Shown: positions 1 to 64,000 of the stretch, piece after piece
Layout of the letters: each line of letters starts with the position of its first letter
Numbering within the stretch: the stretch's first letter is position 1
IMG/VR virus record: IMGVR_UViG_3300009503_000022
Coordinates: 46,356-110,355 of that record
Origin: a virus
DNA length: 64,000 nt
Reading direction: 5' to 3' (one strand)
Program-made: the position numbers and the translations under genes
Notes under the pieces: generated by a model
Seen by the model: the letters and a program-made list of their open reading frames with translations, nothing else
Database searches by the model: none
What the model was told of the DNA's origin: nothing

Positions 1-273
1 TTCTCCGATTTTACAATTTTTCCACCACATCTAATTACATTACCATCTTTATCAACAACTAATTTTTTAATTCTAAAATTTATTCTATTTTTCGTAACAT
101 ATAATTTCAAATCTTGAATAAAATTAACAAGCTCTTCATCACAATAAACTTGTATTTTCAGGATTACCATCTATTTCTATTTTCCAAATACTCATATTTA
201 CTCCTTTTAATAACAAAAAAAAGTAGAAAATTAATGGTCGCATCAATTTTCGGCTCTTTTTTCTCTTTCTGCT

Positions 274-358
274 CTTTTAAATAGTTATCTTCTCTCTACT
301 CTTTTTAATAATAATTATTTTTTCTCTATTCTTTTAATAATTATCTTCTCTCTCTACT
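274..358. repeat. three imperfect ~28-30 bp tandem repeats (cttttaata..ttatcttctctctact)
   Basis: Units at 274-300, 301-330 and 331-358, followed by an almost pure A/T run at ~394-423. Confidence 0.7.
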
Positions 359-437
359 AAATTATCTATTAGATCATGTACTTATCTTATTAGTATAATA
401 TAAATATATATATAATATATATAACGGAAGAGACGAA

Positions 438-840
438 ATCTGCGTTTTTAGCGCAACGTATTTTTTTTAAATATTCAATAACTGCATAAAAGAACTTGAA
501 TAATACGAAAAGTGAGATCTTCATTTCTCAAATTTAAGATCTGCGTTTCTAATATAACGTATTTTTTTTAAATATTCAATAACTGCATAAAAGAACTTGA
601 ATAATACGAAAAGTGAGATCTTCATTTCTCAAATTTAAGATCTGCGTTTTTTGTTACTCGCGTTGCTTCTAAAAGTTAACTGCTGTATAAAGAATTTTTA
701 TAATTTAAAAGATGTGATTTTCATTTTTCGAAGACGAGACTTGTATTTTTATTGATCAACACTACGTTTAAATGTTAATAACTGTATAAATAATTCACAT
801 AATTAAAAAAATGTAATTTTTACTTTTTAAAAGATAAAAT
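438..840. repeat. ~101-bp-period tandem repeat: two identical 94-bp copies plus two degenerate units; candidate origin/regulatory region
   Basis: 455-548 is identical to 556-649; atctgcgttt at 438, 539, 640; ctg(c/t)ataaa at ~482, 583, 684, 782. Confidence 0.85.
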
Positions 841-846
841 TCACTT

Positions 847-1524
847 TTATTCATTTGTACTACCTTTAATATCGACTATTGTATAAAGAAATTTAGATTC
901 ATATATAACTTTAGGCGTAACCCTATCACTATCTACATTAATTGCGAATTTTCTACCAACAACAGATACACATTGATCTACAAGAGAAGAACAATTCAAA
1001 GCATTTTCTTTACCTCTATAAACTTTAAATCTATCTGCTATTTGCAATCCTTTATTTCTACCAAAAATTAAACATAACAAATACATTATTGCTAATCCAA
1101 TAAATTGCTTATAATCATATTTTTGTCCAACTAATTTATAAGCTGCTTTTTGAATTTTCATTTTTTCAGAAGAACTTAATGGAACTTTAAATCTACGAAT
1201 TACAATTCTATTCTCTTCATCAAAATATTTTCTTATATCTTGTTTTTTAATACCATCAGCTAAAGCTTCTACTATTTCTCCTTCTTTACTAGTAACTATA
1301 AAACAATGAGCAACTTTACTTTTATCTCCTACCATACTTTCAAAAAATTCTATTCCATCTGAAAACAAACCTGTACCATCAATTAAACCAACGTCACCAA
1401 TATCTAAATCTTTAAAAATAATATTCCAATTAGTTCTTTTTTTAAATAACCATTTTAATAAAAATATATATTTAATTTTACTCCATAATTTATCTAACAA
1501 ATCAAAAAATTTTTCTATTATCAT
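847..1524 (-). CDS. permuted papain-like NlpC/P60 amidase (YaeF/YiiX-like)
   Basis: His before Cys: VAHCFIV...EAL...GQKYDY...LNCSSLV...TP; start moved to ATG 1524, which follows GGAGGT. Confidence 0.75.
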   Translation of the reverse strand: MIIEKFFDLLDKLWSKIKYIFLLKWLFKKRTNWNIIFKDLDIGDVGLIDGTGLFSDGIEFFESMVGDKSKVAHCFIVTSKEGEIVEALADGIKKQDIRKYFDEENRIVIRRFKVPLSSSEKMKIQKAAYKLVGQKYDYKQFIGLAIMYLLCLIFGRNKGLQIADRFKVYRGKENALNCSSLVDQCVSVVGRKFAINVDSDRVTPKVIYESKFLYTIVDIKGSTNE

Positions 1525-1525
1525 T

Positions 1526-1741
1526 TTACCTCCTACGAGTCTTCTTTTTATAATTATGATTATTTTCTCTCTTATAATTATTTTCATTAAAACCATTATT
1601 TTTAACTATAACAAGTAACGAATCTGCTTGTCTTTTAAATTCATATAAAACATTATTGTTTTTATGTCTAAAACGATCTTCTAAAAACAATACTAATAAA
1701 AGTATTATTGTTAAAATCAAAATTCCTATAATAGATATCAT
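1526..1741 (-). CDS. small single-TM membrane protein, possibly lysis-related
   Basis: Hydrophobic N-terminus and basic tail; ATGA overlap with upstream gene. Confidence 0.55.
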   Translation of the reverse strand: MISIIGILILTIILLLVLFLEDRFRHKNNNVLYEFKRQADSLLVIVKNNGFNENNYKRENNHNYKKKTRRR

Positions 1742-1914
1742 TTTTTACCCCTACCATTTCTTTCTAATATAATTTTAATAGTTGTTAAAGTAGTATTAAC
1801 TTCACTTAAAACATTTGTCATTTCTTTTAAACGTCTTTCATATCTCCATAATAAAAAAATAGCTACTGCTATTGGAAAACCTACTTGCTGTATTAAAGTA
1901 GTTAAATCTGACAT
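1738..1914 (-). CDS. YvrJ-family / holin-like membrane protein (58 aa, not in ORF track)
   Basis: Translated by hand: MSDLTTLIQQVGFPIAVAIFLLWRYERRLKEMTNVLSEVNTTLTTIKIILERNGRGKK; GFPIAVA..LL.R.E signature. Confidence 0.75.
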   Translation of the reverse strand: MSDLTTLIQQVGFPIAVAIFLLWRYERRLKEMTNVLSEVNTTLTTIKIILERNGRGKK

Positions 1915-1944
1915 ATTATTTACGCCTCTCTTTCAAATAAATTT

Positions 1945-2541
1945 TTACAATATAAACTCAGCTATTACAATAAATTTTCTAGCGCTTCCTGCTGCTTTAT
2001 AATACGTACATTTAACTTTACAACCAACGGGTATTTTCCCTGCTCCTGTTCCTTCAAACCATTGTATTGGAAGCGATCCATAAAGAGAAATTGTTTCGCC
2101 ATATTTTGTTAACATCGCACTATCATCTGCAAGCCAAATTTCGAATTCAACATAATCGCCCCATTGCGCATCAATACATATAGGTAAAACTTTATTTATA
2201 TAAACATCAACATCAAAAACCCATTCACAACTTTTTTGTGTTTCTTCAGAAGTCATTTCAATTGTTCTACCAATAAATTTTGATTGACCTACTGTATTAG
2301 TATAAATAAGTGGTTGATTAGCAATTGGTTTGTAATTTGTTTCAAAATCATCTTTATTAGCTTGTTCTACTTCAGGATCTGATGCTAAATTAACATCTTT
2401 ATAAATAGAAGTATTATACTTTACTGTATTATCAATTGCAAAAATATTATATTGTTTTGCATTTTCTGTATATTGCCATAACAATTTTTTACTATTAACT
2501 ACATCTTTAAAATATGTATAATTCAAATCTATTTCAAACAT
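1945..2541 (-). CDS. hypothetical virion-associated protein
   Basis: Tightly packed ORF with RBS; beta-rich C-terminus. Confidence 0.5.
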   Translation of the reverse strand: MFEIDLNYTYFKDVVNSKKLLWQYTENAKQYNIFAIDNTVKYNTSIYKDVNLASDPEVEQANKDDFETNYKPIANQPLIYTNTVGQSKFIGRTIEMTSEETQKSCEWVFDVDVYINKVLPICIDAQWGDYVEFEIWLADDSAMLTKYGETISLYGSLPIQWFEGTGAGKIPVGCKVKCTYYKAAGSARKFIVIAEFIL

Positions 2542-2542
2542 T

Positions 2543-3565
2543 TTAAATAGTTACCTCCCTACCATTTAAACCAACTTCATAATTTTTATCTCCTGTATCT
2601 AAATTAGTTACATAAAAATTAATGAGACTATTAGCATTAACAGGTACGCTCGTAGGAAATAAATGTTGATGAGGAAAATAAGCATCACTATAAAAAAAAT
2701 CTATTATCGAACTCGTACCTGCAACAATACCTTGCAAATTATCAATTTTAATATCAACATTTTTCTTTAAATCAACATTTTCTAATATTTTAATTTCTAT
2801 CTTAGAAATTGCTGTTCTATCAAAAGTTGTTATTTCATTCAAATTAAAAATTAATGTTGTCCAAGATGACGGATTAATATTAACATCTGTAAATTGATAA
2901 GAATTTGCGCCTTGAGTAAGTTTAATAGCAATAGATACATTAGGATTTAACGGATCACCTTTTGCGTCTATTTTAAGTAAATCATAGCTAGACCAATCTA
3001 CTGTTGGAGAATAAATTTTTGTTATTACAGCATCTGTCTGAATACCTTTATCTTGAAACTTACAAGTTAATTTAAACGAATAAGAACCTTGAGTATGATC
3101 TGTATCTAAATTCCAAGACGTAATTCTAGCAGATTTAGACCATCCTGTTAAACTTTCAAAATCTTCTAATAATGTCTGAACTTCTTCAGAATCATTATAA
3201 GTTTCTAATTCATAAAATCCTTTACCTGTACCTGAACCATCCCAAGCTGTCAAATACCATTTTTTACCAGCAGGAACTCTAATTTGATAAACTAACGCTC
3301 TTGTTCCTGCTGTTACTATTGTATTCTTTTTTGGTTTACTTTCAGTTACATCAGAAATATCACTAAATTGCACTGGATTAGCAATTGTAATCTGTCCACC
3401 TAACGTAGTTAAAATATCTTCTAAAATTAGTTTATTTTTAATATCGTGAGTTAATAATTCTTTATCACTAGATACATCTGCACTATAATATTCTCCAGTT
3501 TGTGGATCTATAGTTTTTCCTTTAAGTCTTACATCTATGTCACCTTTTTCTTCTATATCTGCCAT
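2543..3565 (-). CDS. putative structural protein with carbohydrate-binding (CBM-like) insert
   Basis: LLEDFES..GW...QGSYSFKL...DWSSYD.LKID.KG...IDNL resembles a galactose-binding-like fold. Confidence 0.55.
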   Translation of the reverse strand: MADIEEKGDIDVRLKGKTIDPQTGEYYSADVSSDKELLTHDIKNKLILEDILTTLGGQITIANPVQFSDISDVTESKPKKNTIVTAGTRALVYQIRVPAGKKWYLTAWDGSGTGKGFYELETYNDSEEVQTLLEDFESLTGWSKSARITSWNLDTDHTQGSYSFKLTCKFQDKGIQTDAVITKIYSPTVDWSSYDLLKIDAKGDPLNPNVSIAIKLTQGANSYQFTDVNINPSSWTTLIFNLNEITTFDRTAISKIEIKILENVDLKKNVDIKIDNLQGIVAGTSSIIDFFYSDAYFPHQHLFPTSVPVNANSLINFYVTNLDTGDKNYEVGLNGREVTI

Positions 3566-3566
3566 T

Positions 3567-3788
3567 TCACTTCCTCGCTTTTAATAATTCTTTAATTGCT
3601 TTTAATTCATTTAATATCTGCAACGATATGTTACGATGATTTTCCATAAGTTTAATCATTACTAACTCTATATTACCTCTTATTACTTCTACTCTATTTT
3701 CATCTTTATTTTCTGTTTGCTTAACAGATTGCGTTTGTTCATTTTCAGAAACAATTTTTCCTTTCTTATTTTTTATCAAATCAGTCAT
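3567..3788 (-). CDS. hypothetical protein
   Basis: ORF with GGAGG RBS. Confidence 0.55.
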   Translation of the reverse strand: MTDLIKNKKGKIVSENEQTQSVKQTENKDENRVEVIRGNIELVMIKLMENHRNISLQILNELKAIKELLKARK

Positions 3789-3832
3789 ATTTATCCTCCA
3801 TTTTTAAATTCTCTTAAATTTAATAATTTTTA

Positions 3833-4768
3833 TTATACTTCACTACCCATAATAGTAGAATAAACATCTTGCGATTGACCTTCTCTATTTTTTCTTATAA
3901 TTCTAATTTGTTCTGACCCACCTGCTTCAGTAATTTCTATAGGAGGATCGAATTCAAATATACAATTTGGATTTGCCATAGTTGTAAATTGAACTGCTTT
4001 AGTTACAAGACTTGACTCAGGTCCAACTTGAACTTCCCATTTACCAGCACCAGAAGCTGAACATATAATTCTAGTTAACAAAAATGTTTTACCTGATGTT
4101 ACAAGACGAATATGATTACTTGTAGATCCCCCTGGAACATTAACAGCAGTATTATAATCACTTACTTCTGTTCCAGATACGTGTTTAACTACATATACAT
4201 AAATAGGATTTGTTTCACTATTAGGATTAGAATCTTTAGAAATTTTAATTGCCGATAAACTTTGCTCTGCAATATCTACTTTTGCAGATCCACTACTAGT
4301 TATTTCTAATCTATTAGCATCATTTGAACCCGTCATTCTAACAAGTATTTTTCTATCAAGCGTCATTCTAGGAATACCAATATCGCCTTCATTAACACTA
4401 TCAGGAGTAGTTTCATCGGCTAAAAATCCTATCGCATTTAATGTATCTGTTTCAATAGTAAATGCACTATCGTCTTTATAAGATTTTAAAGAAATTTGTA
4501 ATCTACCATTTTCGTCTGTCAATAATGGAGTTGCATCTCCATCCGAATATGTTGTTGGATTTGCTTCATATTTACCTGCAATAGCCAATGCAGTTGGAGT
4601 TGCTCCATAAGCACTATTTATTACTACAAAATCTAATGCATTAGTTTCATCTGTTATTTCAACATATATCGGATTATTTAAAGCATTTGCATTTAAATCT
4701 TTTGAAATCTTTACAGAATTCCCTTCGGATATACTATGTATTGGTAACGAAGCATTTTGATCTGCCAT
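3833..4768 (-). CDS. putative virion structural protein
   Basis: Internal repeat (KISKD.N.N...NPIYV x2); beta-rich C-terminal domain. Confidence 0.55.
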   Translation of the reverse strand: MADQNASLPIHSISEGNSVKISKDLNANALNNPIYVEITDETNALDFVVINSAYGATPTALAIAGKYEANPTTYSDGDATPLLTDENGRLQISLKSYKDDSAFTIETDTLNAIGFLADETTPDSVNEGDIGIPRMTLDRKILVRMTGSNDANRLEITSSGSAKVDIAEQSLSAIKISKDSNPNSETNPIYVYVVKHVSGTEVSDYNTAVNVPGGSTSNHIRLVTSGKTFLLTRIICSASGAGKWEVQVGPESSLVTKAVQFTTMANPNCIFEFDPPIEITEAGGSEQIRIIRKNREGQSQDVYSTIMGSEV

Positions 4769-4785
4769 ATTTTAACCCTCCCTTT

Positions 4786-4983
4786 TTAAGCCTTAAGTGA
4801 ATTTATCTCTTCTAAAGATTTCTTCAAACTTTCAATTTCATTATTGATTTTTATTTTTTCATCTTCTATTTCTAATATTCTTAACTCTAATTGTTGTATT
4901 CTTAACAATATTCTACTTTTTTCAACTTCTTTTCTTTTCTCTAATATTTTCATACTCGTCTCCTTATCTCCTATATCTGCCAT
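4786..4983 (-). CDS. small coiled-coil protein
   Basis: Heptad L/I pattern; GGAGG RBS. Confidence 0.6.
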   Translation of the reverse strand: MADIGDKETSMKILEKRKEVEKSRILLRIQQLELRILEIEDEKIKINNEIESLKKSLEEINSLKA

Positions 4984-4999
4984 TTTTTAATTACCTCCT

Positions 5000-5899
5000 T
5001 TATCTGCTACCAAGAATAGTAGCATAAAAACTTCTATTTCCCGGAGCATAATGTTTAACTTTAACTTCTACTGTATCACCTGTATTTATTATCAATGGTT
5101 TATAAAAATTATGTTCTATATTCATATTTGCGGCCGTAGATCTTTTACCAATAACTATATTATTATTAATATAAAGAAAATATTCACAAGCAAAAGTTCC
5201 TGTTCCTACTATTGAATCTAAATAAAATAATGACCCTGTATTAATATAACTTACAACAGTCGTCAATGTATTAGGTGCTACAGATAATGCTTCATCATAT
5301 ACTATTACATTCTGACTTGGTCTATCTTTTACACTTATTGTTTTAGTATTTAGTAAATCATATATACTATCTAAAATACTTTGTGAAACAGTATCTGGAT
5401 AATCTCCAGGAAAATTACTTACTGCTATACTACTAATCCAATTCTGTATTGATACTTTTATACTATCATTTAATTTATTTAAAATCGCGTCTAAAGTTTC
5501 TTCAGTTGCTGGATTTATCTGAATTCCATTTCTGTTCTTTAATGCACATAAACAAAGTAAATGATATTTACTATTTATTTGTTGTAAATTTAATAATCTA
5601 TTTTTACCAGTTTCATCTACTCCTAAAATATAAATACCTGCAGGATAAGGTTCTACTAAATCAGAATCTAATACAATATCTAATTTAATATTCGAATCGT
5701 CGTTATCTTCTAACTTTACAGCACCAATATTTATTTGACCTGCTTCTACAGTTGCTGATATATCTAAAGACCAAGATCCATCTGAATTTTTCTTACATTT
5801 TAACGGAATTATTTCTTTCGTACCATCTTCTTTAAGTACGTATGTCGTCAAAACAACTGGATACTGATCTGGAAAATTTTGTATTTGAGCATCTGGCAT
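5000..5899 (-). CDS. putative virion structural protein
   Basis: INPATEETL motif typical of phage fibre/appendage proteins; C-terminal domain resembles that of 3833-4768. Confidence 0.55.
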   Translation of the reverse strand: MPDAQIQNFPDQYPVVLTTYVLKEDGTKEIIPLKCKKNSDGSWSLDISATVEAGQINIGAVKLEDNDDSNIKLDIVLDSDLVEPYPAGIYILGVDETGKNRLLNLQQINSKYHLLCLCALKNRNGIQINPATEETLDAILNKLNDSIKVSIQNWISSIAVSNFPGDYPDTVSQSILDSIYDLLNTKTISVKDRPSQNVIVYDEALSVAPNTLTTVVSYINTGSLFYLDSIVGTGTFACEYFLYINNNIVIGKRSTAANMNIEHNFYKPLIINTGDTVEVKVKHYAPGNRSFYATILGSR

Positions 5900-5911
5900 T
5901 TAAATTCTCCT

Positions 5912-6583
5912 TTAAAATAATTCATAAATCGAAATTCCTAAACTTAAACCTAATCTATTTATAAAAGTTTTATCGGATAATAAATTATACGAAACTCCTG
6001 TATCTATTGAAATATTTTCTATTAAATTTAATTTCAATCCTAATTCTATATCTTGTGCTACAAAACCTTCAAATGGTAATAAAGTTGTATAAATATATCC
6101 TCCAAATAATTTATGCCCTTTAATTGTTTTAATATCTTTTTCTTTAGTAATTGTTGTATCATCTTCTTTTTTTGTTTCATCTCTTTTATCAGTAATAATA
6201 GTAGTAGAAACTGATGTCGTATTGGTTTTTGTAGCAATATCAGTTTTTATAACTGTCTTATCGTCAGCAGTTTTCTTTATTTCTTCTTTTATTAGTTTAC
6301 CTGTTATTGCGTCGTATGTTTTAATAATATCTTCTTTTGTTGATATATTTTTAAGAACATCTTGTTGTTTAGCTATTTCTTTCTTTAACTCTATTTTTGT
6401 ATTTGTCAGTTCCGTTTTAATTTGACTTATTTTATCATAAAAAGATTTAACAATTTTAGTATCTAATGTTTTTATTTCTTTTACTTCAGGTTGTTTAAAT
6501 AAAGCAAAAATCATAACAATAGTAACTATTAATGCATAAATTATTCCATATTTTATCCAAAATTCTTTTAATTTTTCAATCAT
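5912..6583 (-). CDS. spanin-like membrane protein
   Basis: N-terminal TM, coiled-coil and Thr-rich linker, amphipathic beta-strands ending in Phe; near the putative lysin. Confidence 0.5.
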   Translation of the reverse strand: MIEKLKEFWIKYGIIYALIVTIVMIFALFKQPEVKEIKTLDTKIVKSFYDKISQIKTELTNTKIELKKEIAKQQDVLKNISTKEDIIKTYDAITGKLIKEEIKKTADDKTVIKTDIATKTNTTSVSTTIITDKRDETKKEDDTTITKEKDIKTIKGHKLFGGYIYTTLLPFEGFVAQDIELGLKLNLIENISIDTGVSYNLLSDKTFINRLGLSLGISIYELF

Positions 6584-6587
6584 AAAT

Positions 6588-6719
6588 TCATCCTCCTTTT
6601 TTTTGAATTCTTAAAATTTTACCATTAATCATTTTTAAACCTTCAAAAGGTCTAATTGTTAAATGAACTTCCTTTTGTTTTTTATTATTATCTTTTACTT
6701 CTTGTTTTTCTTTTATCAT
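6588..6719 (-). CDS. small hypothetical protein (43 aa, not in track)
   Basis: MIKEKQEVKDNNKKQKEVHLTIRPFEGLKMINGKILRIQKKGG fills the gap between neighbours. Confidence 0.35.
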   Translation of the reverse strand: MIKEKQEVKDNNKKQKEVHLTIRPFEGLKMINGKILRIQKKGG

Positions 6720-7615
6720 ATCATTAATTCCTCTGGAAAAAATTGTTTAAAACAATTATAAAGAGCTTCTTGAGCTTTAATATGAGGCGTATAACGATAC
6801 GCTGCCCAAGTAATAGCATTCTCTGGAATTATTACTTCTCCTTCTAAAGTAGTAATTGAAGTACCTGATTTCCATTCATTAAATCTATTATTTAAAGTCT
6901 GACAACAACCTACTATTTGATTCCTAAGACCATTAAATTTCGGAATAATAGTACCATCGTCATAATAACCAACACCACAAGCGCCATCTAAAGGATATTT
7001 AACTCTAATAGATTTATAAAATTTAACTTCATCAACACTTTTTTTAGTTAATAAACTCTGTTCCTTTTGAAGTTTAACTAAAATTATTTTTTGATTAATA
7101 TTTAAAGATTTACAAGTTTCGTTTATAATATCAGATACAGTAAAAAAGAACGTTTCGAGACTTTTATAATAATCTTCTACATTCTGACCAACTGTTTTAC
7201 CATAAAGACTTGGCTTATCCCATAATTCTTTTAAAACATCATTTAAAGATTTACCAACAAAAGAATCACTCCAATATTGTTCTATAAATTCAGTAATACG
7301 ATAAGAATTAAATTTATAATCGTAAAGAAAACAACCTATCTGTTTTAAATAAGTTTTAACATCAAAATTATCTAAATAACCTCTTAAACAAGAATCTGGC
7401 AATATTTTGGTTTTAGAAAATTGAAACATTTTTAACTTTTCTCCTTCTATATCTTTATCATTTTTAATCTGATTATTTTCAGATAAAATTTGTATATTAT
7501 CTAATTGCTTTTCCGATGTTTTAAATAATATTTTAATTATTGTATTAATAAATTCAATTATAAATTTCATTAAATTATTCCTTTTTATAATTCTGCATCT
7601 ACTGCATAATTCCAA
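6716..7615 (-). CDS. putative endolysin (lysozyme-like fold); true start probably 7570
   Basis: IN.KIILVKLQKEQSL...G.G.....F.G..NQI...PEN..T.A.Y.YTPH pattern of lysozyme-superfamily hydrolases. Confidence 0.55.
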   Translation of the reverse strand: MELCSRCRIIKRNNLMKFIIEFINTIIKILFKTSEKQLDNIQILSENNQIKNDKDIEGEKLKMFQFSKTKILPDSCLRGYLDNFDVKTYLKQIGCFLYDYKFNSYRITEFIEQYWSDSFVGKSLNDVLKELWDKPSLYGKTVGQNVEDYYKSLETFFFTVSDIINETCKSLNINQKIILVKLQKEQSLLTKKSVDEVKFYKSIRVKYPLDGACGVGYYDDGTIIPKFNGLRNQIVGCCQTLNNRFNEWKSGTSITTLEGEVIIPENAITWAAYRYTPHIKAQEALYNCFKQFFPEELMI

Positions 7616-8655
7616 GAACCATTATATGCTCCTGTATTAGTACCATCACAAGTTATCTCACCTGTTATCCCATATTCTGTTGAACTAACTATAGCCGTTA
7701 TAGATGTTCCCCAAGTTATTGGTCCTACACCAATCTTATTACCACCTGTATAAGATAAAAGAGATACAGTAGGATTTGAAAGTCTCTTCGGAATTTTATA
7801 ACTAAGCGTAAAAGGGGCAGTAGTTGCTGCTATTATTTTAGAAGAAGTTACTCCACAATATCCTCTTTCATAATATCTATAACACAAAGTCAATTCTTCT
7901 CCAAAACTTCTTGGAATAAATGTTGCTGCCGTATCTCCTGCATTTAATACAACTTGAGCTATCATAATATTATTACCAGTAGAACCTGGTCTATATGTTT
8001 CTACTACTGTATCTCCTACATAAGTTGCCCAAGTTGTATCCCACATATAATAAAATTTTAAACCTAAAAAATCATTATTATCTGTTCCAAAAGTTTTACC
8101 AACAAGAGTATTTGTAGTAAAAGTATGAGAATATCTTACCCAATTTGAAGTTAAAACAAAATACCTTCCATTAATTATTTCTGAAGGACTTGGAGAACCT
8201 CCAGTTCCATAATATTGTTCAAGACATATACCAAGTTTTTTGTTAGGTATATCTGATTTAGCATAAAAACTTACGGTTACTTTTTTATTTGTCCCGCATA
8301 GCATTCTTGTCCCAAATTCTATTCTTTGATCTAAACTACCTCTACCATCAGATCCAACTGTTCCAGGACCACTTGTATATAAATTAGTGTAATAAAAACT
8401 ATTTGGTATTTCTCCTGGAGACAATGATTGTCTACTACGCACTAAAATTGGTAAAGAACCTCCTGTTCCTGCATTATGATAATCAAACCATCTATCTGCA
8501 CAATATTGAAAAGTTGCATTTACTATATTTACAGATGTGCCTCTTTGCCAAATATCAAAATTACTATTTATTAAAAAATTTTGTTGCGGTAAATTAGATC
8601 CACCAACTGGATTTCCAACATTATCTTGAAATAAAAGATTTCCTGGAATTCTCAT
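7585..8655 (-). CDS. tail fibre / receptor-binding protein
   Basis: NFLINSNFDIWQRG...ADRW...EELTLCYRYY phage fibre signature. Confidence 0.75.
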   Translation of the reverse strand: MRIPGNLLFQDNVGNPVGGSNLPQQNFLINSNFDIWQRGTSVNIVNATFQYCADRWFDYHNAGTGGSLPILVRSRQSLSPGEIPNSFYYTNLYTSGPGTVGSDGRGSLDQRIEFGTRMLCGTNKKVTVSFYAKSDIPNKKLGICLEQYYGTGGSPSPSEIINGRYFVLTSNWVRYSHTFTTNTLVGKTFGTDNNDFLGLKFYYMWDTTWATYVGDTVVETYRPGSTGNNIMIAQVVLNAGDTAATFIPRSFGEELTLCYRYYERGYCGVTSSKIIAATTAPFTLSYKIPKRLSNPTVSLLSYTGGNKIGVGPITWGTSITAIVSSTEYGITGEITCDGTNTGAYNGSWNYAVDAEL

Positions 8656-8666
8656 TATTCTACCTC

Positions 8667-9095
8667 CTACAAATTATTGTATTCTTCTATTTTAGCATTT
8701 CTTAAAGCAATCAATTCATCTCTTTTAGCAATTATATCGGCTGTATTTATAGTTGTATAAGTTAATAAATCTGCACAGGCATTAATTTGTTTTTGTAATT
8801 CTATAATAAAATCTCTTAATTTTATTTTATTTATAGCATTTATTTCTGGTTGTAATTCTTCTTGAGTTCTTTCTGTTATTTGACCATTTGACCATTTATA
8901 TTTAAATACTCCAGGATACCCTGTAACATAAATTGGAATTGAATAATTATCTTCATCAGCTTCACCAACTTGTATATCGCCTTCAATCGGCTGTTCTGTA
9001 GCATCACTAAAAGAATAAACTATCCTATTTTGTGCATCTATTCTTATATATCTTTTATGTAAAGCCATTTTTATTCCTCCCTTATAAATAAGCAC
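8667..9095 (-). CDS. tail fibre assembly chaperone-like protein (paralog of 10542-10940); true start probably 9068
   Basis: YIRID...FSDA.EQPIEGD...YKW...ERTQEE.QPEINA shared with 10542-10940. Confidence 0.65.
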   Translation of the reverse strand: MLIYKGGIKMALHKRYIRIDAQNRIVYSFSDATEQPIEGDIQVGEADEDNYSIPIYVTGYPGVFKYKWSNGQITERTQEELQPEINAINKIKLRDFIIELQKQINACADLLTYTTINTADIIAKRDELIALRNAKIEEYNNL

Positions 9096-10521
9096 AAATC
9101 GCTCTTATAACTAAAGTTACTTCTTGATTATAAATACTCATATAACCTATACCGCTATCTATTGCTTTTTCTATTAAATAATAAGTTGTTTTACTTGATA
9201 AATTTAAAAATTTCTTAACATATATTGCTTCTCTAATTAATGGATCATCTCCCGCTATTTCTGTTGTAAATTCTTTATCACTTTCAGAATTATTAGAAGT
9301 TGATAAACTTATTGCAGCCGATTTTGGATTTGTATAACTATTTATTTGCAATGCACATTTATAAGATACATCCCAAACTCCAATAGGTATAGTTATTGCA
9401 AGACTTGCTAAATTATACCAAGTTCCAGCAACAGGATTAGATTGTTCTCTAAAAATCGTATCTGTTATTTTCACTTCCCACTTTGACGGATCTAATGGAA
9501 ATCCGTATGGTGCTTTTTGAGTACTAAAATATGGATTAACTATACTTGAATTTAATAAATCATAATCTGTTCCCATATACAAAGTTAAAAGCGTATTTGG
9601 AGAAGAATAATTTACATCTGTTATAATCCCATATTGAATATAATTACTTAATAAAGTATATTGTAAATTTTCATCTGTAGTCTCTTTTGCTACTTGTAAT
9701 GCAGTATTTCCATCTAAAACTACTCCATTATACAAAGCAAAATCATCAATATAACCATCTAAAAAATTAGTATCTGTTCCTGTTAAATTTGCACAACCTA
9801 ATCTAACATAATTAGTAGATGCATAACCAGGTGCATAAGGCCAGTAAGCACTATTTTCTAAAATACCATCTACATATATACTAAGTAAATTCCCATCCCA
9901 ACAACATCTTATTGTATGCCATACACCATCGCAAATATTTTTTATTCCACTTATTGATTTATAATCTACATTTTCAATTGTTCCAGTATTCCTTCCTGAT
10001 AAAAACCATACTACACCTGTAGAAGTAGCAGCAGTAACTCTAATTCCAGATACATTAGGATTTTGAGAACCTGACCAAAATATCATACTATCTGCTGTAG
10101 GAATATTACTTCTTTTAAATCTAAATTCTATTGTAAATTTACCTGTTGGTTTCCAATCAGAATGATCAGTAAATGTTATTCTATCACTAGAACTTGAAAC
10201 AAAAAATAAACCTCTATCTATATAACCAACATTATTTAAAATTGCTGATCTGCTTGCTGTACCATCATGATTATTACCACTATTATCAACTAAAGTAGTT
10301 CCAGAAGTTTCGTTACATTTAAACCAAGCTTTTAAATAAGAACTTAAATCTTGATTAAACTTAACCTTCATTCCTTTAGAATATTTACTACGTAAATCAG
10401 CATTTGCAATTGAAATAACGTATGTAGGATCATCAGCACTAGAATAAACCCAAGTTTCTTTTGCGGGTATCCATGCAATATCTGCATTTATATTATTTCT
10501 ACCAACTAATGTTTCTGTCAT
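9082..10521 (-). CDS. receptor-binding protein with LamG/concanavalin-like domain
   Basis: WFKCNETSGTTLVDNSGN...FTIEF...DGVWHTI...IYVDG...GYIDDFALYN. Confidence 0.75.
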   Translation of the reverse strand: MTETLVGRNNINADIAWIPAKETWVYSSADDPTYVISIANADLRSKYSKGMKVKFNQDLSSYLKAWFKCNETSGTTLVDNSGNNHDGTASRSAILNNVGYIDRGLFFVSSSSDRITFTDHSDWKPTGKFTIEFRFKRSNIPTADSMIFWSGSQNPNVSGIRVTAATSTGVVWFLSGRNTGTIENVDYKSISGIKNICDGVWHTIRCCWDGNLLSIYVDGILENSAYWPYAPGYASTNYVRLGCANLTGTDTNFLDGYIDDFALYNGVVLDGNTALQVAKETTDENLQYTLLSNYIQYGIITDVNYSSPNTLLTLYMGTDYDLLNSSIVNPYFSTQKAPYGFPLDPSKWEVKITDTIFREQSNPVAGTWYNLASLAITIPIGVWDVSYKCALQINSYTNPKSAAISLSTSNNSESDKEFTTEIAGDDPLIREAIYVKKFLNLSSKTTYYLIEKAIDSGIGYMSIYNQEVTLVIRAICAYL

Positions 10522-10541
10522 AACTTATCTCCTATTAAATT

Positions 10542-10940
10542 TTATAAATTATTAAATTCCGCTATCTTACTATCTCTTTCGGCTATTAAAGCGTCTCTTT
10601 CTGCTATTATACTTGTTGTATTAACTGTTGTGTAAACTAAAAGATTTGCACAGGCATCTATTCTTCTTTGTAAATCTATTATTTCTTGCTTTAAACCTTC
10701 TTTTCTTTTAGCATTTATTTCAGGTTGTTTTTCCTCTTGAGTTCTTTCAACAATTCCTGTTCCTTCAACCCATTTATATTTTAAAACCATATTTTCATCA
10801 TAAAGTTGTAAATTATAATGCCTATTGTCACTTTCTTCTACTAATTTATCTCCTTCTATTGGTTGCTCAAAAGCATCTGAAAAAGATTTTATCACTTTAT
10901 TGTTTTCATCTATTCTTACATAGTGTTTGTAATTTGCCAT
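10542..10940 (-). CDS. tail fibre assembly chaperone-like protein
   Basis: Paralog of 8667-9095; lies among fibre genes. Confidence 0.65.
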   Translation of the reverse strand: MANYKHYVRIDENNKVIKSFSDAFEQPIEGDKLVEESDNRHYNLQLYDENMVLKYKWVEGTGIVERTQEEKQPEINAKRKEGLKQEIIDLQRRIDACANLLVYTTVNTTSIIAERDALIAERDSKIAEFNNL

Positions 10941-10994
10941 TTTAAGTACCCCCTTATCTACATCTCTCTATCTACAATAAAAAACTTTTATTTA

Positions 10995-11381
10995 TTAAAA
11001 ATCATTTATCAAATAAAGACATTGATTTTTATTACATTCATCTTGTATTATTTCTTTAGCTAATTGATCTTTAGTTTTACCCTCAATACTAATATTTCTT
11101 GCTATAGCATCTGTTTGAACTTCTTCTAATGTGTGAGCTAATAAATGTAAATAATGTAATTTTTGAGCATTTTCATCTCCTGACATAGGATAAAAGCTTA
11201 TCAATTGTCCATTTGTAACTTTAACTTTTAGTGTATTTTTAATATCATTATTTTGTAAATCTTTAGCATGTTCTAAATTTAAAACAGAAACATTGCTTTC
11301 CGATAATGGATTTGATATATCTATTTCGGCTAAATCTACAGTTAAATTTTGTTTATCAAAATTCGTAATAGAAACTAACAT
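10995..11381 (-). CDS. hypothetical protein
   Basis: ORF with GGAGG RBS. Confidence 0.55.
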   Translation of the reverse strand: MLVSITNFDKQNLTVDLAEIDISNPLSESNVSVLNLEHAKDLQNNDIKNTLKVKVTNGQLISFYPMSGDENAQKLHYLHLLAHTLEEVQTDAIARNISIEGKTKDQLAKEIIQDECNKNQCLYLINDF

Positions 11382-11389
11382 ATTACCTC

Positions 11390-12319
11390 CTATAATTTAT
11401 ATTCTGCAGACCATTCATACATTCCAATTAACCCTAAAGTTCCTGATCCATTTATAAGAAATCTTCCATTAAAATATTCTTTATTAACATTACCAAAAGA
11501 ATCAAAATAACTACCAGTTCCCGCACTATTAAAATTATATACTGTCATCGTCGGCGTTCCTGCTTTCGTAACTTTAAAATTATATCTTTGTTCTATATAA
11601 GCATAAGATCCAATACTTGGACCATAAACATAACCTAAACCTCCACCTCCATATTCATAATACCTTTGGCAATCTGTTAAATCTTGACTCTGTAATTTAG
11701 GAATATAATTTGCAGGTTGAGAACCTATTACTAACATTGCTTCGTCTACATAAAAAGTCATTGTTACATTTGTATTGTATTCTATACCTGCCATAACTGT
11801 TGTAATACCACTATTAGGAATAGTTCTTATCACAATAAGATTTTGAAATGTGTTATCTCCAGTATGATAATTAGAATAAGATACTCCGCTTCCATCATAT
11901 ATATAAGCTCTAACTTTATTAGAAACACTACATTTTACTTTAATAGAAAAAGATAAAGTTTTACCTTTATATTCTTCGAATTTTTCTAATGGTTGATAAA
12001 AATTACCAACTGCCGTTCCTGTAGTTGGAATTACAATCTTAGCACTATATTTACCTGAAACAAAATTACCAGAACTACTTTCTTGTGAAATATTAGGTGC
12101 TGTTGCTCCTGGTTCATTATGAGTTTTCCACATATCAACTGTATAATTTCCATCTGCTACATTATTAAAAATAGTTCCTCTCTGCCATATCTCAAATCCA
12201 CCATTAATTAGTATATTAGAAGGTTGAGCAAGAGGTATTTGAGAAGATGCAATATAATCACTACTTCCTATTTCTCTTATTATTCCATCACTACTATAAA
12301 CTGTTTTTCTTTCTACCAT
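11390..12319 (-). CDS. tail fibre / receptor-binding protein with CBM-like domain
   Basis: NILINGGFEIWQRG...SGKYSAK...CQRYY; same family as 7585-8655. Confidence 0.75.
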   Translation of the reverse strand: MVERKTVYSSDGIIREIGSSDYIASSQIPLAQPSNILINGGFEIWQRGTIFNNVADGNYTVDMWKTHNEPGATAPNISQESSSGNFVSGKYSAKIVIPTTGTAVGNFYQPLEKFEEYKGKTLSFSIKVKCSVSNKVRAYIYDGSGVSYSNYHTGDNTFQNLIVIRTIPNSGITTVMAGIEYNTNVTMTFYVDEAMLVIGSQPANYIPKLQSQDLTDCQRYYEYGGGGLGYVYGPSIGSYAYIEQRYNFKVTKAGTPTMTVYNFNSAGTGSYFDSFGNVNKEYFNGRFLINGSGTLGLIGMYEWSAEYKL

Positions 12320-12334
12320 ATTAAACTCCTTTTA

Positions 12335-15300
12335 TTATGCTAAAACTGTATATATATTATTAAAGTTAAAAACTACAGTAGTTGTATTTTTAGCATATCC
12401 TACAATTTGAACTACTTTACCAGAACCGCTTGGGGGAGTCTGCGTTAAACTTCCTGATGCTGACACATAAATTTTTCCACCTACTGTCCAATTCCAACTT
12501 GGATTACTTACTTCTCCAATAATTAAAGCATCACCAGTATTACCTACTGCTAAATTTGTTAACATTATTCCACAAGCAGGCATTGTAGATTCTGAATTTG
12601 AATCGGCTTTACCATATTCGTCAGAATTAGTAGTTTTATAAATTACATCATAAGTACTTAATCCACCTGTAGCAGCTTTAACCTTAATCGTAACATCACT
12701 TCTACCAGAACTACCTGTAATACAAATTACAGTTCCTGATTCTGGACTTGCAAATGTTATAGTTAACTGATTAGTTGAATTATGTACTATTGAATTAGGT
12801 ATTATAACAGCATTATTATTATCTATAACTTGAACTTGTGGATAAGCATTTAAATTATGATTAACTACTACAGTCGTTTGATTTGTAAATGATGTTTCTA
12901 CTCTATTAGTCGAAGTTCCTACCATTACTCTAAATGTAACTTTTTCTCCAGCAATTCTACCAGTATTAAATGTTACTCTTGTTGAACTAGTTTCTACATA
13001 ATCATCATTTACTCTTTTCAAAATACCATCACAAAATACTTGTAAACTATTATCACCTTGTTGATAACTAAATGGTAAATCGAATACAGTTTGTCCTTCT
13101 GTTGCTATAAATGCTGCATATCTTGGTAAAACTCCTACTGTCCCTCCTGCTCCTCCACCACCAAGATTTAAAAACATACGAACATCTTTAATGTCATTTT
13201 CGTCTATTACTACTGTTCCCGTCTCTGTAATTGTAATTTCTGCTAATACTTGTTTATTTGTAGGATAATTTTCTGGTAATGGTGAAGAATTTTCTGTTCC
13301 TGCTATCCTACTTAATACTCCTGCATCGTCAATACATAATAAATCAATTCTTGGATTTGTTGTAACAGGAGGAAATATAGGCGAATCTCCACCTGTAAAT
13401 GTAACAGAACCAGTACCATCTGATTTAACAAATGTTCCCGGTCTAACTGTAACTTTATTATCAGGAGTAGTTCTTGGAACTACTTTTAATTCATCAGTAT
13501 TTCGTATATTAAGTCTTTTTAAATTAGACGAATCTGCACTACTTATTAAACCATTAATATTTAAATTTCCTCCAACTATCAAATTATCGTCTGTTTTTAA
13601 TGTATTTGCACTATCTCTATATAAATTAGTATCATTTTGCCAAATAATTTTATTATTTCCTACAAACAAAAGATCTAAATCTACAAAATCTACTTCTCCA
13701 ACTCCATTCTTTTTTCTAAAATAAGAATAACCATAAATATTTGCATTACCATCATTTACTACTAATCCATTTTGAGCTATAATTTGACCATTTGCGATTA
13801 TGTCATATTGAACTTCAAAATTATCATCTGTTTTTAATGTATCTGCAGCAGAACGATATAATTTAACATCAGCAGAAGAACCATAATAAATAGCTCCTTC
13901 TTCAAGATAAATATTAGCTCCATGCGTTGCAATTCCACTATCAGCATTAATTATTCCTCCCATATAAAGAGAATTTAAATACATTCTTCCTGTCGATAAA
14001 CCAGGAACACCATCTATTATATCTCTATATAAATTAACATCACTACCAAATCTTAAAGGATATGTTACACTACTATCTTGTAACGTAACTAATCCTCTTA
14101 TTGTAGTTGTATTTGTATTACCACTTCCTAATATACTATTACCATTAACAGTTAATGTTAATCCAACTATTAAATTATCATCTGTCTTTAATGTATCGCT
14201 TCCATTACGATAAAGAATAATATCATCTGTTGAGCCAAAATATATCGCAGCATTATCATTTTTTAAACGAATTATCCCAGTAGGGTTAACTATAACTTCT
14301 CCTGAAGAATATAAATTTCCATTAACATTTAAAGTATCATCTATTTTTAATACATTTGCACTTTCACGATATAAATCTACATCTGCTCCAAGTTTTAAAG
14401 TATGTGTTCCATCACTATCTATTAAAACAAGTGATCCTTTTATAGTTGTAGTATTTGAAATTGCATTCCCTAAAATTATAGTACCTGTAGCACTAAATAT
14501 TGTATCATTTATAACTACATTTCCCCCTATAGATAATATATTTAAACCATCTAACCAAATTTTAACACCAGGATTTCCTGAATAAAATAATTGAATTTCT
14601 CCATTATTTGTTAAATATAACTTAGTTGAACCCGCTACATCAAAATACATATAATTATTAGTATGATTTATCCCTATTCTACCAATTGTAGCATTATCCG
14701 TATCTCCAAAATATAAATTAGAAAATCCTGAATTTCCTGCAATTATACTAATAGAAGCTGATTTTCCAGAAGTTTCTGAATTATTTACTATAAAATCATC
14801 ATCGGTTTTTAATATATTTTCTGCAAAACGATATAAATTAACATCGCTGTCAGTACCAAAATAAATAATACTATTATTTGATGCTAAATATAAATTATTT
14901 CCTATAACAAAAGAATCGTCTGTTTTTAAAACATTAACATTATTTCTATACAGATTAACATCATATAAATTCGAACCATCATACCACTCTATCTTACCAT
15001 CATTTGTTATTCTCAATTTTATAGAATTTTCTGTTCCATTCCAAGTTCTAAAATAAGTATATCCTGTCGAACCAAATGTTATATAATTATCGTGATTACT
15101 ACCATAATCAAATAAAATATCTCCATACGATCCAATATGCAAACTAGCAATCGGATTTACTTTTATACCAAGTTTACCATCTTTATCAAATACTAAAAAT
15201 AAATTACTATTTTCGTCAATTATATTGATAATATTTCCAGTTTGATTAGTAATTCTCTTTAAATTAAGCGTATTATCACCAATAATTTCAGATAAAATAG

Positions 15301-15475
15301 TGCTTTTAATAGATAATGTATTTGAAACATTACTTCCTAAAACTAAATTTCTCGCTAATTTAGAACTTACAACTGCATTATCTTGTATTTCAGAAGTCCC
15401 TACAGAATTAGATGCAAGATCAACATCTAATATTACATCTAACCCAATATCAGAACTTTGTATTTGAGTTAACAT
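12335..15475 (-). CDS. long tail fibre protein with repeated D.NLYR....LKTDD units
   Basis: Six full and one partial repeat; G/N/T-rich; ATEGQTVF domain. Confidence 0.75.
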   Translation of the reverse strand: MLTQIQSSDIGLDVILDVDLASNSVGTSEIQDNAVVSSKLARNLVLGSNVSNTLSIKSTILSEIIGDNTLNLKRITNQTGNIINIIDENSNLFLVFDKDGKLGIKVNPIASLHIGSYGDILFDYGSNHDNYITFGSTGYTYFRTWNGTENSIKLRITNDGKIEWYDGSNLYDVNLYRNNVNVLKTDDSFVIGNNLYLASNNSIIYFGTDSDVNLYRFAENILKTDDDFIVNNSETSGKSASISIIAGNSGFSNLYFGDTDNATIGRIGINHTNNYMYFDVAGSTKLYLTNNGEIQLFYSGNPGVKIWLDGLNILSIGGNVVINDTIFSATGTIILGNAISNTTTIKGSLVLIDSDGTHTLKLGADVDLYRESANVLKIDDTLNVNGNLYSSGEVIVNPTGIIRLKNDNAAIYFGSTDDIILYRNGSDTLKTDDNLIVGLTLTVNGNSILGSGNTNTTTIRGLVTLQDSSVTYPLRFGSDVNLYRDIIDGVPGLSTGRMYLNSLYMGGIINADSGIATHGANIYLEEGAIYYGSSADVKLYRSAADTLKTDDNFEVQYDIIANGQIIAQNGLVVNDGNANIYGYSYFRKKNGVGEVDFVDLDLLFVGNNKIIWQNDTNLYRDSANTLKTDDNLIVGGNLNINGLISSADSSNLKRLNIRNTDELKVVPRTTPDNKVTVRPGTFVKSDGTGSVTFTGGDSPIFPPVTTNPRIDLLCIDDAGVLSRIAGTENSSPLPENYPTNKQVLAEITITETGTVVIDENDIKDVRMFLNLGGGGAGGTVGVLPRYAAFIATEGQTVFDLPFSYQQGDNSLQVFCDGILKRVNDDYVETSSTRVTFNTGRIAGEKVTFRVMVGTSTNRVETSFTNQTTVVVNHNLNAYPQVQVIDNNNAVIIPNSIVHNSTNQLTITFASPESGTVICITGSSGRSDVTIKVKAATGGLSTYDVIYKTTNSDEYGKADSNSESTMPACGIMLTNLAVGNTGDALIIGEVSNPSWNWTVGGKIYVSASGSLTQTPPSGSGKVVQIVGYAKNTTTVVFNFNNIYTVLA

Positions 15476-15500
15476 AAATTATTCCTCCAATTAATTTTTT

Positions 15501-15887
15501 TTATGCTCCATTATGTCTATATATTACAAAAAAAGACGTCGTATTCGTATTCGGTATATAATTCATCGTTAATACTTTTCCTGAAAGAGTATAATCATTA
15601 TCGCTTCCTATTCTTCTAACTATACCATTATGAATTACCCATATAGGTCCAATAGGAGTATAACTTAAATTAAAAATATTAGTCGTTCCATTTACTAAAG
15701 AAGTTAAATCATCATAACCCCAAAATAATCCAATATTAGACATTATAGCATCTAAAATTGTCTGAGTACTATCGTGCTTTAACCTTAAATTTTCACCAGT
15801 AATAGAATCAGTAACATGCGTTGAATCAATTGTATGAAATTTTAAAGAATTCTCTTTTATATCCTCTGACTGTATTTTTCTTGCCAT
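15501..15887 (-). CDS. tail/baseplate-associated structural protein
   Basis: NGTTNIFNL...NG......DYT motif shared with 18300-18608 and the long fibre. Confidence 0.6.
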   Translation of the reverse strand: MARKIQSEDIKENSLKFHTIDSTHVTDSITGENLRLKHDSTQTILDAIMSNIGLFWGYDDLTSLVNGTTNIFNLSYTPIGPIWVIHNGIVRRIGSDNDYTLSGKVLTMNYIPNTNTTSFFVIYRHNGA

Positions 15888-15899
15888 ATATATTACTCC

Positions 15900-16112
15900 T
15901 TATTCTTTATTTTGTGCTATAATACTTAACAATCTTGCAATATCACCTAAAAAAATATTGTGTGCTTTTTGAACACACATTCCTTCTGATATAGTTTCAC
16001 CTTTTTCATTTTTAGAATACAATACTACCCATAATGCACATTTTTCTTGAATACATTTTTTTCTAAATCCTAAAAAAGTTTTATCACATTTCAAATTCAA
16101 TTTCTTTTCCAT
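15900..16112 (-). CDS. small Cys-rich hypothetical protein
   Basis: C...CIQEKCALW...C pattern. Confidence 0.55.
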   Translation of the reverse strand: MEKKLNLKCDKTFLGFRKKCIQEKCALWVVLYSKNEKGETISEGMCVQKAHNIFLGDIARLLSIIAQNKE

Positions 16113-16123
16113 ATTTCCTCCCC

Positions 16124-16315
16124 TTACTGATTTAATAACTGTCCAGATATAATAATACTTCCATTAAATTTCTTACCAATAGGAACATTTTTATCATATA
16201 ATATTGTTCCCGAAGGAATAGTATCTGGATTTACTATTATCAAAATTTTTGATCCAGATGATATATTTTCTAATATTAAACTTTCACTTGTAATTGTTGC
16301 TTCTATATCTGCCAT
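16124..16315 (-). CDS. hypothetical protein
   Basis: ORF with GGAGG RBS. Confidence 0.55.
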   Translation of the reverse strand: MADIEATITSESLILENISSGSKILIIVNPDTIPSGTILYDKNVPIGKKFNGSIIISGQLLNQ

Positions 16316-16330
16316 AATTTATCCTCCTTT

Positions 16331-18286
16331 TTAATATTTAATACAAACATATAACGTTAAAAATGGCGGAATATTAGATTCTGTACTTACTGTATGATTA
16401 TGTGTTAAATTCTCACTATTAATTCCATGCTGGTGATTTACTGTACCTGATATCGCTCCACTCGTTGTTCCAGAAAATGAATGAGTATGATGTTCTATCG
16501 CAAGATGAATATCTGTTCCTGTAGAATACCATCCTGAACGATTATTAACATCACTAGTTTCTCCACTATAATAATGTGTATGATTTACATCGAAGAAATT
16601 AGTAGCACCACCATGCGAATGAGATCCTAATGCATTACCTGTTGTATGCGAATGCGTTGCGCTTCCTCCTGTTAATCCTGGAGTATACGTAACTCCATCT
16701 TGCCCTATTATAAATCTTCCTTTTGCATTAGGTAAATATGCATTTGTATTTCCTGGTCCAATAAAAGGAGTTCCTAAACTTCTTAAATAAACTATTAAAT
16801 CGTAATATTCTGGATTTGTAGTATAATCAATTAAACTCCCATCACATTCTAACCATCCTGATTTAATAGATAAAAATAATCCTATTTGTCCTACTACTCC
16901 ACCAAAACTATCTCCTTCATAATATCTACCAAGTTGTAAATTATTTATCCCAATACTACCAAACTTTCTAAAATCTAATACTCCTTGAACTATAGGATCT
17001 GAATTAGGTATCTTAAATAAATATGACGGTGAACCTACCCATTCAGATGATCCTATTAAAAGAAAATTATTAGCTATAATAGTACTTAGAGATGTTGTAT
17101 AATTTAAAACTCCACTAGAATCTAAATAAAAATAATAAATACCCGGAGTACTTCCAGATGTAAATATAAATTCTTGATAATCATCATTTGGCATTACATT
17201 TGCCGATATTATATTACTTCTTGTTATTCTATTACCTTTAACGTATGCATATTCATCAGTAGCTAAATTATATATTCTTACTGTTTGAGCTCCAGAAAGC
17301 GTAATATATAATAAACTTAAAGTTGAATTTTTTCCAGCTGTTCCTGCTATAATATGATTTGAATGTTGTTCATTCCTATGACCAATCAAATCTTGTCCAG
17401 TATATCCTAAATCATAAATTGAAAGTCCATGTGGATTTTTATTCGTTATTAAATCAGGATTCCCGACTGCTTTTATATGATCTTCTAAACTATAACTTTT
17501 ATTTTTAGAATACTCAACTGTAACATCAGTTAAATCAGTAGGATTTTTTACTTTTACTGCTAATGGAGAATGTTGATAATATTTTCTTATATGATTTACA
17601 TCCTCATAAATAATATCATTTGATAATATAGGATTACCAATTCCATTAGCTGTAACTTTTCCTAAATATATTGCTTTAGTATATAAATTATGTCTTGGAG
17701 TTCCATCTATAACTGTTATATCTGCAAGTAATGCAACTATTATTTTATAACCATTTTTTTTATAAGGATATTTTATTCTATTTGTTTCTTGATCTATTAC
17801 ATATTTAGAATTTGGAGCATTCCAATTACCATAAGGATAATAAGGATCGCTCGGATCAATTTCTACAGTTTCTACATAGTCTATAAATATAAAATTCGGA
17901 ACATCTAATCCATAATCTTTTAAAGGAATCGCAATATTGCCACTAGAATATGGCATAGACTCAGGAGGAATTTGAGTATCTTGCTTATTAACTGAATTAG
18001 ACCAATTTAAACTAGTATCATAATTTACCGATTCGTTACTAAATATTTCTAATCTATCTCCATCTAAATTATATGCGATACCATATCCTATATCGATTTT
18101 AGTTGCATCGCTAGAATTAACCGTTATTTTAAACTCACCAGTTTTATCAATAGATTTTAAATATAATATCCCTGGCTGATAAATATCTATAGTTCTATTT
18201 TTAATTTCTTTCTCTTTCTTTGATTGCATCAAATTTAAATCATTAGATAATATTTCTTGATTTCCAAAAATATTTATTTTTTCCAT
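16331..18286 (-). CDS. tail fibre with collar domain and HxH metal-binding tip
   Basis: GWLECDGS...Y..L...LPN.KGRF..G collar; HSH/HTH/HQH/HNH repeats; NIPPF.....CIKY end. Confidence 0.8.
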   Translation of the reverse strand: MEKINIFGNQEILSNDLNLMQSKKEKEIKNRTIDIYQPGILYLKSIDKTGEFKITVNSSDATKIDIGYGIAYNLDGDRLEIFSNESVNYDTSLNWSNSVNKQDTQIPPESMPYSSGNIAIPLKDYGLDVPNFIFIDYVETVEIDPSDPYYPYGNWNAPNSKYVIDQETNRIKYPYKKNGYKIIVALLADITVIDGTPRHNLYTKAIYLGKVTANGIGNPILSNDIIYEDVNHIRKYYQHSPLAVKVKNPTDLTDVTVEYSKNKSYSLEDHIKAVGNPDLITNKNPHGLSIYDLGYTGQDLIGHRNEQHSNHIIAGTAGKNSTLSLLYITLSGAQTVRIYNLATDEYAYVKGNRITRSNIISANVMPNDDYQEFIFTSGSTPGIYYFYLDSSGVLNYTTSLSTIIANNFLLIGSSEWVGSPSYLFKIPNSDPIVQGVLDFRKFGSIGINNLQLGRYYEGDSFGGVVGQIGLFLSIKSGWLECDGSLIDYTTNPEYYDLIVYLRSLGTPFIGPGNTNAYLPNAKGRFIIGQDGVTYTPGLTGGSATHSHTTGNALGSHSHGGATNFFDVNHTHYYSGETSDVNNRSGWYSTGTDIHLAIEHHTHSFSGTTSGAISGTVNHQHGINSENLTHNHTVSTESNIPPFLTLYVCIKY

Positions 18287-18299
18287 ATCTTAACTCCTT

Positions 18300-18608
18300 T
18301 TAAATATCTTTTCTAATATAATCACAAACTAAATCTTGTCCTATTATTGGTATAACAGTTAATTGAAATTGATTATCTGATAATTCCGAATAATCAATAG
18401 TTCTTCTTAATCTTATACCATCTAAATATACCTTTAAAGTATTAGGCATATATAAATTAGAAACTGTAAATATACTTCTTACACCATCTATTTGAGATGT
18501 CAAATCTTCACCTATTTTAAATAAACCAGATTGTATAATAGTAAAATTTTCGTTCTGTTCTACAGATTTTATAAGTTTTTTTGATTGAAAATTTTTCTTA
18601 TATACCAT
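18300..18608 (-). CDS. tail/baseplate structural protein
   Basis: DG....FT.....L.VYLDG......DY motif. Confidence 0.6.
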   Translation of the reverse strand: MVYKKNFQSKKLIKSVEQNENFTIIQSGLFKIGEDLTSQIDGVRSIFTVSNLYMPNTLKVYLDGIRLRRTIDYSELSDNQFQLTVIPIIGQDLVCDYIRKDI

Positions 18609-18623
18609 ATTTTATTCTCCTTT

Positions 18624-19037
18624 TTACGAATATATACACCCATCCCAAACAGATATATCCCATCTACCAGCTATAGTTTCTGCTTTTTCAGGTTTATTAT
18701 CTTGTAAATCTCCAAAATATATACCAGCCTCTTCTTGCGTTGCTTCGCTTTCTTCATCAAATATATTTACACAACTAACTTTATAAAAATAAATTTCATT
18801 TTCTTCTATATCAATATCAATAAATATCGTATCGACTTTATTCTCGAAATCAGTAGTAGTAACTTCACCTAAAACAATAAAATCATTACTATTAGTTTTT
18901 TGAGTTCTATATACAATATATTTTTTTACAGTTACATCTTCATCATTAATATCTTTAGTAACTCTATCCCATTTTAAAATAGCATAATTATTTCTTTTAA
19001 TTACATAAAAATTCTCTGGTTTTTTAGGTTTAGCCAT
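18624..19037 (-). CDS. fibronectin type III domain protein
   Basis: P..P.N...LKW...YIVYR...FID...Y.YKV..VN...ES. Confidence 0.7.
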   Translation of the reverse strand: MAKPKKPENFYVIKRNNYAILKWDRVTKDINDEDVTVKKYIVYRTQKTNSNDFIVLGEVTTTDFENKVDTIFIDIDIEENEIYFYKVSCVNIFDEESEATQEEAGIYFGDLQDNKPEKAETIAGRWDISVWDGCIYS

Positions 19038-19048
19038 ATTTATTTCTC

Positions 19049-20161
19049 CTAAACATATAAATATATAATTTTAGTATATGCTGGTTTTAAATTTTCACAA
19101 ACTTGTTCTACTATTTTCTTAACTATATATTGATAACTTACTAAATATGTAGAGTTTTTATTTGGTTGAGGTTGTCCAACGATCCAATTTATTTTTCCAT
19201 TAATTCTATCTACAGTAAACTCAACTCCTTCTGTATATATATTTGCACCTTGATTTATTGCCACTAATGTTGAAGTTAAATATTGATTATTCAAACTATC
19301 TGATCCTCCATTTTCTTCTGTCTTAACAACTTCTTCATTAACAACATTTCTAGTAGAATCATAAACTTTTAATTTAATCCAATTAATATGCTGTTCTTTA
19401 GAATATATCTTAATACCTGGTTTTGCTCTTGTATTTAATAAATTTCCTTCTACATAATAATGATTTCTATTAGAATCAGTATCTTCCCAATTAGTTCCAT
19501 TCCACACCCATTTTGGATTATTATATACTTTCCAACCTTCTATAGCTTCGTATGGAATAATATCTGGTTCTGTACCTGTAATACTTTTAACTGCAAGTTT
19601 AATTCCTTTATAAGTTGAACCATTTAAAAATGCTGTCCTTAAATCTAAAATTATATTTCTATATTCTTCAAATGTAAAATCTGAAGGCTTTCTTAAATCA
19701 AATAAATATCCAAAATTACTATATAATTGAGCATCTCTTACTTCATCTAAAAATATATCATTTTTAATCCTTAAAAGTTCAATTAACCTATCTAATCTTA
19801 TATCTCCCAATAATTCATAATATAAATAAGTATTTAATGCTATAAATTCATAATCTGCTAATCTATTATCTGCAATATCAGTTAATCTAATTTTAGTAAT
19901 ACCATAATCAACTTTTTTTGTAAAATAAATAGTTCCAATTTCATCTACAATCTTACAAGTAGTAAAATAATCTCCATTAATATAAACTTTTATAAATGTA
20001 TCTGTCCCTTCTACATACAATTCTGGCCAAAAATCTACAAACAAAAATTCCTTTTCTGGCATATAAGGAATAACATTCCAATCTTTATTATAAATATATC
20101 TATTAAGTTTATCTATTAATTGCCAATATAAAGTATTTTTCCCTCTTGTATATAATTGCAT
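19049..20161 (-). CDS. baseplate wedge protein (gpI-like)
   Basis: NFG......E.YR.....AF..GST..GI..AV..ITG...KPAYT; follows baseplate J. Confidence 0.65.
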   Translation of the reverse strand: MQLYTRGKNTLYWQLIDKLNRYIYNKDWNVIPYMPEKEFLFVDFWPELYVEGTDTFIKVYINGDYFTTCKIVDEIGTIYFTKKVDYGITKIRLTDIADNRLADYEFIALNTYLYYELLGDIRLDRLIELLRIKNDIFLDEVRDAQLYSNFGYLFDLRKPSDFTFEEYRNIILDLRTAFLNGSTYKGIKLAVKSITGTEPDIIPYEAIEGWKVYNNPKWVWNGTNWEDTDSNRNHYYVEGNLLNTRAKPGIKIYSKEQHINWIKLKVYDSTRNVVNEEVVKTEENGGSDSLNNQYLTSTLVAINQGANIYTEGVEFTVDRINGKINWIVGQPQPNKNSTYLVSYQYIVKKIVEQVCENLKPAYTKIIYLYV

Positions 20162-20186
20162 AAAACCTCTTTTTTATCGTTTGCAG

Positions 20187-20213
20187 AACGAAGCAGTTTA
20201 TTACTGCTACGTT
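20187..20213. terminator. intergenic hairpin
   Basis: aacg-a-agcagt / actgct-a-cgtt stem; T-run follows on the + strand. Confidence 0.35.
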
Positions 20214-20237
20214 TTTCATTAAATCGTCAATATATTT

Positions 20238-21698
20238 TTATGTAATCACTAAATTATTTAATCTAATATATTCTCTACCTTCTACCTCTATTGTATCTAC
20301 AACATTACTAAGATTACTTCTATTAAATTTATTCATAGGTAAAATAATACTATCTACGCCTTCTATAGTATAAACTAAATCTATAATATCACTTTGTTGT
20401 AAAGATTCCCCTAATTTTAATTTACTTATCTCAGCAGTTAATAAATTAGTTATATCTTGAATTATTGAAGATTTAGAATAACCAGATAAAATACGCAATG
20501 AAAATGAAATATCAATAGGTACTTTTATAGATTGTTTTACCAATACCATCGGATCTGAACCTGCTAATATTTTATATTCATCTTTATCTAACAAATTTTG
20601 AATAATCTCTACATTAGAATTATAATTATATTTTATAGTATAAGGAACTGTCGGCGGATTTGATGCAAAATCAGTCCAATGTATTCTAGCATTAGCCTTA
20701 ATACTTCCTTCGTAAAATTCTATTGAATTAGCTTCAAATAAATATGGAGCTCCACCATGCCCTGTTATAGAAATCAAAGAATCTACAGGTTGCTTTTTCA
20801 ATACATAATATTCAGTAGCTGTATCTACTATCTCAGTTTGTTGAACTATATTCGTTTCAAGAATATATAAATCAATTTTTCCACCATATCCCTCATCTCG
20901 TTTCATAAATTTATCGCCTGCATACGATACATATACATCACTTATATTTGAATTTGCTAAAACTATTTTTTTATAACCATCTTTTGTTCCTATATTATTC
21001 CCTAAATAAACTAATTTAATCCTTTCAATCAAAGTTTCGTCTGTTTCTTCATCGGTAGCATTACTTATTTCATCTTTATTAATTACATAATCGAAACCTT
21101 CTACTGCAGTTTCCATTTTAGTAATTGTCCTTGCAGGTGCATTTGCTTGAATCCCTACATTTACAGATTTAATAGGAACAGGAATACTATATGCATTCAA
21201 ATCAGGATCAAAATAATTCGGTCCTTGAGCTGCAAACATTGTAACATCTGATTGAACCTCATATCTTTGCCCATTCGTTGATGATACTATTGACCCTCTT
21301 AAAATAGTCTTATCACCATCAGAAATTGTCAACACATTATTTCTAACATAATAAATTATTCCTGTAGCTGAAGTAGCCCCTTTTCTTGTTAAATTAAAAT
21401 TTGAAGCATGTTTTTCTAATATAACTTTAATATCATTTCTTACATCATCTACAGAAATTCCATAAGCAAAAGCTACTAAAGATAAATATTCGCTATCTAA
21501 TAACATCTCTGATATTAAATCTAATGATTGACATCGTAATATATAATCAGCAATTACTATTTCTCTTACTAATTCGACACTTTGAGGAGTTATAAAAATA
21601 TCATTTACAGTACTATTAGGATGTAAACTAATATTTTTATTTCTTTCTAATATCTTATTTTTAATATCATTATATATTTGAGAAAAACTCTTTAACAT
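20238..21698 (-). CDS. baseplate J-like protein
   Basis: LTRKGATSATG...G...N......ETDETLIERI...GT..GY...GGKIDLYI. Confidence 0.85.
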   Translation of the reverse strand: MLKSFSQIYNDIKNKILERNKNISLHPNSTVNDIFITPQSVELVREIVIADYILRCQSLDLISEMLLDSEYLSLVAFAYGISVDDVRNDIKVILEKHASNFNLTRKGATSATGIIYYVRNNVLTISDGDKTILRGSIVSSTNGQRYEVQSDVTMFAAQGPNYFDPDLNAYSIPVPIKSVNVGIQANAPARTITKMETAVEGFDYVINKDEISNATDEETDETLIERIKLVYLGNNIGTKDGYKKIVLANSNISDVYVSYAGDKFMKRDEGYGGKIDLYILETNIVQQTEIVDTATEYYVLKKQPVDSLISITGHGGAPYLFEANSIEFYEGSIKANARIHWTDFASNPPTVPYTIKYNYNSNVEIIQNLLDKDEYKILAGSDPMVLVKQSIKVPIDISFSLRILSGYSKSSIIQDITNLLTAEISKLKLGESLQQSDIIDLVYTIEGVDSIILPMNKFNRSNLSNVVDTIEVEGREYIRLNNLVIT

Positions 21699-21701
21699 AT
21701 T

Positions 21702-22127
21702 TTATCCTCCAAGTGTTATAATCAATGTTTCACCAACTTTATTTATAACTTCTATTCTTATAAATACTTTTCTCGGATCTACAGGATCTATATTTACATC
21801 TATACTTTTAATTTGATCTATTTTTTCATCTAAATCTGTAGTATCATCAATTTCATTTAAATAAGTAAATGCATATATTATACCATTAACAATATTTTTT
21901 CTTACACTAGTATTATCTATCTTTTGATTAATCAAACTTTGTAAATTACTACCATAACCAGGAAATACCTTATTTTCACCTTCCCTAGTAAGTAATATTT
22001 TAGCCATATTTTGCTTTAATTTGCTCGCTCCACTAAGCATTACAAAATCACCATTTTCATAAGTTATATCATTAAAAGTACCATAATATTTATTTTCTGC
22101 TGTACCTAATATCTTCAAATCTTTCAT
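21702..22127 (-). CDS. baseplate wedge / sheath initiator (gp25/gpW-like)
   Basis: KILLT..GE....PGYGS.L signature. Confidence 0.8.
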   Translation of the reverse strand: MKDLKILGTAENKYYGTFNDITYENGDFVMLSGASKLKQNMAKILLTREGENKVFPGYGSNLQSLINQKIDNTSVRKNIVNGIIYAFTYLNEIDDTTDLDEKIDQIKSIDVNIDPVDPRKVFIRIEVINKVGETLIITLGG

Positions 22128-22657
22128 ACTATACTCTCTAATATAAATAAAATATTATCTATTCTTCTAAATAAATCGGTTAAAAACGAAGACTTTAATT
22201 CTAACTTCTTTTGCATATTAACTACTTGCTCATATCTATAATTTAACTCTGTCATTTCTGAAACAGTTTGCAAAGCTTCATTTGTCAAATAAGGTATCGT
22301 ATAATTTAATTCACTATCTTGAACTAAAATATCAGAAGTTAATATAGAATTAATTGTTTGAACATCAGACATTGTCGTATAACTTTGCAATTGTTCTGAT
22401 AATATCTTTTTAGTATCATCATTCGCAATCATCAATTCGTTAATTTCTTGCATTCGAGTTCTAATTTCATCTTTTAAATTTAATATTGCTTTTTTTAAAT
22501 TATCCCTATTTTCTTTACTGATTTTTTCTTTTAAAATATTATATGTATCACTTTTTTTTAATTCTGTTTTAATTTCTTCAGAAAAATCTAATTCATTATC
22601 TACATAATACGCACTATTCATCAAATTCCAAATTTCTTCTCTTCTTAATAATGCCAT
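22124..22657 (-). CDS. hypothetical helical protein in baseplate module
   Basis: Tightly packed ORF. Confidence 0.55.
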   Translation of the reverse strand: MALLRREEIWNLMNSAYYVDNELDFSEEIKTELKKSDTYNILKEKISKENRDNLKKAILNLKDEIRTRMQEINELMIANDDTKKILSEQLQSYTTMSDVQTINSILTSDILVQDSELNYTIPYLTNEALQTVSEMTELNYRYEQVVNMQKKLELKSSFLTDLFRRIDNILFILESIV

Positions 22658-22658
22658 T

Positions 22659-23339
22659 TTATGATGCTCCTTTTATAGTACTACTACCAGTTATAGGCTT
22701 ACCTGTAACTGGACAAATAGGAAAAGTACCATAAGGTCCTGAAGTCACTATATCTCCAAATAATTTTCGCTTATTTTCATCATTAGCATTTTTCCCTAAA
22801 TATATTGTTTGACTATCAATATACGTATTGCCATCTTTATCAATTACAATTTTTGCTTTTATTTCTTTTGTTCTTGGATCTTTTTTGGTAATTTCATATT
22901 CCCCTGATTTTGTATGTCTTATCTCTAATCCATTAAAAGTCTGAAATAATATCTCAGTTGCTTGAATAAGAATTTGAAACTTTTTCCTTATTATCTTAAA
23001 AATATTTCTCATACCACCATCAACAATAGAAACGTCCCCATTATTATTTAAATAAATATAACCGCCACCTTCTGATTGAATTTGTATTTCTCCAGGAAGT
23101 AATCTTCCAGAATTCTTTCTTAATAAATCTGGATTATTTTCCCATATTTTAATTATCTTAGTAACATTCATCCCATATCTAACAAATAACACTAAAGATC
23201 CTATCTTAGGCATTACTTGCAACGATAATGGATTATCTAATTCAACGGGTATATTACTCCCACTTTCAAATGAATTTACATAAACAACATTATTTTTATC
23301 ATCTACATTAATTATTCTACCTAATTGAAAATCTAACAT
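22659..23339 (-). CDS. baseplate central spike (gpV/gp5-like)
   Basis: N-terminal OB-like segment (MPKIGSLVL), beta-rich middle, C-terminal CPVTG; position after hub. Confidence 0.65.
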   Translation of the reverse strand: MLDFQLGRIINVDDKNNVVYVNSFESGSNIPVELDNPLSLQVMPKIGSLVLFVRYGMNVTKIIKIWENNPDLLRKNSGRLLPGEIQIQSEGGGYIYLNNNGDVSIVDGGMRNIFKIIRKKFQILIQATEILFQTFNGLEIRHTKSGEYEITKKDPRTKEIKAKIVIDKDGNTYIDSQTIYLGKNANDENKRKLFGDIVTSGPYGTFPICPVTGKPITGSSTIKGAS

Positions 23340-23340
23340 T

Positions 23341-26300
23341 TTATTTTTTCTCCACTCCTTCTATATGATAATAATAATCGTATCTTGCCCAAGCAATATC
23401 GTCTCTAGTAAAAACATTATTTTTAGGAAATCTATCAAATATATATTTACCTAATAATCTCTCACCATTTAACATTGATAATAATTTAGTAAAATCTGTA
23501 AAAAATTTAGGCTTTAAATTAATATGTCCATTATCAATCATTCTAAAATTTAAAAATTGAATATCTACAGCATTACCTTTAAAATGAGCATCGGCAGAAT
23601 CTTTTGATGTCTCTTTTTTATTTGTATATATTATTTGACGATTTTCTTCTGGTGTTCTAAATCCCCAAACTATACTACCAATATCAAACAATTTTTCTAA
23701 ATCAAATATTAAACTATCTGTATAAAATCTTATCGTATCTTTAATTCTATTAAATGCTACTTCTACTCCATTTTTATCTTGCAAATATTTTGGTTTACCT
23801 TGTTCATCTTTAGTTAAAAAATATATTGAATTTTCTTTAATTTCAGCAAAATATTCCCCACCTTCTAATTCAAATATCTTCTTTTCTGCATACGGACCTC
23901 TAAGATAAATCCACCCTTTAGGAGCCCAAAATCTTCTAACTCTTCTTTCTTCTATTAACCATTCTTGTGAATCAATCTCGAACCACGAATTACTAAATAT
24001 CAAATTAGTATTATCAAAATTAAAATAAGTATAACTTTTATCAAGACGCCCTGTAACCTCTTCACCAAAACTTTCCATCCATTTTCTAATACGCCAATTA
24101 TAAAATTTAAAACTTAAATCTATTAAAGTTAACCCATTAATTAAACTTTGAGTAACAAAAGACGCATTTCCTGCTGCAGGTGAATCAAAAATACCAACCC
24201 TAAATTTAGTTTTAAGATAACTACTATCAGAAAATTCTTTAAAATCAGAAAATCCTAATTCTTTAATCTGATTATCGTCTATAACTATTGGTCTATAATC
24301 AAACATAATATCAAATATTTTTATTTTATGATTTGTATATCCTGACTTCTCAGTTGTTGGTCTAGGAAGACTAAAAGCATAATAATCATCTAATTCTTTT
24401 GCAATCTCTAATCTATCTTTATTAATAGCTATTTGTGACAATGTTTCACTGCTTAAAACAGGTTTAGACTCTTCTATTTCAGTTTGCTTTTTTCTAGAAT
24501 CAGATTCAACTTCATATATAACATCTAAAATAGTTGGTATTATAGAAAAATATATTACATCTTTATCAATATTTCTTTCTAAAAATTTTTTAGCTTCTGA
24601 AATTCTATCTTTTTTATTTTTTTCTTTATTTAATAATTCTAAACGATTTACATTACTTTGACTTAATATCTTCTCTTTATAAATTGAATATATCATATCA
24701 TAATCGTTATCTTTTGCTGTCTGAAGAAATTCTTTAACCGCTTTTCGCTCAACTCTTCTTACATATATAAATTTTAAAATATTTGTAGAAACTTTTCCAT
24801 AACCAAACGTTGTTTCTATCGAATTTAAATAACCAACAAATTTATCTTTCTCAGAATCGTCATTTAATTCAATATAATATAATCTTCCAATTTCGTATGT
24901 TCTAGTATTAGGAACTGATATATTTATTTGCCTTGTAAAAGCATTTTGCCTATATAATATCATTGCTGAATATATAGACGCTAACCATCTATTAATAACA
25001 TTTGGATTAGAAGTCGGTTCTCTCACTCTTAATCCATATTTAAATAATATATTAGCATCTGTATACCAACCTCCAATCATTCCAACTTCACCAAAAAATG
25101 GATACATAAATTTTGCATCACATCTAGTCGCTAAATCAATATCATTCCTATGATAAGCCTCATCAAGTATATCTTCTTTCTTTATAACAAAATCTCCTTC
25201 TGGAATATTACCATTTTCTGGTAAATCTATTTCTAATTCATTATATTTCTGAGGTCTACATATTATTTGACCTTTCCTGTTTTCAAAAATATCATAAAAA
25301 GCTACTTCTCTTACAGTTCTCAATATATCAATCGGTTTTGCCATTTGAGTATAAAAAGTCTCAAATCCTCTTGCTACCATTTCGTTGTAAGTTTTATGTT
25401 CTCCATGCTCAAGAATAGCTAAAGTTTTCTTTATTTCTTCATTAGCCTTAGAATCATCACTAAATTTAACATCATCTAATTGTCTTACTAGATAAAATGC
25501 ATAAAGTAATAAAAATGAGCTTCTAAAATCTTTAATACTTTTTAGCCTATCAACATTAAACTCAAAACGTATTTTTTCTAATTTAGTTCTTATTTCCTCT
25601 AACCTTTTATTATACTCAGTAGTCAAACCTTCTATTTTCTTTTCTTTACTCCCAGATATAGTTTCTTCTAATTCTCTTATTTTTGTTTTATATTCTTCAA
25701 TAACCCTTTCTTTTTTAGATAATTGTTCTTCTTCATCGAGAGTTAACGAAATTTTTGATTTTAAAGGTGCTATTTCTTTATTAATATCATCTAATTTTGT
25801 TCTTATCTTTCTCAACTCGTCATTATTTTCATCTAATTTCTTTTTTATTTCTTCTAATTTACTATCTACATTTACTGCCTTTAAACATAACACATCTTCC
25901 ATTATCGTACTAAATATCTGACCTGTATTCAAATTATTCCAATTATCTTGATATACAGGAACACCTGGTGTTGTTATTTCAATACCTTCATCAAACATTT
26001 TATTATATATTGCTTGCTTTTGCACAACATTTGACAACCCAAAAAACTTATTAATCCCATATACAGTAATATCTATATCAGGAACAGTTCCATAACTTTT
26101 AGAATAACTTATAGTTCCTATAAAACCTATATATTCAGTAATCCAATTTTCTGTAAACCCTCTATCAACTCTAACTTCTATTATTTGATTTTCACATAAA
26201 AAATCTTTTATTTTCTTTGTTGTAATAAGACCATTACTATATTCTCTATCAAACTCACTTGATTGACTAATTCTAAATCCAATAGAATTACTAAATTCTT

Positions 26301-26610
26301 CTAAACTATTTTCAAATCCTGTAATAATTTTAACATTCTTAGTAATATCTATTCCTTCTAATAACTTAATTCTTCCTTCTGATATCGCTTTAATTAAACT
26401 TTCTTTAAATTCCCTTATAGTTTTCGTCCAATTATCTTTATATTTTTCTACACTTTCTTGTAAAAATTTCCAATGAAGTTTACTATTAACATTAAAATAA
26501 TCAACAGGATCAGTATATCTAATATCAGTTCCTTCTACTAATTCCTTCGCATTAGTAAAATCTAAAGAATATAAAATTATTTTATAATTTACTTTAATAT
26601 CTACTGGCAT
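23341..26610 (-). CDS. baseplate hub with coiled-coil insert and C-terminal M15-type peptidase
   Basis: FE...GQIICRP, KYGLR hub motifs; FRTPEEN...HFKGNAVDI...YHIE. Confidence 0.7.
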   Translation of the reverse strand: MPVDIKVNYKIILYSLDFTNAKELVEGTDIRYTDPVDYFNVNSKLHWKFLQESVEKYKDNWTKTIREFKESLIKAISEGRIKLLEGIDITKNVKIITGFENSLEEFSNSIGFRISQSSEFDREYSNGLITTKKIKDFLCENQIIEVRVDRGFTENWITEYIGFIGTISYSKSYGTVPDIDITVYGINKFFGLSNVVQKQAIYNKMFDEGIEITTPGVPVYQDNWNNLNTGQIFSTIMEDVLCLKAVNVDSKLEEIKKKLDENNDELRKIRTKLDDINKEIAPLKSKISLTLDEEEQLSKKERVIEEYKTKIRELEETISGSKEKKIEGLTTEYNKRLEEIRTKLEKIRFEFNVDRLKSIKDFRSSFLLLYAFYLVRQLDDVKFSDDSKANEEIKKTLAILEHGEHKTYNEMVARGFETFYTQMAKPIDILRTVREVAFYDIFENRKGQIICRPQKYNELEIDLPENGNIPEGDFVIKKEDILDEAYHRNDIDLATRCDAKFMYPFFGEVGMIGGWYTDANILFKYGLRVREPTSNPNVINRWLASIYSAMILYRQNAFTRQINISVPNTRTYEIGRLYYIELNDDSEKDKFVGYLNSIETTFGYGKVSTNILKFIYVRRVERKAVKEFLQTAKDNDYDMIYSIYKEKILSQSNVNRLELLNKEKNKKDRISEAKKFLERNIDKDVIYFSIIPTILDVIYEVESDSRKKQTEIEESKPVLSSETLSQIAINKDRLEIAKELDDYYAFSLPRPTTEKSGYTNHKIKIFDIMFDYRPIVIDDNQIKELGFSDFKEFSDSSYLKTKFRVGIFDSPAAGNASFVTQSLINGLTLIDLSFKFYNWRIRKWMESFGEEVTGRLDKSYTYFNFDNTNLIFSNSWFEIDSQEWLIEERRVRRFWAPKGWIYLRGPYAEKKIFELEGGEYFAEIKENSIYFLTKDEQGKPKYLQDKNGVEVAFNRIKDTIRFYTDSLIFDLEKLFDIGSIVWGFRTPEENRQIIYTNKKETSKDSADAHFKGNAVDIQFLNFRMIDNGHINLKPKFFTDFTKLLSMLNGERLLGKYIFDRFPKNNVFTRDDIAWARYDYYYHIEGVEKK

Positions 26611-26611
26611 T

Positions 26612-27247
26612 TTATTTTACTCGTTTCTTATCTTGACTAGCACCTTCTTTACCTTCTTCATTAGAATGTTTCATATCAGATGCACCTATAAAAGTTAAAT
26701 CATAATCTAATATATACGGTTTTGATACATCTTCACCAAAATCTAATTTAGAAAAATAACCAAAAAACCTATCAGTATCATTAGGATTATTAACTATTTC
26801 TAATAATAATAATCTTCGATTACCTGTTATTTCCATTAAATTATTTTTAAATATTTTATATAATTCATCTATATCTGCATCAGCATTAGCGATATAAGGA
26901 TACGCTCCAATATAAGAACTACCAGTTATTGATATTTCGACTGGTTTAATATACCAAGGTTGAATAAAAGCAACTGAAATACCAAACTCAACTGTTATAT
27001 CAGCCGAATATGATAATTTAATACTTTTTACTTCTTTAAGTTCTAAAACTATTAAATCTTTTGTAAGCTCTCCAGGCAATGTTCTTAACGTAGAACTCGG
27101 AACTACAGGAAAAAATTTTTCAAACATTTCTCTTTTTTTAGTTTCTAATTGATAATTTTCTACAGATTTTTTAAAAGCTTCATCTTCTTTAGAAGCTTTA
27201 TTTACAATTATCCGCACTGTCCTATCTTTTAAACTTAATAATGACAT
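26612..27247 (-). CDS. tail tube initiator / baseplate protein
   Basis: Follows tape measure; ISITG...F.GYF....F.E....PY..DY.LTF. Confidence 0.6.
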   Translation of the reverse strand: MSLLSLKDRTVRIIVNKASKEDEAFKKSVENYQLETKKREMFEKFFPVVPSSTLRTLPGELTKDLIVLELKEVKSIKLSYSADITVEFGISVAFIQPWYIKPVEISITGSSYIGAYPYIANADADIDELYKIFKNNLMEITGNRRLLLLEIVNNPNDTDRFFGYFSKLDFGEDVSKPYILDYDLTFIGASDMKHSNEEGKEGASQDKKRVK

Positions 27248-27257
27248 TTTTATCTCC

Positions 27258-29144
27258 CTATTTTACCCAAAGTCTTCTTAACTGCACACTAGCCATTGCT
27301 GAAGGATCCGATCCTGAAAGCATTCGTTGAAATGATTTCTGTTGCTCTCTTATTTCCGCACTTCCTCCTCTAAAAATACCCGTAATATCTAAAATTTTAG
27401 CAGCAAAAGTAAACCAAGATTTTAAAAATATTTGAACTAAATTTGTCAAAAATTGAATAGGATTTTCAAATCGTTGTAAATTCCCTCCAATTGTTTCTAA
27501 TTCTCTTCTTTGCGCTTCAGGTATTTTTGTAAGAAATGCTGTCCATTGCTGATCTGAAGGTAAATTTGCTATTTGCTCTCTATCTACTTCACTAATACGC
27601 ATCATAGCTTCTGCTAACCTATAACCTGCGGCTCCCATTTCTCTTAATTCTGGTATTAATAATGCTAATCTTCCTGCCATTGCTTCTGGTGAAGTAGCTC
27701 CTGAAACTTCTCTAAATAATCTATCTCTTGCGGCAATCATTTTTTGTATAGGTGTTGCACTCACTGCTTCAGCCCAAGCTTCTCCAATATCTTTTATTGG
27801 TTTATCTACATAAGCTAAATAAGCTTCAGGAGTAATTTTTGCAAATGTTTGCAAACCAACAGTCATCATTTGAGTAAAATTGGATTGAAATTTTTTAGTC
27901 CAAAATACACTAGATGACAATTCTTTATGTGTAATATATAATGTTTTAGCCCAAGAAATTGTATCGGCTGTTATTCCTTTAAATCTTACATCTGTATATC
28001 TTAAATCTTCACCTAATCCTTCTAATAATTTAGTTAAATCTTCAGCATGTATTCCCATCCTTTCTGCTGATCTTGCCATAATTTGAAATTGATCCCCTAA
28101 TTGTTCTATAGGAATAGCATACATTACACCTAATCTTGTCGCTGATTTAATTGCTGCCTCAGCACTCATTCCTAATCCTGATGCGACATACGTCAATTTT
28201 TCTACAGTACTTATTATAGTACGGGCTCTATCAGTTTCTGCTTCGATCCCTCCTCTAGATACATCTTCATAAGTTTTTCCTATTTGATATAAACCTGCAA
28301 TATATTCATCAACCGCTGTATTTACATATCTTTGCATTTCATCAAAAGAAACTCCAGCTTTTGCTGCTGCTATACTTAAATCACTTATTACTGCAAGATT
28401 AGATATATAATTATTAGTTAATAACCCTCCTGTTCTTATTAATAATCTTGCCCCTCTTGCACTTTCAGCAAAACTTCTAATAAGACCTTCCATTAACATA
28501 GCAACAAGTGCTACCCATCCACCATATTTTAACATAGTAGCACTTTGCACTCCAAAAGTTTTAGTAAAAAATGCATCAGCATCTGCTCTCATTTGTTCCC
28601 ATCTAATCCTTGCTAATTTTACTATTCCACCTTGACCTTCGACAATTGCTGCTTTTTCTTTTAATTGTGCTTTTAATAAATCATATTCTTTTCTTCTTTG
28701 ATATGCTTTAACAAGAAGATCTTCCTTTCTTAAATCAACTTCTTTTCCTTTTAATAACTCTTTACTTCTATATATTTCCTTTTCTATTCCCTTTAATTCA
28801 CTAGATGTCTTTAATCCCAATTTTTCTCTAATTAAATCTAATTGAACACTAGTACTTACACCCATCTCTATAAGTCTATCATACGCTGCAGTTAACATAC
28901 TAACATATCTCGCATCATCACGATGTTTTTCTTCTAATCTCTTATAAACATCAATTAATGTTCTATAATTCTTAATACTAGGCTCAACCTGATAAGTTAA
29001 TTCACGAAATCTATCTGCTAAACCAATTATATCTGTTCCTGTTTTCTCTACATTTTTAGAAAATATTTTTATTTTTGGTTCTAACTCATCGAATTCTTTA
29101 CCTGCTAATGCAAACAATGCAGCGATTTGCTCTGGGGTTGGCAT
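27258..29144 (-). CDS. tape measure protein
   Basis: Ala-rich helical protein directly after the frameshifted tail chaperone. Confidence 0.7.
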   Translation of the reverse strand: MPTPEQIAALFALAGKEFDELEPKIKIFSKNVEKTGTDIIGLADRFRELTYQVEPSIKNYRTLIDVYKRLEEKHRDDARYVSMLTAAYDRLIEMGVSTSVQLDLIREKLGLKTSSELKGIEKEIYRSKELLKGKEVDLRKEDLLVKAYQRRKEYDLLKAQLKEKAAIVEGQGGIVKLARIRWEQMRADADAFFTKTFGVQSATMLKYGGWVALVAMLMEGLIRSFAESARGARLLIRTGGLLTNNYISNLAVISDLSIAAAKAGVSFDEMQRYVNTAVDEYIAGLYQIGKTYEDVSRGGIEAETDRARTIISTVEKLTYVASGLGMSAEAAIKSATRLGVMYAIPIEQLGDQFQIMARSAERMGIHAEDLTKLLEGLGEDLRYTDVRFKGITADTISWAKTLYITHKELSSSVFWTKKFQSNFTQMMTVGLQTFAKITPEAYLAYVDKPIKDIGEAWAEAVSATPIQKMIAARDRLFREVSGATSPEAMAGRLALLIPELREMGAAGYRLAEAMMRISEVDREQIANLPSDQQWTAFLTKIPEAQRRELETIGGNLQRFENPIQFLTNLVQIFLKSWFTFAAKILDITGIFRGGSAEIREQQKSFQRMLSGSDPSAMASVQLRRLWVK

Positions 29145-29853
29145 TATTTCTTCCTCCTAAAATCTTCCTTTACTGCTTTTATAAAATCTTCATCATCACC
29201 TGGTGCTTCAAAAATTGTTTTACTTTCTTTACCTGCGTTATCTAAATTCTTAAAATCTTCATACAAATTATAGTAATACCAAAATGCTTGAATAGGTTCT
29301 AATTCTTGAAAATCTTTATTAGATGGAAGTATATTAGCATGTTTAATTATAGTCCAATAAAATTTACTTATTGGATTATCTATTATTTTTTTTTTAATTC
29401 TTCATTTTCTAGTAATTCATATTGTTCTGATATTAATTTATTATATTCTAACCATAATCTATCGACAATAGTTTCTTGAGCTTTATCTAAATATTCTGCT
29501 AATCTCTTTTTATCTTCATCACTATTAAAAACAACATCATTAATCTTAACTATAGATGCACTTAAAATAGGTATTTTTATTGCTTCAATATATTCCGTCA
29601 TAGAAATACTAGGATCAAACTTAACAGAACTAGTTGCTTTATTTCTTTCTTTATTTGTTAAAGTTTTCATAGTTATTGTAAAATCTTTTCCAATTTTAAT
29701 TTCTTTTTGTATAGAAGCAAATTTTATAAACTTTTCAATATTAACTATCACATCTCCACTATCACTTTTAACTCTAAATTCGGATATATTATCATCATCT
29801 TTCTTTATTTTAAATTCTGCTATATTTTCGTTTTTCTTTCCTTCTTCATTCAT
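29144..29853 (-). CDS. tail assembly chaperone G-T fusion via -1 frameshift (~236 aa)
   Basis: A10 run before the stop at 29383; -1 frame is open (IIDNPISKFYWTIIKH...DFRRKK) to a TAA overlapping the tape-measure ATG. Confidence 0.8.
29383..29853 (-). CDS. tail assembly chaperone
   Basis: Between tube and tape measure; slippery 3' end. Confidence 0.75.
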   Translation of the reverse strand: MNEEGKKNENIAEFKIKKDDDNISEFRVKSDSGDVIVNIEKFIKFASIQKEIKIGKDFTITMKTLTNKERNKATSSVKFDPSISMTEYIEAIKIPILSASIVKINDVVFNSDEDKKRLAEYLDKAQETIVDRLWLEYNKLISEQYELLENEELKKK

Positions 29854-29871
29854 ATTTTCCTCCTTTTAAAT

Positions 29872-30510
29872 TCAATAAATTTTTAAATCTTTAAGTAAAT
29901 TTACACCTTTCGTACCATATATTTCACCTGCAATAGATAAAGTTTCACTTGCAAGAGCAGCAGCACCATGAATAGTAGAATCAAATACTGTTATACTCCC
30001 GCAAGATATTTCTCTATCTTGTATAATCCATTGATCTTCTGCATCTATATCATATTCTATAGGATTTGAAGTAAACCAACAATCATTATAAAATATCACT
30101 GCAGTTTCAAGAATATCCCCTGTTGGTGAATTTTTGTTCTCAACTATAACAAAAGGCATCTGCTGCATTAACAATGATTCACCCCAAAATCCAAATACTG
30201 TTTTAAGCATATCATTTTTATATAAAATTGCTCTAACTATAGTTAAATTAGTAGTAACCTTTAAAGGAACTACCTGAAAAGGTTCGTGTGAATACTTACC
30301 TATAGAATATCTTCTATATACTTCTCTTGTTTGATCTCTACTAAAACTCTTTATTTCACCAAGCGGATCATATTTTAAAGAAATTGCATATAATCCATAT
30401 AAAGATGTCTTACCTGCTCCTAAATTATCTAATACTCGAGGATCAGGTATTGCTCTTATTGTTATGCTACTTCTTAAACGTACTTGTGTTTTCGGTAAAT
30501 TTAAGCCCAT
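29872..30510 (-). CDS. tail tube-like protein 2
   Basis: YNDCWFTSNPIEYDIDAED, paralog of 30501-31037. Confidence 0.65.
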   Translation of the reverse strand: MGLNLPKTQVRLRSSITIRAIPDPRVLDNLGAGKTSLYGLYAISLKYDPLGEIKSFSRDQTREVYRRYSIGKYSHEPFQVVPLKVTTNLTIVRAILYKNDMLKTVFGFWGESLLMQQMPFVIVENKNSPTGDILETAVIFYNDCWFTSNPIEYDIDAEDQWIIQDREISCGSITVFDSTIHGAAALASETLSIAGEIYGTKGVNLLKDLKIY

Positions 30511-31037
30511 ACTGTTGCTTGCCTCACTCCTCTAGCTTTTGCTGTTATACTCTGTACAATTTTTAAATCATCTGCATCTATATCAAACTCTAATGGATTA
30601 TTTACAAACCAAACACCATCAAAAAATAATGTTTTTGAACCTTCTTTCCCTTCAGAATTCGTTGGCATATACAAAGAAAAAGCAATCGATAAAGGTTGAT
30701 GTTGATATAAAATATCGTGACCTTCAAAACCAAAAGCTTCTAACATATTACTCTCATATAAAACAACTCTATCAAAAGTCAATTCATAAGTAGGTAATGC
30801 AGGATACGTTTCCTTAATAGCTTCTGGACTATCACCTCTATAATTATCGGTATTCAATTCTCTCCAAAAATGTATATCAGCTCTAGAATTATTTATACTT
30901 ATTTTTTTAACAGCAGCTATAAGCTTCATTCCCGAAATATCAAGACTTGGCAACCCTTGAGTCTGATCGTAAATCGTACCATATATCTTTATATATGGTT
31001 GTAATCTAGCTTTTGTTCTTGGTATTATTAATGACAT
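30501..31037 (-). CDS. tail tube protein
   Basis: Directly after sheath; LT..RVVLY...FDGVWF. Confidence 0.7.
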   Translation of the reverse strand: MSLIIPRTKARLQPYIKIYGTIYDQTQGLPSLDISGMKLIAAVKKISINNSRADIHFWRELNTDNYRGDSPEAIKETYPALPTYELTFDRVVLYESNMLEAFGFEGHDILYQHQPLSIAFSLYMPTNSEGKEGSKTLFFDGVWFVNNPLEFDIDADDLKIVQSITAKARGVRQATVWA

Positions 31038-31053
31038 AATTCAAATCACCTCC

Positions 31054-32607
31054 TTAAAATGTTACACCAAATGTTATAAATATCCAATTAATATCTAATG
31101 TTGGTTTAATATAAAATTTAACATCTATTTGTCTCGGTTCTAAAGGATTTTGTGTAACCTCTAAATCTCTAAATTCTACAATATCGTTTCTTCTAACTAC
31201 TGCTCCCAATAAGAATTTTATAAACGCTGTTATATTAGCAATAGTTTCACTACCTAAATTTCTAGTATTTATAAACGCATTTGTTAAATTTCTTATTAAA
31301 TATTCAGCTAAACCATCTTTTATCCTTGTAACTTTCAATTCTTGAGTCGCTACACTTGTTGGATCAGTTGACAAAGCATGCCTAACACGAAAATCACCTG
31401 CTTCTTTCTTTTCTATTATGCATACTCCATTTGATGCCATATTATTCTTTTCTGCTCTTGTAAAAATATCTCTTATATCTTTAAACGATATAATAGATTT
31501 ACCTGAAATTGGCTCTGCCCAAGTATAATTAGGATTACAAATTATACCTGCTAAAGCAGCCGCCAAATATGAACCATCTACAGTATAGTCTGTATTATTA
31601 ATTGTATAAATCTGATCAGAAGGAGATAAATAAGCTACTCTATAATGTTTAATAGATGTAGCTGCAGTTATATAATCATTAACATCAGTTGAATTTATAG
31701 GAGCCCCTATAATTGAAATTCTAAATTTCCTTTCAAGTAAAGAAGACATTTGATCAACATGATTCTTTAAATACGAAATCAAACTATTTCCTGCTTCTAA
31801 TCCCTTCATCAAAACTATAACATAACATCTCTCATTTTTTAAAGAATCTATTGCTTCTTGCAAAGCAGTTACTGTATCATCTTTTGCTTGAACACATAAA
31901 ACATAAGAAGCACCTTGTTGTTGACATATCTTCGCTCCTATTGATAAAGTATTTGTTGATATATCATTTATCTCATACACTGATGTATTATCTGGAACTG
32001 TCGTCCAATTTGGTGCAACAGTTAACACTCCAGTAGTAGTATTACTAACGATCAACCTTTCTTGACCAACACCTACTCCTGAAGTAATTTTTACATATTT
32101 TCCTTTATATTCATTAAGCGTCATTGTTAATCCTGTTGTCAATGTATTACTAGTTCCTCCTGTTGCAGTACCTGTTAAAATCAAATTCGGAAATTCAGGT
32201 GAACCAAATAAAGAAAATATAGTATCTTGCCTAGTAGTTAAATAAGGTGCATAATCTGCATCCCCTTTAATATAAGTATAAGTTACATAATATACACTTC
32301 CTGTTATCGGTTCATCTCCTGCAGGACTCCAATCGACTTTATCATTTGTTAATACATAATCTGTATCTTTTACATAAGTCTTTCCAGCTTTATCTGTAAT
32401 AGATATTATTTCAAATACTGGAGTCTTTTTTAAATCATCTTGACTATTTGCTGCACCTTTTTTAACTTGCTCGACTATTGTTAAAGTCTTTTTACCTAAT
32501 CCAATAATCGCTGGTATAAAAGCCCCAGGCGGCGCAGCAGGCACTGTTACATCTGCAAATTGTACATATACACCTGGTTCAGTATATTGTGGTGTAAAAG
32601 TTGGCAT
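31054..32607 (-). CDS. tail sheath protein
   Basis: YTEPGVYV start; YLAAALAG; C-terminal V.FYIKP...INWIFITF. Confidence 0.9.
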   Translation of the reverse strand: MPTFTPQYTEPGVYVQFADVTVPAAPPGAFIPAIIGLGKKTLTIVEQVKKGAANSQDDLKKTPVFEIISITDKAGKTYVKDTDYVLTNDKVDWSPAGDEPITGSVYYVTYTYIKGDADYAPYLTTRQDTIFSLFGSPEFPNLILTGTATGGTSNTLTTGLTMTLNEYKGKYVKITSGVGVGQERLIVSNTTTGVLTVAPNWTTVPDNTSVYEINDISTNTLSIGAKICQQQGASYVLCVQAKDDTVTALQEAIDSLKNERCYVIVLMKGLEAGNSLISYLKNHVDQMSSLLERKFRISIIGAPINSTDVNDYITAATSIKHYRVAYLSPSDQIYTINNTDYTVDGSYLAAALAGIICNPNYTWAEPISGKSIISFKDIRDIFTRAEKNNMASNGVCIIEKKEAGDFRVRHALSTDPTSVATQELKVTRIKDGLAEYLIRNLTNAFINTRNLGSETIANITAFIKFLLGAVVRRNDIVEFRDLEVTQNPLEPRQIDVKFYIKPTLDINWIFITFGVTF

Positions 32608-32647
32608 AATTTTACCCTCCTTTAATATAATTTTTTAAATTTTATTC

Positions 32648-32881
32648 TTATAAATCTATATTATTTCTATCCTTTTTTAATTTTTTTGGATCTTTATTAA
32701 TAACTTCTTTTTCGATATCTTTTTCTACTATTTCAACTGTTAAAATTTTATAACTTTTAAGTTTATTTATCTCTTCAGGCAAAATCTCAGTAGTTATATT
32801 AACAACTTCTCCTGGACTTAAAATTTTATTTAAACTTTTTAATTTTAAATTCCCATTAGTTACATTTTTTATCTTATACAT
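32648..32881 (-). CDS. small hypothetical virion protein
   Basis: IKN.T...L.......L.PGE motif. Confidence 0.55.
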   Translation of the reverse strand: MYKIKNVTNGNLKLKSLNKILSPGEVVNITTEILPEEINKLKSYKILTVEIVEKDIEKEVINKDPKKLKKDRNNIDL

Positions 32882-32897
32882 TTTACATTCCTCCCTT

Positions 32898-33488
32898 TTA
32901 TGGATTAGTTTCTAAATCTTGTATAAGTAATTCTAAATTTATATTCTGAATTGTAGTAAATAAACTCGAATCAATCTCTGCCTGAAATTCAGTATAATGA
33001 TTTACTGTAATAGTCCTAGTAAATACAGGTTCTCCTTCAACTTCTTCTTGTTCATCTGCACCTAATGTTATTTTTGTATGAGCAAATCCATATTCAGCAA
33101 ATTTATTTCTAAACAAATACCTTATATAAATTAATGTTAAATCCGAAATTCTATCTCTATCCGTTACAGTCCTCGCTTTTATCGTTAAATCTACAGGAAT
33201 AGTTAATCCACCAAAATACTGTACTTTTAATAAATTACCTTGATCATCCCTTATTTCCTTCAGTTCTTCTTCACCTAATTGAGATATTGAAGCATCTGAA
33301 GCACTTGCTTCTATTATTATACAAGGATATAATTCAATTCTTCTTGGAAATCCTCTATAAATTGCTATCTTATTTTGTTTAACATCTGGATTATATCTAT
33401 AAATCTCTGGTGTAGCATTATCTCCATAAGCTGTTCTTATTAATGCAACATAAGCATTTTTAATCCAATCTATATATTTTATAATCAT
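32898..33488 (-). CDS. putative tail terminator / completion protein
   Basis: YPCIII...DR..ISD; upstream of sheath. Confidence 0.6.
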   Translation of the reverse strand: MIIKYIDWIKNAYVALIRTAYGDNATPEIYRYNPDVKQNKIAIYRGFPRRIELYPCIIIEASASDASISQLGEEELKEIRDDQGNLLKVQYFGGLTIPVDLTIKARTVTDRDRISDLTLIYIRYLFRNKFAEYGFAHTKITLGADEQEEVEGEPVFTRTITVNHYTEFQAEIDSSLFTTIQNINLELLIQDLETNP

Positions 33489-33637
33489 CCTTCTTCCTCT
33501 TTTTCTTCGCCTAAAGCTATTTTATCTCTTTTTATCTGCTCTTTCAAATTTATTTTTTCTAATTCATTTATCCAACTAATAAATTCTAACATTTCTGATA
33601 TAGTTTCGAATTCTATTTTTAATTCAAATTTTGACAT
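33485..33637 (-). CDS. small hypothetical protein (50 aa, not in track)
   Basis: MSKFELKIEFETISEMLEFISWINELEKINLKEQ...; fills the gap with an ATGA overlap. Confidence 0.5.
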   Translation of the reverse strand: MSKFELKIEFETISEMLEFISWINELEKINLKEQIKRDKIALGEEKEEEG

Positions 33638-33640
33638 ATT

Positions 33641-34606
33641 TTACATCCATACTTTAAAATAAGGATTAGGATCAGATTCTCCATTAGTTATTGCTTCCCA
33701 TATTTTATCATCATTTATTTGATAAATCGGATCAGTCTTTGGTTTACATATCGTTCTAAATTGTTGCCTAAATGGAGTTCCCCTCATTTCAGATTGTCCA
33801 ATTTCATCTACTAAAAATCTATCACCATCTAATATCCTATGAAGTACATCATATTTATGTAATTTAGGATGCCACAAAGTCCAACTGTCAAAATCATGAG
33901 TAAATTGAATTCCTTGATTAGTAAAATTTACCCCTCTTGTTGGAATATTTCCATATCTAATCCTTATTTTTATCTTTGGATAATATCCTCCATAAATACC
34001 TACACCAAAACAATCAGGACATCTAAATGAACCCTGATAATCAGGATCTTGAGCCATAGAATTATCTATAGCTGTTTTTCTATTAACCAAACCTGCATCT
34101 GTATCGTCTACAATTGCATTACCCATCTTAGTACATTTACAAGGTTTTCCTGACCATTTTCGTATATATAAATAAAAATCTTCACCATCATTTTCCAATA
34201 TAGATTGATGCCTTCTTCTTATCTCTTCAAAATAATATTTCATTCCAGTATTCGTTATTAAATTATAACTATTAGATTCTTGAGAAAATGGATCTTCTGC
34301 AAATCTATCAACATTAAAATAATATGAAGCTGGAAAATCATTTATAAATTTTTCTATATTTCCATAACCTATATAAGAAACCCAAAAATAATATACTACA
34401 TCTTCAGGAGTCCATATTGGTTCATTAAATATATAATAATTCTGATTATTAACAGTATCTAAATAATTTTTAGTCATCGGAGTAGGTGAACCATAAACTT
34501 TATAACTTGTTACGCCAGGAATAAAATCCCAACTTATTTTATATTGCCCAGCATTTTCATCTACTTGTATTACTTTAACTTCCGATACAACTATATTAGA
34601 ACTCAT
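33641..34606 (-). CDS. neck / head-closure protein with Zn-binding Cys motifs
   Basis: RKWSG.PC.C...CPDCFG.G..GGY; N-terminal FN3-like segment. Confidence 0.6.
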   Translation of the reverse strand: MSSNIVVSEVKVIQVDENAGQYKISWDFIPGVTSYKVYGSPTPMTKNYLDTVNNQNYYIFNEPIWTPEDVVYYFWVSYIGYGNIEKFINDFPASYYFNVDRFAEDPFSQESNSYNLITNTGMKYYFEEIRRRHQSILENDGEDFYLYIRKWSGKPCKCTKMGNAIVDDTDAGLVNRKTAIDNSMAQDPDYQGSFRCPDCFGVGIYGGYYPKIKIRIRYGNIPTRGVNFTNQGIQFTHDFDSWTLWHPKLHKYDVLHRILDGDRFLVDEIGQSEMRGTPFRQQFRTICKPKTDPIYQINDDKIWEAITNGESDPNPYFKVWM

Positions 34607-34905
34607 TGCTTATTCACCTCATTATTAATCGTAGATTCTGTTTTATTCTTACTATCTAATTCAAATTCCATAGGTCCTAACTTAAATCTAAAATTTTGTT
34701 TACCTAAAACATATATTAAAATCATTATAGTAAATAAAAATGTTATATGCCATAAAATATCCTTTAATTCATTTTTAGGAATATTTACTATAACATACGT
34801 CCATATAATTGCAATAAATATAACTAATTTAACTCTCAAAGATTTCAAATCTCTAATCTCGTTTTTAAATCCATCTGATTGAATAATTTTCTTTATCATT
34901 GTCAC
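34603..34905 (-). CDS. two-TM membrane protein
   Basis: Two hydrophobic segments. Confidence 0.55.
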   Translation of the reverse strand: MTMIKKIIQSDGFKNEIRDLKSLRVKLVIFIAIIWTYVIVNIPKNELKDILWHITFLFTIMILIYVLGKQNFRFKLGPMEFELDSKNKTESTINNEVNKQ

Positions 34906-34915
34906 TCCTTCTATT

Positions 34916-35683
34916 TTATATAGCAGATAATTCTTGTCTCCAGTTTGTTGTTATCGTATTATCATCCCATTTAACTCTATAAAAATTATTATTATGATCT
35001 ATTCTTATTATAGTACCTATTCTATTTGTTCCTATTCTCCTCACTTTTTCCCCTAATTCAAAATTACTAACTTTATTATCTTGATATGTATATTGTCCAA
35101 TCCATTCATTCGGTTGAAACTCATCTTCAAATCTAATTTTAGCTTGCACTTCTTTAAGAATATCTTCAATTTTATTTCTCTCATCTATAGCATTTACTGC
35201 TGCCTTAATTAATTCCCTTTCATCTCTAAAACTATTATCATCTTCCTCTTCTTGTATAAATAAATTATTAGCAGTATCTCTAACTTTTACCAAAGTACTT
35301 ATATGAGTAATATAATTTTCAGATTGTCCTATATCTACCCAAACTTTATTTCCAACTATTTTACGAACTATTCCTGGTTCCATATCAGGCATTGAAGAAA
35401 ATACAACTTTATCTCCAACCTTTAATCTAGCACTTTTAAGCATAGGAACCCATTGTTTTGATTTCGGATCATATACCCATTCGCTTCCTTCAGGAGGAGG
35501 AGTCGTCGGTTTTGCAGGCACTTGCGATTCTATCTCTATACCTTTATCTCGTATAACTTTATTAACCAATTCAATAGCATCTTCTTCACCATATCCATAT
35601 TCATCTACAAGTTTTCTTTTTATAGCATTAACCCCTATCCCTCGATTATACCATTTTATTATATTAGATTCTAATCCTGGCAT
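34916..35683 (-). CDS. modular protein with SH3/KOW-like barrels
   Basis: LKVGDKVVF...; FELGEKVR...GTIIR...YRVKWDD. Confidence 0.6.
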   Translation of the reverse strand: MPGLESNIIKWYNRGIGVNAIKRKLVDEYGYGEEDAIELVNKVIRDKGIEIESQVPAKPTTPPPEGSEWVYDPKSKQWVPMLKSARLKVGDKVVFSSMPDMEPGIVRKIVGNKVWVDIGQSENYITHISTLVKVRDTANNLFIQEEEDDNSFRDERELIKAAVNAIDERNKIEDILKEVQAKIRFEDEFQPNEWIGQYTYQDNKVSNFELGEKVRRIGTNRIGTIIRIDHNNNFYRVKWDDNTITTNWRQELSAI

Positions 35684-35697
35684 AATTAAATCCTCCT

Positions 35698-38600
35698 TTA
35701 ATAATTTAATATTTTTCTTAAATAAGAAGCAGCTTCAAATATCTCTTTTAAATCTAATTCTTCTATAGTTTTATCCTTTTCCTCTAAATATGCATTTAAT
35801 TCCATTTCTATTATCTTCTTTGAATTATCATTTATTTTACTTGCTTTAACTTCATTAAAATATTCTTTTAATAAATTAAAAGCCGCCTTTAATTTAGGAT
35901 TTTTAATAAATAACCAAGAAAATGGAGCAATAAAATCTATAATCATCTTTAATGTCTCTTTAATTCCTGCTTCTTTCTCAATTCCATAATCTAATCTAGT
36001 CTTCAATTGAAATTTATCTTCTTCTTTACTTCTAATCATTAACCATTTTCTATCTTCCATCGGTATTAAAGTAAATTCTCCCTTTACTTTATCAGTATTT
36101 AATCTAAATTTTCTTTTCTTATCTGACCATTCTAATATCTCTGCATCTCCAATTGCATAAGTTTCAACTATTCCTGCTCCATATTCACCTTTAGGTATTT
36201 CACCTTCAAAATAAATATAATCTACTGGATGATCCTCTGTTTCTATAAATAAAACCTTTTGTCCAGGTTCTGGTATTTTCCTCGTAACCCCTGATTTTAA
36301 AACACCATCTTTAAATATTCTCCAATCAAAATGTTTACCTGCCTTTTTTGCATAATGCAATTGAATCCCTGACTTGCCTTCTTCTCTAATTTTAGGTTTT
36401 GGTTCAGGAGTAATATCAAAATCTCTTTTTTTCTTATATTCTTCCAATCTATCATCTTCTTGAGCTTTTTTTAAAAAATATTCGTCTTCAACTTCTTGTA
36501 AATATGTAAACTTATTAAATATCTTAACACTTGATTCCAATTTCCAAGAAGCAGTTTTCAAAAATTTAGTAGTCTTATTTTGAATATCTTTTATTATTGC
36601 AGTAACACGAGGAGGTGAAATACCTAAAATCTCTGCAATCTCAACTTGACTATATCCTGATACTAACAAATTAAATACCTTCTTACCTACATCTGTAAGA
36701 AGATTTAATATTTTATCAAATAAATCATTTACTATTACTTTTTCCTCAGGTGAATCATACTTAGATTCAATAATATTCTTTATTTTAATAGGAACATCTT
36801 TATCTTCATATATAACATCTTCTAAACTATATGCTATTGTATTTACTATTTCTTTTTGAAGATATAAATCTCTTATTTCATCTTTTACTCTACCATCTAA
36901 TTGGTTATATAACCACGTTGAAAATTTTCCTTTTTCTCTATCATAAGTATCTATTGAATGTAAAATAATTTCATCAATAATAGAAGAAGCATCATAAAAC
37001 CCTGCTTTTCCTAATTTATTTTCAAATGGATACGCTAACCTTTTTAATTCAGGATAAATTTCGTTAAATATTTTTTCATCTTTCGTTTCTTTATATCTAA
37101 TCACTTTTTCATCTAAATCTTCTATTGATGATTTTTTATACAACTTTTTAAGTACTTTATCTATTTTAGCATCTTCCTTCTCAAAATCAAATAATTTATC
37201 TTCATCTATTGGTAAACATACTAATCCTGTTTTTCCTGATAAACTATACGGAACTCTTAATCCACCTGCTCTATGTAACGTACTAGTATCTAGCCTACAA
37301 GTATTTTCCTTTTTCGTAACTCCAGTAGTCAATCTTTTATCATTTTTATTTTCTATATATTCTTCTAAAGCTAATTTAATTGCTGTTCTAGCTTCATCTA
37401 CATCTATTTCTTTTTTTAATATACCATAAACGTGAAATCCTTTTGAACCAGAAAATACTATCTTAGTATCAACTACATTATCCATTGTTTCTATTAAATC
37501 TTTAACCTCAAAAACTATATCCTTTAAATCATCCCAAGAAAATCCTTCTTTTGGATCTAAATCAACATATAAAAATGGAGTAGTATCCTTAAGAGAAAAA
37601 TGCCATTCAACATTTCTACCATTATTTAATTTATCAAAATCTTTAATATTTATCGGTTTTCCCTCTATCTTTCTTTGAACTATAGTATCATCAACTTTCT
37701 TAAATAAAGTCACATCAAGATCATACTTTAAATAAGTTTCTATAATATCATCTTTAACAGTATCATAATACAAAAAAATCTCACCTTCATTAAGTCCTTC
37801 TTTATAAAATTCATTTGGTTCTACTATTATAGTTTCTGGATGCTTTGGTTTATAAGCATAAATTAAACTACTTTCTATTTTCATTGATTTACCTTCGTGA
37901 TAACAAGCATTTTGTTCAAATTCATTAGTATAAATTGTCCATCTATTTCTACCTTTATTTTTGGATTCATAAAGTGCTTTATCTGCTTTAGTAAATGAAT
38001 CATCTATATTAGATTCTAACGGAGCAGCTCCTAAACTTATAGTCACTGGTATTTCAGTTTGTTTAGTTTCTTCTTCAACTGTATTTCTTATCAATTCCAA
38101 TAATTCTTTTAAATCCTCTTCATCATCTAATTCAATAAATATTACAAATTCTTCTCCGCCCCATCTAACTATATTTTCTATATCAAGACTTTTAATTAAA
38201 TCGGCAACTGTCTTTAATACCTCGTCGCCTTTATCGTGACCATATTCATCATTAATTTGCTTAAAATGATCTATATCAGTTAAAATTATATAATTATTTT
38301 CTTCTAATAATCTTTCTTCATTATCCTCTAACCAATGCCTTGAATACAACCCAGTTAAAGCATCTGTATATAATCTTTTTTTCAATTCCTCGACTTCTTT
38401 TTGTAAATCTTTATTTTCATCTATTTCTGATTCTATCTTTCTTATTTCAGTCGGATGAACTTCAGATATTATAGATCCATCTTCTAAAGGTTTATCCCAC
38501 TTGACTACATAATCAACATCATAAATTGTTCCTCCTCGCTCTTCAGGAGCTATATCTATTATTGTTCCTGTATTATCAAAATTAATTGCCTCTATTTTAG

Positions 38601-41600
38601 TTCCCTTTTCATAAACTCCTTTTCGCGATTGAAAAGCTTTCAAACGAATCACTTTTTCATTTTTATATATATTCTCATCAAATTTTTTCTTTCTTAAATT
38701 TTCATCTAATGTTTCTACTACATTATAATATTTATCTATAATCTTATATATTTTCTCTGGATTTCTTAAAAATACAAATTCATCTCTTATTTTTAATTGA
38801 TCAAAAGTAGTTATTTCCCCTTCTTCTATTCCATGTCTTTTAAATAAACTTGAATAACATTGTTTTCTAACTAAATTTACATATTCGCTTTCTTTCTTTA
38901 AAAATTCATCTAATTCAGGATATTGCTCTTTAACATCTTTAATTTTCTTTTCTAAAACATCTAAATATTCTATCATTTTATTCCAATAAGGTTCATAAGA
39001 ATCGTCCCATATAACTATCTTATTTTTTCCTGTATTCTTACCTAATACAAGAGATTTGTGAGCATCTGTAGGAATTTTTCCAATCCCTACAGTTGCTGTA
39101 TGTCCTGTATTTTTTAAATAAATATCTATAAATTGCTGTCCTAATTTTTTGGCTTCTTCTATCGTAATAGGAATACTTATAAATATATTATCTCCACCTT
39201 CAAATATTACCTCTCCATTATACTTAGTAATTATTTCTATTATTTCTTTATTAGCATTTTTTATTTGATTAGATATATTTTTTGCTACTTCTGTATCTTT
39301 ATCATAAATGGCTTCTTCTACTCTATCTCCAATATCATCACCATCAATGGCTATATAAACAAGATTACCTTTTTCTGATCTCTGTTTACCAATTTGAGCT
39401 TCTTTATGAAAACACTCTTTTCCTTCTGAATACAATACTATTCTATCTGGTGAAATAGGTCCAACAACCACAGCAGTTCCTGCTATTCTTAAAGTATCTT
39501 CACCGGTTATATCTTTATAATAAACACCCCATTCCGGATCGTGTCTACTTTTTAGTCCTCTAGGAATTTGCTCATCATGTTTCCAATATAAAAATTTTCC
39601 TTCTACATCATCAACATAAGCACCTAAATCGACTAACATTGCATAATCTGGTAATAAATCTAAACCTGAAACATCTACTTTATAAATATATTTACCAGGA
39701 AACTTTCCTGGTTCTTTAGAAACAAAAACAGATTCTTCTGGTAACCAACCATAATCAAAAAATTGTTCCCCAGCTTCTGTTAATCCTTTTGTTTTTCTAC
39801 CCACTAAACCCTCTTTCAAAATTATTTCTGGAGGAACATTTGTACTATGATATAAATATTTAATAGCTTTCTTTTCTAATTCTTCAATCTTTTTCATTAC
39901 TCCTTTATGAATAAGTCTAGGTTTCATATCCTTTATTTTTTGTAAAACTTCTTTTTTTAACTCATATAACATCTTAATTTCATCACCAGATGGAGAATAT
40001 TTAATTGACCAATTTATTTCTCTTACGAGTTCCCATAAATTCCAAATTATTAAATCAATAGTTTCACCTGTTGCTTTCATATTTAAAATATCTTTAAAAT
40101 CTTCTTCTAATTCACTTATAGGTTTACCAATTTGAGCTTCTTTATGAAAATATTCTCCTAACTTCATTTGTTCTCTTAATTCCCATATTTTAAATAATTC
40201 TGATTCTTGAGCTAAACTTGGACTCCATTGCATTCTTAATCCATCAAAATGAATCCAATCAACTATTTTATCTATAACATAAAATTTTTCAAAACCTTCT
40301 TTTGAATAAGCTTCTTCACCTTGTTTAATCAATTCTTCTATTTTCTTTATGTTTCTTTTTATAGGTTCTACTTCAACTCTTGTTGTGCCTCCAGTTTTTA
40401 ATTTATTTAAATGATAAATTAATTCTTCTAAAATTTTATCTAATTTATCATCATCATAAATACCCTTAGATGCATCAATATAAACTTTTCTTAAATCAGT
40501 AAGAAATATTGCTTCTTTGTTTAAAAAAGCTCTTAATTGTTCTAACTTATTATTATTTCCATATTGAAAAATATTTGCAATTCTAGACATTAACCAACCC
40601 TTTTCCTCAAATCCAGGTATTTGCTCAAGCCTTAAATCTTCTGGAATTACTTTCTTATCCTCTCTATATCTTTCTATTCTTGGTTTTCTAATTATCCCTG
40701 TCATTTTATCTTCTATTTGTATCCATTTATTATCTTCAAACTTATATGCAGGTCCTTTTTTTATATTTACTTCTTCACCTTGTACTTCTACAATACAAGG
40801 TTCTTTAAAAGGATCAACCCAAATTCTACCATCTTCATCTTCAAATACTTTATTTCTTTCTGCCCATTCTATAAATTCTAATCGTTCCTTATCAGTAAAC
40901 CCTGTCCCAACCTTACCATTAAGCCTAAATATCCCTTCTTTATCTCTAAATGAAGTTAATATTGCGCCCATCTGTTCAGGATGCTTTTTACTTCTTTCTA
41001 CTGCAACTACAACTAAATCAATAGATAAAATCGGTTTTACCTTAACTATTTTATTATCATAATAAATTATAAGTCCTTCATAACCATATTTTTGAGGTTG
41101 TACAACCTTATCCCATAATTCGTCTACATCATTTAAATCAGCATTTTCAAAATATTCTGCTGGCTTTACATACTTTCCTTTGCTAAACAAATTTCTTAAT
41201 CCACTAATTCTATATGATAAATCTTTATCTTGCCAATCAATTCCATCTATACTTATAATATCAAATACTATTATCCTTATTCTTTCTTCATCTTCTTTAG
41301 TTTTCGGAGCCTTTAATAAACTCTGAGATTTTAAATAACTTAATGGAATACCATCTTCACTAACTCCATAAATTTCTCCAACTCCTATAAATTCTTTTAA
41401 CGGTTTATTTTTTAATAATTCTGTAATTTCATCCGTAACAGGTAAATCATAACGAATTGTACCTGCTCTAGTAACTGTTATTGTTCTACCATCTTTATAT
41501 TCTATTCCAACTATTTCTCCATCTAATTTTACCGATATTGTAAATTTCTTACCTTTTAATTTTTCTCTCAATTCATCTATAGTATAAAACTTCATCGACA

Positions 41601-41676
41601 TTCTTTCTTTATAATCACTTACTATAGATGAAATTGGATTTTCTTTATCTATTTCTTTTTTAAATGCTAATATCAT
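35698..41676 (-). CDS. 1992-aa polyvalent protein: ATP-dependent DNA ligase, ART-like, mCpol, SH3-like, GGDEF, LigD primase-polymerase, sigma-70, LigD phosphoesterase
   Basis: KLDG/FDII/EGLII/VKVKP/VGTGFT/REDK (~40600-41600); YLYHST..ILKEGL (~39430-39865); IDGDDIG/GGDN (~39005-39365); DALTGL/DIDHFK/GGEEF (~37930-38375); DLDP/SGSKGFH (~37150-37860); FSTW/EIAEILGIS (~36560-37125); Q.H..HFDWR/EDHP..Y/GEYGAG (~36030-36450). Confidence 0.9.
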   Translation of the reverse strand: MILAFKKEIDKENPISSIVSDYKERMSMKFYTIDELREKLKGKKFTISVKLDGEIVGIEYKDGRTITVTRAGTIRYDLPVTDEITELLKNKPLKEFIGVGEIYGVSEDGIPLSYLKSQSLLKAPKTKEDEERIRIIVFDIISIDGIDWQDKDLSYRISGLRNLFSKGKYVKPAEYFENADLNDVDELWDKVVQPQKYGYEGLIIYYDNKIVKVKPILSIDLVVVAVERSKKHPEQMGAILTSFRDKEGIFRLNGKVGTGFTDKERLEFIEWAERNKVFEDEDGRIWVDPFKEPCIVEVQGEEVNIKKGPAYKFEDNKWIQIEDKMTGIIRKPRIERYREDKKVIPEDLRLEQIPGFEEKGWLMSRIANIFQYGNNNKLEQLRAFLNKEAIFLTDLRKVYIDASKGIYDDDKLDKILEELIYHLNKLKTGGTTRVEVEPIKRNIKKIEELIKQGEEAYSKEGFEKFYVIDKIVDWIHFDGLRMQWSPSLAQESELFKIWELREQMKLGEYFHKEAQIGKPISELEEDFKDILNMKATGETIDLIIWNLWELVREINWSIKYSPSGDEIKMLYELKKEVLQKIKDMKPRLIHKGVMKKIEELEKKAIKYLYHSTNVPPEIILKEGLVGRKTKGLTEAGEQFFDYGWLPEESVFVSKEPGKFPGKYIYKVDVSGLDLLPDYAMLVDLGAYVDDVEGKFLYWKHDEQIPRGLKSRHDPEWGVYYKDITGEDTLRIAGTAVVVGPISPDRIVLYSEGKECFHKEAQIGKQRSEKGNLVYIAIDGDDIGDRVEEAIYDKDTEVAKNISNQIKNANKEIIEIITKYNGEVIFEGGDNIFISIPITIEEAKKLGQQFIDIYLKNTGHTATVGIGKIPTDAHKSLVLGKNTGKNKIVIWDDSYEPYWNKMIEYLDVLEKKIKDVKEQYPELDEFLKKESEYVNLVRKQCYSSLFKRHGIEEGEITTFDQLKIRDEFVFLRNPEKIYKIIDKYYNVVETLDENLRKKKFDENIYKNEKVIRLKAFQSRKGVYEKGTKIEAINFDNTGTIIDIAPEERGGTIYDVDYVVKWDKPLEDGSIISEVHPTEIRKIESEIDENKDLQKEVEELKKRLYTDALTGLYSRHWLEDNEERLLEENNYIILTDIDHFKQINDEYGHDKGDEVLKTVADLIKSLDIENIVRWGGEEFVIFIELDDEEDLKELLELIRNTVEEETKQTEIPVTISLGAAPLESNIDDSFTKADKALYESKNKGRNRWTIYTNEFEQNACYHEGKSMKIESSLIYAYKPKHPETIIVEPNEFYKEGLNEGEIFLYYDTVKDDIIETYLKYDLDVTLFKKVDDTIVQRKIEGKPINIKDFDKLNNGRNVEWHFSLKDTTPFLYVDLDPKEGFSWDDLKDIVFEVKDLIETMDNVVDTKIVFSGSKGFHVYGILKKEIDVDEARTAIKLALEEYIENKNDKRLTTGVTKKENTCRLDTSTLHRAGGLRVPYSLSGKTGLVCLPIDEDKLFDFEKEDAKIDKVLKKLYKKSSIEDLDEKVIRYKETKDEKIFNEIYPELKRLAYPFENKLGKAGFYDASSIIDEIILHSIDTYDREKGKFSTWLYNQLDGRVKDEIRDLYLQKEIVNTIAYSLEDVIYEDKDVPIKIKNIIESKYDSPEEKVIVNDLFDKILNLLTDVGKKVFNLLVSGYSQVEIAEILGISPPRVTAIIKDIQNKTTKFLKTASWKLESSVKIFNKFTYLQEVEDEYFLKKAQEDDRLEEYKKKRDFDITPEPKPKIREEGKSGIQLHYAKKAGKHFDWRIFKDGVLKSGVTRKIPEPGQKVLFIETEDHPVDYIYFEGEIPKGEYGAGIVETYAIGDAEILEWSDKKRKFRLNTDKVKGEFTLIPMEDRKWLMIRSKEEDKFQLKTRLDYGIEKEAGIKETLKMIIDFIAPFSWLFIKNPKLKAAFNLLKEYFNEVKASKINDNSKKIIEMELNAYLEEKDKTIEELDLKEIFEAASYLRKILNY
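39384..40150. repeat. 29-bp perfect direct repeat (39384-39412 and 40122-40150) encoding FHKEAQIGK
   Basis: gtttaccaatttgagcttctttatgaaaa at both positions, 738 bp apart, in frame. Confidence 0.9.
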
Positions 41677-41834
41677 TTTGTCAATATTATTAACATTGGA
41701 GTAGTATCACTTGGTACAACTGCAGTTATTACCCAACCTGCATCCACAAGCGTTTTTAAATCACTAACTGATCCATCAACTGTATCTTTAGTATTACCTT
41801 GCCTATCTGATTCTACTATTTTTACATCAGCCAT
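41673..41834 (-). CDS. small hypothetical protein (53 aa, not in track)
   Basis: MADVKIVESDRQGNTKDTVDGSVSDLKTLVDAGWVITAVVPSDTTPMLIILTK; GGAGGAG RBS; ATGA overlap with the polyvalent gene. Confidence 0.65.
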   Translation of the reverse strand: MADVKIVESDRQGNTKDTVDGSVSDLKTLVDAGWVITAVVPSDTTPMLIILTK

Positions 41835-41879
41835 TTCGCTCCTCCTACATCATAATTTAAATTAGTCAATATATTTATA

Positions 41880-42056
41880 TTATTCGAAATTTAAATTTTC
41901 TTTTCGTCTAAATTCCAATTTCCTCTTATATCTTCTTGCTTGAGAAATAGTAGGAAAACACTTCTTCATACCCTCGTCTGTAATTACACACCAACGTCTT
42001 CCTTCTTCGCCTTCTTCTTTCTTTATCCTTAATTTTTCTTGTCGTAACCAATACAT
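41880..42056 (-). CDS. small protein (58 aa, not in track) related to the N-domain of 60783-61208
   Basis: MYWLRQEKLRIKKEEGEEGRRWCVITDEGMKKCFPTISQARRY... vs YIRKKDGEYCVYSEKGRSFGCYPSRKKAEERL. Confidence 0.6.
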   Translation of the reverse strand: MYWLRQEKLRIKKEEGEEGRRWCVITDEGMKKCFPTISQARRYKRKLEFRRKENLNFE

Positions 42057-44117
42057 TTATATCTCCTCTTTAATCAATTCTTTAGCTGCATTAACAAATA
42101 AATTAAAATCATCAACTTTAACTTTTTTACTTATTCTAGAAAATATCTCATCCATATATCCTTCAATAATACTATCATAATTTATATCTATTTTTTTATT
42201 ATCTTCAGTCGCTATTTTCTTTAATAAATTAGCATCTTCAATAACAGCATTAACAATATCGTCTAATTGAATATTTGCTTTAATAAATTCTTTAATAGAC
42301 GATTCTTTTTCAATAGTATCTTTAATCTCTTTTTTTATTTTCTTTTGAGTTTTATCATCAAATTCTTTTTTATACTTATCCTTTGCTTTTAAAAATTTTT
42401 CTATTTCTTTATCTAACTCTTTTTTCTTTTCTTCAGTTACTTCTTCATCTACCTTAATTATTTCAGTTGGATGAACTTCAGTAATTGTTTCTCCTGCTAC
42501 TGGAGTATCCCATTTTATAATATAATCTATATCTCCAGGTTTTTCATCATTTTTATAAATTACATATCCCATAAGCCCATTCGTCTGTAATTGAACTCTA
42601 TCATATACTTCAAATTCGTCTTCTTCTATAGCTGATGTTAATAATAATCTATATTTCATTACATTTTCATCTTTATACTCGTTCATTTTAAATTTAAACT
42701 CAGTATTATCATCTAAAGATGCAGTCACTATTCCTAATCTTGGATCAAATCGTCTATAAGTATAAATATCAGGACTATTTTCAAATTGAAATTTATCACC
42801 TAATTTTAATTCACTAAACTTAACATATCCTTGTTTTTGATATATTTTATCGTAATCTTGAATAGATTCTTTTTTCTTCATCTTTTTATCTTTTTTTATT
42901 TCTTTATCATAAGATTTTTGTAATTTTTTTTCAGATTTAGATTTATCTATTTTCCTTTCCATATTCATATTAACACCCTCGGATAATTCTGGTAATTCTC
43001 TAAATTTAACAGTAGAATTATCAGAAACATTTAAAGTATCTATATTAATAGTTGTATCTGATTTTCTATTTAATGAAGATCTTAAACTTGCTATTTTCCT
43101 CAATCTATTAGGATATTTCTCTAATAAATCTTTAATATTGCCTCTTAAACCAGTTACATCCCCTTCTATATTTGTAACATTTCCTTCAATATAAGAAACA
43201 TCTCCTTTTATGTTAGATACATCTCCTTTTAAATAAGAAACATTTCCCCTTATATTAGATACATCTCCTACAATATTTGAAGCATCTCCATATATATTTG
43301 AAGCATCTCCATATATATTTGAAGCATCTCCATATATTTTAGATTTATCCCCTGTTACATTTTCATCATTAATCAATCTACTTTTTTGTGATTTTATTCT
43401 TAATGAAGACTTTTTCGTTCTTTTAAATTTTTCAAATAAATCTGGATTTTCACTAATAAACTTATTTACACCATCCATAAACCATACATGCCACCCAGAA
43501 CCTTCTGTTTCTAATTTCTTTTTTATACTTTCCCAACCTTCTTCAAAATAATATTCTGCTTCTTTTTGAGCTTTTTTATCACCTTTATAAGCAGGATCTA
43601 TAATTAAACTATCCATAAGATCAATTGCATATTCTTGTATTGGAGTTTCAAGTTTAATAACATCCGATTTTCTTAATTGCATATTTCCTCCTAAATTTGC
43701 AAAAGATTTCTCTAATACATCTTGAGGATTTTCTATAACCATTTTATCTCGAGGAACTTTTTGCTCTTCAGGAAATACAAAAAGATCATCTTTTAAAATA
43801 GTATCATTTTGAGATTTCCTTTCTAATAATCTTTTTACAAAATCTCTCCATTCTTCCTTATTTTCTTCTACCATTCCATCAAATATTTCTTTTGCTTTAT
43901 CTTCTGTAACATCATAAATATTCATAAAATACTTTACTATTTCTGAATCTATATCATCGGCAATTTTTTCTAAAGTAAATTCGCTTCCTGTATCTAATTC
44001 AGGATTAGATGATATATCAGGATTAGTTTTAAAATAATCCAACTCGTGAAATTTTCCTGAATCATGTGGATATTTAATCTCATCAAATCCACCTTGAGCT
44101 TTACGTCTCAAATTCAT
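42057..44117 (-). CDS. modular polyprotein-like protein (heptad solenoid, SH3-like modules)
   Basis: Eleven xxxGD[AV]S-type heptads; EVHPTEI module; multiple L-x-[KR]-x-[AS] linkers. Confidence 0.7.
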   Translation of the reverse strand: MNLRRKAQGGFDEIKYPHDSGKFHELDYFKTNPDISSNPELDTGSEFTLEKIADDIDSEIVKYFMNIYDVTEDKAKEIFDGMVEENKEEWRDFVKRLLERKSQNDTILKDDLFVFPEEQKVPRDKMVIENPQDVLEKSFANLGGNMQLRKSDVIKLETPIQEYAIDLMDSLIIDPAYKGDKKAQKEAEYYFEEGWESIKKKLETEGSGWHVWFMDGVNKFISENPDLFEKFKRTKKSSLRIKSQKSRLINDENVTGDKSKIYGDASNIYGDASNIYGDASNIVGDVSNIRGNVSYLKGDVSNIKGDVSYIEGNVTNIEGDVTGLRGNIKDLLEKYPNRLRKIASLRSSLNRKSDTTINIDTLNVSDNSTVKFRELPELSEGVNMNMERKIDKSKSEKKLQKSYDKEIKKDKKMKKKESIQDYDKIYQKQGYVKFSELKLGDKFQFENSPDIYTYRRFDPRLGIVTASLDDNTEFKFKMNEYKDENVMKYRLLLTSAIEEDEFEVYDRVQLQTNGLMGYVIYKNDEKPGDIDYIIKWDTPVAGETITEVHPTEIIKVDEEVTEEKKKELDKEIEKFLKAKDKYKKEFDDKTQKKIKKEIKDTIEKESSIKEFIKANIQLDDIVNAVIEDANLLKKIATEDNKKIDINYDSIIEGYMDEIFSRISKKVKVDDFNLFVNAAKELIKEEI

Positions 44118-44372
44118 TTATACCTCCGTCAAATTACCCGGTATTGGCTGAGGATATGTCGTCACAGACGCATTATTAACCCTTAAATGAGAATTTATAT
44201 AATCAGCTAATCCTGAAGAAATAGCATCTATTAAACCATCTAACTCATCAGGTAATTTAGATTTATCTTCTATTAGATTACCATTACTATCATAACTTTT
44301 CTTATAATATCCTTTAGATAATAATGAATTTTTTATACTAAACTTTATCATTTGTGCAGTAACACCAGGCAT
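44118..44372 (-). CDS. hypothetical protein
   Basis: Tightly packed ORF. Confidence 0.55.
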   Translation of the reverse strand: MPGVTAQMIKFSIKNSLLSKGYYKKSYDSNGNLIEDKSKLPDELDGLIDAISSGLADYINSHLRVNNASVTTYPQPIPGNLTEV

Positions 44373-44389
44373 TTTTAAAAATCCTCCCT

Positions 44390-44689
44390 TTAAATTATAC
44401 CACTATAATCCATCCAAACTGAATCGAGATTAAACCCTGTTACTTCTATCTTACAAGTACAACCAGGATGAGTCAATGTATAAATAGGTGCTTCATATTC
44501 AGCATCTGAAATAAAATCTTCTAATGGAATTTCTTCTTTATTATATTCCTTACAAATACGACAAGAATCTGGTTCTGCATGAAAAATAACAGTATCATAT
44601 CCTTCATCTAAAAGTCTTTCTAACTCTAATAAAGTTTCTTCTACTGGAGCTTTAGCATCTATTTTAATCCAATTATTTAACATTTTCAC
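44390..44689 (-). CDS. minimal MuF/gp7-like head morphogenesis domain protein
   Basis: SCRIC...THPGCTC resembles the MuF C-terminal CxxC...HPxCxC motif. Confidence 0.6.
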   Translation of the reverse strand: MKMLNNWIKIDAKAPVEETLLELERLLDEGYDTVIFHAEPDSCRICKEYNKEEIPLEDFISDAEYEAPIYTLTHPGCTCKIEVTGFNLDSVWMDYSGII

Positions 44690-44769
44690 TTATTAATTAA
44701 TAACGTTACTTATCGTTATAGCAACGAATCCCTACGTATTCTTAAAAATATAAATATTTTTTATTTATA

Positions 44770-45249
44770 TTACTCTTCTCGAGGCCACTTTCCTGTAGCC
44801 GCCTCTTCTAAAGCAGCACAGAATCCTTCTGGAGATTCTGCCCAAGATTTTGCTTTTTCTACACATTTATCAAAATCTGCACCATAACTTTTCCAAGTAT
44901 TCTTAATTCTTTCTTCAGACCATCCTTTAAAATATTCTTTAGCATAAACCTCTTTTACTGCTCTATTTACTAAAGCTGATTTATGTATAGTAGGTTTTTC
45001 AATCTCTTGTCCTGTAGTTTCTACCTCTCTTAACTCCCTTTCAGTTTCTCTTGCTAAACTCTCCCATATTTCATTTGGATTAGTCACATATTTCTTTTGA
45101 ACAGGACCTTCATATCTAAATCTTCTACCAATATCACTTTTACTAATTCCTGGCTTTATTTCAGGAACTCCTTTTTCTGTTTGTTTCGTATCTGCTATTC
45201 TATATAAATTTTTCATTTTACTTACCCCCTTATTTTTTATTTTCTTCAC
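44770..45249 (-). CDS. hypothetical head-region protein; true start probably 45216
   Basis: C-terminal FDKCV...PEGFCA.L...ATGKWP motif; LYRIA and HKSA linker-like motifs. Confidence 0.6.
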   Translation of the reverse strand: MKKIKNKGVSKMKNLYRIADTKQTEKGVPEIKPGISKSDIGRRFRYEGPVQKKYVTNPNEIWESLARETERELREVETTGQEIEKPTIHKSALVNRAVKEVYAKEYFKGWSEERIKNTWKSYGADFDKCVEKAKSWAESPEGFCAALEEAATGKWPREE

Positions 45250-45373
45250 TTAATAAATAACTTTTAAAAATAATATTTTTATTACATTTTTTACAATAAT
45301 GACATTCTTTAACTTTACCATTATTTATTTCTTTTCTTATTTTTATATCTTTATTACCACAATCACATTTCAT
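45230..45373 (-). CDS. small Zn-ribbon protein (47 aa, not in track)
   Basis: MKCDCGNKDIKIRKEINNGKVKECHYCKKCNKN...; ATGA overlap. Confidence 0.55.
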   Translation of the reverse strand: MKCDCGNKDIKIRKEINNGKVKECHYCKKCNKNIIFKSYLLSEENKK

Positions 45374-45921
45374 TTTTGCATTTTACTGACCATTACAGCC
45401 TGAGCTTCTGCAATTCTTTCTTTTTCCTTATCTGATAAAATAAATACATTTGCTAAATCTGAAACTTTATTATCATTTAAAAATTCTTCCTTTTCCTCAG
45501 GCGTAAAATAACTTGCAATGGTATCAGCATTACCTCCTTTATGAGAAATATTACCTAAAGACTTTTTTATAAGTTCATCTGCACTTGTTATTACTTTAGA
45601 TTTATTTTTATCATTATTACGATCAAATACTACATCTGGTTCTAAACCTTTATTTTGCTCTTTTAATTGATTTTGATTAAAAACAAATACATCGTCAACA
45701 ATGTTTTTCTTATTATTGTTAATATTTCTTTTACCATCTATTTCGTTTATTAAATCTGTAACTATCTTAGCAATCATATTTACATTTTTCTCTAAATCAT
45801 CTATTCTTTTTTCTAATCTATTTATATTACTTACTTTTTCCATATCTTGCGCATATTGCTTAAAATCTATTTTCTTTTCATAAATTTTCATATTACAATC
45901 CTCCATCAATTTTAAATTCAT
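45370..45921 (-). CDS. hypothetical coiled-coil protein
   Basis: ORF; heptad segment. Confidence 0.55.
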   Translation of the reverse strand: MNLKLMEDCNMKIYEKKIDFKQYAQDMEKVSNINRLEKRIDDLEKNVNMIAKIVTDLINEIDGKRNINNNKKNIVDDVFVFNQNQLKEQNKGLEPDVVFDRNNDKNKSKVITSADELIKKSLGNISHKGGNADTIASYFTPEEKEEFLNDNKVSDLANVFILSDKEKERIAEAQAVMVSKMQK

Positions 45922-45937
45922 TATATTATAAAATTAA

Positions 45938-46681
45938 TCAACGACCCATTGATTGGAAAATATCAAGAATATTTAAAAGACCTCTATTAAGATTAGCTCC
46001 TATTGATATTGGCAATTGTAACGTACCTAAACCTACTCCTTGATGCATAAAATTCATTTTAGAAACAGATAACAATTCATTATAAACATCCATTATATCT
46101 TTCATTGCATTTCTTATTTTTTCCCCTCTATCAATAGTCAAAGACAATCCCATGTCACTATAACTAAAATCTGTTATCCCTATCCCTAAATATTTATACA
46201 TACAAAATGTTATTTGTGCACTCATTATCAATACATTTTCATATCCTTGAGGAAAATTATCAATTGTATAATCAGTCTCAGGAGGATAAATATTAAAATT
46301 ATATAAAGCTAACTGCAATGCCATTCGATAAATATCATCTGTCGTATCTTTTCTTAATATCTCAGGAAGCCATCCTCTAAGCCAATTAGTTAATCTCATT
46401 TCTCTAGGAGTTAATGGAAAAAATGTCAAATAATATTGAGTCTCAACGTTATTTACACTATCAAAAAATTTAATTAAATACCATAAATTTGTTGATGCAC
46501 TTGGATCGGTATCAGTATATGTTGTAACCCATATACCATTCGAAGTTTTAGAATTTATAGTTGCAATTAATGAATAATCTTTCTGCTCAGTTACACTTCT
46601 ATAAATCCTTATCTTATCATAATTCGTAGTATTTACTATTTCTGCAGGAATTGTCCAATAAATATCTACAGACAAGTTCAC
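45938..46681 (-). CDS. putative head-tail adaptor (neck) protein
   Basis: FN..PP.T...DFSYSD.GLSLTIDR; N-terminal FN3-like part; downstream of capsid. Confidence 0.6.
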   Translation of the reverse strand: MNLSVDIYWTIPAEIVNTTNYDKIRIYRSVTEQKDYSLIATINSKTSNGIWVTTYTDTDPSASTNLWYLIKFFDSVNNVETQYYLTFFPLTPREMRLTNWLRGWLPEILRKDTTDDIYRMALQLALYNFNIYPPETDYTIDNFPQGYENVLIMSAQITFCMYKYLGIGITDFSYSDMGLSLTIDRGEKIRNAMKDIMDVYNELLSVSKMNFMHQGVGLGTLQLPISIGANLNRGLLNILDIFQSMGR

Positions 46682-46688
46682 TCTCTCC

Positions 46689-47177
46689 TTATTTTACAAT
46701 TTTTACAGGTAAAGCATATAAACCTTCTTCGGTTTTTATCAAAGGAACTTTTGCCCATCTTTTCTTACTTTTTACATATCCCATCAATTGAACATGTTGC
46801 TTTTTATTATCTCTTTCAAAATTAGGCAAAACACCATACGGAGAAATCCTTAAAAATTGTTCAATTTTATCTTTTACACCTAATACAAGCTTTATAAGAA
46901 TACTTTCATCTTTACTTATTTGATTTTCTTCATGATTAATTACCGCAATAGCAACTCCCTTCTTAGTCTTAAATTCTTTACTATCATCGGATAATTCGAA
47001 TTTAATCTCCTTTATTTCCTTATTAACTAAATTACCCGTATCGTCTTCTTTTTCTTTTTCTAAAAGAATTATTTTAACATTATTCTTTTGTTCTTCAGAA
47101 ATACCATCAGTATTCCATAAAATAATAATATTCTGATCGGTACGTCTGAATACTCGAAGATTTAAATTCGTTTCCAT
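46689..47177 (-). CDS. hypothetical protein
   Basis: ORF with GGAGG RBS. Confidence 0.55.
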   Translation of the reverse strand: METNLNLRVFRRTDQNIIILWNTDGISEEQKNNVKIILLEKEKEDDTGNLVNKEIKEIKFELSDDSKEFKTKKGVAIAVINHEENQISKDESILIKLVLGVKDKIEQFLRISPYGVLPNFERDNKKQHVQLMGYVKSKKRWAKVPLIKTEEGLYALPVKIVK

Positions 47178-47189
47178 CTACGCCCTCCT

Positions 47190-47900
47190 TTACTTTAATT
47201 CTTCTAGTCTTTGTTTAATTAATTTTTCTACACTTTTATCGTATGAAGCAATCTTCTTTAACCACTCTTTATCATTTGATTTCAATATTGCCCATTTTTT
47301 TGCTAAAAATCTTTGATTTAAAAATTTCTTAATGTCTTCTGGTGCTTTTGCAATTTTTTCTGCTTCTATCTTTTTAGCTTTTTTAATTTCTTCATTCTTA
47401 TTAAGTTCTTTACCAATATTATCTATAGTTTCTTGAGTTTTTTCCATTGTTTCTTTTATAATTTTAGTAACTTTTTCTTCCTTAGCACCAAAAAAATCAT
47501 TACTTTCTACAATTATACTACCCTGATCTTCTTCATCTATACCTGGAGTATAATCGACACTTTCAATATTTGGCTTAATAGTTTTACTTTGATTTTCTAC
47601 ATAAGGCTCATTAGATATATTTTTTGAAGAAACTCCTACTTCATCTACAAACCTTTCTATACTTGGATTATTAGAATCAACAGACTCTTTCACCACTTTT
47701 TGTGTATTATCTTCTGCTTTTGGAATTTTTCCAGTATATACCTTAATCAACCCTTTTTCTAAAAATTTTAAAATCGTAGGTGAACTCTTAGCAACATCAT
47801 CAGGAATATCTACTGATATTCCATTAGGAGATATACTCCCATACATTTTTTCATTATCATATAAAAGAATAATTGTATTTGTTAAATTTATAAATTTCAT
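47190..47900 (-). CDS. hypothetical protein
   Basis: ORF with GGAGG RBS. Confidence 0.55.
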   Translation of the reverse strand: MKFINLTNTIILLYDNEKMYGSISPNGISVDIPDDVAKSSPTILKFLEKGLIKVYTGKIPKAEDNTQKVVKESVDSNNPSIERFVDEVGVSSKNISNEPYVENQSKTIKPNIESVDYTPGIDEEDQGSIIVESNDFFGAKEEKVTKIIKETMEKTQETIDNIGKELNKNEEIKKAKKIEAEKIAKAPEDIKKFLNQRFLAKKWAILKSNDKEWLKKIASYDKSVEKLIKQRLEELK

Positions 47901-47925
47901 ACACTCCTCCTTTTAAATTCTTACT

Positions 47926-48204
47926 TTACTTTTTTAACCAATCTACTCGATTTTCATCTGATTCTTCAATTTTTTGCTCACTATCAGAAATTAATTTCTT
48001 TTTCTCGACTGATTTTACTAAATTTAATTGTTTTTCTGCATTTAATATATTCTCAGAACCTCCTAAATCAATATCTTTATACCTTGTAAAAAAATTAAAC
48101 ATATAACTTACATCTTTAATTTTATTACAAAACTTTATATCTAAAGCATAAGTCAATGTTTCTTCACTAAATAACTTCGATAAAATCCAACCTAAAATTC
48201 TCAT
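47926..48204 (-). CDS. hypothetical protein
   Basis: ORF with GGAGG RBS. Confidence 0.55.
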   Translation of the reverse strand: MRILGWILSKLFSEETLTYALDIKFCNKIKDVSYMFNFFTRYKDIDLGGSENILNAEKQLNLVKSVEKKKLISDSEQKIEESDENRVDWLKK

Positions 48205-48230
48205 TTTAAAATCCTCCTTTTTTTAAATTT

Positions 48231-48258
48231 AGGAGAGGAGAAACTAATCTCCTCTCCT
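48231..48258 (-). terminator. hairpin immediately downstream of the major capsid gene
   Basis: aggagaggaga / tctcctctcct 11-bp stem, 6-nt loop; no clear U-tract on the minus strand, so it may be a stabiliser or partial terminator. Confidence 0.55.
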
Positions 48259-48274
48259 TTAATTTTAAAATCAA

Positions 48275-49255
48275 TTACACAATTGTAAACTTGGTAATAC
48301 CAGCGGTATTGTGAATACCAATACCAATCTGTTCCCAACCTACTATATCATACTGATTTTTTGGAATATTATCAAATATCTTAACTTCAACTGCTTTCCT
48401 TTCTGGAATTCTTCCTAATTTATCAGGTGTCGTAAATACATATACTGTTTTTGCAGGACATCTTGTAGTTACAAGCATCCTTGCTCCATATATAGAACCA
48501 AACAACCCAGTTTCAACTATTGTATTCAACGAAACCTGATCTAAATCTGTAGAATTCCACTTTAAAATATCTGCATATTGCTCTGGATTCATCATCACTC
48601 CACCAACAATTAACTGATTTGCTAAGATCTGCTTATATGCATCTGCAAGAGCATATCTAGTTACTGAAGAAGCAGTAAATGGAGTATTAGGTCCATTTAC
48701 GACTGCTGCCTCCATAACTTTAACTATCTCATCATCTTCCGCAATTGCCATAGCAATAGCAACCCTCTCTTTACCTCTATCAAATGCAGGATATCTCCTG
48801 ATTTGAATTTCTTCCCATTTTAATTCATGATCAATTGAAATTGGAAATGTAGGGAATTGCACCCTCTTTATATTTGCTTGAAATCTAGGAGCCTCTCCTC
48901 TTGCTGCAACTACTACTGCTCCAAATTCTGGAATATCCAAATCATAAATTGGAAATTCCCCTTGAGGTATTTCATCTACCAGTAATACCCTATTTCTTCC
49001 AACTGCTACATAATCTAATCTACTCTTTAGAGGAACCTGCATAGCAAATGCAACCCTCTTTAAACCATTAGGTCCAGTAAATATAGCATTAAAAGCTTTC
49101 TCAGCTTTTTCAATCATCGCAGATGTAGGAACTACTGGCGATGAAGCTGTCCTTGAAAATCCATCTTCTCCAAGAACTGATTCAGAAATTTTTAATAAAT
49201 TTTTAATAAACTCGTCTTTCTGTCTAGAAGATAAATTACTTAATTTCCCTATCAT
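48275..49255 (-). CDS. major capsid protein (HK97 fold)
   Basis: AMQVPLKSRLDY..VGR...LVDE.PQGE.P.YD; GLFGSIYGA; WEQIGIG; follows protease and decoration genes. Confidence 0.85.
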   Translation of the reverse strand: MIGKLSNLSSRQKDEFIKNLLKISESVLGEDGFSRTASSPVVPTSAMIEKAEKAFNAIFTGPNGLKRVAFAMQVPLKSRLDYVAVGRNRVLLVDEIPQGEFPIYDLDIPEFGAVVVAARGEAPRFQANIKRVQFPTFPISIDHELKWEEIQIRRYPAFDRGKERVAIAMAIAEDDEIVKVMEAAVVNGPNTPFTASSVTRYALADAYKQILANQLIVGGVMMNPEQYADILKWNSTDLDQVSLNTIVETGLFGSIYGARMLVTTRCPAKTVYVFTTPDKLGRIPERKAVEVKIFDNIPKNQYDIVGWEQIGIGIHNTAGITKFTIV

Positions 49256-49286
49256 AATTTTACACCTCCTTTATATTCAAATTTTA

Positions 49287-49784
49287 TTAGCAATCTAATA
49301 CAAATTGCATTACTTTAGATGTTGATGTCGGTGGCACCAATACATATCCTAATTTAGTATTAGAAAGTGTATTAACGTTTGTAATCAACCCCGAACTATC
49401 AACATATAATTCTTGCATCGGTACATAAGTTTTAGAATCATCAAATGTTTTTACTGTCACTAATGCTCCTGATGAATCAATAAAATAATTAAATCTGACA
49501 GTAACAATACCTTTTACAACTACTGTTAATCTGCCAGATCCATAAGCTCCAAAAGAACCGTATGTTTCATCAACATACGCATTCTTATTAGACTTAGACA
49601 ATCCAAAACACTTTACATCAGAAGTGACAGCAACTATTTTATTTGAAGTCGGATCAATTGTCACAGGACTACCTGCATTGATCGTTGCATTAGGATCAAC
49701 AGGTAAATCGCTAAATTCAAGTATTGATTTATCGACGTTTATCCCATGAATAAATAAATCTTGTTTTGAACTTACTGGTATCAT
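49287..49784 (-). CDS. capsid decoration / cement protein
   Basis: Beta-rich; GSGRLTV...LYV...G.IT...LG.V..PP; between protease and capsid genes. Confidence 0.7.
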   Translation of the reverse strand: MIPVSSKQDLFIHGINVDKSILEFSDLPVDPNATINAGSPVTIDPTSNKIVAVTSDVKCFGLSKSNKNAYVDETYGSFGAYGSGRLTVVVKGIVTVRFNYFIDSSGALVTVKTFDDSKTYVPMQELYVDSSGLITNVNTLSNTKLGYVLVPPTSTSKVMQFVLDC

Positions 49785-49813
49785 AATTTTTCCCCTCCTT
49801 TTTTATTTAAAAT

Positions 49814-52075
49814 TTATTGCTCATTTCTTATATTTTGAGCTTGTGTATGCATATTCCATACATCCATTAAATTCTGCAACGGACTTGATTCGGTTCCTTT
49901 CTCATCTACTTGAATTTCAGGTATATTATCTTTACTAGAAATTATCTCTGTACCTTCGGGTTTCTTTTCAGTTCTTATATTCAATATTTCGGCAACTACT
50001 GCTAATCCTTCTTCATTCAAATTCGATAACTTTTCAATCAATTTCTTTTTAAATTCTTCATCTAATGGTTTAACTGTTTCGATATTAGCAATTAATTTAA
50101 CAATATCTTCACTCTTTGCTTTCCTTTCAATCGATTCATTCCTATCTTCTAAAAACTTTATTCTAGCATTTTTCATTTTAATCATATCTTCTAATCTAGA
50201 AATCTTTTCAAAAGCATCATCCAATTTACTTTTTAAATTCAATGCAATTTCGGGTTCAGCAACTGTTCTAGAAGGAAATCTACTATAATAATCTTTTATC
50301 TTTGTTCCATCTGTCCTTGTAGGAATTTTGAGCTTTTTAATTTCATCTTCTCTTATAGATCTTGTTATTTTATCAGGTTTTGCAGGCTCAGTTGCAACTT
50401 CCTCCTGCTTTATTGCAAAAAAGTCATAGGCTTTCCTTCTAAGTGAAGCATTTCTTGGCAACCACTTTAAAAATCCTTCGTATGTTCTACCACATTCTCT
50501 TATAATTTGATCTATAGCTTCATCAACCGAAATTACTTTTTTATCTCCACTAGCTATTCTCTTCTGAATACCAAAAGGTATTATCAAAGATGCTCTTACT
50601 ACTTTTGTTTTTCCGTCGGAACTTTTTGCTACAAAATAAGACTTATCAAAAGTTTCACCCGGAATATATTGTATTGTTAAATCTTTCATAATCTTACTCC
50701 CCTCCTTTATTTGAGTTTCCTCAGTAACCTGAGGTTTCTCTAATTTTAATATTTGTCTATATCTATTTACTTTCTCTATTTCTGATAATTCCTCAGAAAT
50801 CTTTTCAACCAACAATTGTGTTGGATTACCTCTATCAAATAACCTCAACATTTCCTTTTCTTTTACAATCTCAGGTTTTAATTCATAACCATCACCCAAA
50901 ACTATTATCTCTTGCTCTAATTGAGATCGTACAGATTTTGATTCCTTTATTTGCTCAATCTCAACTTCTTCAGATTTTTTCTTTGGTTTTTCTTCTAATT
51001 TCTCATCCTCTTTTTTTGTTCTAAATTTTTCCTCTTCCTTTTCGGTTTTAGGTTTTTCCTCTTCTTTTTCAGTTTTAGGTTTTTCTTTTTCTTTTTTAAC
51101 ATCTTCAGTTTCTTCTAAATTTTTTAACTTATCTGCAAGTTCTTTACTAACTTCTTCTTTAACCAAATTTTTAACAATACTATCCATCTTAGATTCTAAT
51201 AAACTATCAACTATTTCTTCAATCTTATCTTCAAAATCCTCTTCTCTATTATCAATAAGTGCTTTTTTCAAAAATTTATAATCTTTAAACGATATTTTAT
51301 TCATAACAGTTCTTTTCGCCTCCTCTTTTTTATTAGCAATTATAGTATTTGCATAAATATTAGCCGAAGGATCAGCTGGTTGTTTAACACCACTCAATTC
51401 ATTAAATACTATTTTTTTATTAATTTCATAAGCAATCTTTTTTCCATTAAATTCCTTTATGTTTGGATGATCATAAATCTTACCTTTTACAAATTCTGGA
51501 TTAGGCATCGTATGAGCTTCATCTAAATACGGCTTCATGTGTTTACATAATTCATCTTCATTATGTGCAACATTATTACAAATTGGACAAATTGCCTCAG
51601 CACATAAGCATCCCATTGAAACACTTTTAATTTTTCCATTTTTTATTTCTTCACAAATATCTGGACAATCTTTCTTTGACACTGCAACAATACATTCAAC
51701 ATATTCTTTATCGTCAAGAGCATCTGCTTTTACAATTATACCTTTTGCCTTCTCAGGATCATCACTATCATGCTCTATATAAAACCCTTTGCTTATAAAT
51801 GTATTAACTGCAGCTTTTATCTCTTTCCAAGGAAAAAAATCCCCATTTCCATTAGGTCCATATCTTTCACTACCAGAAATTGCTCTACATTTAAAATATA
51901 AAAAATTATCTGTATCAAATTCATTTTGTAAAGTAATATATGATTTAGCATAAGACTCTCGAACAATCTGTTTCCAATTTTGAGCTAAATTAGCAATCTT
52001 CTCAAAACCTAAAACCTTTAATTCACTCTCATCTAATAATTCTATATCGACAAGGCTTCCAATCCTTTTAAACAT
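49814..52075 (-). CDS. prohead protease fused to scaffold-like C-terminus
   Basis: N.NGDFF...EH...SVSMGC...CPIC...C.H...ELSGV..PADP.A; acidic coiled-coil tail with EKPKTEKEE repeats. Confidence 0.8.
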   Translation of the reverse strand: MFKRIGSLVDIELLDESELKVLGFEKIANLAQNWKQIVRESYAKSYITLQNEFDTDNFLYFKCRAISGSERYGPNGNGDFFPWKEIKAAVNTFISKGFYIEHDSDDPEKAKGIIVKADALDDKEYVECIVAVSKKDCPDICEEIKNGKIKSVSMGCLCAEAICPICNNVAHNEDELCKHMKPYLDEAHTMPNPEFVKGKIYDHPNIKEFNGKKIAYEINKKIVFNELSGVKQPADPSANIYANTIIANKKEEAKRTVMNKISFKDYKFLKKALIDNREEDFEDKIEEIVDSLLESKMDSIVKNLVKEEVSKELADKLKNLEETEDVKKEKEKPKTEKEEEKPKTEKEEEKFRTKKEDEKLEEKPKKKSEEVEIEQIKESKSVRSQLEQEIIVLGDGYELKPEIVKEKEMLRLFDRGNPTQLLVEKISEELSEIEKVNRYRQILKLEKPQVTEETQIKEGSKIMKDLTIQYIPGETFDKSYFVAKSSDGKTKVVRASLIIPFGIQKRIASGDKKVISVDEAIDQIIRECGRTYEGFLKWLPRNASLRRKAYDFFAIKQEEVATEPAKPDKITRSIREDEIKKLKIPTRTDGTKIKDYYSRFPSRTVAEPEIALNLKSKLDDAFEKISRLEDMIKMKNARIKFLEDRNESIERKAKSEDIVKLIANIETVKPLDEEFKKKLIEKLSNLNEEGLAVVAEILNIRTEKKPEGTEIISSKDNIPEIQVDEKGTESSPLQNLMDVWNMHTQAQNIRNEQ

Positions 52076-52085
52076 AAATGCCTCC

Positions 52086-52376
52086 TTATTTTTCTTTCTT
52101 ATCCTCGTCTTCGTCTTCGTTTTCTAATTCTTCAGTATCTTCAATATATCCTTCTATTCTATCAACAATCGAATCCGTACCTTCAGTTAAATAACTAAGT
52201 ACATAAGCATCCATATTCCCAGTAATATCATAATCATAAGGTAAATCTTTCATTTCAGATTTAGCAGATTCTAAACTTTCGACTGCTTCATAAATAGAAT
52301 CTATTGCTTCTTGTAACATATTAATAATATTTTCTTTTATATCTTCTATATCTTCTTTTGCATTTATCCATTTCAT
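52086..52376 (-). CDS. acidic helical protein
   Basis: GGAGG RBS; MKWI start. Confidence 0.6.
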   Translation of the reverse strand: MKWINAKEDIEDIKENIINMLQEAIDSIYEAVESLESAKSEMKDLPYDYDITGNMDAYVLSYLTEGTDSIVDRIEGYIEDTEELENEDEDEDKKEK

Positions 52377-52377
52377 A

Positions 52378-52545
52378 TTATTCCTCCTTTCTTTCGTATT
52401 TTAAATCTTCTAAATTATCGATTTTATTTTGTCTTTCTTTTATTTCGTCTTCTAAATCACTAATTTTATCTTCATATTCTTTAATTTGATCTTTTATTTT
52501 ATCTATCTTTTCTAACTTTCTATTATTTAATCTTATTCATTTCAT
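52378..52545 (-). pseudogene. 55-codon coiled-coil gene with in-frame TGA at codon 3 (MK*IRLNNRKLEKIDKIKDQIKEY...)
   Basis: AGGAG RBS, ATG 52545 overlapping the upstream stop, TGA at 52537-52539, then open to TAA at 52378. Confidence 0.55.
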
Positions 52546-52748
52546 AACTTTATCTCCTTTTTACATTTAGGACATTTCATTATAACACGTCCTATTATCA
52601 TTTTTGAACCCTGTCTCAAAATTCCATTTGATGACTGTATAGATAAACCAGCATTACAATAAGGACATTTAACTTCAGTTTCCTTTGATTTATCATATTG
52701 TAAATCAACTTCTATTATTTCTTCTGGACTACCTTTTCTCTTAAACAT
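52542..52748 (-). CDS. Zn-ribbon protein
   Basis: CPYC...CPKC. Confidence 0.7.
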   Translation of the reverse strand: MFKRKGSPEEIIEVDLQYDKSKETEVKCPYCNAGLSIQSSNGILRQGSKMIIGRVIMKCPKCKKEIKL

Positions 52749-52763
52749 CTTAAATTCCTCCTT

Positions 52764-53522
52764 TTAATAATCTTCAACTACCCTTGTATAAGGTTGTCTA
52801 TCCCATTGTATATCAGGATTTGGAGTATTCAAAAATAAATTTCCAGGAAAAGAACTTCTATCTCCAATCTCTACATCCTTATCTGGATTATAATACGAAG
52901 TTGAATCTATTACAATAGCTTTATCATTATCGTACCTAAATGAACAACCACAATCTAAACATTTATAAATTCCACTAACTTGATCTATATTCTTACTTTT
53001 ACATTCAGGACATATTAAATTACTAATACATGGTTCACTATAATTACACCATATACACCAATATTTATTTTTATCTTTAACCATTTCCATATTACATTTT
53101 ATACATAACCTACCATACGATTGATAAAACCTATCTGGCGCTAAACTAATTGTTGAATCATAATCTTTATAAACTTGTCTAAACTCAGAAGGTGAAACTC
53201 TTTTTTCTATACTTACAGGTGATTCTTCCCTATATCTATATGTTTTATTTTTAACTATTTTCATTCTTTTCTTTTGCTCTTCTTTATATCTTTTAGCAAA
53301 TTCTTCATCAACCATACCTTCTTCTTTTGCCTCTTCTTCCATTTTCTCTAATCTAGTATAATAATCAGGAATTTCACATAAATGATCCTTAGCTATTTTT
53401 TCTGCAATCTTTATATCATCTGTATGTTCTAACTCTACTTCTATACCTTTTGATAATTCACTTTCGTCATATTCTACATCTTCTTTATAAGCAGACATCC
53501 CTTGTTGCATAAAATCTTCCAT
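52764..53522 (-). CDS. DUF5661-like domain plus Zn-ribbons
   Basis: ELSKGIEVELEHTDD...A..IA.DHL.E.PDYYTRL; four CxxC motifs. Confidence 0.65.
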   Translation of the reverse strand: MEDFMQQGMSAYKEDVEYDESELSKGIEVELEHTDDIKIAEKIAKDHLCEIPDYYTRLEKMEEEAKEEGMVDEEFAKRYKEEQKKRMKIVKNKTYRYREESPVSIEKRVSPSEFRQVYKDYDSTISLAPDRFYQSYGRLCIKCNMEMVKDKNKYWCIWCNYSEPCISNLICPECKSKNIDQVSGIYKCLDCGCSFRYDNDKAIVIDSTSYYNPDKDVEIGDRSSFPGNLFLNTPNPDIQWDRQPYTRVVEDY

Positions 53523-53717
53523 TCATTCCTCCATACTCTCTATTTCCTCTTGAAGTTTATATAAATACGTATTTAAATTACGTTCTGCTATATTCAATTC
53601 GTTTTCTGATATATCAAAATCCTTTCCTAATGATTTTATATATTCAATATCATTTTTTATTCTAAAAACAACAGAACAAATATTATCAAATATATCTTGA
53701 GCTTCTATTCTCTTCAT
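53523..53717 (-). CDS. small helical protein
   Basis: Tightly packed ORF; MKRIEA start. Confidence 0.55.
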   Translation of the reverse strand: MKRIEAQDIFDNICSVVFRIKNDIEYIKSLGKDFDISENELNIAERNLNTYLYKLQEEIESMEE

Positions 53718-54052
53718 TTTTGCCTAATAGACGGATTAAAATATGGAACTATCCCGTCTTCGTGAAATTGTCCTTGTTTTTCTTCATAAAACTCCAATTT
53801 TAAACTTTTTAACTTTTTTATTGCTTCATCAATCTCATCTTGAGATTCATCTAAAACTCCTAACTCTGTTATAAATTCATAACCCCAAACATCAAAAGGA
53901 TCTCCTAAAGAATCTTTTAATTTATTATGCTCCTTCATTAAATCTTGTAATTGAATAATCTTATTTTTTAAATTAAATAACGAATTAATAACTTTTTCTC
54001 TACTTTCTTCAAAATTTCTTATATCTATAGCTTTTCTTTTTAACCAATCCAT
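53714..54052 (-). CDS. helical protein (start MDWLKRKA)
   Basis: ATG 54052 after GGAGAAGG avoids overlap with portal. Confidence 0.6.
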   Translation of the reverse strand: MDWLKRKAIDIRNFEESREKVINSLFNLKNKIIQLQDLMKEHNKLKDSLGDPFDVWGYEFITELGVLDESQDEIDEAIKKLKSLKLEFYEEKQGQFHEDGIVPYFNPSIRQK

Positions 54053-54065
54053 ACCTTCTCCTTTT

Positions 54066-55847
54066 CTAAATTGCTGGCGTCTCACCTTCTCCCTTTGCAG
54101 GAGGAGGCACTGGTTCTTTCTCCTCTTTTGGTACTTCTGGTTTTGGCGGCAACGGTGATAACGGCTGATGAATCATCTTCTTTTCAGGTTCAAAAATAAC
54201 AGGTTTTTCTACTATACTTTCGCCTTTTTCTTTAATTGTCCACTTTTCTACTTTAGTACCATCTAATATTTGATTTGCTATTTTTTCGTCTCCTGCTTTA
54301 GAATCTCTTACCTTTCTCCATAATGGATCTAATTCTGTAGATTGCTCTTCTTTAAACGCTTGTTTAATTGCATCTAAATCCCAATCAAATAACTCTGCTA
54401 TATATTTAAACGGAATTTCTCCATTTTCTCTTAATCTACCTACAAATTCCATCAATTCTCTATTATTCATCAAATTCATCCTATGCCAAAATATCTTAGG
54501 TATATCATAACCACTTCTTGTTGTTCTAACCCTATGATCAATATCTGCTTGCTTTGGAAGTTTAAAATCTCTAGCTATACAAAGTAAAAATAATACTTTC
54601 TCTGTAAGCTTATTTGCTAACGACTCTCTAAACGTCATATACTTATTCATCAAAACTCTAACACTAATCGCTTGACTTGCATACGGTCCTAATTCACCAT
54701 GAACTACAGCATCATTAACAAATAAACCCACCATATACCTTTTTGCAACAAATTCAAAATGAGGAATCAAATCCATTATTTTATCTCTCCCAACAACATA
54801 ATCAACTTCTACAAAAGGATGTGTTATAATATTATAATCTGGGTCGTTACTAGCTTGTATTAAATGTTGCTCAAATTCTTTATATTTAGAAGGAGGAGGA
54901 ATCCATCCTTTCTCCTTTGATCCTATTTTAAATATCTTAATAGGAAATGCGTGTCTATTTACAAATGTAGTTAATAACATTCTTAACTGATCTTCATACA
55001 ATAAATCTTTTATTACACTTAATACTGGACTTATCCCTCTCGGAGTATATTTATTAGGCCTCCTTGCTAAATGAATCAATCTCTTATTATCAAACATATA
55101 ATTTTTACCAGATTTCATTTTTTCTACAAATTCTGGCATTTCCTGTTCCATTAATTCAATTATTTTTTTATCTATCGGATCACTAGACCTCAACTGCTTT
55201 TTTATATTTTCGTTTGGTTTTATAAAATACACAAAACTTGAAACATACGTAGGTCTAACTTCAACATCTTCTGGAGGATATTGATTAAATGATTCAAATT
55301 CTTTATCATAATCATTCCAATTACCATATAAAAATCCTTCCCCTAATAACCAATGATCTTTTGATATCATAACTAATGTTTCTAACAATTCTTTCCTTTC
55401 CTTAAATTCATTAAAATATTTTGTAATTGCTGGATCAACACATTTAAAATCAAAATCAGATAAAGGAAACTCTGAATGAAGATCTATAATATTTCTAATA
55501 TAAGGATTATATTGATAATAATGTCTTAATCTTCTATTCAATTCACGAATATTATCTTTCGGAAATAACATCAAAACTGGATCAAATAAAGGATCCATAT
55601 ACAACAAAGGAACTCTATCAACCGAAGGAGCAATCGTAAAACTCATATCGGCTGCTTCTCTAGTAAATCCTTCCTTCATTGCTGATTGAATATATTTTTC
55701 TTTTTCAGTTTCTAATTTTGCTTTAGATAATTCAACCTTATCTTTATACGCCTCTCCATCAAAAGAATGCAATGTTGCCTTTCTTCCAATAGTCTTAAGT
55801 TGATCCAATCTCTTTACCATTTCCTTATCTAATTTATCTTTAGACAT
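54066..55847 (-). CDS. portal protein
   Basis: YY..NP.IRNIIDLHSEFP...W.LGE.F...H.AR.....PRG.S.....K.L.Y...P.KI.KIG; upstream of protease. Confidence 0.8.
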   Translation of the reverse strand: MSKDKLDKEMVKRLDQLKTIGRKATLHSFDGEAYKDKVELSKAKLETEKEKYIQSAMKEGFTREAADMSFTIAPSVDRVPLLYMDPLFDPVLMLFPKDNIRELNRRLRHYYQYNPYIRNIIDLHSEFPLSDFDFKCVDPAITKYFNEFKERKELLETLVMISKDHWLLGEGFLYGNWNDYDKEFESFNQYPPEDVEVRPTYVSSFVYFIKPNENIKKQLRSSDPIDKKIIELMEQEMPEFVEKMKSGKNYMFDNKRLIHLARRPNKYTPRGISPVLSVIKDLLYEDQLRMLLTTFVNRHAFPIKIFKIGSKEKGWIPPPSKYKEFEQHLIQASNDPDYNIITHPFVEVDYVVGRDKIMDLIPHFEFVAKRYMVGLFVNDAVVHGELGPYASQAISVRVLMNKYMTFRESLANKLTEKVLFLLCIARDFKLPKQADIDHRVRTTRSGYDIPKIFWHRMNLMNNRELMEFVGRLRENGEIPFKYIAELFDWDLDAIKQAFKEEQSTELDPLWRKVRDSKAGDEKIANQILDGTKVEKWTIKEKGESIVEKPVIFEPEKKMIHQPLSPLPPKPEVPKEEKEPVPPPAKGEGETPAI

Positions 55848-55874
55848 CGTTTACCTCTTTATTCAAATTCTTTT

Positions 55875-57257
55875 TTATATCTCTTTACCATACTGATATC
55901 TTTCTTTATAAAAATATTTAGATAAACCTTCCTCTGTTAATCCATAAAGATTATTATCTTCACCTTTTATTGAATCAGGAGTTACAATTTCATTCCCTAT
56001 AATAGAAAATATAAGAAGTCCTAATTTTTCATTTAATTTCTCAGGTAATGTATTATCCTTAATTTTTAACAATACTGATACTAATGCATTTGCATCAAAA
56101 AATCTTTCTCTTGTTTGTTCATCTACATCAATAGTTTTTTCTATTTCTTTAATAACTTCAATAGAAGTATATTTAAAACTTTGAACACTTAATTCAAAAC
56201 TTTGTAAAGAATCATTTTTCTCTCTTATATATCCTAAAATTTTATCTACTATATCAGCGGGTATTGTTTCTTTTCTCATTTCTTTTACATTTTTCTCAAA
56301 ATATTCACTTGGTGTAACTTCTTTAATTTCTTCTTCAAATGGCTTTTTTATTTCTTTTTCTTCTTCTTTCTCGACTTTTTCTTGCATTATTCTCTCAATA
56401 TCTTCTTCTCCTTCTGGCGTCATCTTTTCAACATCAGGACCTGCTTTTATTTCAATATAAGCTTTAACTAATTCATTATATTCTTTATCATTTATATCAC
56501 CATTTAACTTAGCCTGTAATATTAAATTTTCTATCTGTTCTCCATTTAAATCTTCATAATGATTATAAATATAATTATCTAAATTTATAAATTTTTCATT
56601 ATCACTTGCAGTCAAATGAATTTCGTGCTTTGGTTCACTCAAATTTTGTTTTGGAAATTCTTTTAACTTATCTATTGTCACTGGCCTATCCCAATAATTT
56701 GCTCCTGTAGTTATTTTATCTAACTTTTCTCTTGCTTCTTCTAATTTATTAAAATAAAAACATTCCTCTCTATTTATATCACCTTTCTGTCCAAATATAG
56801 AATATCCTAAATTATACGGCATTATAAAATAATAATCAAATTCCTTATCTTTTGAAACTCCCCAACCATAATTAATCCCAGGAATAGTTGCAGGAACATC
56901 TAATACCTTATCTACATTCATCCAATCTTCAACAGAAACTCCTGTCAACCTTTTAAAAACCTCTCTAATAGAAACTAAAGGATAACCTAAAGATAAAAGC
57001 CAATCTTCAATGTATTTATAACCATATTTCCCTTCTTCAATAAGTTGACGCATATTTTCTTCTAATTCAATAGTCTCATTTTTTAATCCTGATCCACTAT
57101 ATTCTATATGATTTAAAGTCCTTGAAATATCCTTAACTCCTTGAATTGCGGACTTCCTTTTTATTTTTTGTATTTCTGGATCAGCATCTTCTACTTCATT
57201 TTCTCCAGCATCAATAAAAAGATCACTAAATTGGTTATCTTTCATTTCAAATTTCAT
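55875..57257 (-). CDS. acidic hypothetical protein, probable head component
   Basis: Adjacent to portal; IKRKSA and IEIKA linker-like motifs. Confidence 0.55.
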   Translation of the reverse strand: MKFEMKDNQFSDLFIDAGENEVEDADPEIQKIKRKSAIQGVKDISRTLNHIEYSGSGLKNETIELEENMRQLIEEGKYGYKYIEDWLLSLGYPLVSIREVFKRLTGVSVEDWMNVDKVLDVPATIPGINYGWGVSKDKEFDYYFIMPYNLGYSIFGQKGDINREECFYFNKLEEAREKLDKITTGANYWDRPVTIDKLKEFPKQNLSEPKHEIHLTASDNEKFINLDNYIYNHYEDLNGEQIENLILQAKLNGDINDKEYNELVKAYIEIKAGPDVEKMTPEGEEDIERIMQEKVEKEEEKEIKKPFEEEIKEVTPSEYFEKNVKEMRKETIPADIVDKILGYIREKNDSLQSFELSVQSFKYTSIEVIKEIEKTIDVDEQTRERFFDANALVSVLLKIKDNTLPEKLNEKLGLLIFSIIGNEIVTPDSIKGEDNNLYGLTEEGLSKYFYKERYQYGKEI

Positions 57258-57274
57258 TTTATCCCTCTCCTTTT

Positions 57275-57526
57275 TTATTTTTTATCTTTTTTAATCAAAC
57301 CAAAAGTATGTGAAATACTAAATATTTCTCCTGATTCATCTAAATCTCTTATTATTCTAGTATCAAAATCTATAAACTTATCATTAAGTTCTTTCATATC
57401 AATTCCCATTTTTTTTGCAATCTTTTCCTTAAAATTCTTACTATCTATATCCATAATTTTATTTATTATATATCTCGTAAAAGTTTTTTTATCTTCTATT
57501 TCTTTTTTATCTACCATTTTTATCAC
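57275..57526 (-). CDS. hypothetical protein
   Basis: Tightly packed ORF. Confidence 0.5.
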   Translation of the reverse strand: MIKMVDKKEIEDKKTFTRYIINKIMDIDSKNFKEKIAKKMGIDMKELNDKFIDFDTRIIRDLDESGEIFSISHTFGLIKKDKK

Positions 57527-57777
57527 CTTGATATTAATTTTATTGTACCATCTTCAAATAAATTCGGAACACCAATCAATTTAGATAAAGAATCATAAGA
57601 ACCAACTAAATAATTAATCCTACTTTCTGCTTGTTTTCTTTCTGCTGTTATTGCTTCTATTCTTTGAACTAATTCAATTATTTCTTTTTTAATGTCTTCT
57701 AATTGCTTTTGTATCTTAACCTTTTGTTCCTCAGATGTAATTAAAATTTCTTTTTTTTCAAATTCTTTTTCTTTCAT
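57523..57777 (-). CDS. coiled-coil hypothetical protein
   Basis: GGAGG RBS; heptads. Confidence 0.6.
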   Translation of the reverse strand: MKEKEFEKKEILITSEEQKVKIQKQLEDIKKEIIELVQRIEAITAERKQAESRINYLVGSYDSLSKLIGVPNLFEDGTIKLISR

Positions 57778-57796
57778 TTCTTATTCCTCCTTTTTT

Positions 57797-60145
57797 CTAC
57801 TTAAATAAATTTAATTCATTATCTATATTCATCAATTCATCTTTAGATACAATATATTTACGATTAAATCTTGAATCTCTTACTAAATAATTTCCATCTT
57901 CTTTTTTCTCTAAAATCTTTACTTTAAGATTACCTTGATCTGTAATTAACATAGCTTCAGAATTAATTTTTAAATCTTGCGTAATATCAATCCCAACAGA
58001 TTCAGGCTTAGTAGTTGGATAAGGTCCAAATACTTGAGATGGAACCATATCCCTATTTTCAAATAATACAGAAACATCATCTGGTTTATTATATGGTTTA
58101 TCTGACTCGTACATAGTTCCATATACCTCTTTCATAATATCATCTACAATCTTTTCATCTAATTCTGGCCTTTCTTTTTTCAAATCCTCTCTTTTCCAAC
58201 CTTTTTCTTTTACTATTTTTATTAATTCTTTACGTTCGTTTGGTCCAATATATTCTTCTTGTCTTTTCAAAGACAAATCTCTAAATCTTCCAGTTCCTCT
58301 TGGAGGTAAATCTTCTACTGTTTCAACTTTATCTTCTGGAAATCTCATTTTATGCCTAATTAACCTTTCCTCATCTGACAAAGGTCTTCCACCTCTACCA
58401 GGCCATATTCCTCTTCCGATACCTCTGCCTTTTCCCCAAGGCCCTGTCCCATCAGGAATTCCTGGTATTATACCTGATTCTTTATTTAATGAAGCTTCTT
58501 TAATTATAGAATCTGGATCTCTTCTTATTTTCTCCCAATCTATCATATCAATTGGTACATATTCACCTGCATCTATATCCCATATCGCTAATTCATGAGA
58601 ATAATATTCTGGCCAATACATTGCTTCTTTACCATTTTTTAAAGTAACTATATCAACACCATCTAATTCTAACGTTTCTATATCAAAAACCTTAGTCCCT
58701 GCTTCTTCACTAGTTTTTTCCCAATCAATCTCATCTAGATCTACAATTCTATTTGTTCCTATTTCTGTAAAAATATGACGACCTACAAAGATATCATATT
58801 TAGCTCCTTTTTCATATAATCCATAATTTCCATTTTTTAAAGGGACTTTCCAACCTGTTTGTAGATCTTCAATTGATTCTATTTTTTGAGATTGTTTTTG
58901 TAATGAAGCTATAGTTCTAAAATCTAAATCCCAATTTCCTTTACCATACTTTTCATCCATATATTTTCTAATTAAATCTAAATATTCTTCTTGAATTTCA
59001 TAATATATATTATGAGACAATAAAATCATAACTTTACCATCTTTTTTTGTAACACTAATAACTTTAACATCAGGTTCGAATCTATCAATAAATTCTTGTA
59101 TTATTGCTTTATCTTTTATTAATTCTTCTTCTCGTGATTCTTTTTGTAATGAAGATTTCTTTTTAGCTTTCTCAATTGCTTCATCAGCATACTCTTCCAT
59201 AAGCTCATCATCTAATTTGTATAAAAATTCTTCCCACATTTCATTAGTAAATTCTGGATATTTTTTAAATACATATTCCTTTATAATAGGAACTGTTTCA
59301 TAAATAACATCTAGATAAAACGCACCTTCAGGATCAATTGTATCTACAGGATCAACTTTAGTTATTTTCTTAAAATTAATAACCACATCACTAACAGCTT
59401 CATCTATCATTACCCATTCATCTCTACTCAATTGAGATTTTTTGTTTAACGAAGATTCCCTTTCTGTTTCAAAAAGTTGAGAATAATAATTCTTCCACCA
59501 ATCTAAAGATTCCAAATCAGATTCATATCGTGTAAGCATATTAATTACTTCATTACGAATTTCTTTTAAATCGTGTCTAATTTTTTCTACATATCTAACT
59601 ATTTTATTAGCCATTCTTCTAGCTTCATCTAAATCTCTTATATTCTTTTTAAGATCTTCAATAAATCTTCGTTTTTCCTCATCATCAACTTCACTATCCT
59701 TAATTTCATCAGCATATTCTAAAAATTCTTCTACTTCATATAAAAATCCTTGTATAGAATCTAAATCACCAATTATATATCCAAAATCTGGTTTTATTAC
59801 AAACCAACCACCCATTCTTCCTTCTTGATACCAATCTTCTATCCAATCATATTTTATAAGTAAATACTCACCCAAACTTTCAACTCTTCTTGAAGCTTCA
59901 TATATTACTGGATCTTCATCATAATATTCTATTTTATTTAAAATTTCTTCAGGAATTTCAAGACCATATACTTTTATATCAAATTCAAAAGAATTTTCTA
60001 CATGAGCACCAATTCTATCTGCAATACCATCTCCTATATAATAAATTAATTCGTCTTCGCTTATATCTTTTAAATCTCCTAATATACTTTCTATCTCTTT
60101 TTTTCCTTTTTCTAACTTTTCTATTAAAAATTTTAAATCATCCAT
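57797..60145 (-). CDS. modular polyprotein-like protein with four SL-x-K-x-S linkers
   Basis: SSLNKKSQ, SSLQKESR, ASLQKQSQ, ASLNKESG; duplicated LKNG...IDWEK module; PDGTGP Gly/Arg motif. Confidence 0.7.
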   Translation of the reverse strand: MDDLKFLIEKLEKGKKEIESILGDLKDISEDELIYYIGDGIADRIGAHVENSFEFDIKVYGLEIPEEILNKIEYYDEDPVIYEASRRVESLGEYLLIKYDWIEDWYQEGRMGGWFVIKPDFGYIIGDLDSIQGFLYEVEEFLEYADEIKDSEVDDEEKRRFIEDLKKNIRDLDEARRMANKIVRYVEKIRHDLKEIRNEVINMLTRYESDLESLDWWKNYYSQLFETERESSLNKKSQLSRDEWVMIDEAVSDVVINFKKITKVDPVDTIDPEGAFYLDVIYETVPIIKEYVFKKYPEFTNEMWEEFLYKLDDELMEEYADEAIEKAKKKSSLQKESREEELIKDKAIIQEFIDRFEPDVKVISVTKKDGKVMILLSHNIYYEIQEEYLDLIRKYMDEKYGKGNWDLDFRTIASLQKQSQKIESIEDLQTGWKVPLKNGNYGLYEKGAKYDIFVGRHIFTEIGTNRIVDLDEIDWEKTSEEAGTKVFDIETLELDGVDIVTLKNGKEAMYWPEYYSHELAIWDIDAGEYVPIDMIDWEKIRRDPDSIIKEASLNKESGIIPGIPDGTGPWGKGRGIGRGIWPGRGGRPLSDEERLIRHKMRFPEDKVETVEDLPPRGTGRFRDLSLKRQEEYIGPNERKELIKIVKEKGWKREDLKKERPELDEKIVDDIMKEVYGTMYESDKPYNKPDDVSVLFENRDMVPSQVFGPYPTTKPESVGIDITQDLKINSEAMLITDQGNLKVKILEKKEDGNYLVRDSRFNRKYIVSKDELMNIDNELNLFK

Positions 60146-60236
60146 ATCTACTCCTTTTTCTAATAATTTTCTATTTATCTTTTGTTAAAATTATGTTTTT
60201 TCTTCATCATCTTATCTTCTATTTAATGAAGATTTT

Positions 60237-60767
60237 TTATCTAATAGGCATAATTTGAAATGGAGCATCTCCTATAATATCACCAATTGTATCTTTTGGA
60301 GAAACATCAATCTCTTGCTCTTCATCTATTCCTAAATAATCAGCATCTTTCTTACTAATATGTAAATAAATTTTATTAACATTACCTCTATAATCAGTTA
60401 TTATATCCTCTACAACTGCTTCAACAGATTCTTCACCATGCCAATATAATACTTTGCTTCCTATAACAATACCTCTATCAAATAAATCATCTTCTGTTAT
60501 TCCAGCTTTCTTATGCAAAAATGATTGTTTTTGTGAAGATTTTCTACTTCCTTTCCATTCATAATAATATTCTCTTATTAAATCAGAACCATCAGATGCT
60601 AATTCACTATCTTCTAACCATTCTTTAAATTCTTCAAATTCTTTTTTACTTATTTCCTCGCCTACAACTTCTGATAAAGATCTTTGATCAAACCAGTTTA
60701 TCACAATTGTATTATCAGTATTTATCATAACTGCTTTTCTATTTAATAAAGATTTTGACCAAGACAT
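60237..60767 (-). CDS. two-module protein with linker motifs
   Basis: MSWSKSLLNRKA leader; SFLHKKA internal linker; SH3-like second module. Confidence 0.65.
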   Translation of the reverse strand: MSWSKSLLNRKAVMINTDNTIVINWFDQRSLSEVVGEEISKKEFEEFKEWLEDSELASDGSDLIREYYYEWKGSRKSSQKQSFLHKKAGITEDDLFDRGIVIGSKVLYWHGEESVEAVVEDIITDYRGNVNKIYLHISKKDADYLGIDEEQEIDVSPKDTIGDIIGDAPFQIMPIR

Positions 60768-60782
60768 ATTTTACCTCCAGTT

Positions 60783-61208
60783 TTAAATTTCTTCCCAATC
60801 TACTTCTTCATACGCTTCTTTTATTAACTTATCTAATATATTTTTTGGAAAATCTTTTTCGTCAACTATTTCATCATCTATATAATATTCCAATACCTCA
60901 ACATCTTCTACAGAAAACTCAGCAGGATCTACCCAACTAGCAGGAATATCATATCCTGATCCTTTGGCAACTATTTTATATATCTTCCCTGTTTTCGGAT
61001 CTTCATAATCAAATTCTTTTATTCCTACCCATCCTTTTAATGCTGATTTCATGTGTTTAAACATTTCGATTTGACGCAATCTTTCCTCTGCCTTTTTTCT
61101 CGATGGATAACAACCAAAACTTCTACCTTTTTCTGAATAAACACAATATTCTCCATCTTTTTTCCTAATATATGATTTTTTATCTAATGAAGATTTTAGC
61201 CAATTCAT
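60783..61208 (-). CDS. two-module protein with linker leader
   Basis: MNWLKSSLDKKS leader; YCV.SEKG...GCY.S...A..RL.QIE.FK domain. Confidence 0.65.
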   Translation of the reverse strand: MNWLKSSLDKKSYIRKKDGEYCVYSEKGRSFGCYPSRKKAEERLRQIEMFKHMKSALKGWVGIKEFDYEDPKTGKIYKIVAKGSGYDIPASWVDPAEFSVEDVEVLEYYIDDEIVDEKDFPKNILDKLIKEAYEEVDWEEI

Positions 61209-61396
61209 TTTTCTTCCTTTAGAATACCTTCTATATATTCTCTAAACATTTTATATTCCTTTTCACTATACGATCTTAAATGAGGAAAAAGACTTAATAA
61301 AGTTTTATCCAAATCTTTTCCCTGATTTAAATATTCCTCTTTTATACTATCTAATAAAGATTTATGATTATTATTGTTTGATTGTCGTTTTTTCAT
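61205..61396 (-). CDS. small hypothetical protein
   Basis: ATGA overlaps at both ends. Confidence 0.55.
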   Translation of the reverse strand: MKKRQSNNNNHKSLLDSIKEEYLNQGKDLDKTLLSLFPHLRSYSEKEYKMFREYIEGILKEEK

Positions 61397-62745
61397 TTGA
61401 TCCTTATTTTTGTTCTATAATCTATATCGGATTTCTTTAATATTTTTATATCCTCTTCTGATACTTGAACTACTCTACCATTTTCCAATTCAACAACTAT
61501 TTTACCCAAATCGTCGGTAATATCTTTAATAATTCCTCTATCTCCATTTTTATAAATAATATTATTATGCACTATTTTATCTTTCAACATTCTAACCTCA
61601 GCACCAAGATATTCTCTCCTCTTTTTCGCAGACGTTATTCCATTATTTAATTCCTTTTTTGCTATTTTTTTATTAATTAAAGATGATTTCTGATATATAT
61701 CATAAAAATCACTTGGTAAATCAGATTCATCACAATATATATCTACTTCATCATCTTCTTTTGTAACTTCATCTGCTACTTTTTCTAAAAACATATCATC
61801 ATTTAAATGTGCTTCTTTTAATTTAAACCATTTTTCATCTTCTTCAGGATCTTGTTCTGACCAACCAGAAAATATCTGATCTATATTCTCATTCCATTGT
61901 CCAGTAAGAGGTTGTCTATAATATATATCAACATCTGTCCATTCTTCATCATAAACTATAATCTTAGTTTCAATTTTCCTATCAAAACCTATTAAATTAG
62001 CATAATATGTTTGAGGAAATTCTTGACCTTCAGGATATTCTATAGCCTTTTTTTGCAAAAATGAATTTTTAATTCCTAAATTTTTTAAATTTCCATAAAC
62101 TTTAATTTCTACAAATTCAGCTCCTGGATATTTTTCTAATAATTTTGGTTTTAAATCAAAAACTCTATCAGATATTTTATCTAATTCTCTTTGCGTCAAT
62201 GCTTTAGTTGCTGATTCTATTCCAACATAAACTACATTATCAATTAATCTAACAAAAGCATTATCCAACAAAGGTTCATTTAATCCTAACACTTCATTTA
62301 CAGTAGGATTTCTTTTACTTACTTTATTAAATAAATTTATCAATTCTTTACCAAAAACCTCAATTGCCTTTTCTTTTCCTATTCTCTCTATTAAATTACT
62401 AAATTCATCTTTCGTATATAATAATGCCGATATATTCTTTGCTTCCATATTTCTTTCACACGCTTTACATAACTTACCTATCTTTTCTCTAGCTATTCTT
62501 ATAGTACCTTGTTTTATAAACCTATCTAACTCTTTTAATTGATCAATAATCAATTCGATTTCTTTATCTGTTAACCCCAATTCCTCTCCTTTTTCTCTTA
62601 CTTTATCATAATCAAAATCATAATAACTCTTTTGAGTTTTAGGATCAACTTTTACAAATTCATCACAAGCCCATTCAAAAAGATTTGCATATTTATCTTT
62701 TTTCATAAACTTACTCTCCTTTTTTAAACGTCCTTCCTTCATCAT
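61393..62745 (-). CDS. modular protein with linker motifs and C-terminal SH3-like barrel
   Basis: LKKES, SFLQKKA, SSLINKKIA. Confidence 0.65.
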   Translation of the reverse strand: MMKEGRLKKESKFMKKDKYANLFEWACDEFVKVDPKTQKSYYDFDYDKVREKGEELGLTDKEIELIIDQLKELDRFIKQGTIRIAREKIGKLCKACERNMEAKNISALLYTKDEFSNLIERIGKEKAIEVFGKELINLFNKVSKRNPTVNEVLGLNEPLLDNAFVRLIDNVVYVGIESATKALTQRELDKISDRVFDLKPKLLEKYPGAEFVEIKVYGNLKNLGIKNSFLQKKAIEYPEGQEFPQTYYANLIGFDRKIETKIIVYDEEWTDVDIYYRQPLTGQWNENIDQIFSGWSEQDPEEDEKWFKLKEAHLNDDMFLEKVADEVTKEDDEVDIYCDESDLPSDFYDIYQKSSLINKKIAKKELNNGITSAKKRREYLGAEVRMLKDKIVHNNIIYKNGDRGIIKDITDDLGKIVVELENGRVVQVSEEDIKILKKSDIDYRTKIRIK

Positions 62746-62905
62746 ATTCTGAAATTAAATATTTATCCCCATTATCCCACTTAACTAAATAATTCATCTT
62801 CCCAAATACACATAAATATTTATCAATTATAGTTCCGTGATTTGCTAATTCTTCTTTTTCTCTATATGGCTCAATCTTTTCTATACGATCACCAATATTT
62901 AGCAT
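62711..62905 (-). CDS. SH3/KOW-like small protein
   Basis: LNIGDRI...GTIID...YLVKWDNG. Confidence 0.6.
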   Translation of the reverse strand: MLNIGDRIEKIEPYREKEELANHGTIIDKYLCVFGKMNYLVKWDNGDKYLISEYDEGRTFKKGE

Positions 62906-62965
62906 AAATAAACTATCCTTACCTAAAGAAAAAGATTTATACCCATAAAATATAATTAATAATAA

Positions 62966-63046
62966 GAGTAGCTATTTCAAGAATTTATAATAATATCCTA
63001 TGAAAGGAGGTGACCTTAAATGGCCCAAACTCTTGAATAGCTACTC
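62966..63046. promoter_or_regulatory. long hairpin enclosing an SD/anti-SD sequence; possible regulatory RNA
   Basis: gagtagctatttcaaga (62966-62982) pairs with tcttgaatagctactc (63031-63046) with one bulge; loop contains aaaggaggtga. Confidence 0.55.
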
Positions 63047-63214
63047 ATTAATTGAAACTTTATCTTTTGTTTCCCTAGCAATTTGTATATTACCACATTC
63101 GTTACATTTATATATCTTCAAAATATAAGCAGTTTCTTTTATTACATCTACAGAAGTATTATGTGAAATCAATTTCAAATTATTACTTTCACATTCTTCA
63201 CAATATATTTGCAT
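63041..63214 (-). CDS. Zn-ribbon protein (57 aa, not in track)
   Basis: MQIYCEECESNNL...YKCNECGNIQ...; follows a GGAG RBS. Confidence 0.65.
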   Translation of the reverse strand: MQIYCEECESNNLKLISHNTSVDVIKETAYILKIYKCNECGNIQIARETKDKVSINE

Positions 63215-63217
63215 TTT

Positions 63218-63835
63218 TCAAAATCTCCTTTCTAACCTATCAGGATATTTTTTTAATAAATCTTCGATATCACCTCTTAAACCAGTCACATCACCTTCTA
63301 CACCTGTAACATCACCTCGTATACCAGAAACCTCTCCAACTATATTAGATACATCTCCTTTTAAATGAGATACATCACCAAACGTATCAGTTACATCACC
63401 TTTTATGTTAGATACATCACCTTCTATACTAGATACATCTCCTTCTATATTAGATACATCACCTCTTATATTAGATACATCGCCCCTTATATTAGATACA
63501 TATCCTTCTATATCTGATGCATCTCCCTTTATATTTGAAGCATCTCCATATATATTTGATACATCACCTCTTAAATTAGATACATCACCTTCTATATATA
63601 GATCAAACGGAGAACCTTCTATATAAGCTACTTCTCCTCTTATATTAGATACATCACCTTCTAAATAAGAAACATCTCCCCTTATTTTAGATACATCTCC
63701 ACTTATATTTGATGCATCTCCTTTTATATTCGAAGCATCTCCCCATATATTAGACTTATCTCCTGTTACATTTTCATCATTAATCAATCTCCTTCTTTGC
63801 GATTTTATTCTTAATGAAGATTTTAACCAATACAT
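63218..63835 (-). CDS. heptad-repeat (xxxGD[VA]S) beta-solenoid protein
   Basis: About 24 heptads; MYWLKSSLRIKSQ leader. Confidence 0.75.
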   Translation of the reverse strand: MYWLKSSLRIKSQRRRLINDENVTGDKSNIWGDASNIKGDASNISGDVSKIRGDVSYLEGDVSNIRGEVAYIEGSPFDLYIEGDVSNLRGDVSNIYGDASNIKGDASDIEGYVSNIRGDVSNIRGDVSNIEGDVSSIEGDVSNIKGDVTDTFGDVSHLKGDVSNIVGEVSGIRGDVTGVEGDVTGLRGDIEDLLKKYPDRLERRF

Positions 63836-63870
63836 ATTTTTATACCTCCTTTTTTAAATTTATACCTATT

Positions 63871-64000
63871 TTAAATCCTTTTTAACCTATCAGGATATTT
63901 TTTTAATAAATCTTCAATATCACCTTCTAAACCAGTTACATCTCCTTCTACACCTGTAACATCGCCTCGTATATTTGAAACATCTCCTCTTAAACGAGAA
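63871..64000 (-). CDS. 3' end of another heptad-repeat solenoid paralog (runs off the window)
   Basis: ...SRLRGDVSNIRGDVTGVEGDVTGLEGDIEDLLKKYPDRLKRI*. Confidence 0.75.
   Translation of the reverse strand, partial: SRLRGDVSNIRGDVTGVEGDVTGLEGDIEDLLKKYPDRLKRI

Follow-up and report, generated by a model that had tools for sequence, protein, structure and literature searches.

The head region of an uncultured 110-kb phage contig, a relative of Bacillus phage G, raises the question of why one short sequence motif recurs in so many of its proteins and whether it marks the sites at which they are cut. The window analysed here is a stretch of 64,000 nucleotides of that contig (positions 46,356 to 110,355 of IMG/VR record IMGVR_UViG_3300009503_000022). 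The original prediction was that a protease encoded in the head region cuts after [KR]-x-[AS], maturing a set of internal and ejected proteins from modular precursors. Everything testable here favoured the reading of [KR]-x-[AS] as a head-protease site with modular precursors; from it we infer that cutting occurs, that it falls after Ala or Ser, and that the products reside inside the capsid and are ejected.

Enrichment of the motif in the head region

The contig contains 133 ORFs, of which the 30 at window positions 34916-63835 were taken as the head region and the remaining 103 as the comparison set. We counted a strict motif, [SA][SFL]L-x-[KRI]-[KEQ]-[SA], and a general motif, PHI-x-[KR]-x-[AS], where PHI is L, F or W, and obtained expected counts from per-protein shuffles preserving the composition of each protein. 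The motif strings listed in the original prediction were all present, every one in a minus-strand ORF. In the head region the strict motif was observed 13 times versus 0.03 expected, and in the other 103 ORFs once versus 0.18 expected. The general motif was found 49 times in the head region versus 16.3 expected (z 7.8), 22 times in the tail region versus 18.1 (z 0.9), and 29 times in the rest of the contig versus 27.8 (z 0.2); the motif is short, and a share of those 49 will certainly be chance matches. Head proteins were thus enriched over tail proteins, as had been predicted; the full motif had not been noticed in tail genes, which carry a single strict match. Control patterns (charge-swapped, reversed, or with T, N or Q at P1) showed no enrichment, and the T4 pattern [LI]xE and the phiKZ pattern [SAG]xE had no excess specific to the head region.

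The Ser-rich form S-S-L-x-K-K-S is a tandem, in full K-x-S-S-L-x-K-x-S, in which K-x-S is followed by S-L-x-K-x-S; in the variant SSLRIKS, P3 is Ile rather than Lys or Arg. Relatives (related loci among IMG/VR contigs, numbered with the prefix L) ranged from 26 to 57% GC, and portal relatives lay on contigs of up to 300 kb. A position-weight matrix for exact SSLxKKS matched only the source phage and L001, and weakly L035 and L065; therefore, the Ser-rich tandem is lineage-specific and only the general rule is family-wide. L001, a held-out relative with a portal 60% identical, carried six motifs in an unalignable 806-aa protein.

Table 1. Features of the window and their predicted sites (a slash within a peptide marks the predicted cut; numbers are residues unless marked nt)
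Feature	Position	Strand	Predicted sites, tag or leader	Matches and remarks
Fibre	16331-18286			PHROGs
Baseplate wedge	20238-21698			PHROGs
Tail sheath	31054-32607			PHROGs
1992-aa enzyme polyprotein (predicted)	35698..41676	minus	P1 = 389, 514, 604, 760, 930, 1516, 1709, 1738	Pfam domains
686-aa multi-module precursor (putative)	42057..44117	minus	MNLRRKA/Q; LLERKS/Q (102); KKSSLRIKS/Q (243); RLRKIA/S (343); SSLNRKS/D (353)	Heptad-repeat module bracketed by sites
148-aa protein	44770..45216	minus	Tag MKNLYRIA/D	True start ATG at 45216; GGGGG ribosome-binding site
Major capsid protein, 326 aa	48275..49255	minus	GFSRTA/S, nt 49145-49159	32% identity to phage G gp27, beginning at aa 63
Prohead protease (aa 1-~280), KE-rich linker, scaffold-like module (aa ~465-750)	49814..52075	minus	Tag MFKRIGS; SLRRKA/Y (P1 = A549), nt 50429-50443	PHROG 18299/2774
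68-aa zinc-ribbon protein, just upstream of protease	52542..52748	minus	Tag MFKRKGS/P	
112-aa protein	53714..54052	minus	Tag MDWLKRKA/I	True start ATG at 54052; GGAG ribosome-binding site
Portal protein	54066..55847	minus	GFTREA/A, aa 61-65, nt 55653-55667; weaker IGRKA/T, aa 20-24	PHROG 16240
Portal-adjacent protein, 460 aa	55875..57257	minus	KRKSA/I, aa 33-37, nt 57147-57161	Homologues in all close relatives
782-aa multi-module cargo precursor (putative)	57797..60145	minus	Strict sites P1 = S237 (nt 59435-59449), S337 (nt 59135-59149), S419 (nt 58889-58903), S557 (nt 58475-58489)	
176-aa protein	60237..60767	minus	Tag MSWSKSLLNRKA/V; internal SFLHKKA/G (P1 = A88)	
141-aa protein	60783..61208	minus	Leader MNWLKSS/LDKKS/Y	
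450-aa protein	61393..62745	minus	GRLKKES/K (P1 = 11); SFLQKKA/I (P1 = 234)	
205-aa protein	63218..63835	minus	Leader MYWLKSS/LRIKS/Q, then GD[AV]SNIxG heptad repeats	PHROG 19577, minor head protein

Conserved sites in the capsid, portal and protease-scaffold proteins

In the relatives, four proteins have the same site immediately ahead of their conserved core: the capsid, the portal, the 460-aa protein and the scaffold-like module. The capsid protein has a predicted 37-aa propeptide ending at the site given in Table 1. The form PHI-x-[KR]-x-A/[SGA] was kept about 25 aa before the conserved capsid core in relatives of 26-57% GC, and was present in every relative with a recovered capsid N-terminus; the capsid site, which had been called looser, is instead among the best kept. 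In the phage G capsid protein, gp27, the segment before the site is missing, and the protein starts at approximately the predicted start of the cut capsid product. For the portal, the original prediction had named IGRKAT, which was present but was rejected as the conserved site since it was not kept in homologues; the conserved site is the one at aa 61-65. F-x-[KR]-x-A/G/S, equivalent to FTREA, occurred shortly before the portal core in approximately 20 of 28 homologues, and 23 of the 28 had one or more sites preceding the core. In the family of the 460-aa protein an alignment column of [KR]-x-[ASG] precedes the conserved core, and the members in L016, L017 and L040 have an N-terminal tag. [KR]-x-[AS] was kept within otherwise variable sequence at the N-termini of capsid and portal and in the scaffold; these are the known places of cutting by prohead proteases.

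The protease gene lies between those of the portal and the capsid protein, and its identification in the original prediction was borne out by its PHROG 18299 match, by the fold comparison and by an invariant His and Ser. The AlphaFold (AF2) model of aa 1-290 (pLDDT 84.7) gave T4 gp21 (5JBL) as the top Foldseek match in the PDB, with probability 1.0 and TM-target 0.61 but weak E-values of approximately 7e-3, followed by the KSHV, HCMV and EBV proteases; on this model the protease has the T4 gp21/herpesvirus assemblin fold. His102 and Ser153, the latter within S-M-G-C, were invariant in 28 homologues, and H179 was replaced by Cys in some distant ones. Searching the PDB by sequence for matches to the protease returned none, Pfam gave none for the protease, portal or cargo proteins, and no further protease turned up in the head module. 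The C-terminal part (aa 465-750) is probably a scaffold, judging by where it lies and by its coiled-coil-like sequence; eight relatives (L008, L009-L012, L016, L017 and L040) encode it in a gene of its own downstream of the protease, and in relatives the module keeps its site as L-K-R-x-A.

N-terminal tags and putative multi-module precursors

The protease and many small proteins begin with Met plus the motif. Such tags were found on 7 of the 133 ORFs of the contig, all 7 in the head region and mutually dissimilar except for the paralogous 686-aa and 205-aa proteins. Tags occurred at 51 of 514 ORF starts in close relatives versus 39 of 2530 internal Met residues (p = 3.5e-18), and at 36 of 612 starts in distant relatives versus 61 of 3285 internal Met. 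WLKRKAI, previously listed among the linkers, was present but proved to be the true N-terminus of the 112-aa protein; in relatives, small ORFs that directly follow the portal begin MNWLNKKS, MSWLIKKS (L001) or MEWLRKA (L002). The zinc-ribbon protein begins MSFKKVGS, MAFSRRGT, MAFHKTG and similar in relatives, and the spacing from the hydrophobic residue to Ala or Ser varied in some relatives' tags (MSRWLIA, MSRWLQA, MNNWTKILS). An L038 homologue of the 141-aa protein (53 aa, 59% identical) aligned from Y13 and had a leader of its own, MNNWTKILS. In phage G at least nine early-numbered gene products begin M-K-R-L-I-K-K-[AS] or similar; the main texts of the phage G virion proteomics papers do not mention the tagged gene products.

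Larger ORFs carry the motif internally, and the prediction that motifs fall at module boundaries was upheld when boundaries were set independently by stand-alone homologues. Stand-alone proteins matched single fragments of the 782-aa protein end to end (1-237, 238-337, 338-419, 420-557 and 558-~630), placing all four strict sites exactly at module junctions; the matches at 479 and 758 were not kept in homologues. In the AF2 model (mean pLDDT 59.8) three of the four sites lay at helix ends or in low-confidence loops and S337 within a confidently predicted long helix; as the model is only partly confident, it supports the linkers weakly. The heptad-repeat module of the 686-aa protein (aa 249-336) has a site on either side and matches stand-alone proteins of 101-219 aa. 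Both SSLRIKSQ copies noted originally, at 63218 and 42057, were present but amount to one event, as aa 236-378 of the 686-aa ORF are paralogous to aa 5-158 of the 205-aa ORF (49% identity), so that the N-terminal tag of the latter is an internal linker of the former. In addition, aa 420-557 of the 686-aa ORF resemble aa 939-1082 of the 1992-aa ORF.

The 1992-aa ORF contains DNA ligase, unknown modules, mCpol, GGDEF, LigD PrimPol, sigma-70 r2/r4 and LigD phosphoesterase. Only one of its nine general-motif matches (1548) lay inside a Pfam domain, and several sites fell at module junctions defined by stand-alone homologues; the 144-aa protein P0193 matched aa 608-755, a stretch flanked exactly by sites 604 and 760. 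In L040 the ligase (equivalent to aa 10-370) and the PrimPol (N-terminus MWVKES) are separate genes. Conserved domains start directly after the Ala or Ser of sites. As in viral polyproteins, the fragments of the 782-aa ORF and residues 605-760 of the 1992-aa ORF are units that also occur independently, with predicted protease sites at their junctions.

Interpretation of the motif and comparison with known systems

We think it likely that PHI-x-[KR]-x-[AS] is the recognition and cleavage signal of the head-maturation serine protease, in a system of tagging and processing like that of the T4 capsid-targeting sequence (CTS) with a small P1 and a basic P3 instead of Glu. The cut most likely falls after the Ala or Ser, giving a small P1, basic P3 and hydrophobic P5. 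Precedents exist in the T4 CTS and the multi-site propeptides of SPN3US (PMC5694885, PMC10052503), and in the herpesvirus protease-scaffold fusion, which is cut after Ala (PMC4498786).

From the observed sequence patterns we infer the following steps. The protease-scaffold fusion would assemble within the procapsid and shorten the capsid protein by approximately 37 aa, the portal by approximately 65 aa and the 460-aa protein by approximately 37 aa, and would also cut its own scaffold part. Met plus the motif (M-x-W-L-K-x-S and similar) would bring the fast-evolving proteins encoded around the portal to the protease-scaffold core, acting like a T4 CTS and being removed after delivery. The 782-, 686-, 450- and 1992-aa proteins would be strings of modules cut free at the motif inside the head; the freed modules, probably a DNA ligase, an mCpol cyclase, a GGDEF-PrimPol piece, a sigma factor and a phosphoesterase, could enter the host along with the DNA. 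A more tentative proposal, possible though we would not favour it, is that the LigD-type ligase, PrimPol, phosphoesterase, mCpol, GGDEF and sigma factor form an enzyme kit, loaded as polyproteins, cut by the head protease at Lys-x-Ala/Ser linkers and injected with the DNA. If so, before any phage gene is expressed the kit could repair or circularise the incoming genome, have it transcribed by re-programmed host polymerase and shield it against cyclic-nucleotide defences; the conserved linker DNA might also drive shuffling of the cargo modules.

The motif might instead be a docking tag only, binding the scaffold, a protease exosite or the capsid interior and loading the procapsid without a cut, as encapsulins do. 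The N-terminal tags are almost nothing but motif, repeat copies in one protein could add avidity and one site is predicted to be helical, all of which would suit docking; however, the same site occurs in the capsid, portal and scaffold, where other phages remove propeptides, the phage G capsid protein lacks the upstream segment, and the junctions coincide with the ends of stand-alone homologues. Encapsulin cargo peptides are, moreover, C-terminal and uncut, whereas the motifs here are N-terminal or internal and occur also in the shell protein. We consider docking without cleavage unlikely.

Considerably less probable is that the S-S-L linker is mainly a relic or tool of module shuffling, through shared descent or short DNA homology, with the peptide motif as by-product. 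All 26 of 26 motif Ser codons were TCN (AGY makes up 31% of Ser codons in head-region genes), Ser before Leu was TCA in 8 of 10 head-region cases versus 15% of S-L pairs elsewhere, and TCT-TCA-TTA recurred in the window and L001, a pattern suggestive of common descent of the linkers or of a function at the DNA level; the tag of one gene that is the linker of its paralogue points the same way. Against this, the peptide rule held in relatives that use different codons and range from 26 to 57% GC, as well as in the unshuffled capsid, portal and scaffold proteins. The 686-aa/205-aa pair was the only paralogous motif-bearing pair, DNA upstream of the tags was not conserved, and L013 used both TCT and AGT; therefore, selection appears to act on the peptide. 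A shared promoter or leader DNA behind the tags was rejected, as the upstream DNA differs. Shuffling and a cleavage signal are compatible, not exclusive.

Slightly less probable again is cutting by another enzyme, a host protease or a second phage protease. In staphylococcal phage 80alpha it is the host protease Prp that takes the leaders off capsid and scaffold, a case that the short N-terminal leaders resemble, and the link between motif and protease is drawn here from sequence patterns; yet the motif tracks the protease family across a wide range of hosts and of GC contents, both the protease and the scaffold-like module fused to it bear the motif, and the head module yielded no second candidate. 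Finally, chance in Lys-, Ser-rich, AT-rich coding sequence is refuted by the shuffle tests, since in this 26% GC, Lys-rich genome the excess stayed under shuffling, whereas equally Lys-rich tail and replication genes, like the controls, were flat.

Phage G is the only cultivated megaphage, and the cleavage-signal reading provides a testable cutting rule for a large, mostly uncultured clade that includes it and possibly cluster C mycobacteriophages such as Myrna. With the rule, mature capsid and portal ends and the set of capsid-loaded proteins would be predictable from sequence. The specificity of the gp21 fold would be wider than the Glu of T4, phiKZ and SPN3US, with a herpesvirus-like small P1 in phages too. 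The precursors, the 1992-aa enzyme string most of all, point to a polyprotein route for delivering proteins into the host, which bears on counter-defence and on engineered phage capsids as protein carriers. A literature search for a published Lys-x-Ala rule or for T5 or mycobacteriophage cut sites gave nothing useful, and such reports may still exist.

T4 gp21 has an assemblin-like fold, as predicted for the protease here, and the T4 CTS of IPI-III and Alt similarly consists of 7-12 aa leaders on unrelated proteins, ending in the capsid's motif and likely sharing the purpose of head loading and trimming (PMC5694885). T4 cuts after Glu (L/I-x-E), whereas the sites here have no conserved Glu but Ala or Ser at P1, Lys or Arg at P3 and Leu, Phe or Trp at P5; also, the protease here is fused to a scaffold-like module and many of its putative substrates are multi-module, unlike the single proteins of T4. 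Herpesvirus assemblin (UL26, with R and M sites) likewise combines N-terminal protease, C-terminal scaffold and an internal self-site in one ORF, and has a small P1, Ala in the pseudorabies sites YLQA-T and VQA-S (PMC4498786). Its sites differ in having a hydrophobic P3 and no basic residue. We know of no cargo proteins or N-terminal tags for assemblin. phiKZ gp175 and SPN3US gp245 resemble the present system in the motif on many head proteins, several sites per precursor and, as proposed here, self-processing of the protease and processing of portal and capsid (PMC5694885, PMC10052503). In contrast, their sites end in Glu (S/A/G-x-E or A-x-E), and what they mostly remove is long N-terminal propeptides, whereas the sites described here part modules that exist elsewhere as independent genes.

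Genome setting and excess of the motif

The window is the final 64 kb of one 110,355-bp contig (26% GC), in which the minus strand holds 132 of the 133 ORFs and where tail sheath, baseplate wedge and tail fibre genes identify a myovirus (see table). Its capsid protein shares 32% identity with gp27 of Bacillus phage G, and homologues of its portal occur in many uncultured contigs of up to 300 kb.

Coordinates of features in the window and, where named, in relatives
Feature	Coordinates	Remarks
Tail fibre	16331-18286	
Baseplate wedge	20238-21698	
Tail sheath	31054-32607	
1992-aa ORF	35698-41676 (-)	
686-aa ORF	42057-44117 (-)	
Major capsid protein	48275-49255	head module
Prohead protease	49814-52075	head module
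Portal	54066-55847	head module
460-aa ORF	55875-57257 (-)	
782-aa ORF	57797-60145 (-)	
Codon-conserved S-S-L linkers	43059-43418, 59135-59449, 61173-61208, 63800-63835	
Codon-conserved S-S-L linkers, nearest relative (L001)	5863-8283	
Leader-bearing products, phage G (L006, NC_023719)	3349-44131	gp10, 13, 17, 20, 38, 48, 53, 56, 57

The original prediction was that a recurring linker, (S)-L-x-[KR]-x-[AS], in head-region proteins is the cut site of the prohead protease. All of the motif strings on which it was based were present, and the comparison of head and tail genes on composition-preserving shuffles showed an excess confined to the head region. Of the strict form, [SA][SFL]L-x-[KRI]-[KEQ]-[SA], the 30 ORFs at 34916-63835 hold 13 copies, where per-protein shuffles gave an expectation of 0.03, and the remaining 103 ORFs a single one. 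On close inspection the motif takes the form PHI-x-[KR]-x-[AS], where PHI is L, F or W, and it is frequently found in tandem, as K-x-S followed by S-L-x-K-x-S. This general form occurred at 49 sites in the head region against 16.3 expected (z 7.8), compared with 22 against 18.1 in tail genes and 29 against 27.8 in the remainder of the contig. Among the contig ORFs there was no head-specific excess of charge-swapped, reversed or P1-changed control patterns, nor of the T4 and phiKZ cut motifs. Paralogy accounts for only one pair, residues 236-378 of the 686-aa ORF and 5-158 of the 205-aa ORF.

Conserved cores and N-terminal tags

We place the predicted cut after the Ala or Ser (shown by a slash), because the residue preceding it is highly variable and because homologous domains start directly after it. 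Across the family, sampled as about 70 loci around portal homologues, the capsid protein, the portal, the conserved 460-aa portal-adjacent protein and a scaffold-like module each have a PHI-x-[KR]-x-[AS] site in variable sequence directly preceding their conserved core. The capsid site is GFSRTA/S in the window and FKREA/G, MTKSA/S, FTKKA/S, FARSA/G, FVKKA/A, LARKA/S, LVKKA/S, FSKIA/S and others in relatives. As the phage G capsid protein starts about 5 residues past the predicted cut in the window protein, the 37-aa segment resembles a propeptide that can be dispensed with. About 20 of 28 homologues have an F-x-[KR]-x-A/G/S equivalent of the portal site, which is GFTREA/A in the window, and one or more sites precede the portal core in 23 of the 28. 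In the nearest relative (L001, portal 60% identical), an 806-aa protein barely alignable with the window 782-aa protein carries six SSL[NDQ]K[QK]S motifs, and small ORFs begin MNWLNKKS and MSWLIKKS.

Several side observations concern these genes. The capsid protein gp99 of Mycobacterium phage Myrna (L078) begins ...GLGRFA/KSS/. In three identical 21-kb loci (L002, L003 and L005) a 237-aa ORF interrupts the capsid gene in an intron-like manner (19472-20954), and the portal (1103 aa; 9983-13294) and protease (1160 aa; 15436-18918) have large insertions. Several portal homologues contain intein or homing-endonuclease Pfam domains.

In the window, the N-terminus of many head-region ORFs consists of hardly more than Met and the motif: MNWLKSS/LDKKS/, MYWLKSS/, MSWSKSLLNRKA/, MDWLKRKA/, MNLRRKA/, MKNLYRIA/, MFKRKGS/ and, on the protease itself, MFKRIGS/. 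The tag pattern was found in 7 of 133 ORFs, all 7 in the head region. Tags in relatives include MWTKTA, MSWTRKA, MSRWLRIA (seven ORFs in one locus, L013), MKWTIKKKA and MPFYKTA; close relatives have them at 51 of 514 ORF starts and 39 of 2530 internal Met positions (p = 3.5e-18), distant ones at 36 of 612 and 61 of 3285, respectively. The DNA upstream of the tags is not conserved and the Ser codons differ within L013, indicating that the peptide is what is kept. The 141-aa protein is 59% identical to its homologue in L038 starting at the residue after the leader, and each has its own phage's leader. At least 9 of the first 64 phage G gene products begin M-K-R-L-I-K-K-[AS] or similar (see table), making them candidate capsid-loaded proteins in a cultivable phage.

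An unlisted 58-aa ORF (41880-42056, minus strand) begins MYWLRQEKLRIKKEE, and its body is similar by eye to the small domain of the 141-aa ORF (60783-61208) and of L038 17418-17579. The GTG starts of the longest ORFs at 53714-54085 and 44770-45249 are probably wrong; ATGs at 54052 and 45216 have good ribosome-binding sites and result in tagged N-termini.

Module junctions and linker codons

When the 782-aa protein was run in a full HMMER scan, stand-alone proteins were recovered that each match one inter-site fragment (1-237, 238-337, 338-419, 420-557 and 558 to about 630). In them a short leader with Ser, Ala or Gly as its last residue comes directly before the conserved part, and in a polyprotein from elsewhere the same module follows VSSLIKKA/. 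The 782-aa protein as modelled by AF2 has three of its four sites in low-confidence loops or where a helix ends, and the fourth within a long helix. The heptad-repeat module of the 686-aa protein (residues 249-336) is flanked by sites at both ends and occurs alone elsewhere. For the 1992-aa protein, which has ligase, mCpol, GGDEF, LigD PrimPol, sigma-70 and LigD phosphoesterase Pfam domains, eight of nine general-motif matches lay outside the domains, with sites adjoining domain ends at 760 (before mCpol), 1516 (after PrimPol) and 1709 (after sigma). Sites 604 and 760 exactly bracket residues 608-755, which match a 144-aa stand-alone protein, and in the L040 locus the ligase and PrimPol (start MWVKES) are separate genes.

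Two repeats were also seen in these proteins. The linker FHKEA/QIG occurs twice in the 1992-aa protein (residues 510-517 and 756-763; 40135-40149 and 39397-39411). A 7-residue repeat, GD[AV]SNIxG, recurs in runs within the 686- and 205-aa proteins (43100-43380 and 63350-63750, minus strand), and stand-alone proteins of this type (101-219 aa; P0188-P0192) exist elsewhere; the PHROG label for the family is 'minor head protein / tail needle'.

In the window, TCN encodes every one of the 26 motif serines, while AGY accounts for 31% of the serine codons across head-region genes. Ser before Leu was TCA in 8 of 10 head-region cases versus 15% of S-L pairs elsewhere, and TCT-TCA-TTA recurs in both the window and L001. 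The linkers may share descent or may aid module shuffling.

The protease and known prohead systems

The form, location and conservation of the sites are consistent with a prohead-protease cleavage code plus T4-CTS-like tagging, and with cargo partly encoded as polyproteins. A model of protease residues 1-290 (pLDDT 84.7) gave T4 gp21 and then herpesvirus proteases as top PDB matches, with weak E-values, and His102 and Ser153 do not vary among 28 homologues. The catalytic Ser is immediately followed by a conserved Cys cluster (51540-51620, residues ~153-179; C163, C166 and C177 invariant or nearly so), which may be a metal site within the protease domain. Myrna gp97 (L078, 8980-12615), annotated 'tape measure', adjoins the capsid gene just upstream; from the 31% identity of its N-terminal part to the window protease (E 6e-20), it is probably a protease fusion.

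Prohead cleavage in T4, phiKZ, 201phi2-1 and SPN3US occurs in all cases after Glu (PMC5694885), whereas the predicted sites of the window phage have a small P1 and a basic P3. In eight relatives a gene of its own encodes the scaffold-like module that lies at residues 465-750 of the protease ORF, and we conclude that this ORF is a fusion of a protease and a putative scaffold, in the manner of herpesvirus UL26 (PMC4498786).

Follow-up and report, generated by a model that had tools for sequence, protein, structure and literature searches.

A 1992-codon protein between the capsid and tail genes of an uncultured hot-spring phage: domain content, recurrent linkers and a possible role as head cargo

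Why would a phage place a DNA ligase, a sigma factor and two domains related to cyclic-nucleotide synthases on one polypeptide, and encode that polypeptide among its head and tail genes? The question is raised by P0001, a giant protein of an uncultured hot-spring phage whose gene lies on the minus strand at 35698-41676 of the window, the 64,000-nt stretch of viral DNA analysed here (IMGVR_UViG_3300009503_000022:46356-110355). The original prediction, made from the sequence alone, had described a single open frame of 1992 codons and had proposed a packaged precursor that is cut into an injected toolkit. The frame is indeed open throughout, and the reading favoured below, with a probability of about 0.55, is that P0001 serves as a polyprotein cargo of the head, loaded into the capsid and cut by a protease.

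Modules of the chain and their genomic setting

The chain comprises about ten modules, seven of which are recognisable enzymatic or regulatory domains (Table 1). The list of domains given in the original prediction was borne out by Pfam/NCBIfam matches and by intact catalytic motifs (every motif checked was intact), with the fold carrying the ADP-ribosyltransferase (ART)-like part.

Table 1. Features of the P0001 locus, in window coordinates.
Feature	Residues	Position	Strand	Remarks
Whole ORF, P0001		35698..41676	-	1992 codons; unbroken on contigs of two runs
Module 1: ATP-dependent DNA ligase (nucleotidyltransferase + OB)	1-389	40510..41676	-	KLDG at 50; ends FLNKEA
Module 2: helical	390-514	40135..40509	-	ends FHKEA
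Module 3: short helical	515-604	39865..40134	-	ends LEKKA
Module 4: ADP-ribosyltransferase-fold domain (predicted)	605-760	39397..39864	-	AlphaFold model, fold searches; ends FHKEA
Module 5: mCpol (minimal CRISPR polymerase) palm domain	761-930	38887..39396	-	DGDD, GGDN; ends FLKKES
Module 6: tandem small beta-barrels (KOW/Tudor/SH3-like)	931-1084	38425..38886	-	ends KIES
Module 7: GGDEF diguanylate-cyclase domain	1085-1269	37870..38424	-	GGEEF at 1173; ends KIES
Module 8: LigD-type primase-polymerase	1270-1516	37129..37869	-	DLDP, SGSKGFH; ends LYKKS
Module 9: ECF-like sigma-70 (regions 2 and 4)	1517-1709	36550..37128	-	ends FLKTA
29-residue spacer between FLKTA and FLKKA	1710-1738	36463..36549	-	
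Module 10: LigD 3'-phosphoesterase	1739-1903	35968..36462	-	ends IEKEA
C-terminal tail, 89 residues	1904-1992	35701..35967	-	resembles C-terminus of relative's last slot ORF
35-nt direct repeat, copy 1		39384..39418	.	29 nt exact; encodes FHKEAQIGK
35-nt direct repeat, copy 2		40122..40156	.	738 nt (246 codons) from copy 1
Small upstream ORF		41673..41834	-	TGA stop overlaps giant's ATG (ATGA)
686-aa neighbour, partial paralogue of giant		42057..44117	-	beta-barrel module (420-557), IEKES|SIKE linker and helical tail common to both
Major capsid protein		48275..49255	-	GLKRVA|F at 65-70, GFSRTA|S at 33-38, kept in relatives
Prohead protease, 753 aa		49814..52075	-	protease domain ends FLKKA (268-272); LKKA in two relatives

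Three of the modules form a set for DNA ends. The ligase matches DNA_ligase_A_M of Pfam at residues 31-204 (E 1.5e-11), is followed by an OB domain at 235-341, and is 52% identical to the ligase of the closest relative, G002. The LigD_Prim-Pol match covers residues 1362-1515 (E 4.1e-13; DLDP at 1372, SGSKGFH at 1409), and the LigD_N phosphoesterase match covers residues 1773-1871 (E 1.8e-16; TIGR02777 over 1744-1885), with the motifs H..H.D.R at 1774 and EDHP at 1814. The nearest solved relatives of the phosphoesterase and polymerase modules are the PE and Pol domains of LigD.

Two further modules belong to families of nucleotide synthases. The mCpol match at residues 774-889 (E 1.1e-18) scores above both family cut-offs (68.1 bits vs 26.4 for PF18182 and 52.1 vs 40 for NF033576), and its DGDD at 778 and GGDN at 827 align with those of OptS in an alignment that spans the whole domain. 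The GGDEF match at residues 1103-1245 is stronger still (E 9.9e-31; 107 bits vs a cut-off of 23.8), and no RxxD inhibitory (I) site, which is common but not obligatory in GGDEF domains, occurs anywhere in residues 1085-1269. The sigma module is a marginal call: TIGR02937 (sigma70-ECF) matches residues 1535-1701 at 45.4 and 49.9 bits vs a cut-off of 42.9, and the Pfam models for regions 2 and 4 (r2 and r4_2) fall below theirs (21.0 vs 24 and 17.8 vs 25.7, respectively). A promoter scan found fewer promoter-like sites than shuffled sequence did, and promoter and terminator scans were uninformative around the gene.

Residues 605-760 have no Pfam match, and with high confidence are predicted to adopt the fold of the ADP-ribosyltransferase superfamily. 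Their AlphaFold model has a pLDDT of 90.9, and only structures of this superfamily head both fold searches, with moderate Z scores for KptA/Tpt1 (7.1; rmsd 2.0 over 75 aligned residues), CARDS toxin (6.7), scabin (6.2), pertussis S1 (6.1), DarT (5.9) and Arr (5.5); beyond the top ranks, most but not all of the matches listed belong to the superfamily. Most of the module's 77 homologues are free-standing proteins 140-175 aa long; in 44 of the homologues a His is nearly invariant, a Gly and an Asp are fully invariant, and no Glu is, in comparison with the classical H-Y-E or R-S-E catalytic triads. The H...D arrangement of Arr may offer a parallel. The N-termini (YHGT...) of the 660-aa proteins of the more distant relatives G003-G005 aligned with the ART-like profile in hhalign at a probability of just 13.7% over 45 columns, a lead at most.

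The remaining modules are less distinctive. The two helical modules (residues 390-604) matched no family in Pfam/NCBIfam and no solved structure in structure searches, and gave one marginal match among 1.8 billion representative proteins. The beta-barrel module (931-1084), common to P0001, its 686-aa upstream neighbour and the 660-aa proteins of relatives, yielded a model of only moderate quality (pLDDT 72.4) with fold matches to generic KOW/Tudor barrels, and a word-based search with it returned nothing besides P0001 itself.

The gene is part of a late structural operon in which portal, protease, major capsid protein, giant, tail sheath and baseplate follow one another on one strand, which places it between capsid and tail sheath. 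The stop codon of the small upstream ORF overlaps the start of the giant, which suggests translational coupling within the structural operon. The original prediction had placed the gene among neck genes; the structural location holds, but the neck label was assumed, as neither of the two immediate downstream neighbours (255 and 321 aa) matches a known family. The 686-aa neighbour has a weak PHROG match to "minor head protein".

Linkers and a candidate cleavage motif

Nearly all modules of P0001 are bounded by linkers of the form hydrophobic-x-[K/R]-x-[A/S], and every linker named in the original prediction (LEKKA-I, FHKEA-Q, KIES-S, LYKKS-S, LKKA-Q and IEKEA-G) is present. The motif [LFI]-x-[KR]-[KEQRT]-[AS], a short pattern defined after inspection of the data, in linkers that are K/E/A-rich anyway, was counted against 300 composition-preserving shuffles: it occurs 9 times in the giant (shuffle mean 2.1, maximum 7) and 27 times in the other head-region proteins (mean 6.8, maximum 15), compared with 9 times in tail proteins (mean 8.5) and 11 times in the rest of the genome (mean 15.3). 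The enrichment, four- to fivefold, is limited to the giant and the other head-region proteins. Nine of ten strict matches in the giant lie between domains, and the tenth falls within the phosphoesterase active site; the two KIES sites on either side of the GGDEF module are a poor fit to the consensus.

The same motif recurs where maturation cleavage would be expected. In the major capsid protein, G-[LF]-[KR]-R-x-A at residues 65-70 is kept in five relatives, and in a sixth, G002, the capsid ORF begins directly after the motif, at the 69/70 boundary. Where the ART-like and mCpol modules occur as separate proteins, those proteins start no more than a few residues away from the predicted cuts. 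The claim of a cut precursor has therefore gained comparative support, in a motif shared with the capsid propeptide boundary and the end of the protease domain and enriched only in head-region proteins; we infer cleavage itself from these comparisons.

The favoured reading draws on observed features, namely domain content, intact motifs, operon position, the statistics and conservation of the motif, and the reshuffling of modules in relatives; packaging, cleavage, ejection and all biological roles are predicted from them. According to the proposal, the giant would be translated along with the structural genes and enter the prohead, perhaps by way of its C-terminal tail, a candidate capsid-targeting or scaffold-like peptide conserved in the last slot ORF of G002, and/or of the beta-barrel module shared with the 686-aa neighbour. 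The prohead protease would then cut at the linkers and release about ten independent modules, which would exit the capsid with the DNA and do their work in the opening minutes of infection. The ligase, primase-polymerase and 3'-phosphoesterase could mend genome ends, whether broken or linear, or join them together; the sigma module could redirect the host's RNA polymerase; a host target might be modified by the ART-fold module, as happens with Alt of T4; and mCpol, together with a putatively feedback-insensitive GGDEF, might flood or replace host cyclic-nucleotide pools.

Several observations count against this cargo reading. They include the absence of a MuF, portal or zincin/metallopeptidase anchor (no Pfam or PHROG match in the 1992 residues), the accessory genes in the corresponding slot of relatives, the lack of Ku, the post hoc definition of the motif with its K/E/A-rich setting and poor KIES fit, and the habit of the SPN3US protease, which mostly trims N-termini.

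Relatives and rival readings

The original prediction had suggested comparing the architectures of homologues. In G002, whose capsid protein is 81% identical, the slot between the same flanking neighbours holds three coupled ORFs in a different module order from P0001: a ligase (with an intein) joined to PrimPol, a 410-aa protein, and mCpol plus a long uncharacterised region. The slot also holds a radical SAM/SPASM gene. In G003-G005, with capsid proteins 58% identical, it is occupied by separate glycosyltransferase, methyltransferase and homing endonuclease genes. The best database matches of the phosphoesterase module are to other giant proteins, P0002-4, and one of these, P0002, combines the same end-repair set (ligase, PrimPol and phosphoesterase) with [FL]-S-K-R-A linkers, directly after terminase and portal genes. 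Giant polyproteins of this class appear to be recurrent among large uncultured phages. No full-length relative of P0001 was found in a search of 5.8 billion proteins or in IMG/VR, and GenBank phages matched the whole protein in its GGDEF part only.

The strongest rival, though an unlikely one, is that P0001 is a moron-like accessory protein, a multi-enzyme chain that stays uncut in the cytoplasm, serves repair and signalling during replication, and is never packaged. The head-tail slot may simply collect accessory genes, as its contents in G002 and G003-G005 suggest, and because the distant relatives carry such genes there, location alone is weak evidence for the giant's role. The giant has no recognised packaging anchor, and the non-structural region carries two more sigma-like genes, so that sigma factors are not virion-specific here. 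This reading nevertheless leaves unexplained why the linkers copy the motif of the capsid maturation site and the protease end, and why that motif is enriched in head-region proteins only; the translational coupling to structural-operon genes and the position of P0002 directly after a portal gene also speak against it.

Less likely again is a protein packaged and ejected as one uncut 230-kDa polyvalent chain, like the N4 virion RNA polymerase, with the linker as a flexible spacer or recombination joint. Some polyvalent proteins do travel uncut (N4 vRNAP, TraC1; PMC5512222), and the exact 29-nt repeat found at two linkers, encoding FHKEAQIGK and bracketing modules 3 and 4, shows linkers as recombination joints. 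However, the linker equals a conserved capsid propeptide boundary motif, modules found elsewhere as separate proteins have their ends where the cuts are predicted, and G002 encodes its content as three separate proteins. A cassette-less variant, without the 738 nt that separate the repeats, was sought in Logan contigs, which drop rare variants, and no such joint was found. Other joints in the contig comparison had sides of 21-22 nt and were spurious.

Finally, an assembly chimera or artefactual fusion of several genes can hardly be right: the contig is metagenome-derived and the corresponding slot of G002 is split into three ORFs, but the 5979 nt run without a stop codon or frame break at an even GC of 0.27-0.28, the protein is recorded for two contigs, and, in Logan assemblies of two hot-spring runs that may be the source samples and hence not independent support for continuity, a single 9138-nt contig of run X1 (34165-43302) carries the whole ORF with 0 differences and two overlapping contigs of run X2 cover it with 2.

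Comparison with known systems

If P0001 is cut and ejected as proposed, phage delivery would extend beyond DNA and a few internal proteins, and one gene would supply a recombinable set of enzyme modules that repair genome ends, take over transcription and manipulate second messengers. Delivery of a sigma factor by the virion would, if true, be a new way of controlling early genes, and phage-borne mCpol and GGDEF domains are candidates for counter-defence roles. A bolder extension is tentative and, taken whole, rather doubtful: P0001 as an infection starter kit in one protease-cut chain, with the first virion-delivered sigma factor, two injected cyclic-nucleotide synthases overwriting host second-messenger pools (mCpol resupplying the decoy nucleotide monitored by Panoptes-type guards, and the I-site-less GGDEF forcing high c-di-GMP), a free-standing LigD set rejoining nuclease-cut ends, and the linker as a general "load and cut" code for module swaps between phages. 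Linker recombination as a route for such swaps is suggested by the 29-nt exact repeat. The candidate cleavage code and its cognate protease are testable in vitro without phage culture, and a demonstration in one member would inform many, as the class appears recurrent (P0002-4). No published description or cultured-phage counterpart of the giant was found, and literature searches turned up nothing published on phage polyproteins with LigD domains, on sigma factors packaged in virions, or on polyproteins that are cut by a protease and ejected.

Bacterial DNA ligase D offers one comparison, since its LIG, POL and PE domains are all present in P0001 with their catalytic motifs. Unlike in LigD, they are dispersed along the chain (residues 1-389, 1270-1516 and 1739-1903), with mCpol, GGDEF, sigma and other modules between them, and unlike LigD with Ku, the setting is viral and structural; Ku (PF02735) was not found in the 110-kb record, which is an estimated 76% complete. 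A second comparison is OptS of the Panoptes system, an mCpol cyclic-dinucleotide synthase (PMC12657218, PMC12657230), with which P0001 shares the palm domain and the DGDD and GGD-type motifs. The P0001 domain differs in being phage-encoded, fused in a polyprotein and without a visible adjoining 2TM effector partner; a Pfam search of the giant's neighbours gave no relevant match for an OptE-type effector.

The combination of domains is not wholly unprecedented in kind, because the polyvalent proteins described by Iyer, Burroughs, Anand, de Souza and Aravind in 2017 already include GGDEF, ART and PrimPol domains (PMC5512222). A term search of that article did not find DNA ligase, LigD phosphoesterase, mCpol or sigma factor among the domains that it returned. 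Like polyvalent proteins, P0001 joins multiple unrelated effector domains in one phage polypeptide encoded among late or virion genes, and the role proposed for both is delivery with the DNA and early action. Unlike them, it has no detected MuF, portal or zincin-peptidase anchor, and its modules are separated by a repeated motif matching the phage's own capsid maturation site.

A further parallel would be with proteins loaded into proheads. In SPN3US and phiKZ, ejection proteins are cut by the prohead protease (PMC10052503, PMC5694885), which in SPN3US mostly removes N-terminal propeptides, with no serial release of enzymes (PMC10052503). As with the internal proteins and Alt of T4, which have a capsid-targeting sequence and are cleaved by gp21, these are non-structural proteins loaded into the prohead, trimmed at a short motif shared with the capsid protein, and ejected; Alt is itself a packaged ADP-ribosyltransferase, and P0001 carries an ART-fold module. 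The T4 prohead protease recognises L/I-x-E, and those of SPN3US and phiKZ use another motif; for the most part these proteases take off N-terminal propeptides. At the sequence level, P0001 resembles T4-type cargo in bearing the motif of the capsid protein and of the protease substrates, and it differs from both T4 and SPN3US in that its motif ends in A/S after K/R and that about ten serial modules would come from one chain.

Architecture of the giant

The giant (P0001) is encoded by a single uninterrupted frame, as originally claimed, in an IMG/VR source record of 110 kb (27% G+C, estimated 76% complete) whose last 64 kb form the window, and G+C content is even across the ORF. The same stretch is present in two hot-spring metagenome runs, where one Logan contig of the first run spans window positions 34165-43302 with no differences and two overlapping contigs of the second cover it with two differences. 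As the record itself may derive from these samples, the runs show assembly consistency rather than independent confirmation.

Every ligase, mCpol, GGDEF, primase-polymerase, sigma-70 and phosphoesterase domain proposed from the sequence was matched in Pfam and NCBIfam, with the sigma match being marginal, though reproducible, because it scores above the TIGR02937 cut-off and below those of Pfam. The nearest solved chains to the modules are diguanylate cyclases, the LigD PE and Pol domains and the Panoptes OptS mCpol, and the catalytic signatures are intact (KLDG; DGDD and GGDN; GGEEF; DLDP and SGSKGFH; H-x8-H-x-D-x-R and EDHP). A motif check of the GGDEF module found no RxxD inhibitory site.

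Modules of the giant and ORFs of the corresponding region in relative G002
Feature	Position or length	Basis or remark
Giant ORF	window 35698-41676 (-)	open over 1992 codons
Minimal ATP-dependent DNA ligase	residues 31-341	Pfam/NCBIfam
Two helical modules	residues 390-604	without relatives
ART-like stretch	residues 605-760	structure model
mCpol	residues 774-889	Pfam/NCBIfam
Tandem small-beta-barrel module	residues 931-1084	model pLDDT 72; generic KOW/Tudor-like matches
GGDEF	residues 1103-1245	Pfam/NCBIfam
LigD-type primase-polymerase	residues 1362-1515	Pfam/NCBIfam; from 1277 by alignment with a relative
ECF-like sigma module	residues 1535-1701	TIGR02937, marginal
LigD 3'-phosphoesterase	residues 1744-1885	Pfam/NCBIfam
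Spacer	29 residues	within the chain
C-terminal tail	89 residues	end of the chain
G002 ORF		intein-split ligase (HNH in the intein), directly fused to PrimPol
G002 ORF	410 aa	unknown protein
G002 ORF		mCpol, then ~900 unknown residues ending with a tail that resembles that of the giant

The ART-like stretch has no Pfam match and 77 homologues among 1.8 billion representatives, mainly stand-alone proteins of 140-175 residues, with a few lying within long proteins beside ART-PolyVal, NUDIX or BspA-type repeats. Its model (pLDDT 90.9, from a 44-sequence alignment) retrieved ADP-ribosyltransferase-superfamily structures throughout the top Foldseek list and in nearly all entries listed by the independent VIA-align, including KptA/Tpt1 (Z 7.1), CARDS toxin, scabin, pertussis S1, DarT, Arr and diphtheria toxin. 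Scores were moderate, yet the matches agree on the superfamily, and a language-model search pointed in the same direction. The homologue alignment has a nearly invariant His and one invariant Gly and Asp, with no invariant Glu. The model and its matches thus support the predicted ADP-ribosyltransferase fold.

Gene neighbourhood and the linker motif

All genes of the region lie on one strand, in the order portal, 753-aa prohead protease, major capsid protein (akin to its Bacillus phage G counterpart), several small proteins, a protein of 686 aa, the giant, two unknown proteins, tail sheath and baseplate; the giant's place among structural genes is as first described. Its ATG overlaps the TGA of an upstream 53-codon ORF, which implies translation as part of the structural operon, and a promoter scan around the gene gave no sign of a separate promoter.

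The short linkers listed at domain starts are likewise present, and a hydrophobic-x-[K/R]-x-[A/S] motif closes almost every module (FLNKEA, FHKEA twice, LEKKA, FLKKES, LYKKS, FLKTA, FLKKA and IEKEA), the GGDEF module being bounded by two more weakly fitting KIES sites. Against 300 composition-preserving shuffles, this short motif, defined post hoc, was observed 9 times in the giant (shuffle mean 2.1, maximum 7), 27 times in other head-region proteins (mean 6.8, maximum 15), 9 times in tail proteins (mean 8.5) and 11 times in the rest of the genome (mean 15.3). Nine of ten strict matches in the giant fall between domains; the remaining one belongs to the active site of the phosphoesterase and is presumably buried.

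The motif also marks points at which independent considerations predict maturation cleavage. Five relatives conserve the capsid-protein sequence G-[LF]-[KR]-R-x-A at residues 65-70, with F/Y next, and the capsid ORF of a sixth, G002 (L003:9983-10768), lacks the ~70-residue propeptide and starts exactly at the others' predicted maturation site; a second conserved site, F-x-R-x-A, occupies residues 33-38. The prohead protease domain terminates in FLKKA (LKKA in two relatives), stand-alone ART-like and mCpol proteins begin at most a few residues from the predicted cuts, and several further proteins of the head region have the motif close to the N-terminus or in repeated copies. From sequence statistics and conservation, we infer that the motif is recognized by the prohead protease.

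The 782-aa protein at window 57797-60145 (-), which has no family match, repeats an S-L-x-K-x-S motif four times in near-identical form (residues 231-237, 331-337, 413-419 and 551-557) and resembles a further multi-module cargo protein of the head. Three sites of this type, one of them at residue 7, occur in the 450-aa protein at 61393-62745. The protease (49814-52075, -) extends roughly 480 residues beyond FLKKA, with EKPKTEKEEE repeats and additional copies of the motif (SLRRKA at 545, SIERKA at 649); this extension may be a fused scaffold.

Relatives and module exchange

Searches with the capsid protein yielded seven related IMG/VR contigs. In the corresponding slot of G002, whose capsid protein is 81% identical, lie three coupled ORFs. 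The 255- and 321-aa proteins have their homologues directly after these, and a 686-aa-protein homologue lies upstream, beyond a few inserted genes including a radical SAM/SPASM enzyme. Between close relatives, modules have thus been shuffled, fused and split, with the N-terminal ligase and C-terminal tail remaining fixed. In the G002 ligase ORF (L014:10267-13329), the intein, with its HNH domain, matches Pfam Intein_splicing at residues 70-454, and a ~1.2-kb break in the alignment of the G002 protease (L003:4866-6923) right after the SMGC motif suggests a second intein.

The giant is absent from G003-G005 (capsid protein 58% identical), where the region carries glycosyltransferases, a methyltransferase, a NUMOD3 endonuclease and a 660-aa protein having a beta-barrel module and linker (LKSRLDYGxxxxA, compare LKTRLDYGIEKEA) in common with the giant and its 686-aa neighbour. 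From this sharing and reshuffling, we infer an origin of the giant in the 660-686-aa head-region protein family through serial insertion of enzyme cassettes. A 29-nt exact repeat encoding FHKEAQIGK flanks a 246-codon cassette on both sides, an apparent trace of one insertion event.

The 660-aa proteins (L019:5955-7937, L020:5474-7453, L021:5509-7488) begin MK[LV][FY][HY]GTTD...HGL, which recalls the H-G-T start of ARTs; their N-termini matched the ART-like profile weakly (probability 13.7%). The 686-aa protein (window 42057-44117, -) and one of 205 aa lying 19 kb away (63218-63835, -) have in common an SSLRIKSQ leader and ~12 or more heptapeptide repeats, GD[AV]SNI[xG], at 49-65% identity. Outside the window, in a non-structural part of the source record, two further sigma-70/ECF-like matches (G000:C1:18235-18573, containing several stop codons, and 37325-37777) suggest a multi-sigma transcription programme.

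The best database matches of the giant's phosphoesterase module are themselves giant proteins (43% identity), and such multi-enzyme chains appear to recur in uncultured phages. P0002 (2752 aa) combines a ligase at the N-terminus with an internal PrimPol and a C-terminal phosphoesterase, P0003 and P0004 have additional DJ-1/PfpI and 2H-phosphoesterase domains, and all three carry [FL]-S-K-R-A linkers. P0002 directly follows terminase and portal genes, and this portal shares its PHROG family with the portal of the window phage. In the portal next to P0002 (L022:4246-7362, 1038 aa), the portal match is split around residues 344-722, which match thymidylate-synthase, PhoH and terminase PHROGs instead and are probably an intein or inserted domain.

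Proposed packaging and roles, and their precedents

The most economical reading of the giant would follow T4-like logic, whereby a cargo polyprotein would be built into the prohead during assembly, cleaved by the prohead protease at a motif shared with the capsid protein, and ejected as separate modules. The original observation is confirmed, and its interpretation as a cut, packaged precursor is partly supported: the linker motif matches the expected capsid and protease maturation points and is enriched in head-region proteins, but no recognized anchor domain was found in the giant, the slot has an accessory-gene character in distant relatives, and the motif's brevity and post hoc definition also count against this reading.

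Once ejected, the ligase, primase-polymerase and phosphoesterase could serve end repair or circularization, the sigma module could redirect host RNA polymerase, and the ART-fold module could ADP-ribosylate a target. Similarly, mCpol and GGDEF could manipulate cyclic-nucleotide pools, possibly in answer to Panoptes-type guards (PMC12657218, PMC12657230). The cleavage hypothesis is testable without phage culture.

For one module, a direct precedent is T4 Alt, an ADP-ribosyltransferase that is packaged and undergoes processing. The ejection proteins of SPN3US are a precedent for bulk cargo (PMC10052503), and polyvalent proteins for multi-enzyme chains, including GGDEF, ART and PrimPol (PMC5512222). 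The giant would differ from all of these in the proposed serial release of ~10 modules from one chain, in an A/S-type motif, and in a cargo that combines the full LigD activity set with mCpol and a sigma module.

Follow-up and report, generated by a model that had tools for sequence, protein, structure and literature searches.

An mCpol domain (minimal CRISPR polymerase, a Cas10-Palm-like cyclase) is encoded among the structural genes of an uncultured myovirus with a genome of about 145 kb, almost certainly as one part of a polyvalent protein. The DNA analyzed, referred to here as the window, is a 64,000-nucleotide stretch of the IMG/VR virus record IMGVR_UViG_3300009503_000022 (positions 46,356 to 110,355 of that record), and all coordinates are those of the window. 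The domain lies at 39010 to 39357 on the minus strand and forms residues 774 to 889 of a 1992-aa multienzyme open reading frame (ORF), P0001 (35698 to 41676, minus strand), a single open frame in a genome of 27% GC. The initial annotation had read the segment as a free-standing cyclase, and that reading did not hold. The overall explanation that we consider best, and judge to be about evenly poised, is that this giant is a polyvalent protein whose cyclic nucleotides, made by mCpol and by a GGDEF domain, interfere with the nucleotide-based immunity of the host.

The characterization of mCpol dates from 2025-2026 and identified it as the enzyme that makes the signal in bacterial Panoptes guards, in which the cell dies once a nucleotide produced constitutively is lost (PMC12657218, PMC12657230, PMC13577387). 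The initial annotation assigned the interval 39005 to 39365 to this family from four motifs, and all four were found there on the minus strand, where the interval corresponds to residues 771 to 891 of the 1992-aa ORF: YIAIDGDDIG (residues 774 to 783), FEGGDN (825 to 830), TVGIG (862 to 866), and KNTGKN (879 to 884). The match is far beyond chance. Family membership was confirmed by profile searches, by matches to OptS structures, and by an intact active site. The Pfam mCpol model PF18182 matched the ORF with an E value of 1.1e-18 (68.1 bits; gathering score, 26.4) and gave 75.3 bits (E 4e-22) in a six-frame search of the record; the NCBIfam model NF033576 scored 52.1 bits against the domain, with a cut-off of 40. 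The solved OptS/mCpol proteins 9nwn and 9mnr were matched over the entire domain length (phmmer versus PDB, E 3e-9), and this full-length alignment predicts a minimal Cas10-like Palm fold. The Cas10 palm model PF22335 also matched (E 8e-12), so the domain is homologous to the Palm/cyclase domain of type III CRISPR-Cas. Whereas Cas10 has two Palm domains together with HD, zinc-finger, and D4 parts and cas genes, the giant has a single minimal Palm and none of those; no cas genes, CRISPR array, or other Cas10 parts were detected alongside it.

The active site was compared with that of Panoptes OptS (KpOptS and VnOptS; 9nwn and 9mnr; PMC12657218, PMC12657230), which, like type II mCpol (PMC13577387), belongs to the same family (PF18182/NF033576). 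The catalytic residues of KpOptS are D6 and D57 (PMC12657218). D778 of the giant (codon 39343 to 39345) aligns with D6, and D829 (codon 39190 to 39192), which sits in a GGDN hairpin, aligns with D57. S802 aligns with the ATP-selecting S30, and K806 stands at the position of N34. The two proteins align end to end and agree in the catalytic Asp pair and in the ATP-selecting Ser. They differ in the hairpin (AAD in OptS), in the Lys at the N34 position, and in a C-terminal helical extension specific to the clade of the giant. A viral clade with an overall identity of just 35 to 50% keeps the metal-binding Asp pair, the GG hairpin, S802, and the G.G and GK..GK motifs without variation. From these residues, we predict that the domain is probably a catalytically active cyclase. 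The active site of OptS/mCpol is assembled across protomers (PMC12657218, PMC12657230), and by analogy the domain would be expected to need dimerization and to make a cyclic adenylate.

At least seven domain models from Pfam and NCBIfam matched within the single frame of P0001. The N terminus carries a LigD-type ATP-dependent DNA ligase with adenylation and OB parts (40654 to 41586, minus strand; residues 31 to 341) and the KxDG motif VKLDG (PF01068 and PF04679 in Pfam; TIGR02779/TIGR02776 in NCBIfam). The remaining modules follow mCpol in the reading direction, all on the minus strand. A GGDEF diguanylate cyclase domain with an intact GGEEF (37942 to 38370; residues 1103 to 1245) matched PF00990 (E 1e-30), TIGR00254 (109 bits), and solved diguanylate cyclases (E 1e-23); it is the sole GGDEF in the phage record, and no RxxD I-site was seen in it. 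It is followed by a LigD-type primase-polymerase (PrimPol) of the AEP type (37132 to 37848; residues 1277 to 1515; PF21686, E 4e-13, and PF01896) and by an ECF-type sigma-70 module with regions 2 and 4 (36574 to 37074; residues 1535 to 1701). The sigma module scored 45.4 bits with TIGR02937 (cut-off, 42.9) and matched the PHROG 1740 sigma factor (E 2e-8), while its Pfam region 2 and region 4 matches stayed under the gathering score. A LigD 3'-phosphoesterase (PE) completes the set (36022 to 36447; residues 1744 to 1885; PF13298, E 2e-16; TIGR02777, E 8e-30).

All three LigD domains are present in P0001 (PF01068/PF04679, PF21686, and PF13298; TIGR02779 and TIGR02777), at scores that miss the equivalog cut-offs. 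As in the bacterial end-joining (NHEJ) protein LigD, ligase, PrimPol, and 3'-phosphoesterase occur together with their motifs (KxDG, DxD/SGxGxH, and a His-rich PE). In the giant, unlike in bacterial LigD, these domains are dispersed and interrupted by signaling and transcription modules, and the phage record has no Ku: PF02735, which matched control genomes, gave no match in this 76%-complete record. No nucleotide-sensor domain was recognized in the giant with Pfam or NCBIfam.

A further domain, between ligase and mCpol, is a lead only. This ART-like domain (39418 to 39855, minus strand; residues 608 to 753) starts with YHST, and its borders are set by P0160, a free-standing 144-aa homologue with 56% identity. 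ART-clan families made up 27 of its 30 named ESM Atlas matches (DarT/PARP, 0.93; Arr, 0.92), and the domain had no sequence match in Pfam or PDB. The AF2 model of the domain with its neighboring helical unit had a mean pLDDT of 46, too poor for a fold search, so the ART assignment stays a lead. The two units form an in-frame cassette of 246 codons flanked by a direct repeat of 35 nt at 94% identity (29 nt exact). The copies, 738 nt apart, lie at 40122 to 40156 (copy 1) and 39384 to 39418 (copy 2); the latter encodes FHKEAQIGK and is immediately upstream of mCpol in the reading direction. This peptide occurs twice in the entire phage record, both times in the 1992-aa ORF. We considered whether it is a general prohead-protease motif, and found this unsupported; the only two copies of the peptide fall in one ORF and share one DNA sequence, which is better explained by a recent recombination or duplication event at a linker.

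mCpol is followed by the clade-specific extension (38416 to 39009, minus strand; residues 890 to 1087), which consists of an IWDxxYEPYW helical hairpin and then one or more small beta-rich Y.VKW..P domains and is common to P0003, P0004, P0005, and P0009. A low-confidence AF2 model (mean pLDDT, 52) likewise contained a helical hairpin and beta strands. The protein ends in a conserved tail (35701 to 35976, minus strand; residues 1901 to 1992) with the pattern W[LM]F..N ... MEL.AYLEE..K.IE.L.L.E. In pairwise BLASTP, it matched the extreme C termini of P0004 (E 6e-5), P0009 (E 8e-4), and P0005 (E 2e-3). A tail-only search found no shorter proteins with the tail, and the matches of a tail HMM were confined to the sequences from which it was built.

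The claim that the cyclase is phage encoded proved sound. The IMG/VR virus record (110 kb, 76% complete) has portal, prohead protease, major head, and tail sheath genes, and its genes share a single strand throughout, a layout of lytic style. P0001 lies between the head genes (portal, 54066 to 55847; prohead protease, 49814 to 52075; major head protein, 48275 to 49255, minus strand; PHROG 2522, E 3e-31) and the neck and sheath genes (tail sheath, 31054 to 32607, minus strand; PHROG 2839, E 5e-35). A neighboring 686-aa ORF (42057 to 44117, minus strand) carries the beta-rich module of the giant, its residues 386 to 577 matching residues 908 to 1100 (BLASTP, E 2e-17); its tail compares with that of the giant at E 0.16, too weak to establish relatedness, and its GDxSNIxG repeats gave a weak PHROG match to a minor head protein. 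Directly downstream of the giant is a 255-aa ORF (34916 to 35683, minus strand). A promoter and terminator scan was uninformative, with fewer promoter-like sites than in shuffled sequence.

The initial annotation saw no CARF or 2TM effector nearby, and as far as tested this is correct: the neighbors are structural or unknown proteins, and no S-2TMbeta or CARF-TM effector is present in the flanking 53-aa, 686-aa, and 255-aa ORFs. Transmembrane, S-2TMbeta, CARF, and SAVED domains were likewise not found by Pfam in the giant or, for the Cap15/S-2TMbeta receptor (PF18153) and SAVED, by their models across the 110-kb record, a negative that is weak because both models matched no control genome. The free-standing bacterial OptS protein of about 125 aa, by comparison, is encoded in defense islands, where a 2TM or CARF-TM effector shares its operon. 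It had also been suggested that a phage copy could replenish a depleted signal; Tad2, 2H phosphoesterase, and AcrIII-1 were not seen in the 76%-complete record, so that no sponge or nuclease was found that would make replenishing necessary.

The block is syntenic throughout with that of a second phage, G001, whose major head protein and tail sheath are 81% and 47% identical to those described above. The 686-aa ORF has a G001 homologue at the same relative position (L093_59_1633), and the homologue of the 255-aa ORF (L093_13323_13859; BLASTP, E 1e-33) is also directly downstream of the mCpol gene. At the position of the giant, G001 has separate genes for a ligase-PrimPol protein (1020 aa), a 410-aa ORF, and an mCpol-tail protein, P0009, which is the positional counterpart of the giant. 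Against the 1020-aa protein, the ligase of the giant shows 52% identity (to the ligase part) and the PrimPol 35 to 37% (to the C-terminal part). Ligase, PrimPol, and mCpol are thus the three modules kept at the locus in both phages, whereas GGDEF, sigma, PE, and the ART-like domain are not kept in G001.

Viral mCpol domains are a distinct clade, nearly always fused to other domains and repeatedly encoded in or beside head morphogenesis genes. In a tree, the mCpol of the giant groups with its viral kin, and 13 stand-alone proteins of 117 to 142 aa form a separate clade. Its closest homologues (43 to 54% identity) are multidomain proteins; fusion partners among the kin are GGDEF (P0003), InPase (P0017), GNAT (L007), and NUDIX. 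P0003, which is carried on contigs of 113 to 141 kb, combines mCpol, GGDEF, and the start of a PE. In five viral contigs (L003, L004, L005, L006, and L008), the mCpol ORF lies 2.6 to 4 kb upstream of homologues of portal and protease, and in L010/L011 it adjoins baseplate-like proteins; PHROG annotation of the gene neighbors in L002, L006, and L007 gave nothing informative. A protein identical to P0001 is present on two contigs of the protein collection. A pattern scan of IMG/VR found no close relatives of the full giant, and a search of 5.8 billion clusters found no relatives of it sized 1095 to 3486 aa. Its DNA had no match in GenBank phages, and mCpol was absent from 50,697 GenBank phage records and from PHROGs. 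The P0003 query returned nothing in viral contigs, and its metagenome scan was dominated by generic GGDEF proteins; a scan of genome contigs with the clade alignment gave one locus, a GGDEF protein with no mCpol.

The architecture and setting resemble those of the polyvalent proteins of phages and conjugative elements described by Iyer, Burroughs, Anand, de Souza, and Aravind in 2017 (PMC5512222). Such proteins combine 2 to 15 disparate domains and are encoded among late virion genes. P0001 has ligase, mCpol, GGDEF, PrimPol, sigma-ECF, and PE domains by curated models, to which the ART-like domain adds as a lead, and the virion-gene neighborhood is seen at its locus, in G001, and in the five other viral contigs. 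The domain sets overlap (PrimPol, ART-like, and GGDEF in the giant; InPase, GNAT, and NUDIX in its relatives), with GGDEF, InPase, GNAT, and NUDIX all named as polyvalent-protein domains (PMC5512222), and modules are shuffled, split, or fused between the relatives. There are also differences. The terms mCpol, DNA ligase/LigD, and sigma factor occur zero times in PMC5512222, the 3'-phosphoesterase being covered through the term LigD only. The hallmark anchors MuF, portal fusion, and zincin peptidase were undetected in the giant (Pfam, E of ≤1; PHROGs and NCBIfam, E of ≤0.01), which instead has the conserved C-terminal tail common to its kin. T4 Alt ADP-ribosyltransferase and the N4 virion RNA polymerase share its late-gene position among structural genes and predicted immediate action on entry (PMC5512222); its activities (cyclases, ligase, and sigma) differ from theirs.

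By gene position and analogy with such proteins, delivery of the giant in the virion is slightly favored. It would be a late product that enters the capsid and leaves it together with the DNA, possibly cut at the repeated linkers beforehand, and its modules would go to work as soon as they reach the new host. The LigD trio would heal and seal phage DNA ends, the sigma module would recruit host RNA polymerase, and the ART-like module would modify a host target. As dimers, mCpol and GGDEF would constitutively synthesize cyclic di- or oligonucleotides, an adenylate and c-di-GMP, respectively. These nucleotides would most likely keep guard effectors of the Panoptes "inverse-signaling" type repressed, or would fill CARF, SAVED, or other receptors as nonactivating ligands. 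Deployment by an invader rather than by the host fits, because the gene is a multienzyme fusion in a late structural block and because the relatives are fused to GNAT, NUDIX, InPase, and GGDEF, domains listed for polyvalent proteins in PMC5512222. That immune-signal interference is the purpose we propose only tentatively. The most specific form of this proposal, in which virion-packaged mCpol and diguanylate cyclase are ejected with the DNA and make the inhibitory "all is well" nucleotide of Panoptes or an analogue that blocks CARF/SAVED receptors, seems to us improbable as stated. c-di-GMP from the GGDEF module would activate bacterial TIR-STING where this is present, which argues against a purely anti-immune role for that module.

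The two cyclases may instead serve to take over host physiology, raising c-di-AMP-like and c-di-GMP pools so that motility, envelope, biofilm, or osmotic programs are switched; superinfection could then be blocked through pili, flagella, or surface glycans, or the cell could be conditioned for phage production. In favor of this, the GGDEF of the giant is a canonical diguanylate cyclase that retains GGEEF, two separate proteins (P0001 and P0003) combine GGDEF with mCpol, and other phage records contain GGDEF genes as well. Interference with host responses and other signaling uses have been offered for GGDEF in polyvalent proteins (PMC5512222), and c-di-GMP-dependent receptor synthesis is reported to be important for phage N4 (PMC8669472). 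However, the known mCpol products, 2',3'-c-di-AMP, 3',2'-cGAMP, and cA3, are immune ligands and not housekeeping messengers (PMC12657218, PMC13577387), and G001 keeps mCpol yet shows no GGDEF, indicating that mCpol is independent of the c-di-GMP module. We regard this takeover as unlikely.

Less likely still is a part for mCpol in genome entry, in which it would work with ligase and PrimPol on the incoming DNA and not against host immunity, making a short oligonucleotide or cofactor or a signal that regulates the end-repair or transcription modules of the phage itself. It is consistent with the joint conservation of ligase, PrimPol, and mCpol in both syntenic phages, where GGDEF, sigma, PE, and ART-like domains are not conserved, and with mCpol being a polymerase-related Palm-domain nucleotidyltransferase, as its PF22335 match indicates. 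On the other hand, every mCpol, Cas10-Palm, or GGDEF enzyme characterized to date is a cyclase with a signaling nucleotide as its product (PMC12657218, PMC12657230, PMC13577387), many viral mCpol proteins (L002 to L011, P0004, and P0005) are without ligase or PrimPol in the same polypeptide, and the giant has no recognized nucleotide sensor.

The reverse arrangement, a defense carried by the phage in which mCpol and an effector region that went unrecognized act as a Panoptes-like guard against competing phages or plasmids, is very unlikely in our estimation. mCpol is so far known from defense systems only, the 200 to 900 residues without Pfam assignment in most viral mCpol proteins could hide effectors, and a response against rival elements is mentioned as a possibility in PMC5512222. 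Against this, the searches for transmembrane, S-2TMbeta, CARF, and SAVED domains were negative, the one-strand layout is lytic in style, and the gene, a fusion with repair and transcription enzymes, belongs to the late structural block and not to an accessory or moron locus. That the fold is an inactive relic, retained only to give a virion protein structure or spacing, might be read from K806 in place of N34 and from the Asn that replaces the second acidic residue of GGDD (GGDN), but is highly improbable given the invariant catalytic motifs of a divergent clade and the activity of OptS, which has AAD and no GGDD (PMC12657218). A prophage-carried Panoptes operon was rejected because the defining features of Panoptes are missing: mCpol is not free-standing, no membrane effector is adjacent, and the locus is not a cellular genome or defense island but a viral record with portal, protease, capsid, and sheath genes on its flanks.

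The presence of this module in a phage protein suggests that a virus carries a signaling enzyme so far known only from bacterial defense; the literature searched describes mCpol in cellular genomes only, with no link to phages. The phage mCpol domains are a distinct clade, nearly always fused to other enzymes and repeatedly found within head or virion gene blocks, and even without an immune role they add mCpol, together with the LigD ligase and ECF sigma module of the giant, to the polyvalent repertoire. The giant also lends itself to direct biochemical tests with a compact set of constructs. If an enzyme delivered with the DNA does make a Panoptes-type ligand, it would be a phage answer to inverse-signaling immunity and a new layer of the arms race, and it would define a new class of anti-defense protein that is a synthase and not a sponge or nuclease. 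A virus would then, for the first time, be seen to make an immune second messenger in order to silence immunity, and the trait would be conserved in a whole family of uncultured myoviruses.

The mCpol motifs at 39005-39365, which the initial annotation had read as a phage cyclase possibly feeding or decoying nucleotide-based immunity, lie within a 1992-codon ORF (35698-41676, minus strand) encoding a giant multi-enzyme protein. mCpol here is one domain of a larger protein and not a separate gene. All four motifs were found on the minus strand (YIAIDGDDIG, aa 774 to 783; FEGGDN, aa 825 to 830; TVGIG, aa 862 to 866; KNTGKN, aa 879 to 884), and the family assignment held against Pfam, NCBIfam, and PDB. 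The Pfam mCpol model PF18182 matched the protein with an E value of 1.1e-18 and 68.1 bits (gathering score, 26.4) and reached 75.3 bits when the entire record was searched in six frames; NF033576 (NCBIfam) scored 52.1 bits (cutoff, 40). The sole phmmer matches among all PDB chains were 9nwn and 9mnr (E value of 3e-9, full domain), which are the two solved Panoptes synthases. The catalytic residues of the Panoptes synthase KpOptS are Asp6 and Asp57 (PMC12657218), and the phmmer alignment to the PDB places D778 and D829 of the giant protein at these positions. S802 aligns with the ATP-selecting Ser30 of KpOptS, and K806 stands at the Asn34 position. The hairpin reads GGDN, nearer to the GGDD of Cas10 than to the AAD of OptS. 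Judged by sequence, there is no doubt that the domain belongs to the mCpol family.

Curated models (Pfam, NCBIfam, PHROG, and solved structures) placed the modules of the giant protein, all in one frame. These are an ATP-dependent (LigD-type) DNA ligase (aa 31 to 341; Pfam, NCBIfam), mCpol (aa 774 to 889), a canonical GGDEF diguanylate cyclase with GGEEF intact (aa 1103 to 1245; E value of 1e-30, and 1e-23 to solved cyclases), a LigD primase-polymerase (PrimPol; aa ~1277 to 1515; Pfam), an ECF-type sigma-70 module (aa 1535 to 1701; TIGR02937, 45.4 bits against a cutoff of 42.9; PHROG sigma factor, E value of 2e-8), and a LigD 3'-phosphoesterase (aa 1744 to 1885; Pfam, NCBIfam). The protein collection records this protein, identical over 1992 aa, on two contigs, which rules out an assembly artifact as the source of the fusion. 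Residues 608 to 753 form a discrete domain with a 144-aa free-standing homologue (56% identity). In a language-model atlas, 27 of its 30 named matches were ADP-ribosyltransferases (ARTs; DarT/PARP, 0.93; Arr, 0.92). Since sequence searches and AlphaFold yielded nothing usable for this domain, its ART-like assignment is a lead only. Structure models of the helical plus ART-like cassette and of the post-mCpol extension were both poor. We also noted a 35-nt direct repeat (29 nt exact) at 39384-39418 and 40122-40156, 738 nt apart, both copies encoding FHKEAQIGK. The copies flank an in-frame 246-codon cassette (helical unit and ART-like domain) directly before the mCpol domain. This looks like a recent gain or duplication at a linker, and recombination between the copies would remove the cassette in frame.

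The IMG/VR record is 110,355 bp (CheckV completeness, 76%), with 27% GC, one coding strand, and no tRNAs. Across 1-64000, all real-looking ORFs of at least 100 aa are on the minus strand, GC skew is strong and uniformly negative (-0.19 to -0.51), and GC content is 24 to 32% throughout. In transcriptional order, genes for the portal (54066-55847), the prohead protease (49814-52075), and the major head protein (48275-49255) are followed by several small ORFs, a 686-aa ORF (42057-44117), the giant ORF, a 255-aa ORF and two more ORFs, the tail sheath gene (31054-32607), and the tail and baseplate genes, all on the minus strand. By this order, the giant gene belongs to the late block and separates the head genes from those of the neck and tail. 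Immediately past the end of the major head protein gene, a perfect, GC-rich 11-bp hairpin (48231-48258) is likely a terminator or attenuator. ORFs 63218-63835 and 42057-44117 share an SSLRIKSQ motif and long runs of a heptad-like GDxSNIxG repeat; PHROG matches to "minor head protein" and "tail needle" fall on this repeat. A plain listing of basic-x-A-[QTS] strings (RRKAQ, GRKAT, SRTAS, HKEAQ, KKAQ) near the N termini and module borders of head-region proteins gave candidate sites that may be used by the prohead protease: 42057-44117 (N terminus), 54066-55847 (aa 19 to 25), 48275-49255 (aa 32 to 38), and, in the giant protein, aa 511 to 516, 757 to 762, and 1737 to 1741.

An exhaustive HMMER search, with the 140-aa mCpol domain as the query against 1.84 billion representatives, returned 694 matches. 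The nearest homologues (43 to 54% identity) are multidomain proteins, unlike the minimal OptS-like proteins: P0003 (774 aa; mCpol, GGDEF, and the start of a LigD phosphoesterase; on 113- to 141-kb contigs), P0004 (885 aa), P0005 (587 aa), P0009 (1107 aa), and P0017 (1297 aa; mCpol and an InPase pyrophosphatase). The giant protein and these kin share a helical extension, IWDxxYEPYW, right after mCpol and a small beta-rich Y.VKW..P module, which recurs in the neighboring 686-aa ORF (E value of 2e-17). The extreme C-terminal tail recurs in P0004, P0005, and P0009. Besides mCpol, only NUDIX, GNAT, and DUF5661 were found among 98 further multidomain homologues. P0008, a 309-aa metagenomic protein, has tandem mCpol domains (aa 20 to 156 and 163 to 299), recalling the two Palm domains of Cas10. 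An IMG/VR scan by clade alignment picked up mCpol ORFs (300 to 841 aa) on ten viral contigs, including fusions to GNAT (L007, 9017-10459, above threshold) and HEAT repeats (L011); the L009 ORF (9521-10453) had a weak, below-threshold SAM-lyase-like match. Metagenome and genome-collection scans were unproductive. A quick maximum-likelihood tree of 167 mCpol domains places that of the giant protein in a group with P0003, P0004, P0005, P0006, P0009, and P0023 (aLRT, 87 to 93), and this group adjoins a clade holding six IMG/VR loci; 13 free-standing proteins of 117 to 142 aa form a separate, well-supported clade.

P0009 is encoded on IMG/VR contig 3300009502_000034 (G001; 78.5 kb, 40% GC), a relative that is syntenic over the whole structural block. 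Counterparts include a 460-aa protein (49% identity), the portal and protease, the major head protein (81%), three small head-region ORFs, the 686-aa ORF, the 255-, 321-, and 196-aa ORFs, and the sheath (47%), tail, and baseplate proteins. The exact place of the giant ORF is taken in G001 by three genes, encoding a 1020-aa ligase plus PrimPol (52% and 35 to 37% identity to the respective parts), a 410-aa product without assignment, and the 1135-aa mCpol-plus-tail protein (P0009). The GGDEF, sigma, phosphoesterase, and ART-like parts had no match in the G001 record (50% complete). What this cargo locus conserves is therefore ligase, PrimPol, and mCpol, whereas the remaining modules are lineage-specific additions; on this comparison, the giant protein is a fusion of shuffled modules in which mCpol and GGDEF lie between ligase and PrimPol. 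Large insertions split otherwise collinear homology in the G001 portal (1103 versus 593 aa; L094:4887-8198), prohead protease (1160 versus 753 aa; L094:10340-13822), and ligase (longer by about 355 residues around the KxDG region; L093:5717-8779), and all three appear intein-like. Elsewhere, mCpol ORFs lie 2.6 to 4 kb upstream of portal and prohead protease homologues (L003, L004, L005, L006, and L008) or between baseplate-like proteins (L010 and L011), so the association with virion gene blocks is recurrent.

The giant protein has the architecture of the polyvalent proteins described by Iyer et al. in 2017 (PMC5512222). In these phage and plasmid products, unrelated enzymes are combined; their genes lie among virion genes, and their entry into the host along with the DNA is a prediction. 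Their domain list includes PrimPol, ART, GGDEF, InPase, NUDIX, and GNAT; mCpol, DNA ligase/LigD, and sigma factor, all present in the giant protein, go unmentioned there. On the preferred explanation, the protein would be a toolkit made late and probably packaged and ejected, in which the LigD trio would heal and seal DNA ends, the sigma module redirect host RNA polymerase, the ART-like module modify a target, and mCpol and GGDEF synthesize cyclic nucleotides. The active site of both cyclase types spans two protomers (PMC12657218); therefore, these modules must dimerize, either within an oligomeric polyprotein or following proteolytic release.

We infer that interference with nucleotide-based immunity, ranked first, may be the purpose, which would include the initial annotation's idea of supplying Panoptes-type guards with their inhibitory ligand. 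Counting against this, Tad2, 2H phosphoesterase, and AcrIII-1 were not found in the 76%-complete record, and the conserved partners of mCpol are DNA-repair modules. Alternatively, c-di-GMP and c-di-AMP-like signals might reprogram host physiology or exclude superinfection, a possible but rather unlikely role. It is improbable that the protein serves as an accessory to genome entry or repair, or that it regulates modules of the phage itself, and a Panoptes-like weapon carried against competitors is slightly more improbable still. The DGD, GGD, G.G, and GK..GK motifs are kept in all viral members, and an inactive relic is very improbable.

The mCpol domain had no tblastn match in 50,697 GenBank phage records, and no PHROGs v4 family covers it. 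A full-text literature search of incomplete coverage turned up no paper connecting mCpol with phage genomes or with polyvalent proteins, and phage mCpol goes unmentioned in the Panoptes papers, a 2026 review, and the jumbo-phage survey. Within the literature searched, what is new here is that a polyvalent protein carries a domain known until now only in host defense.
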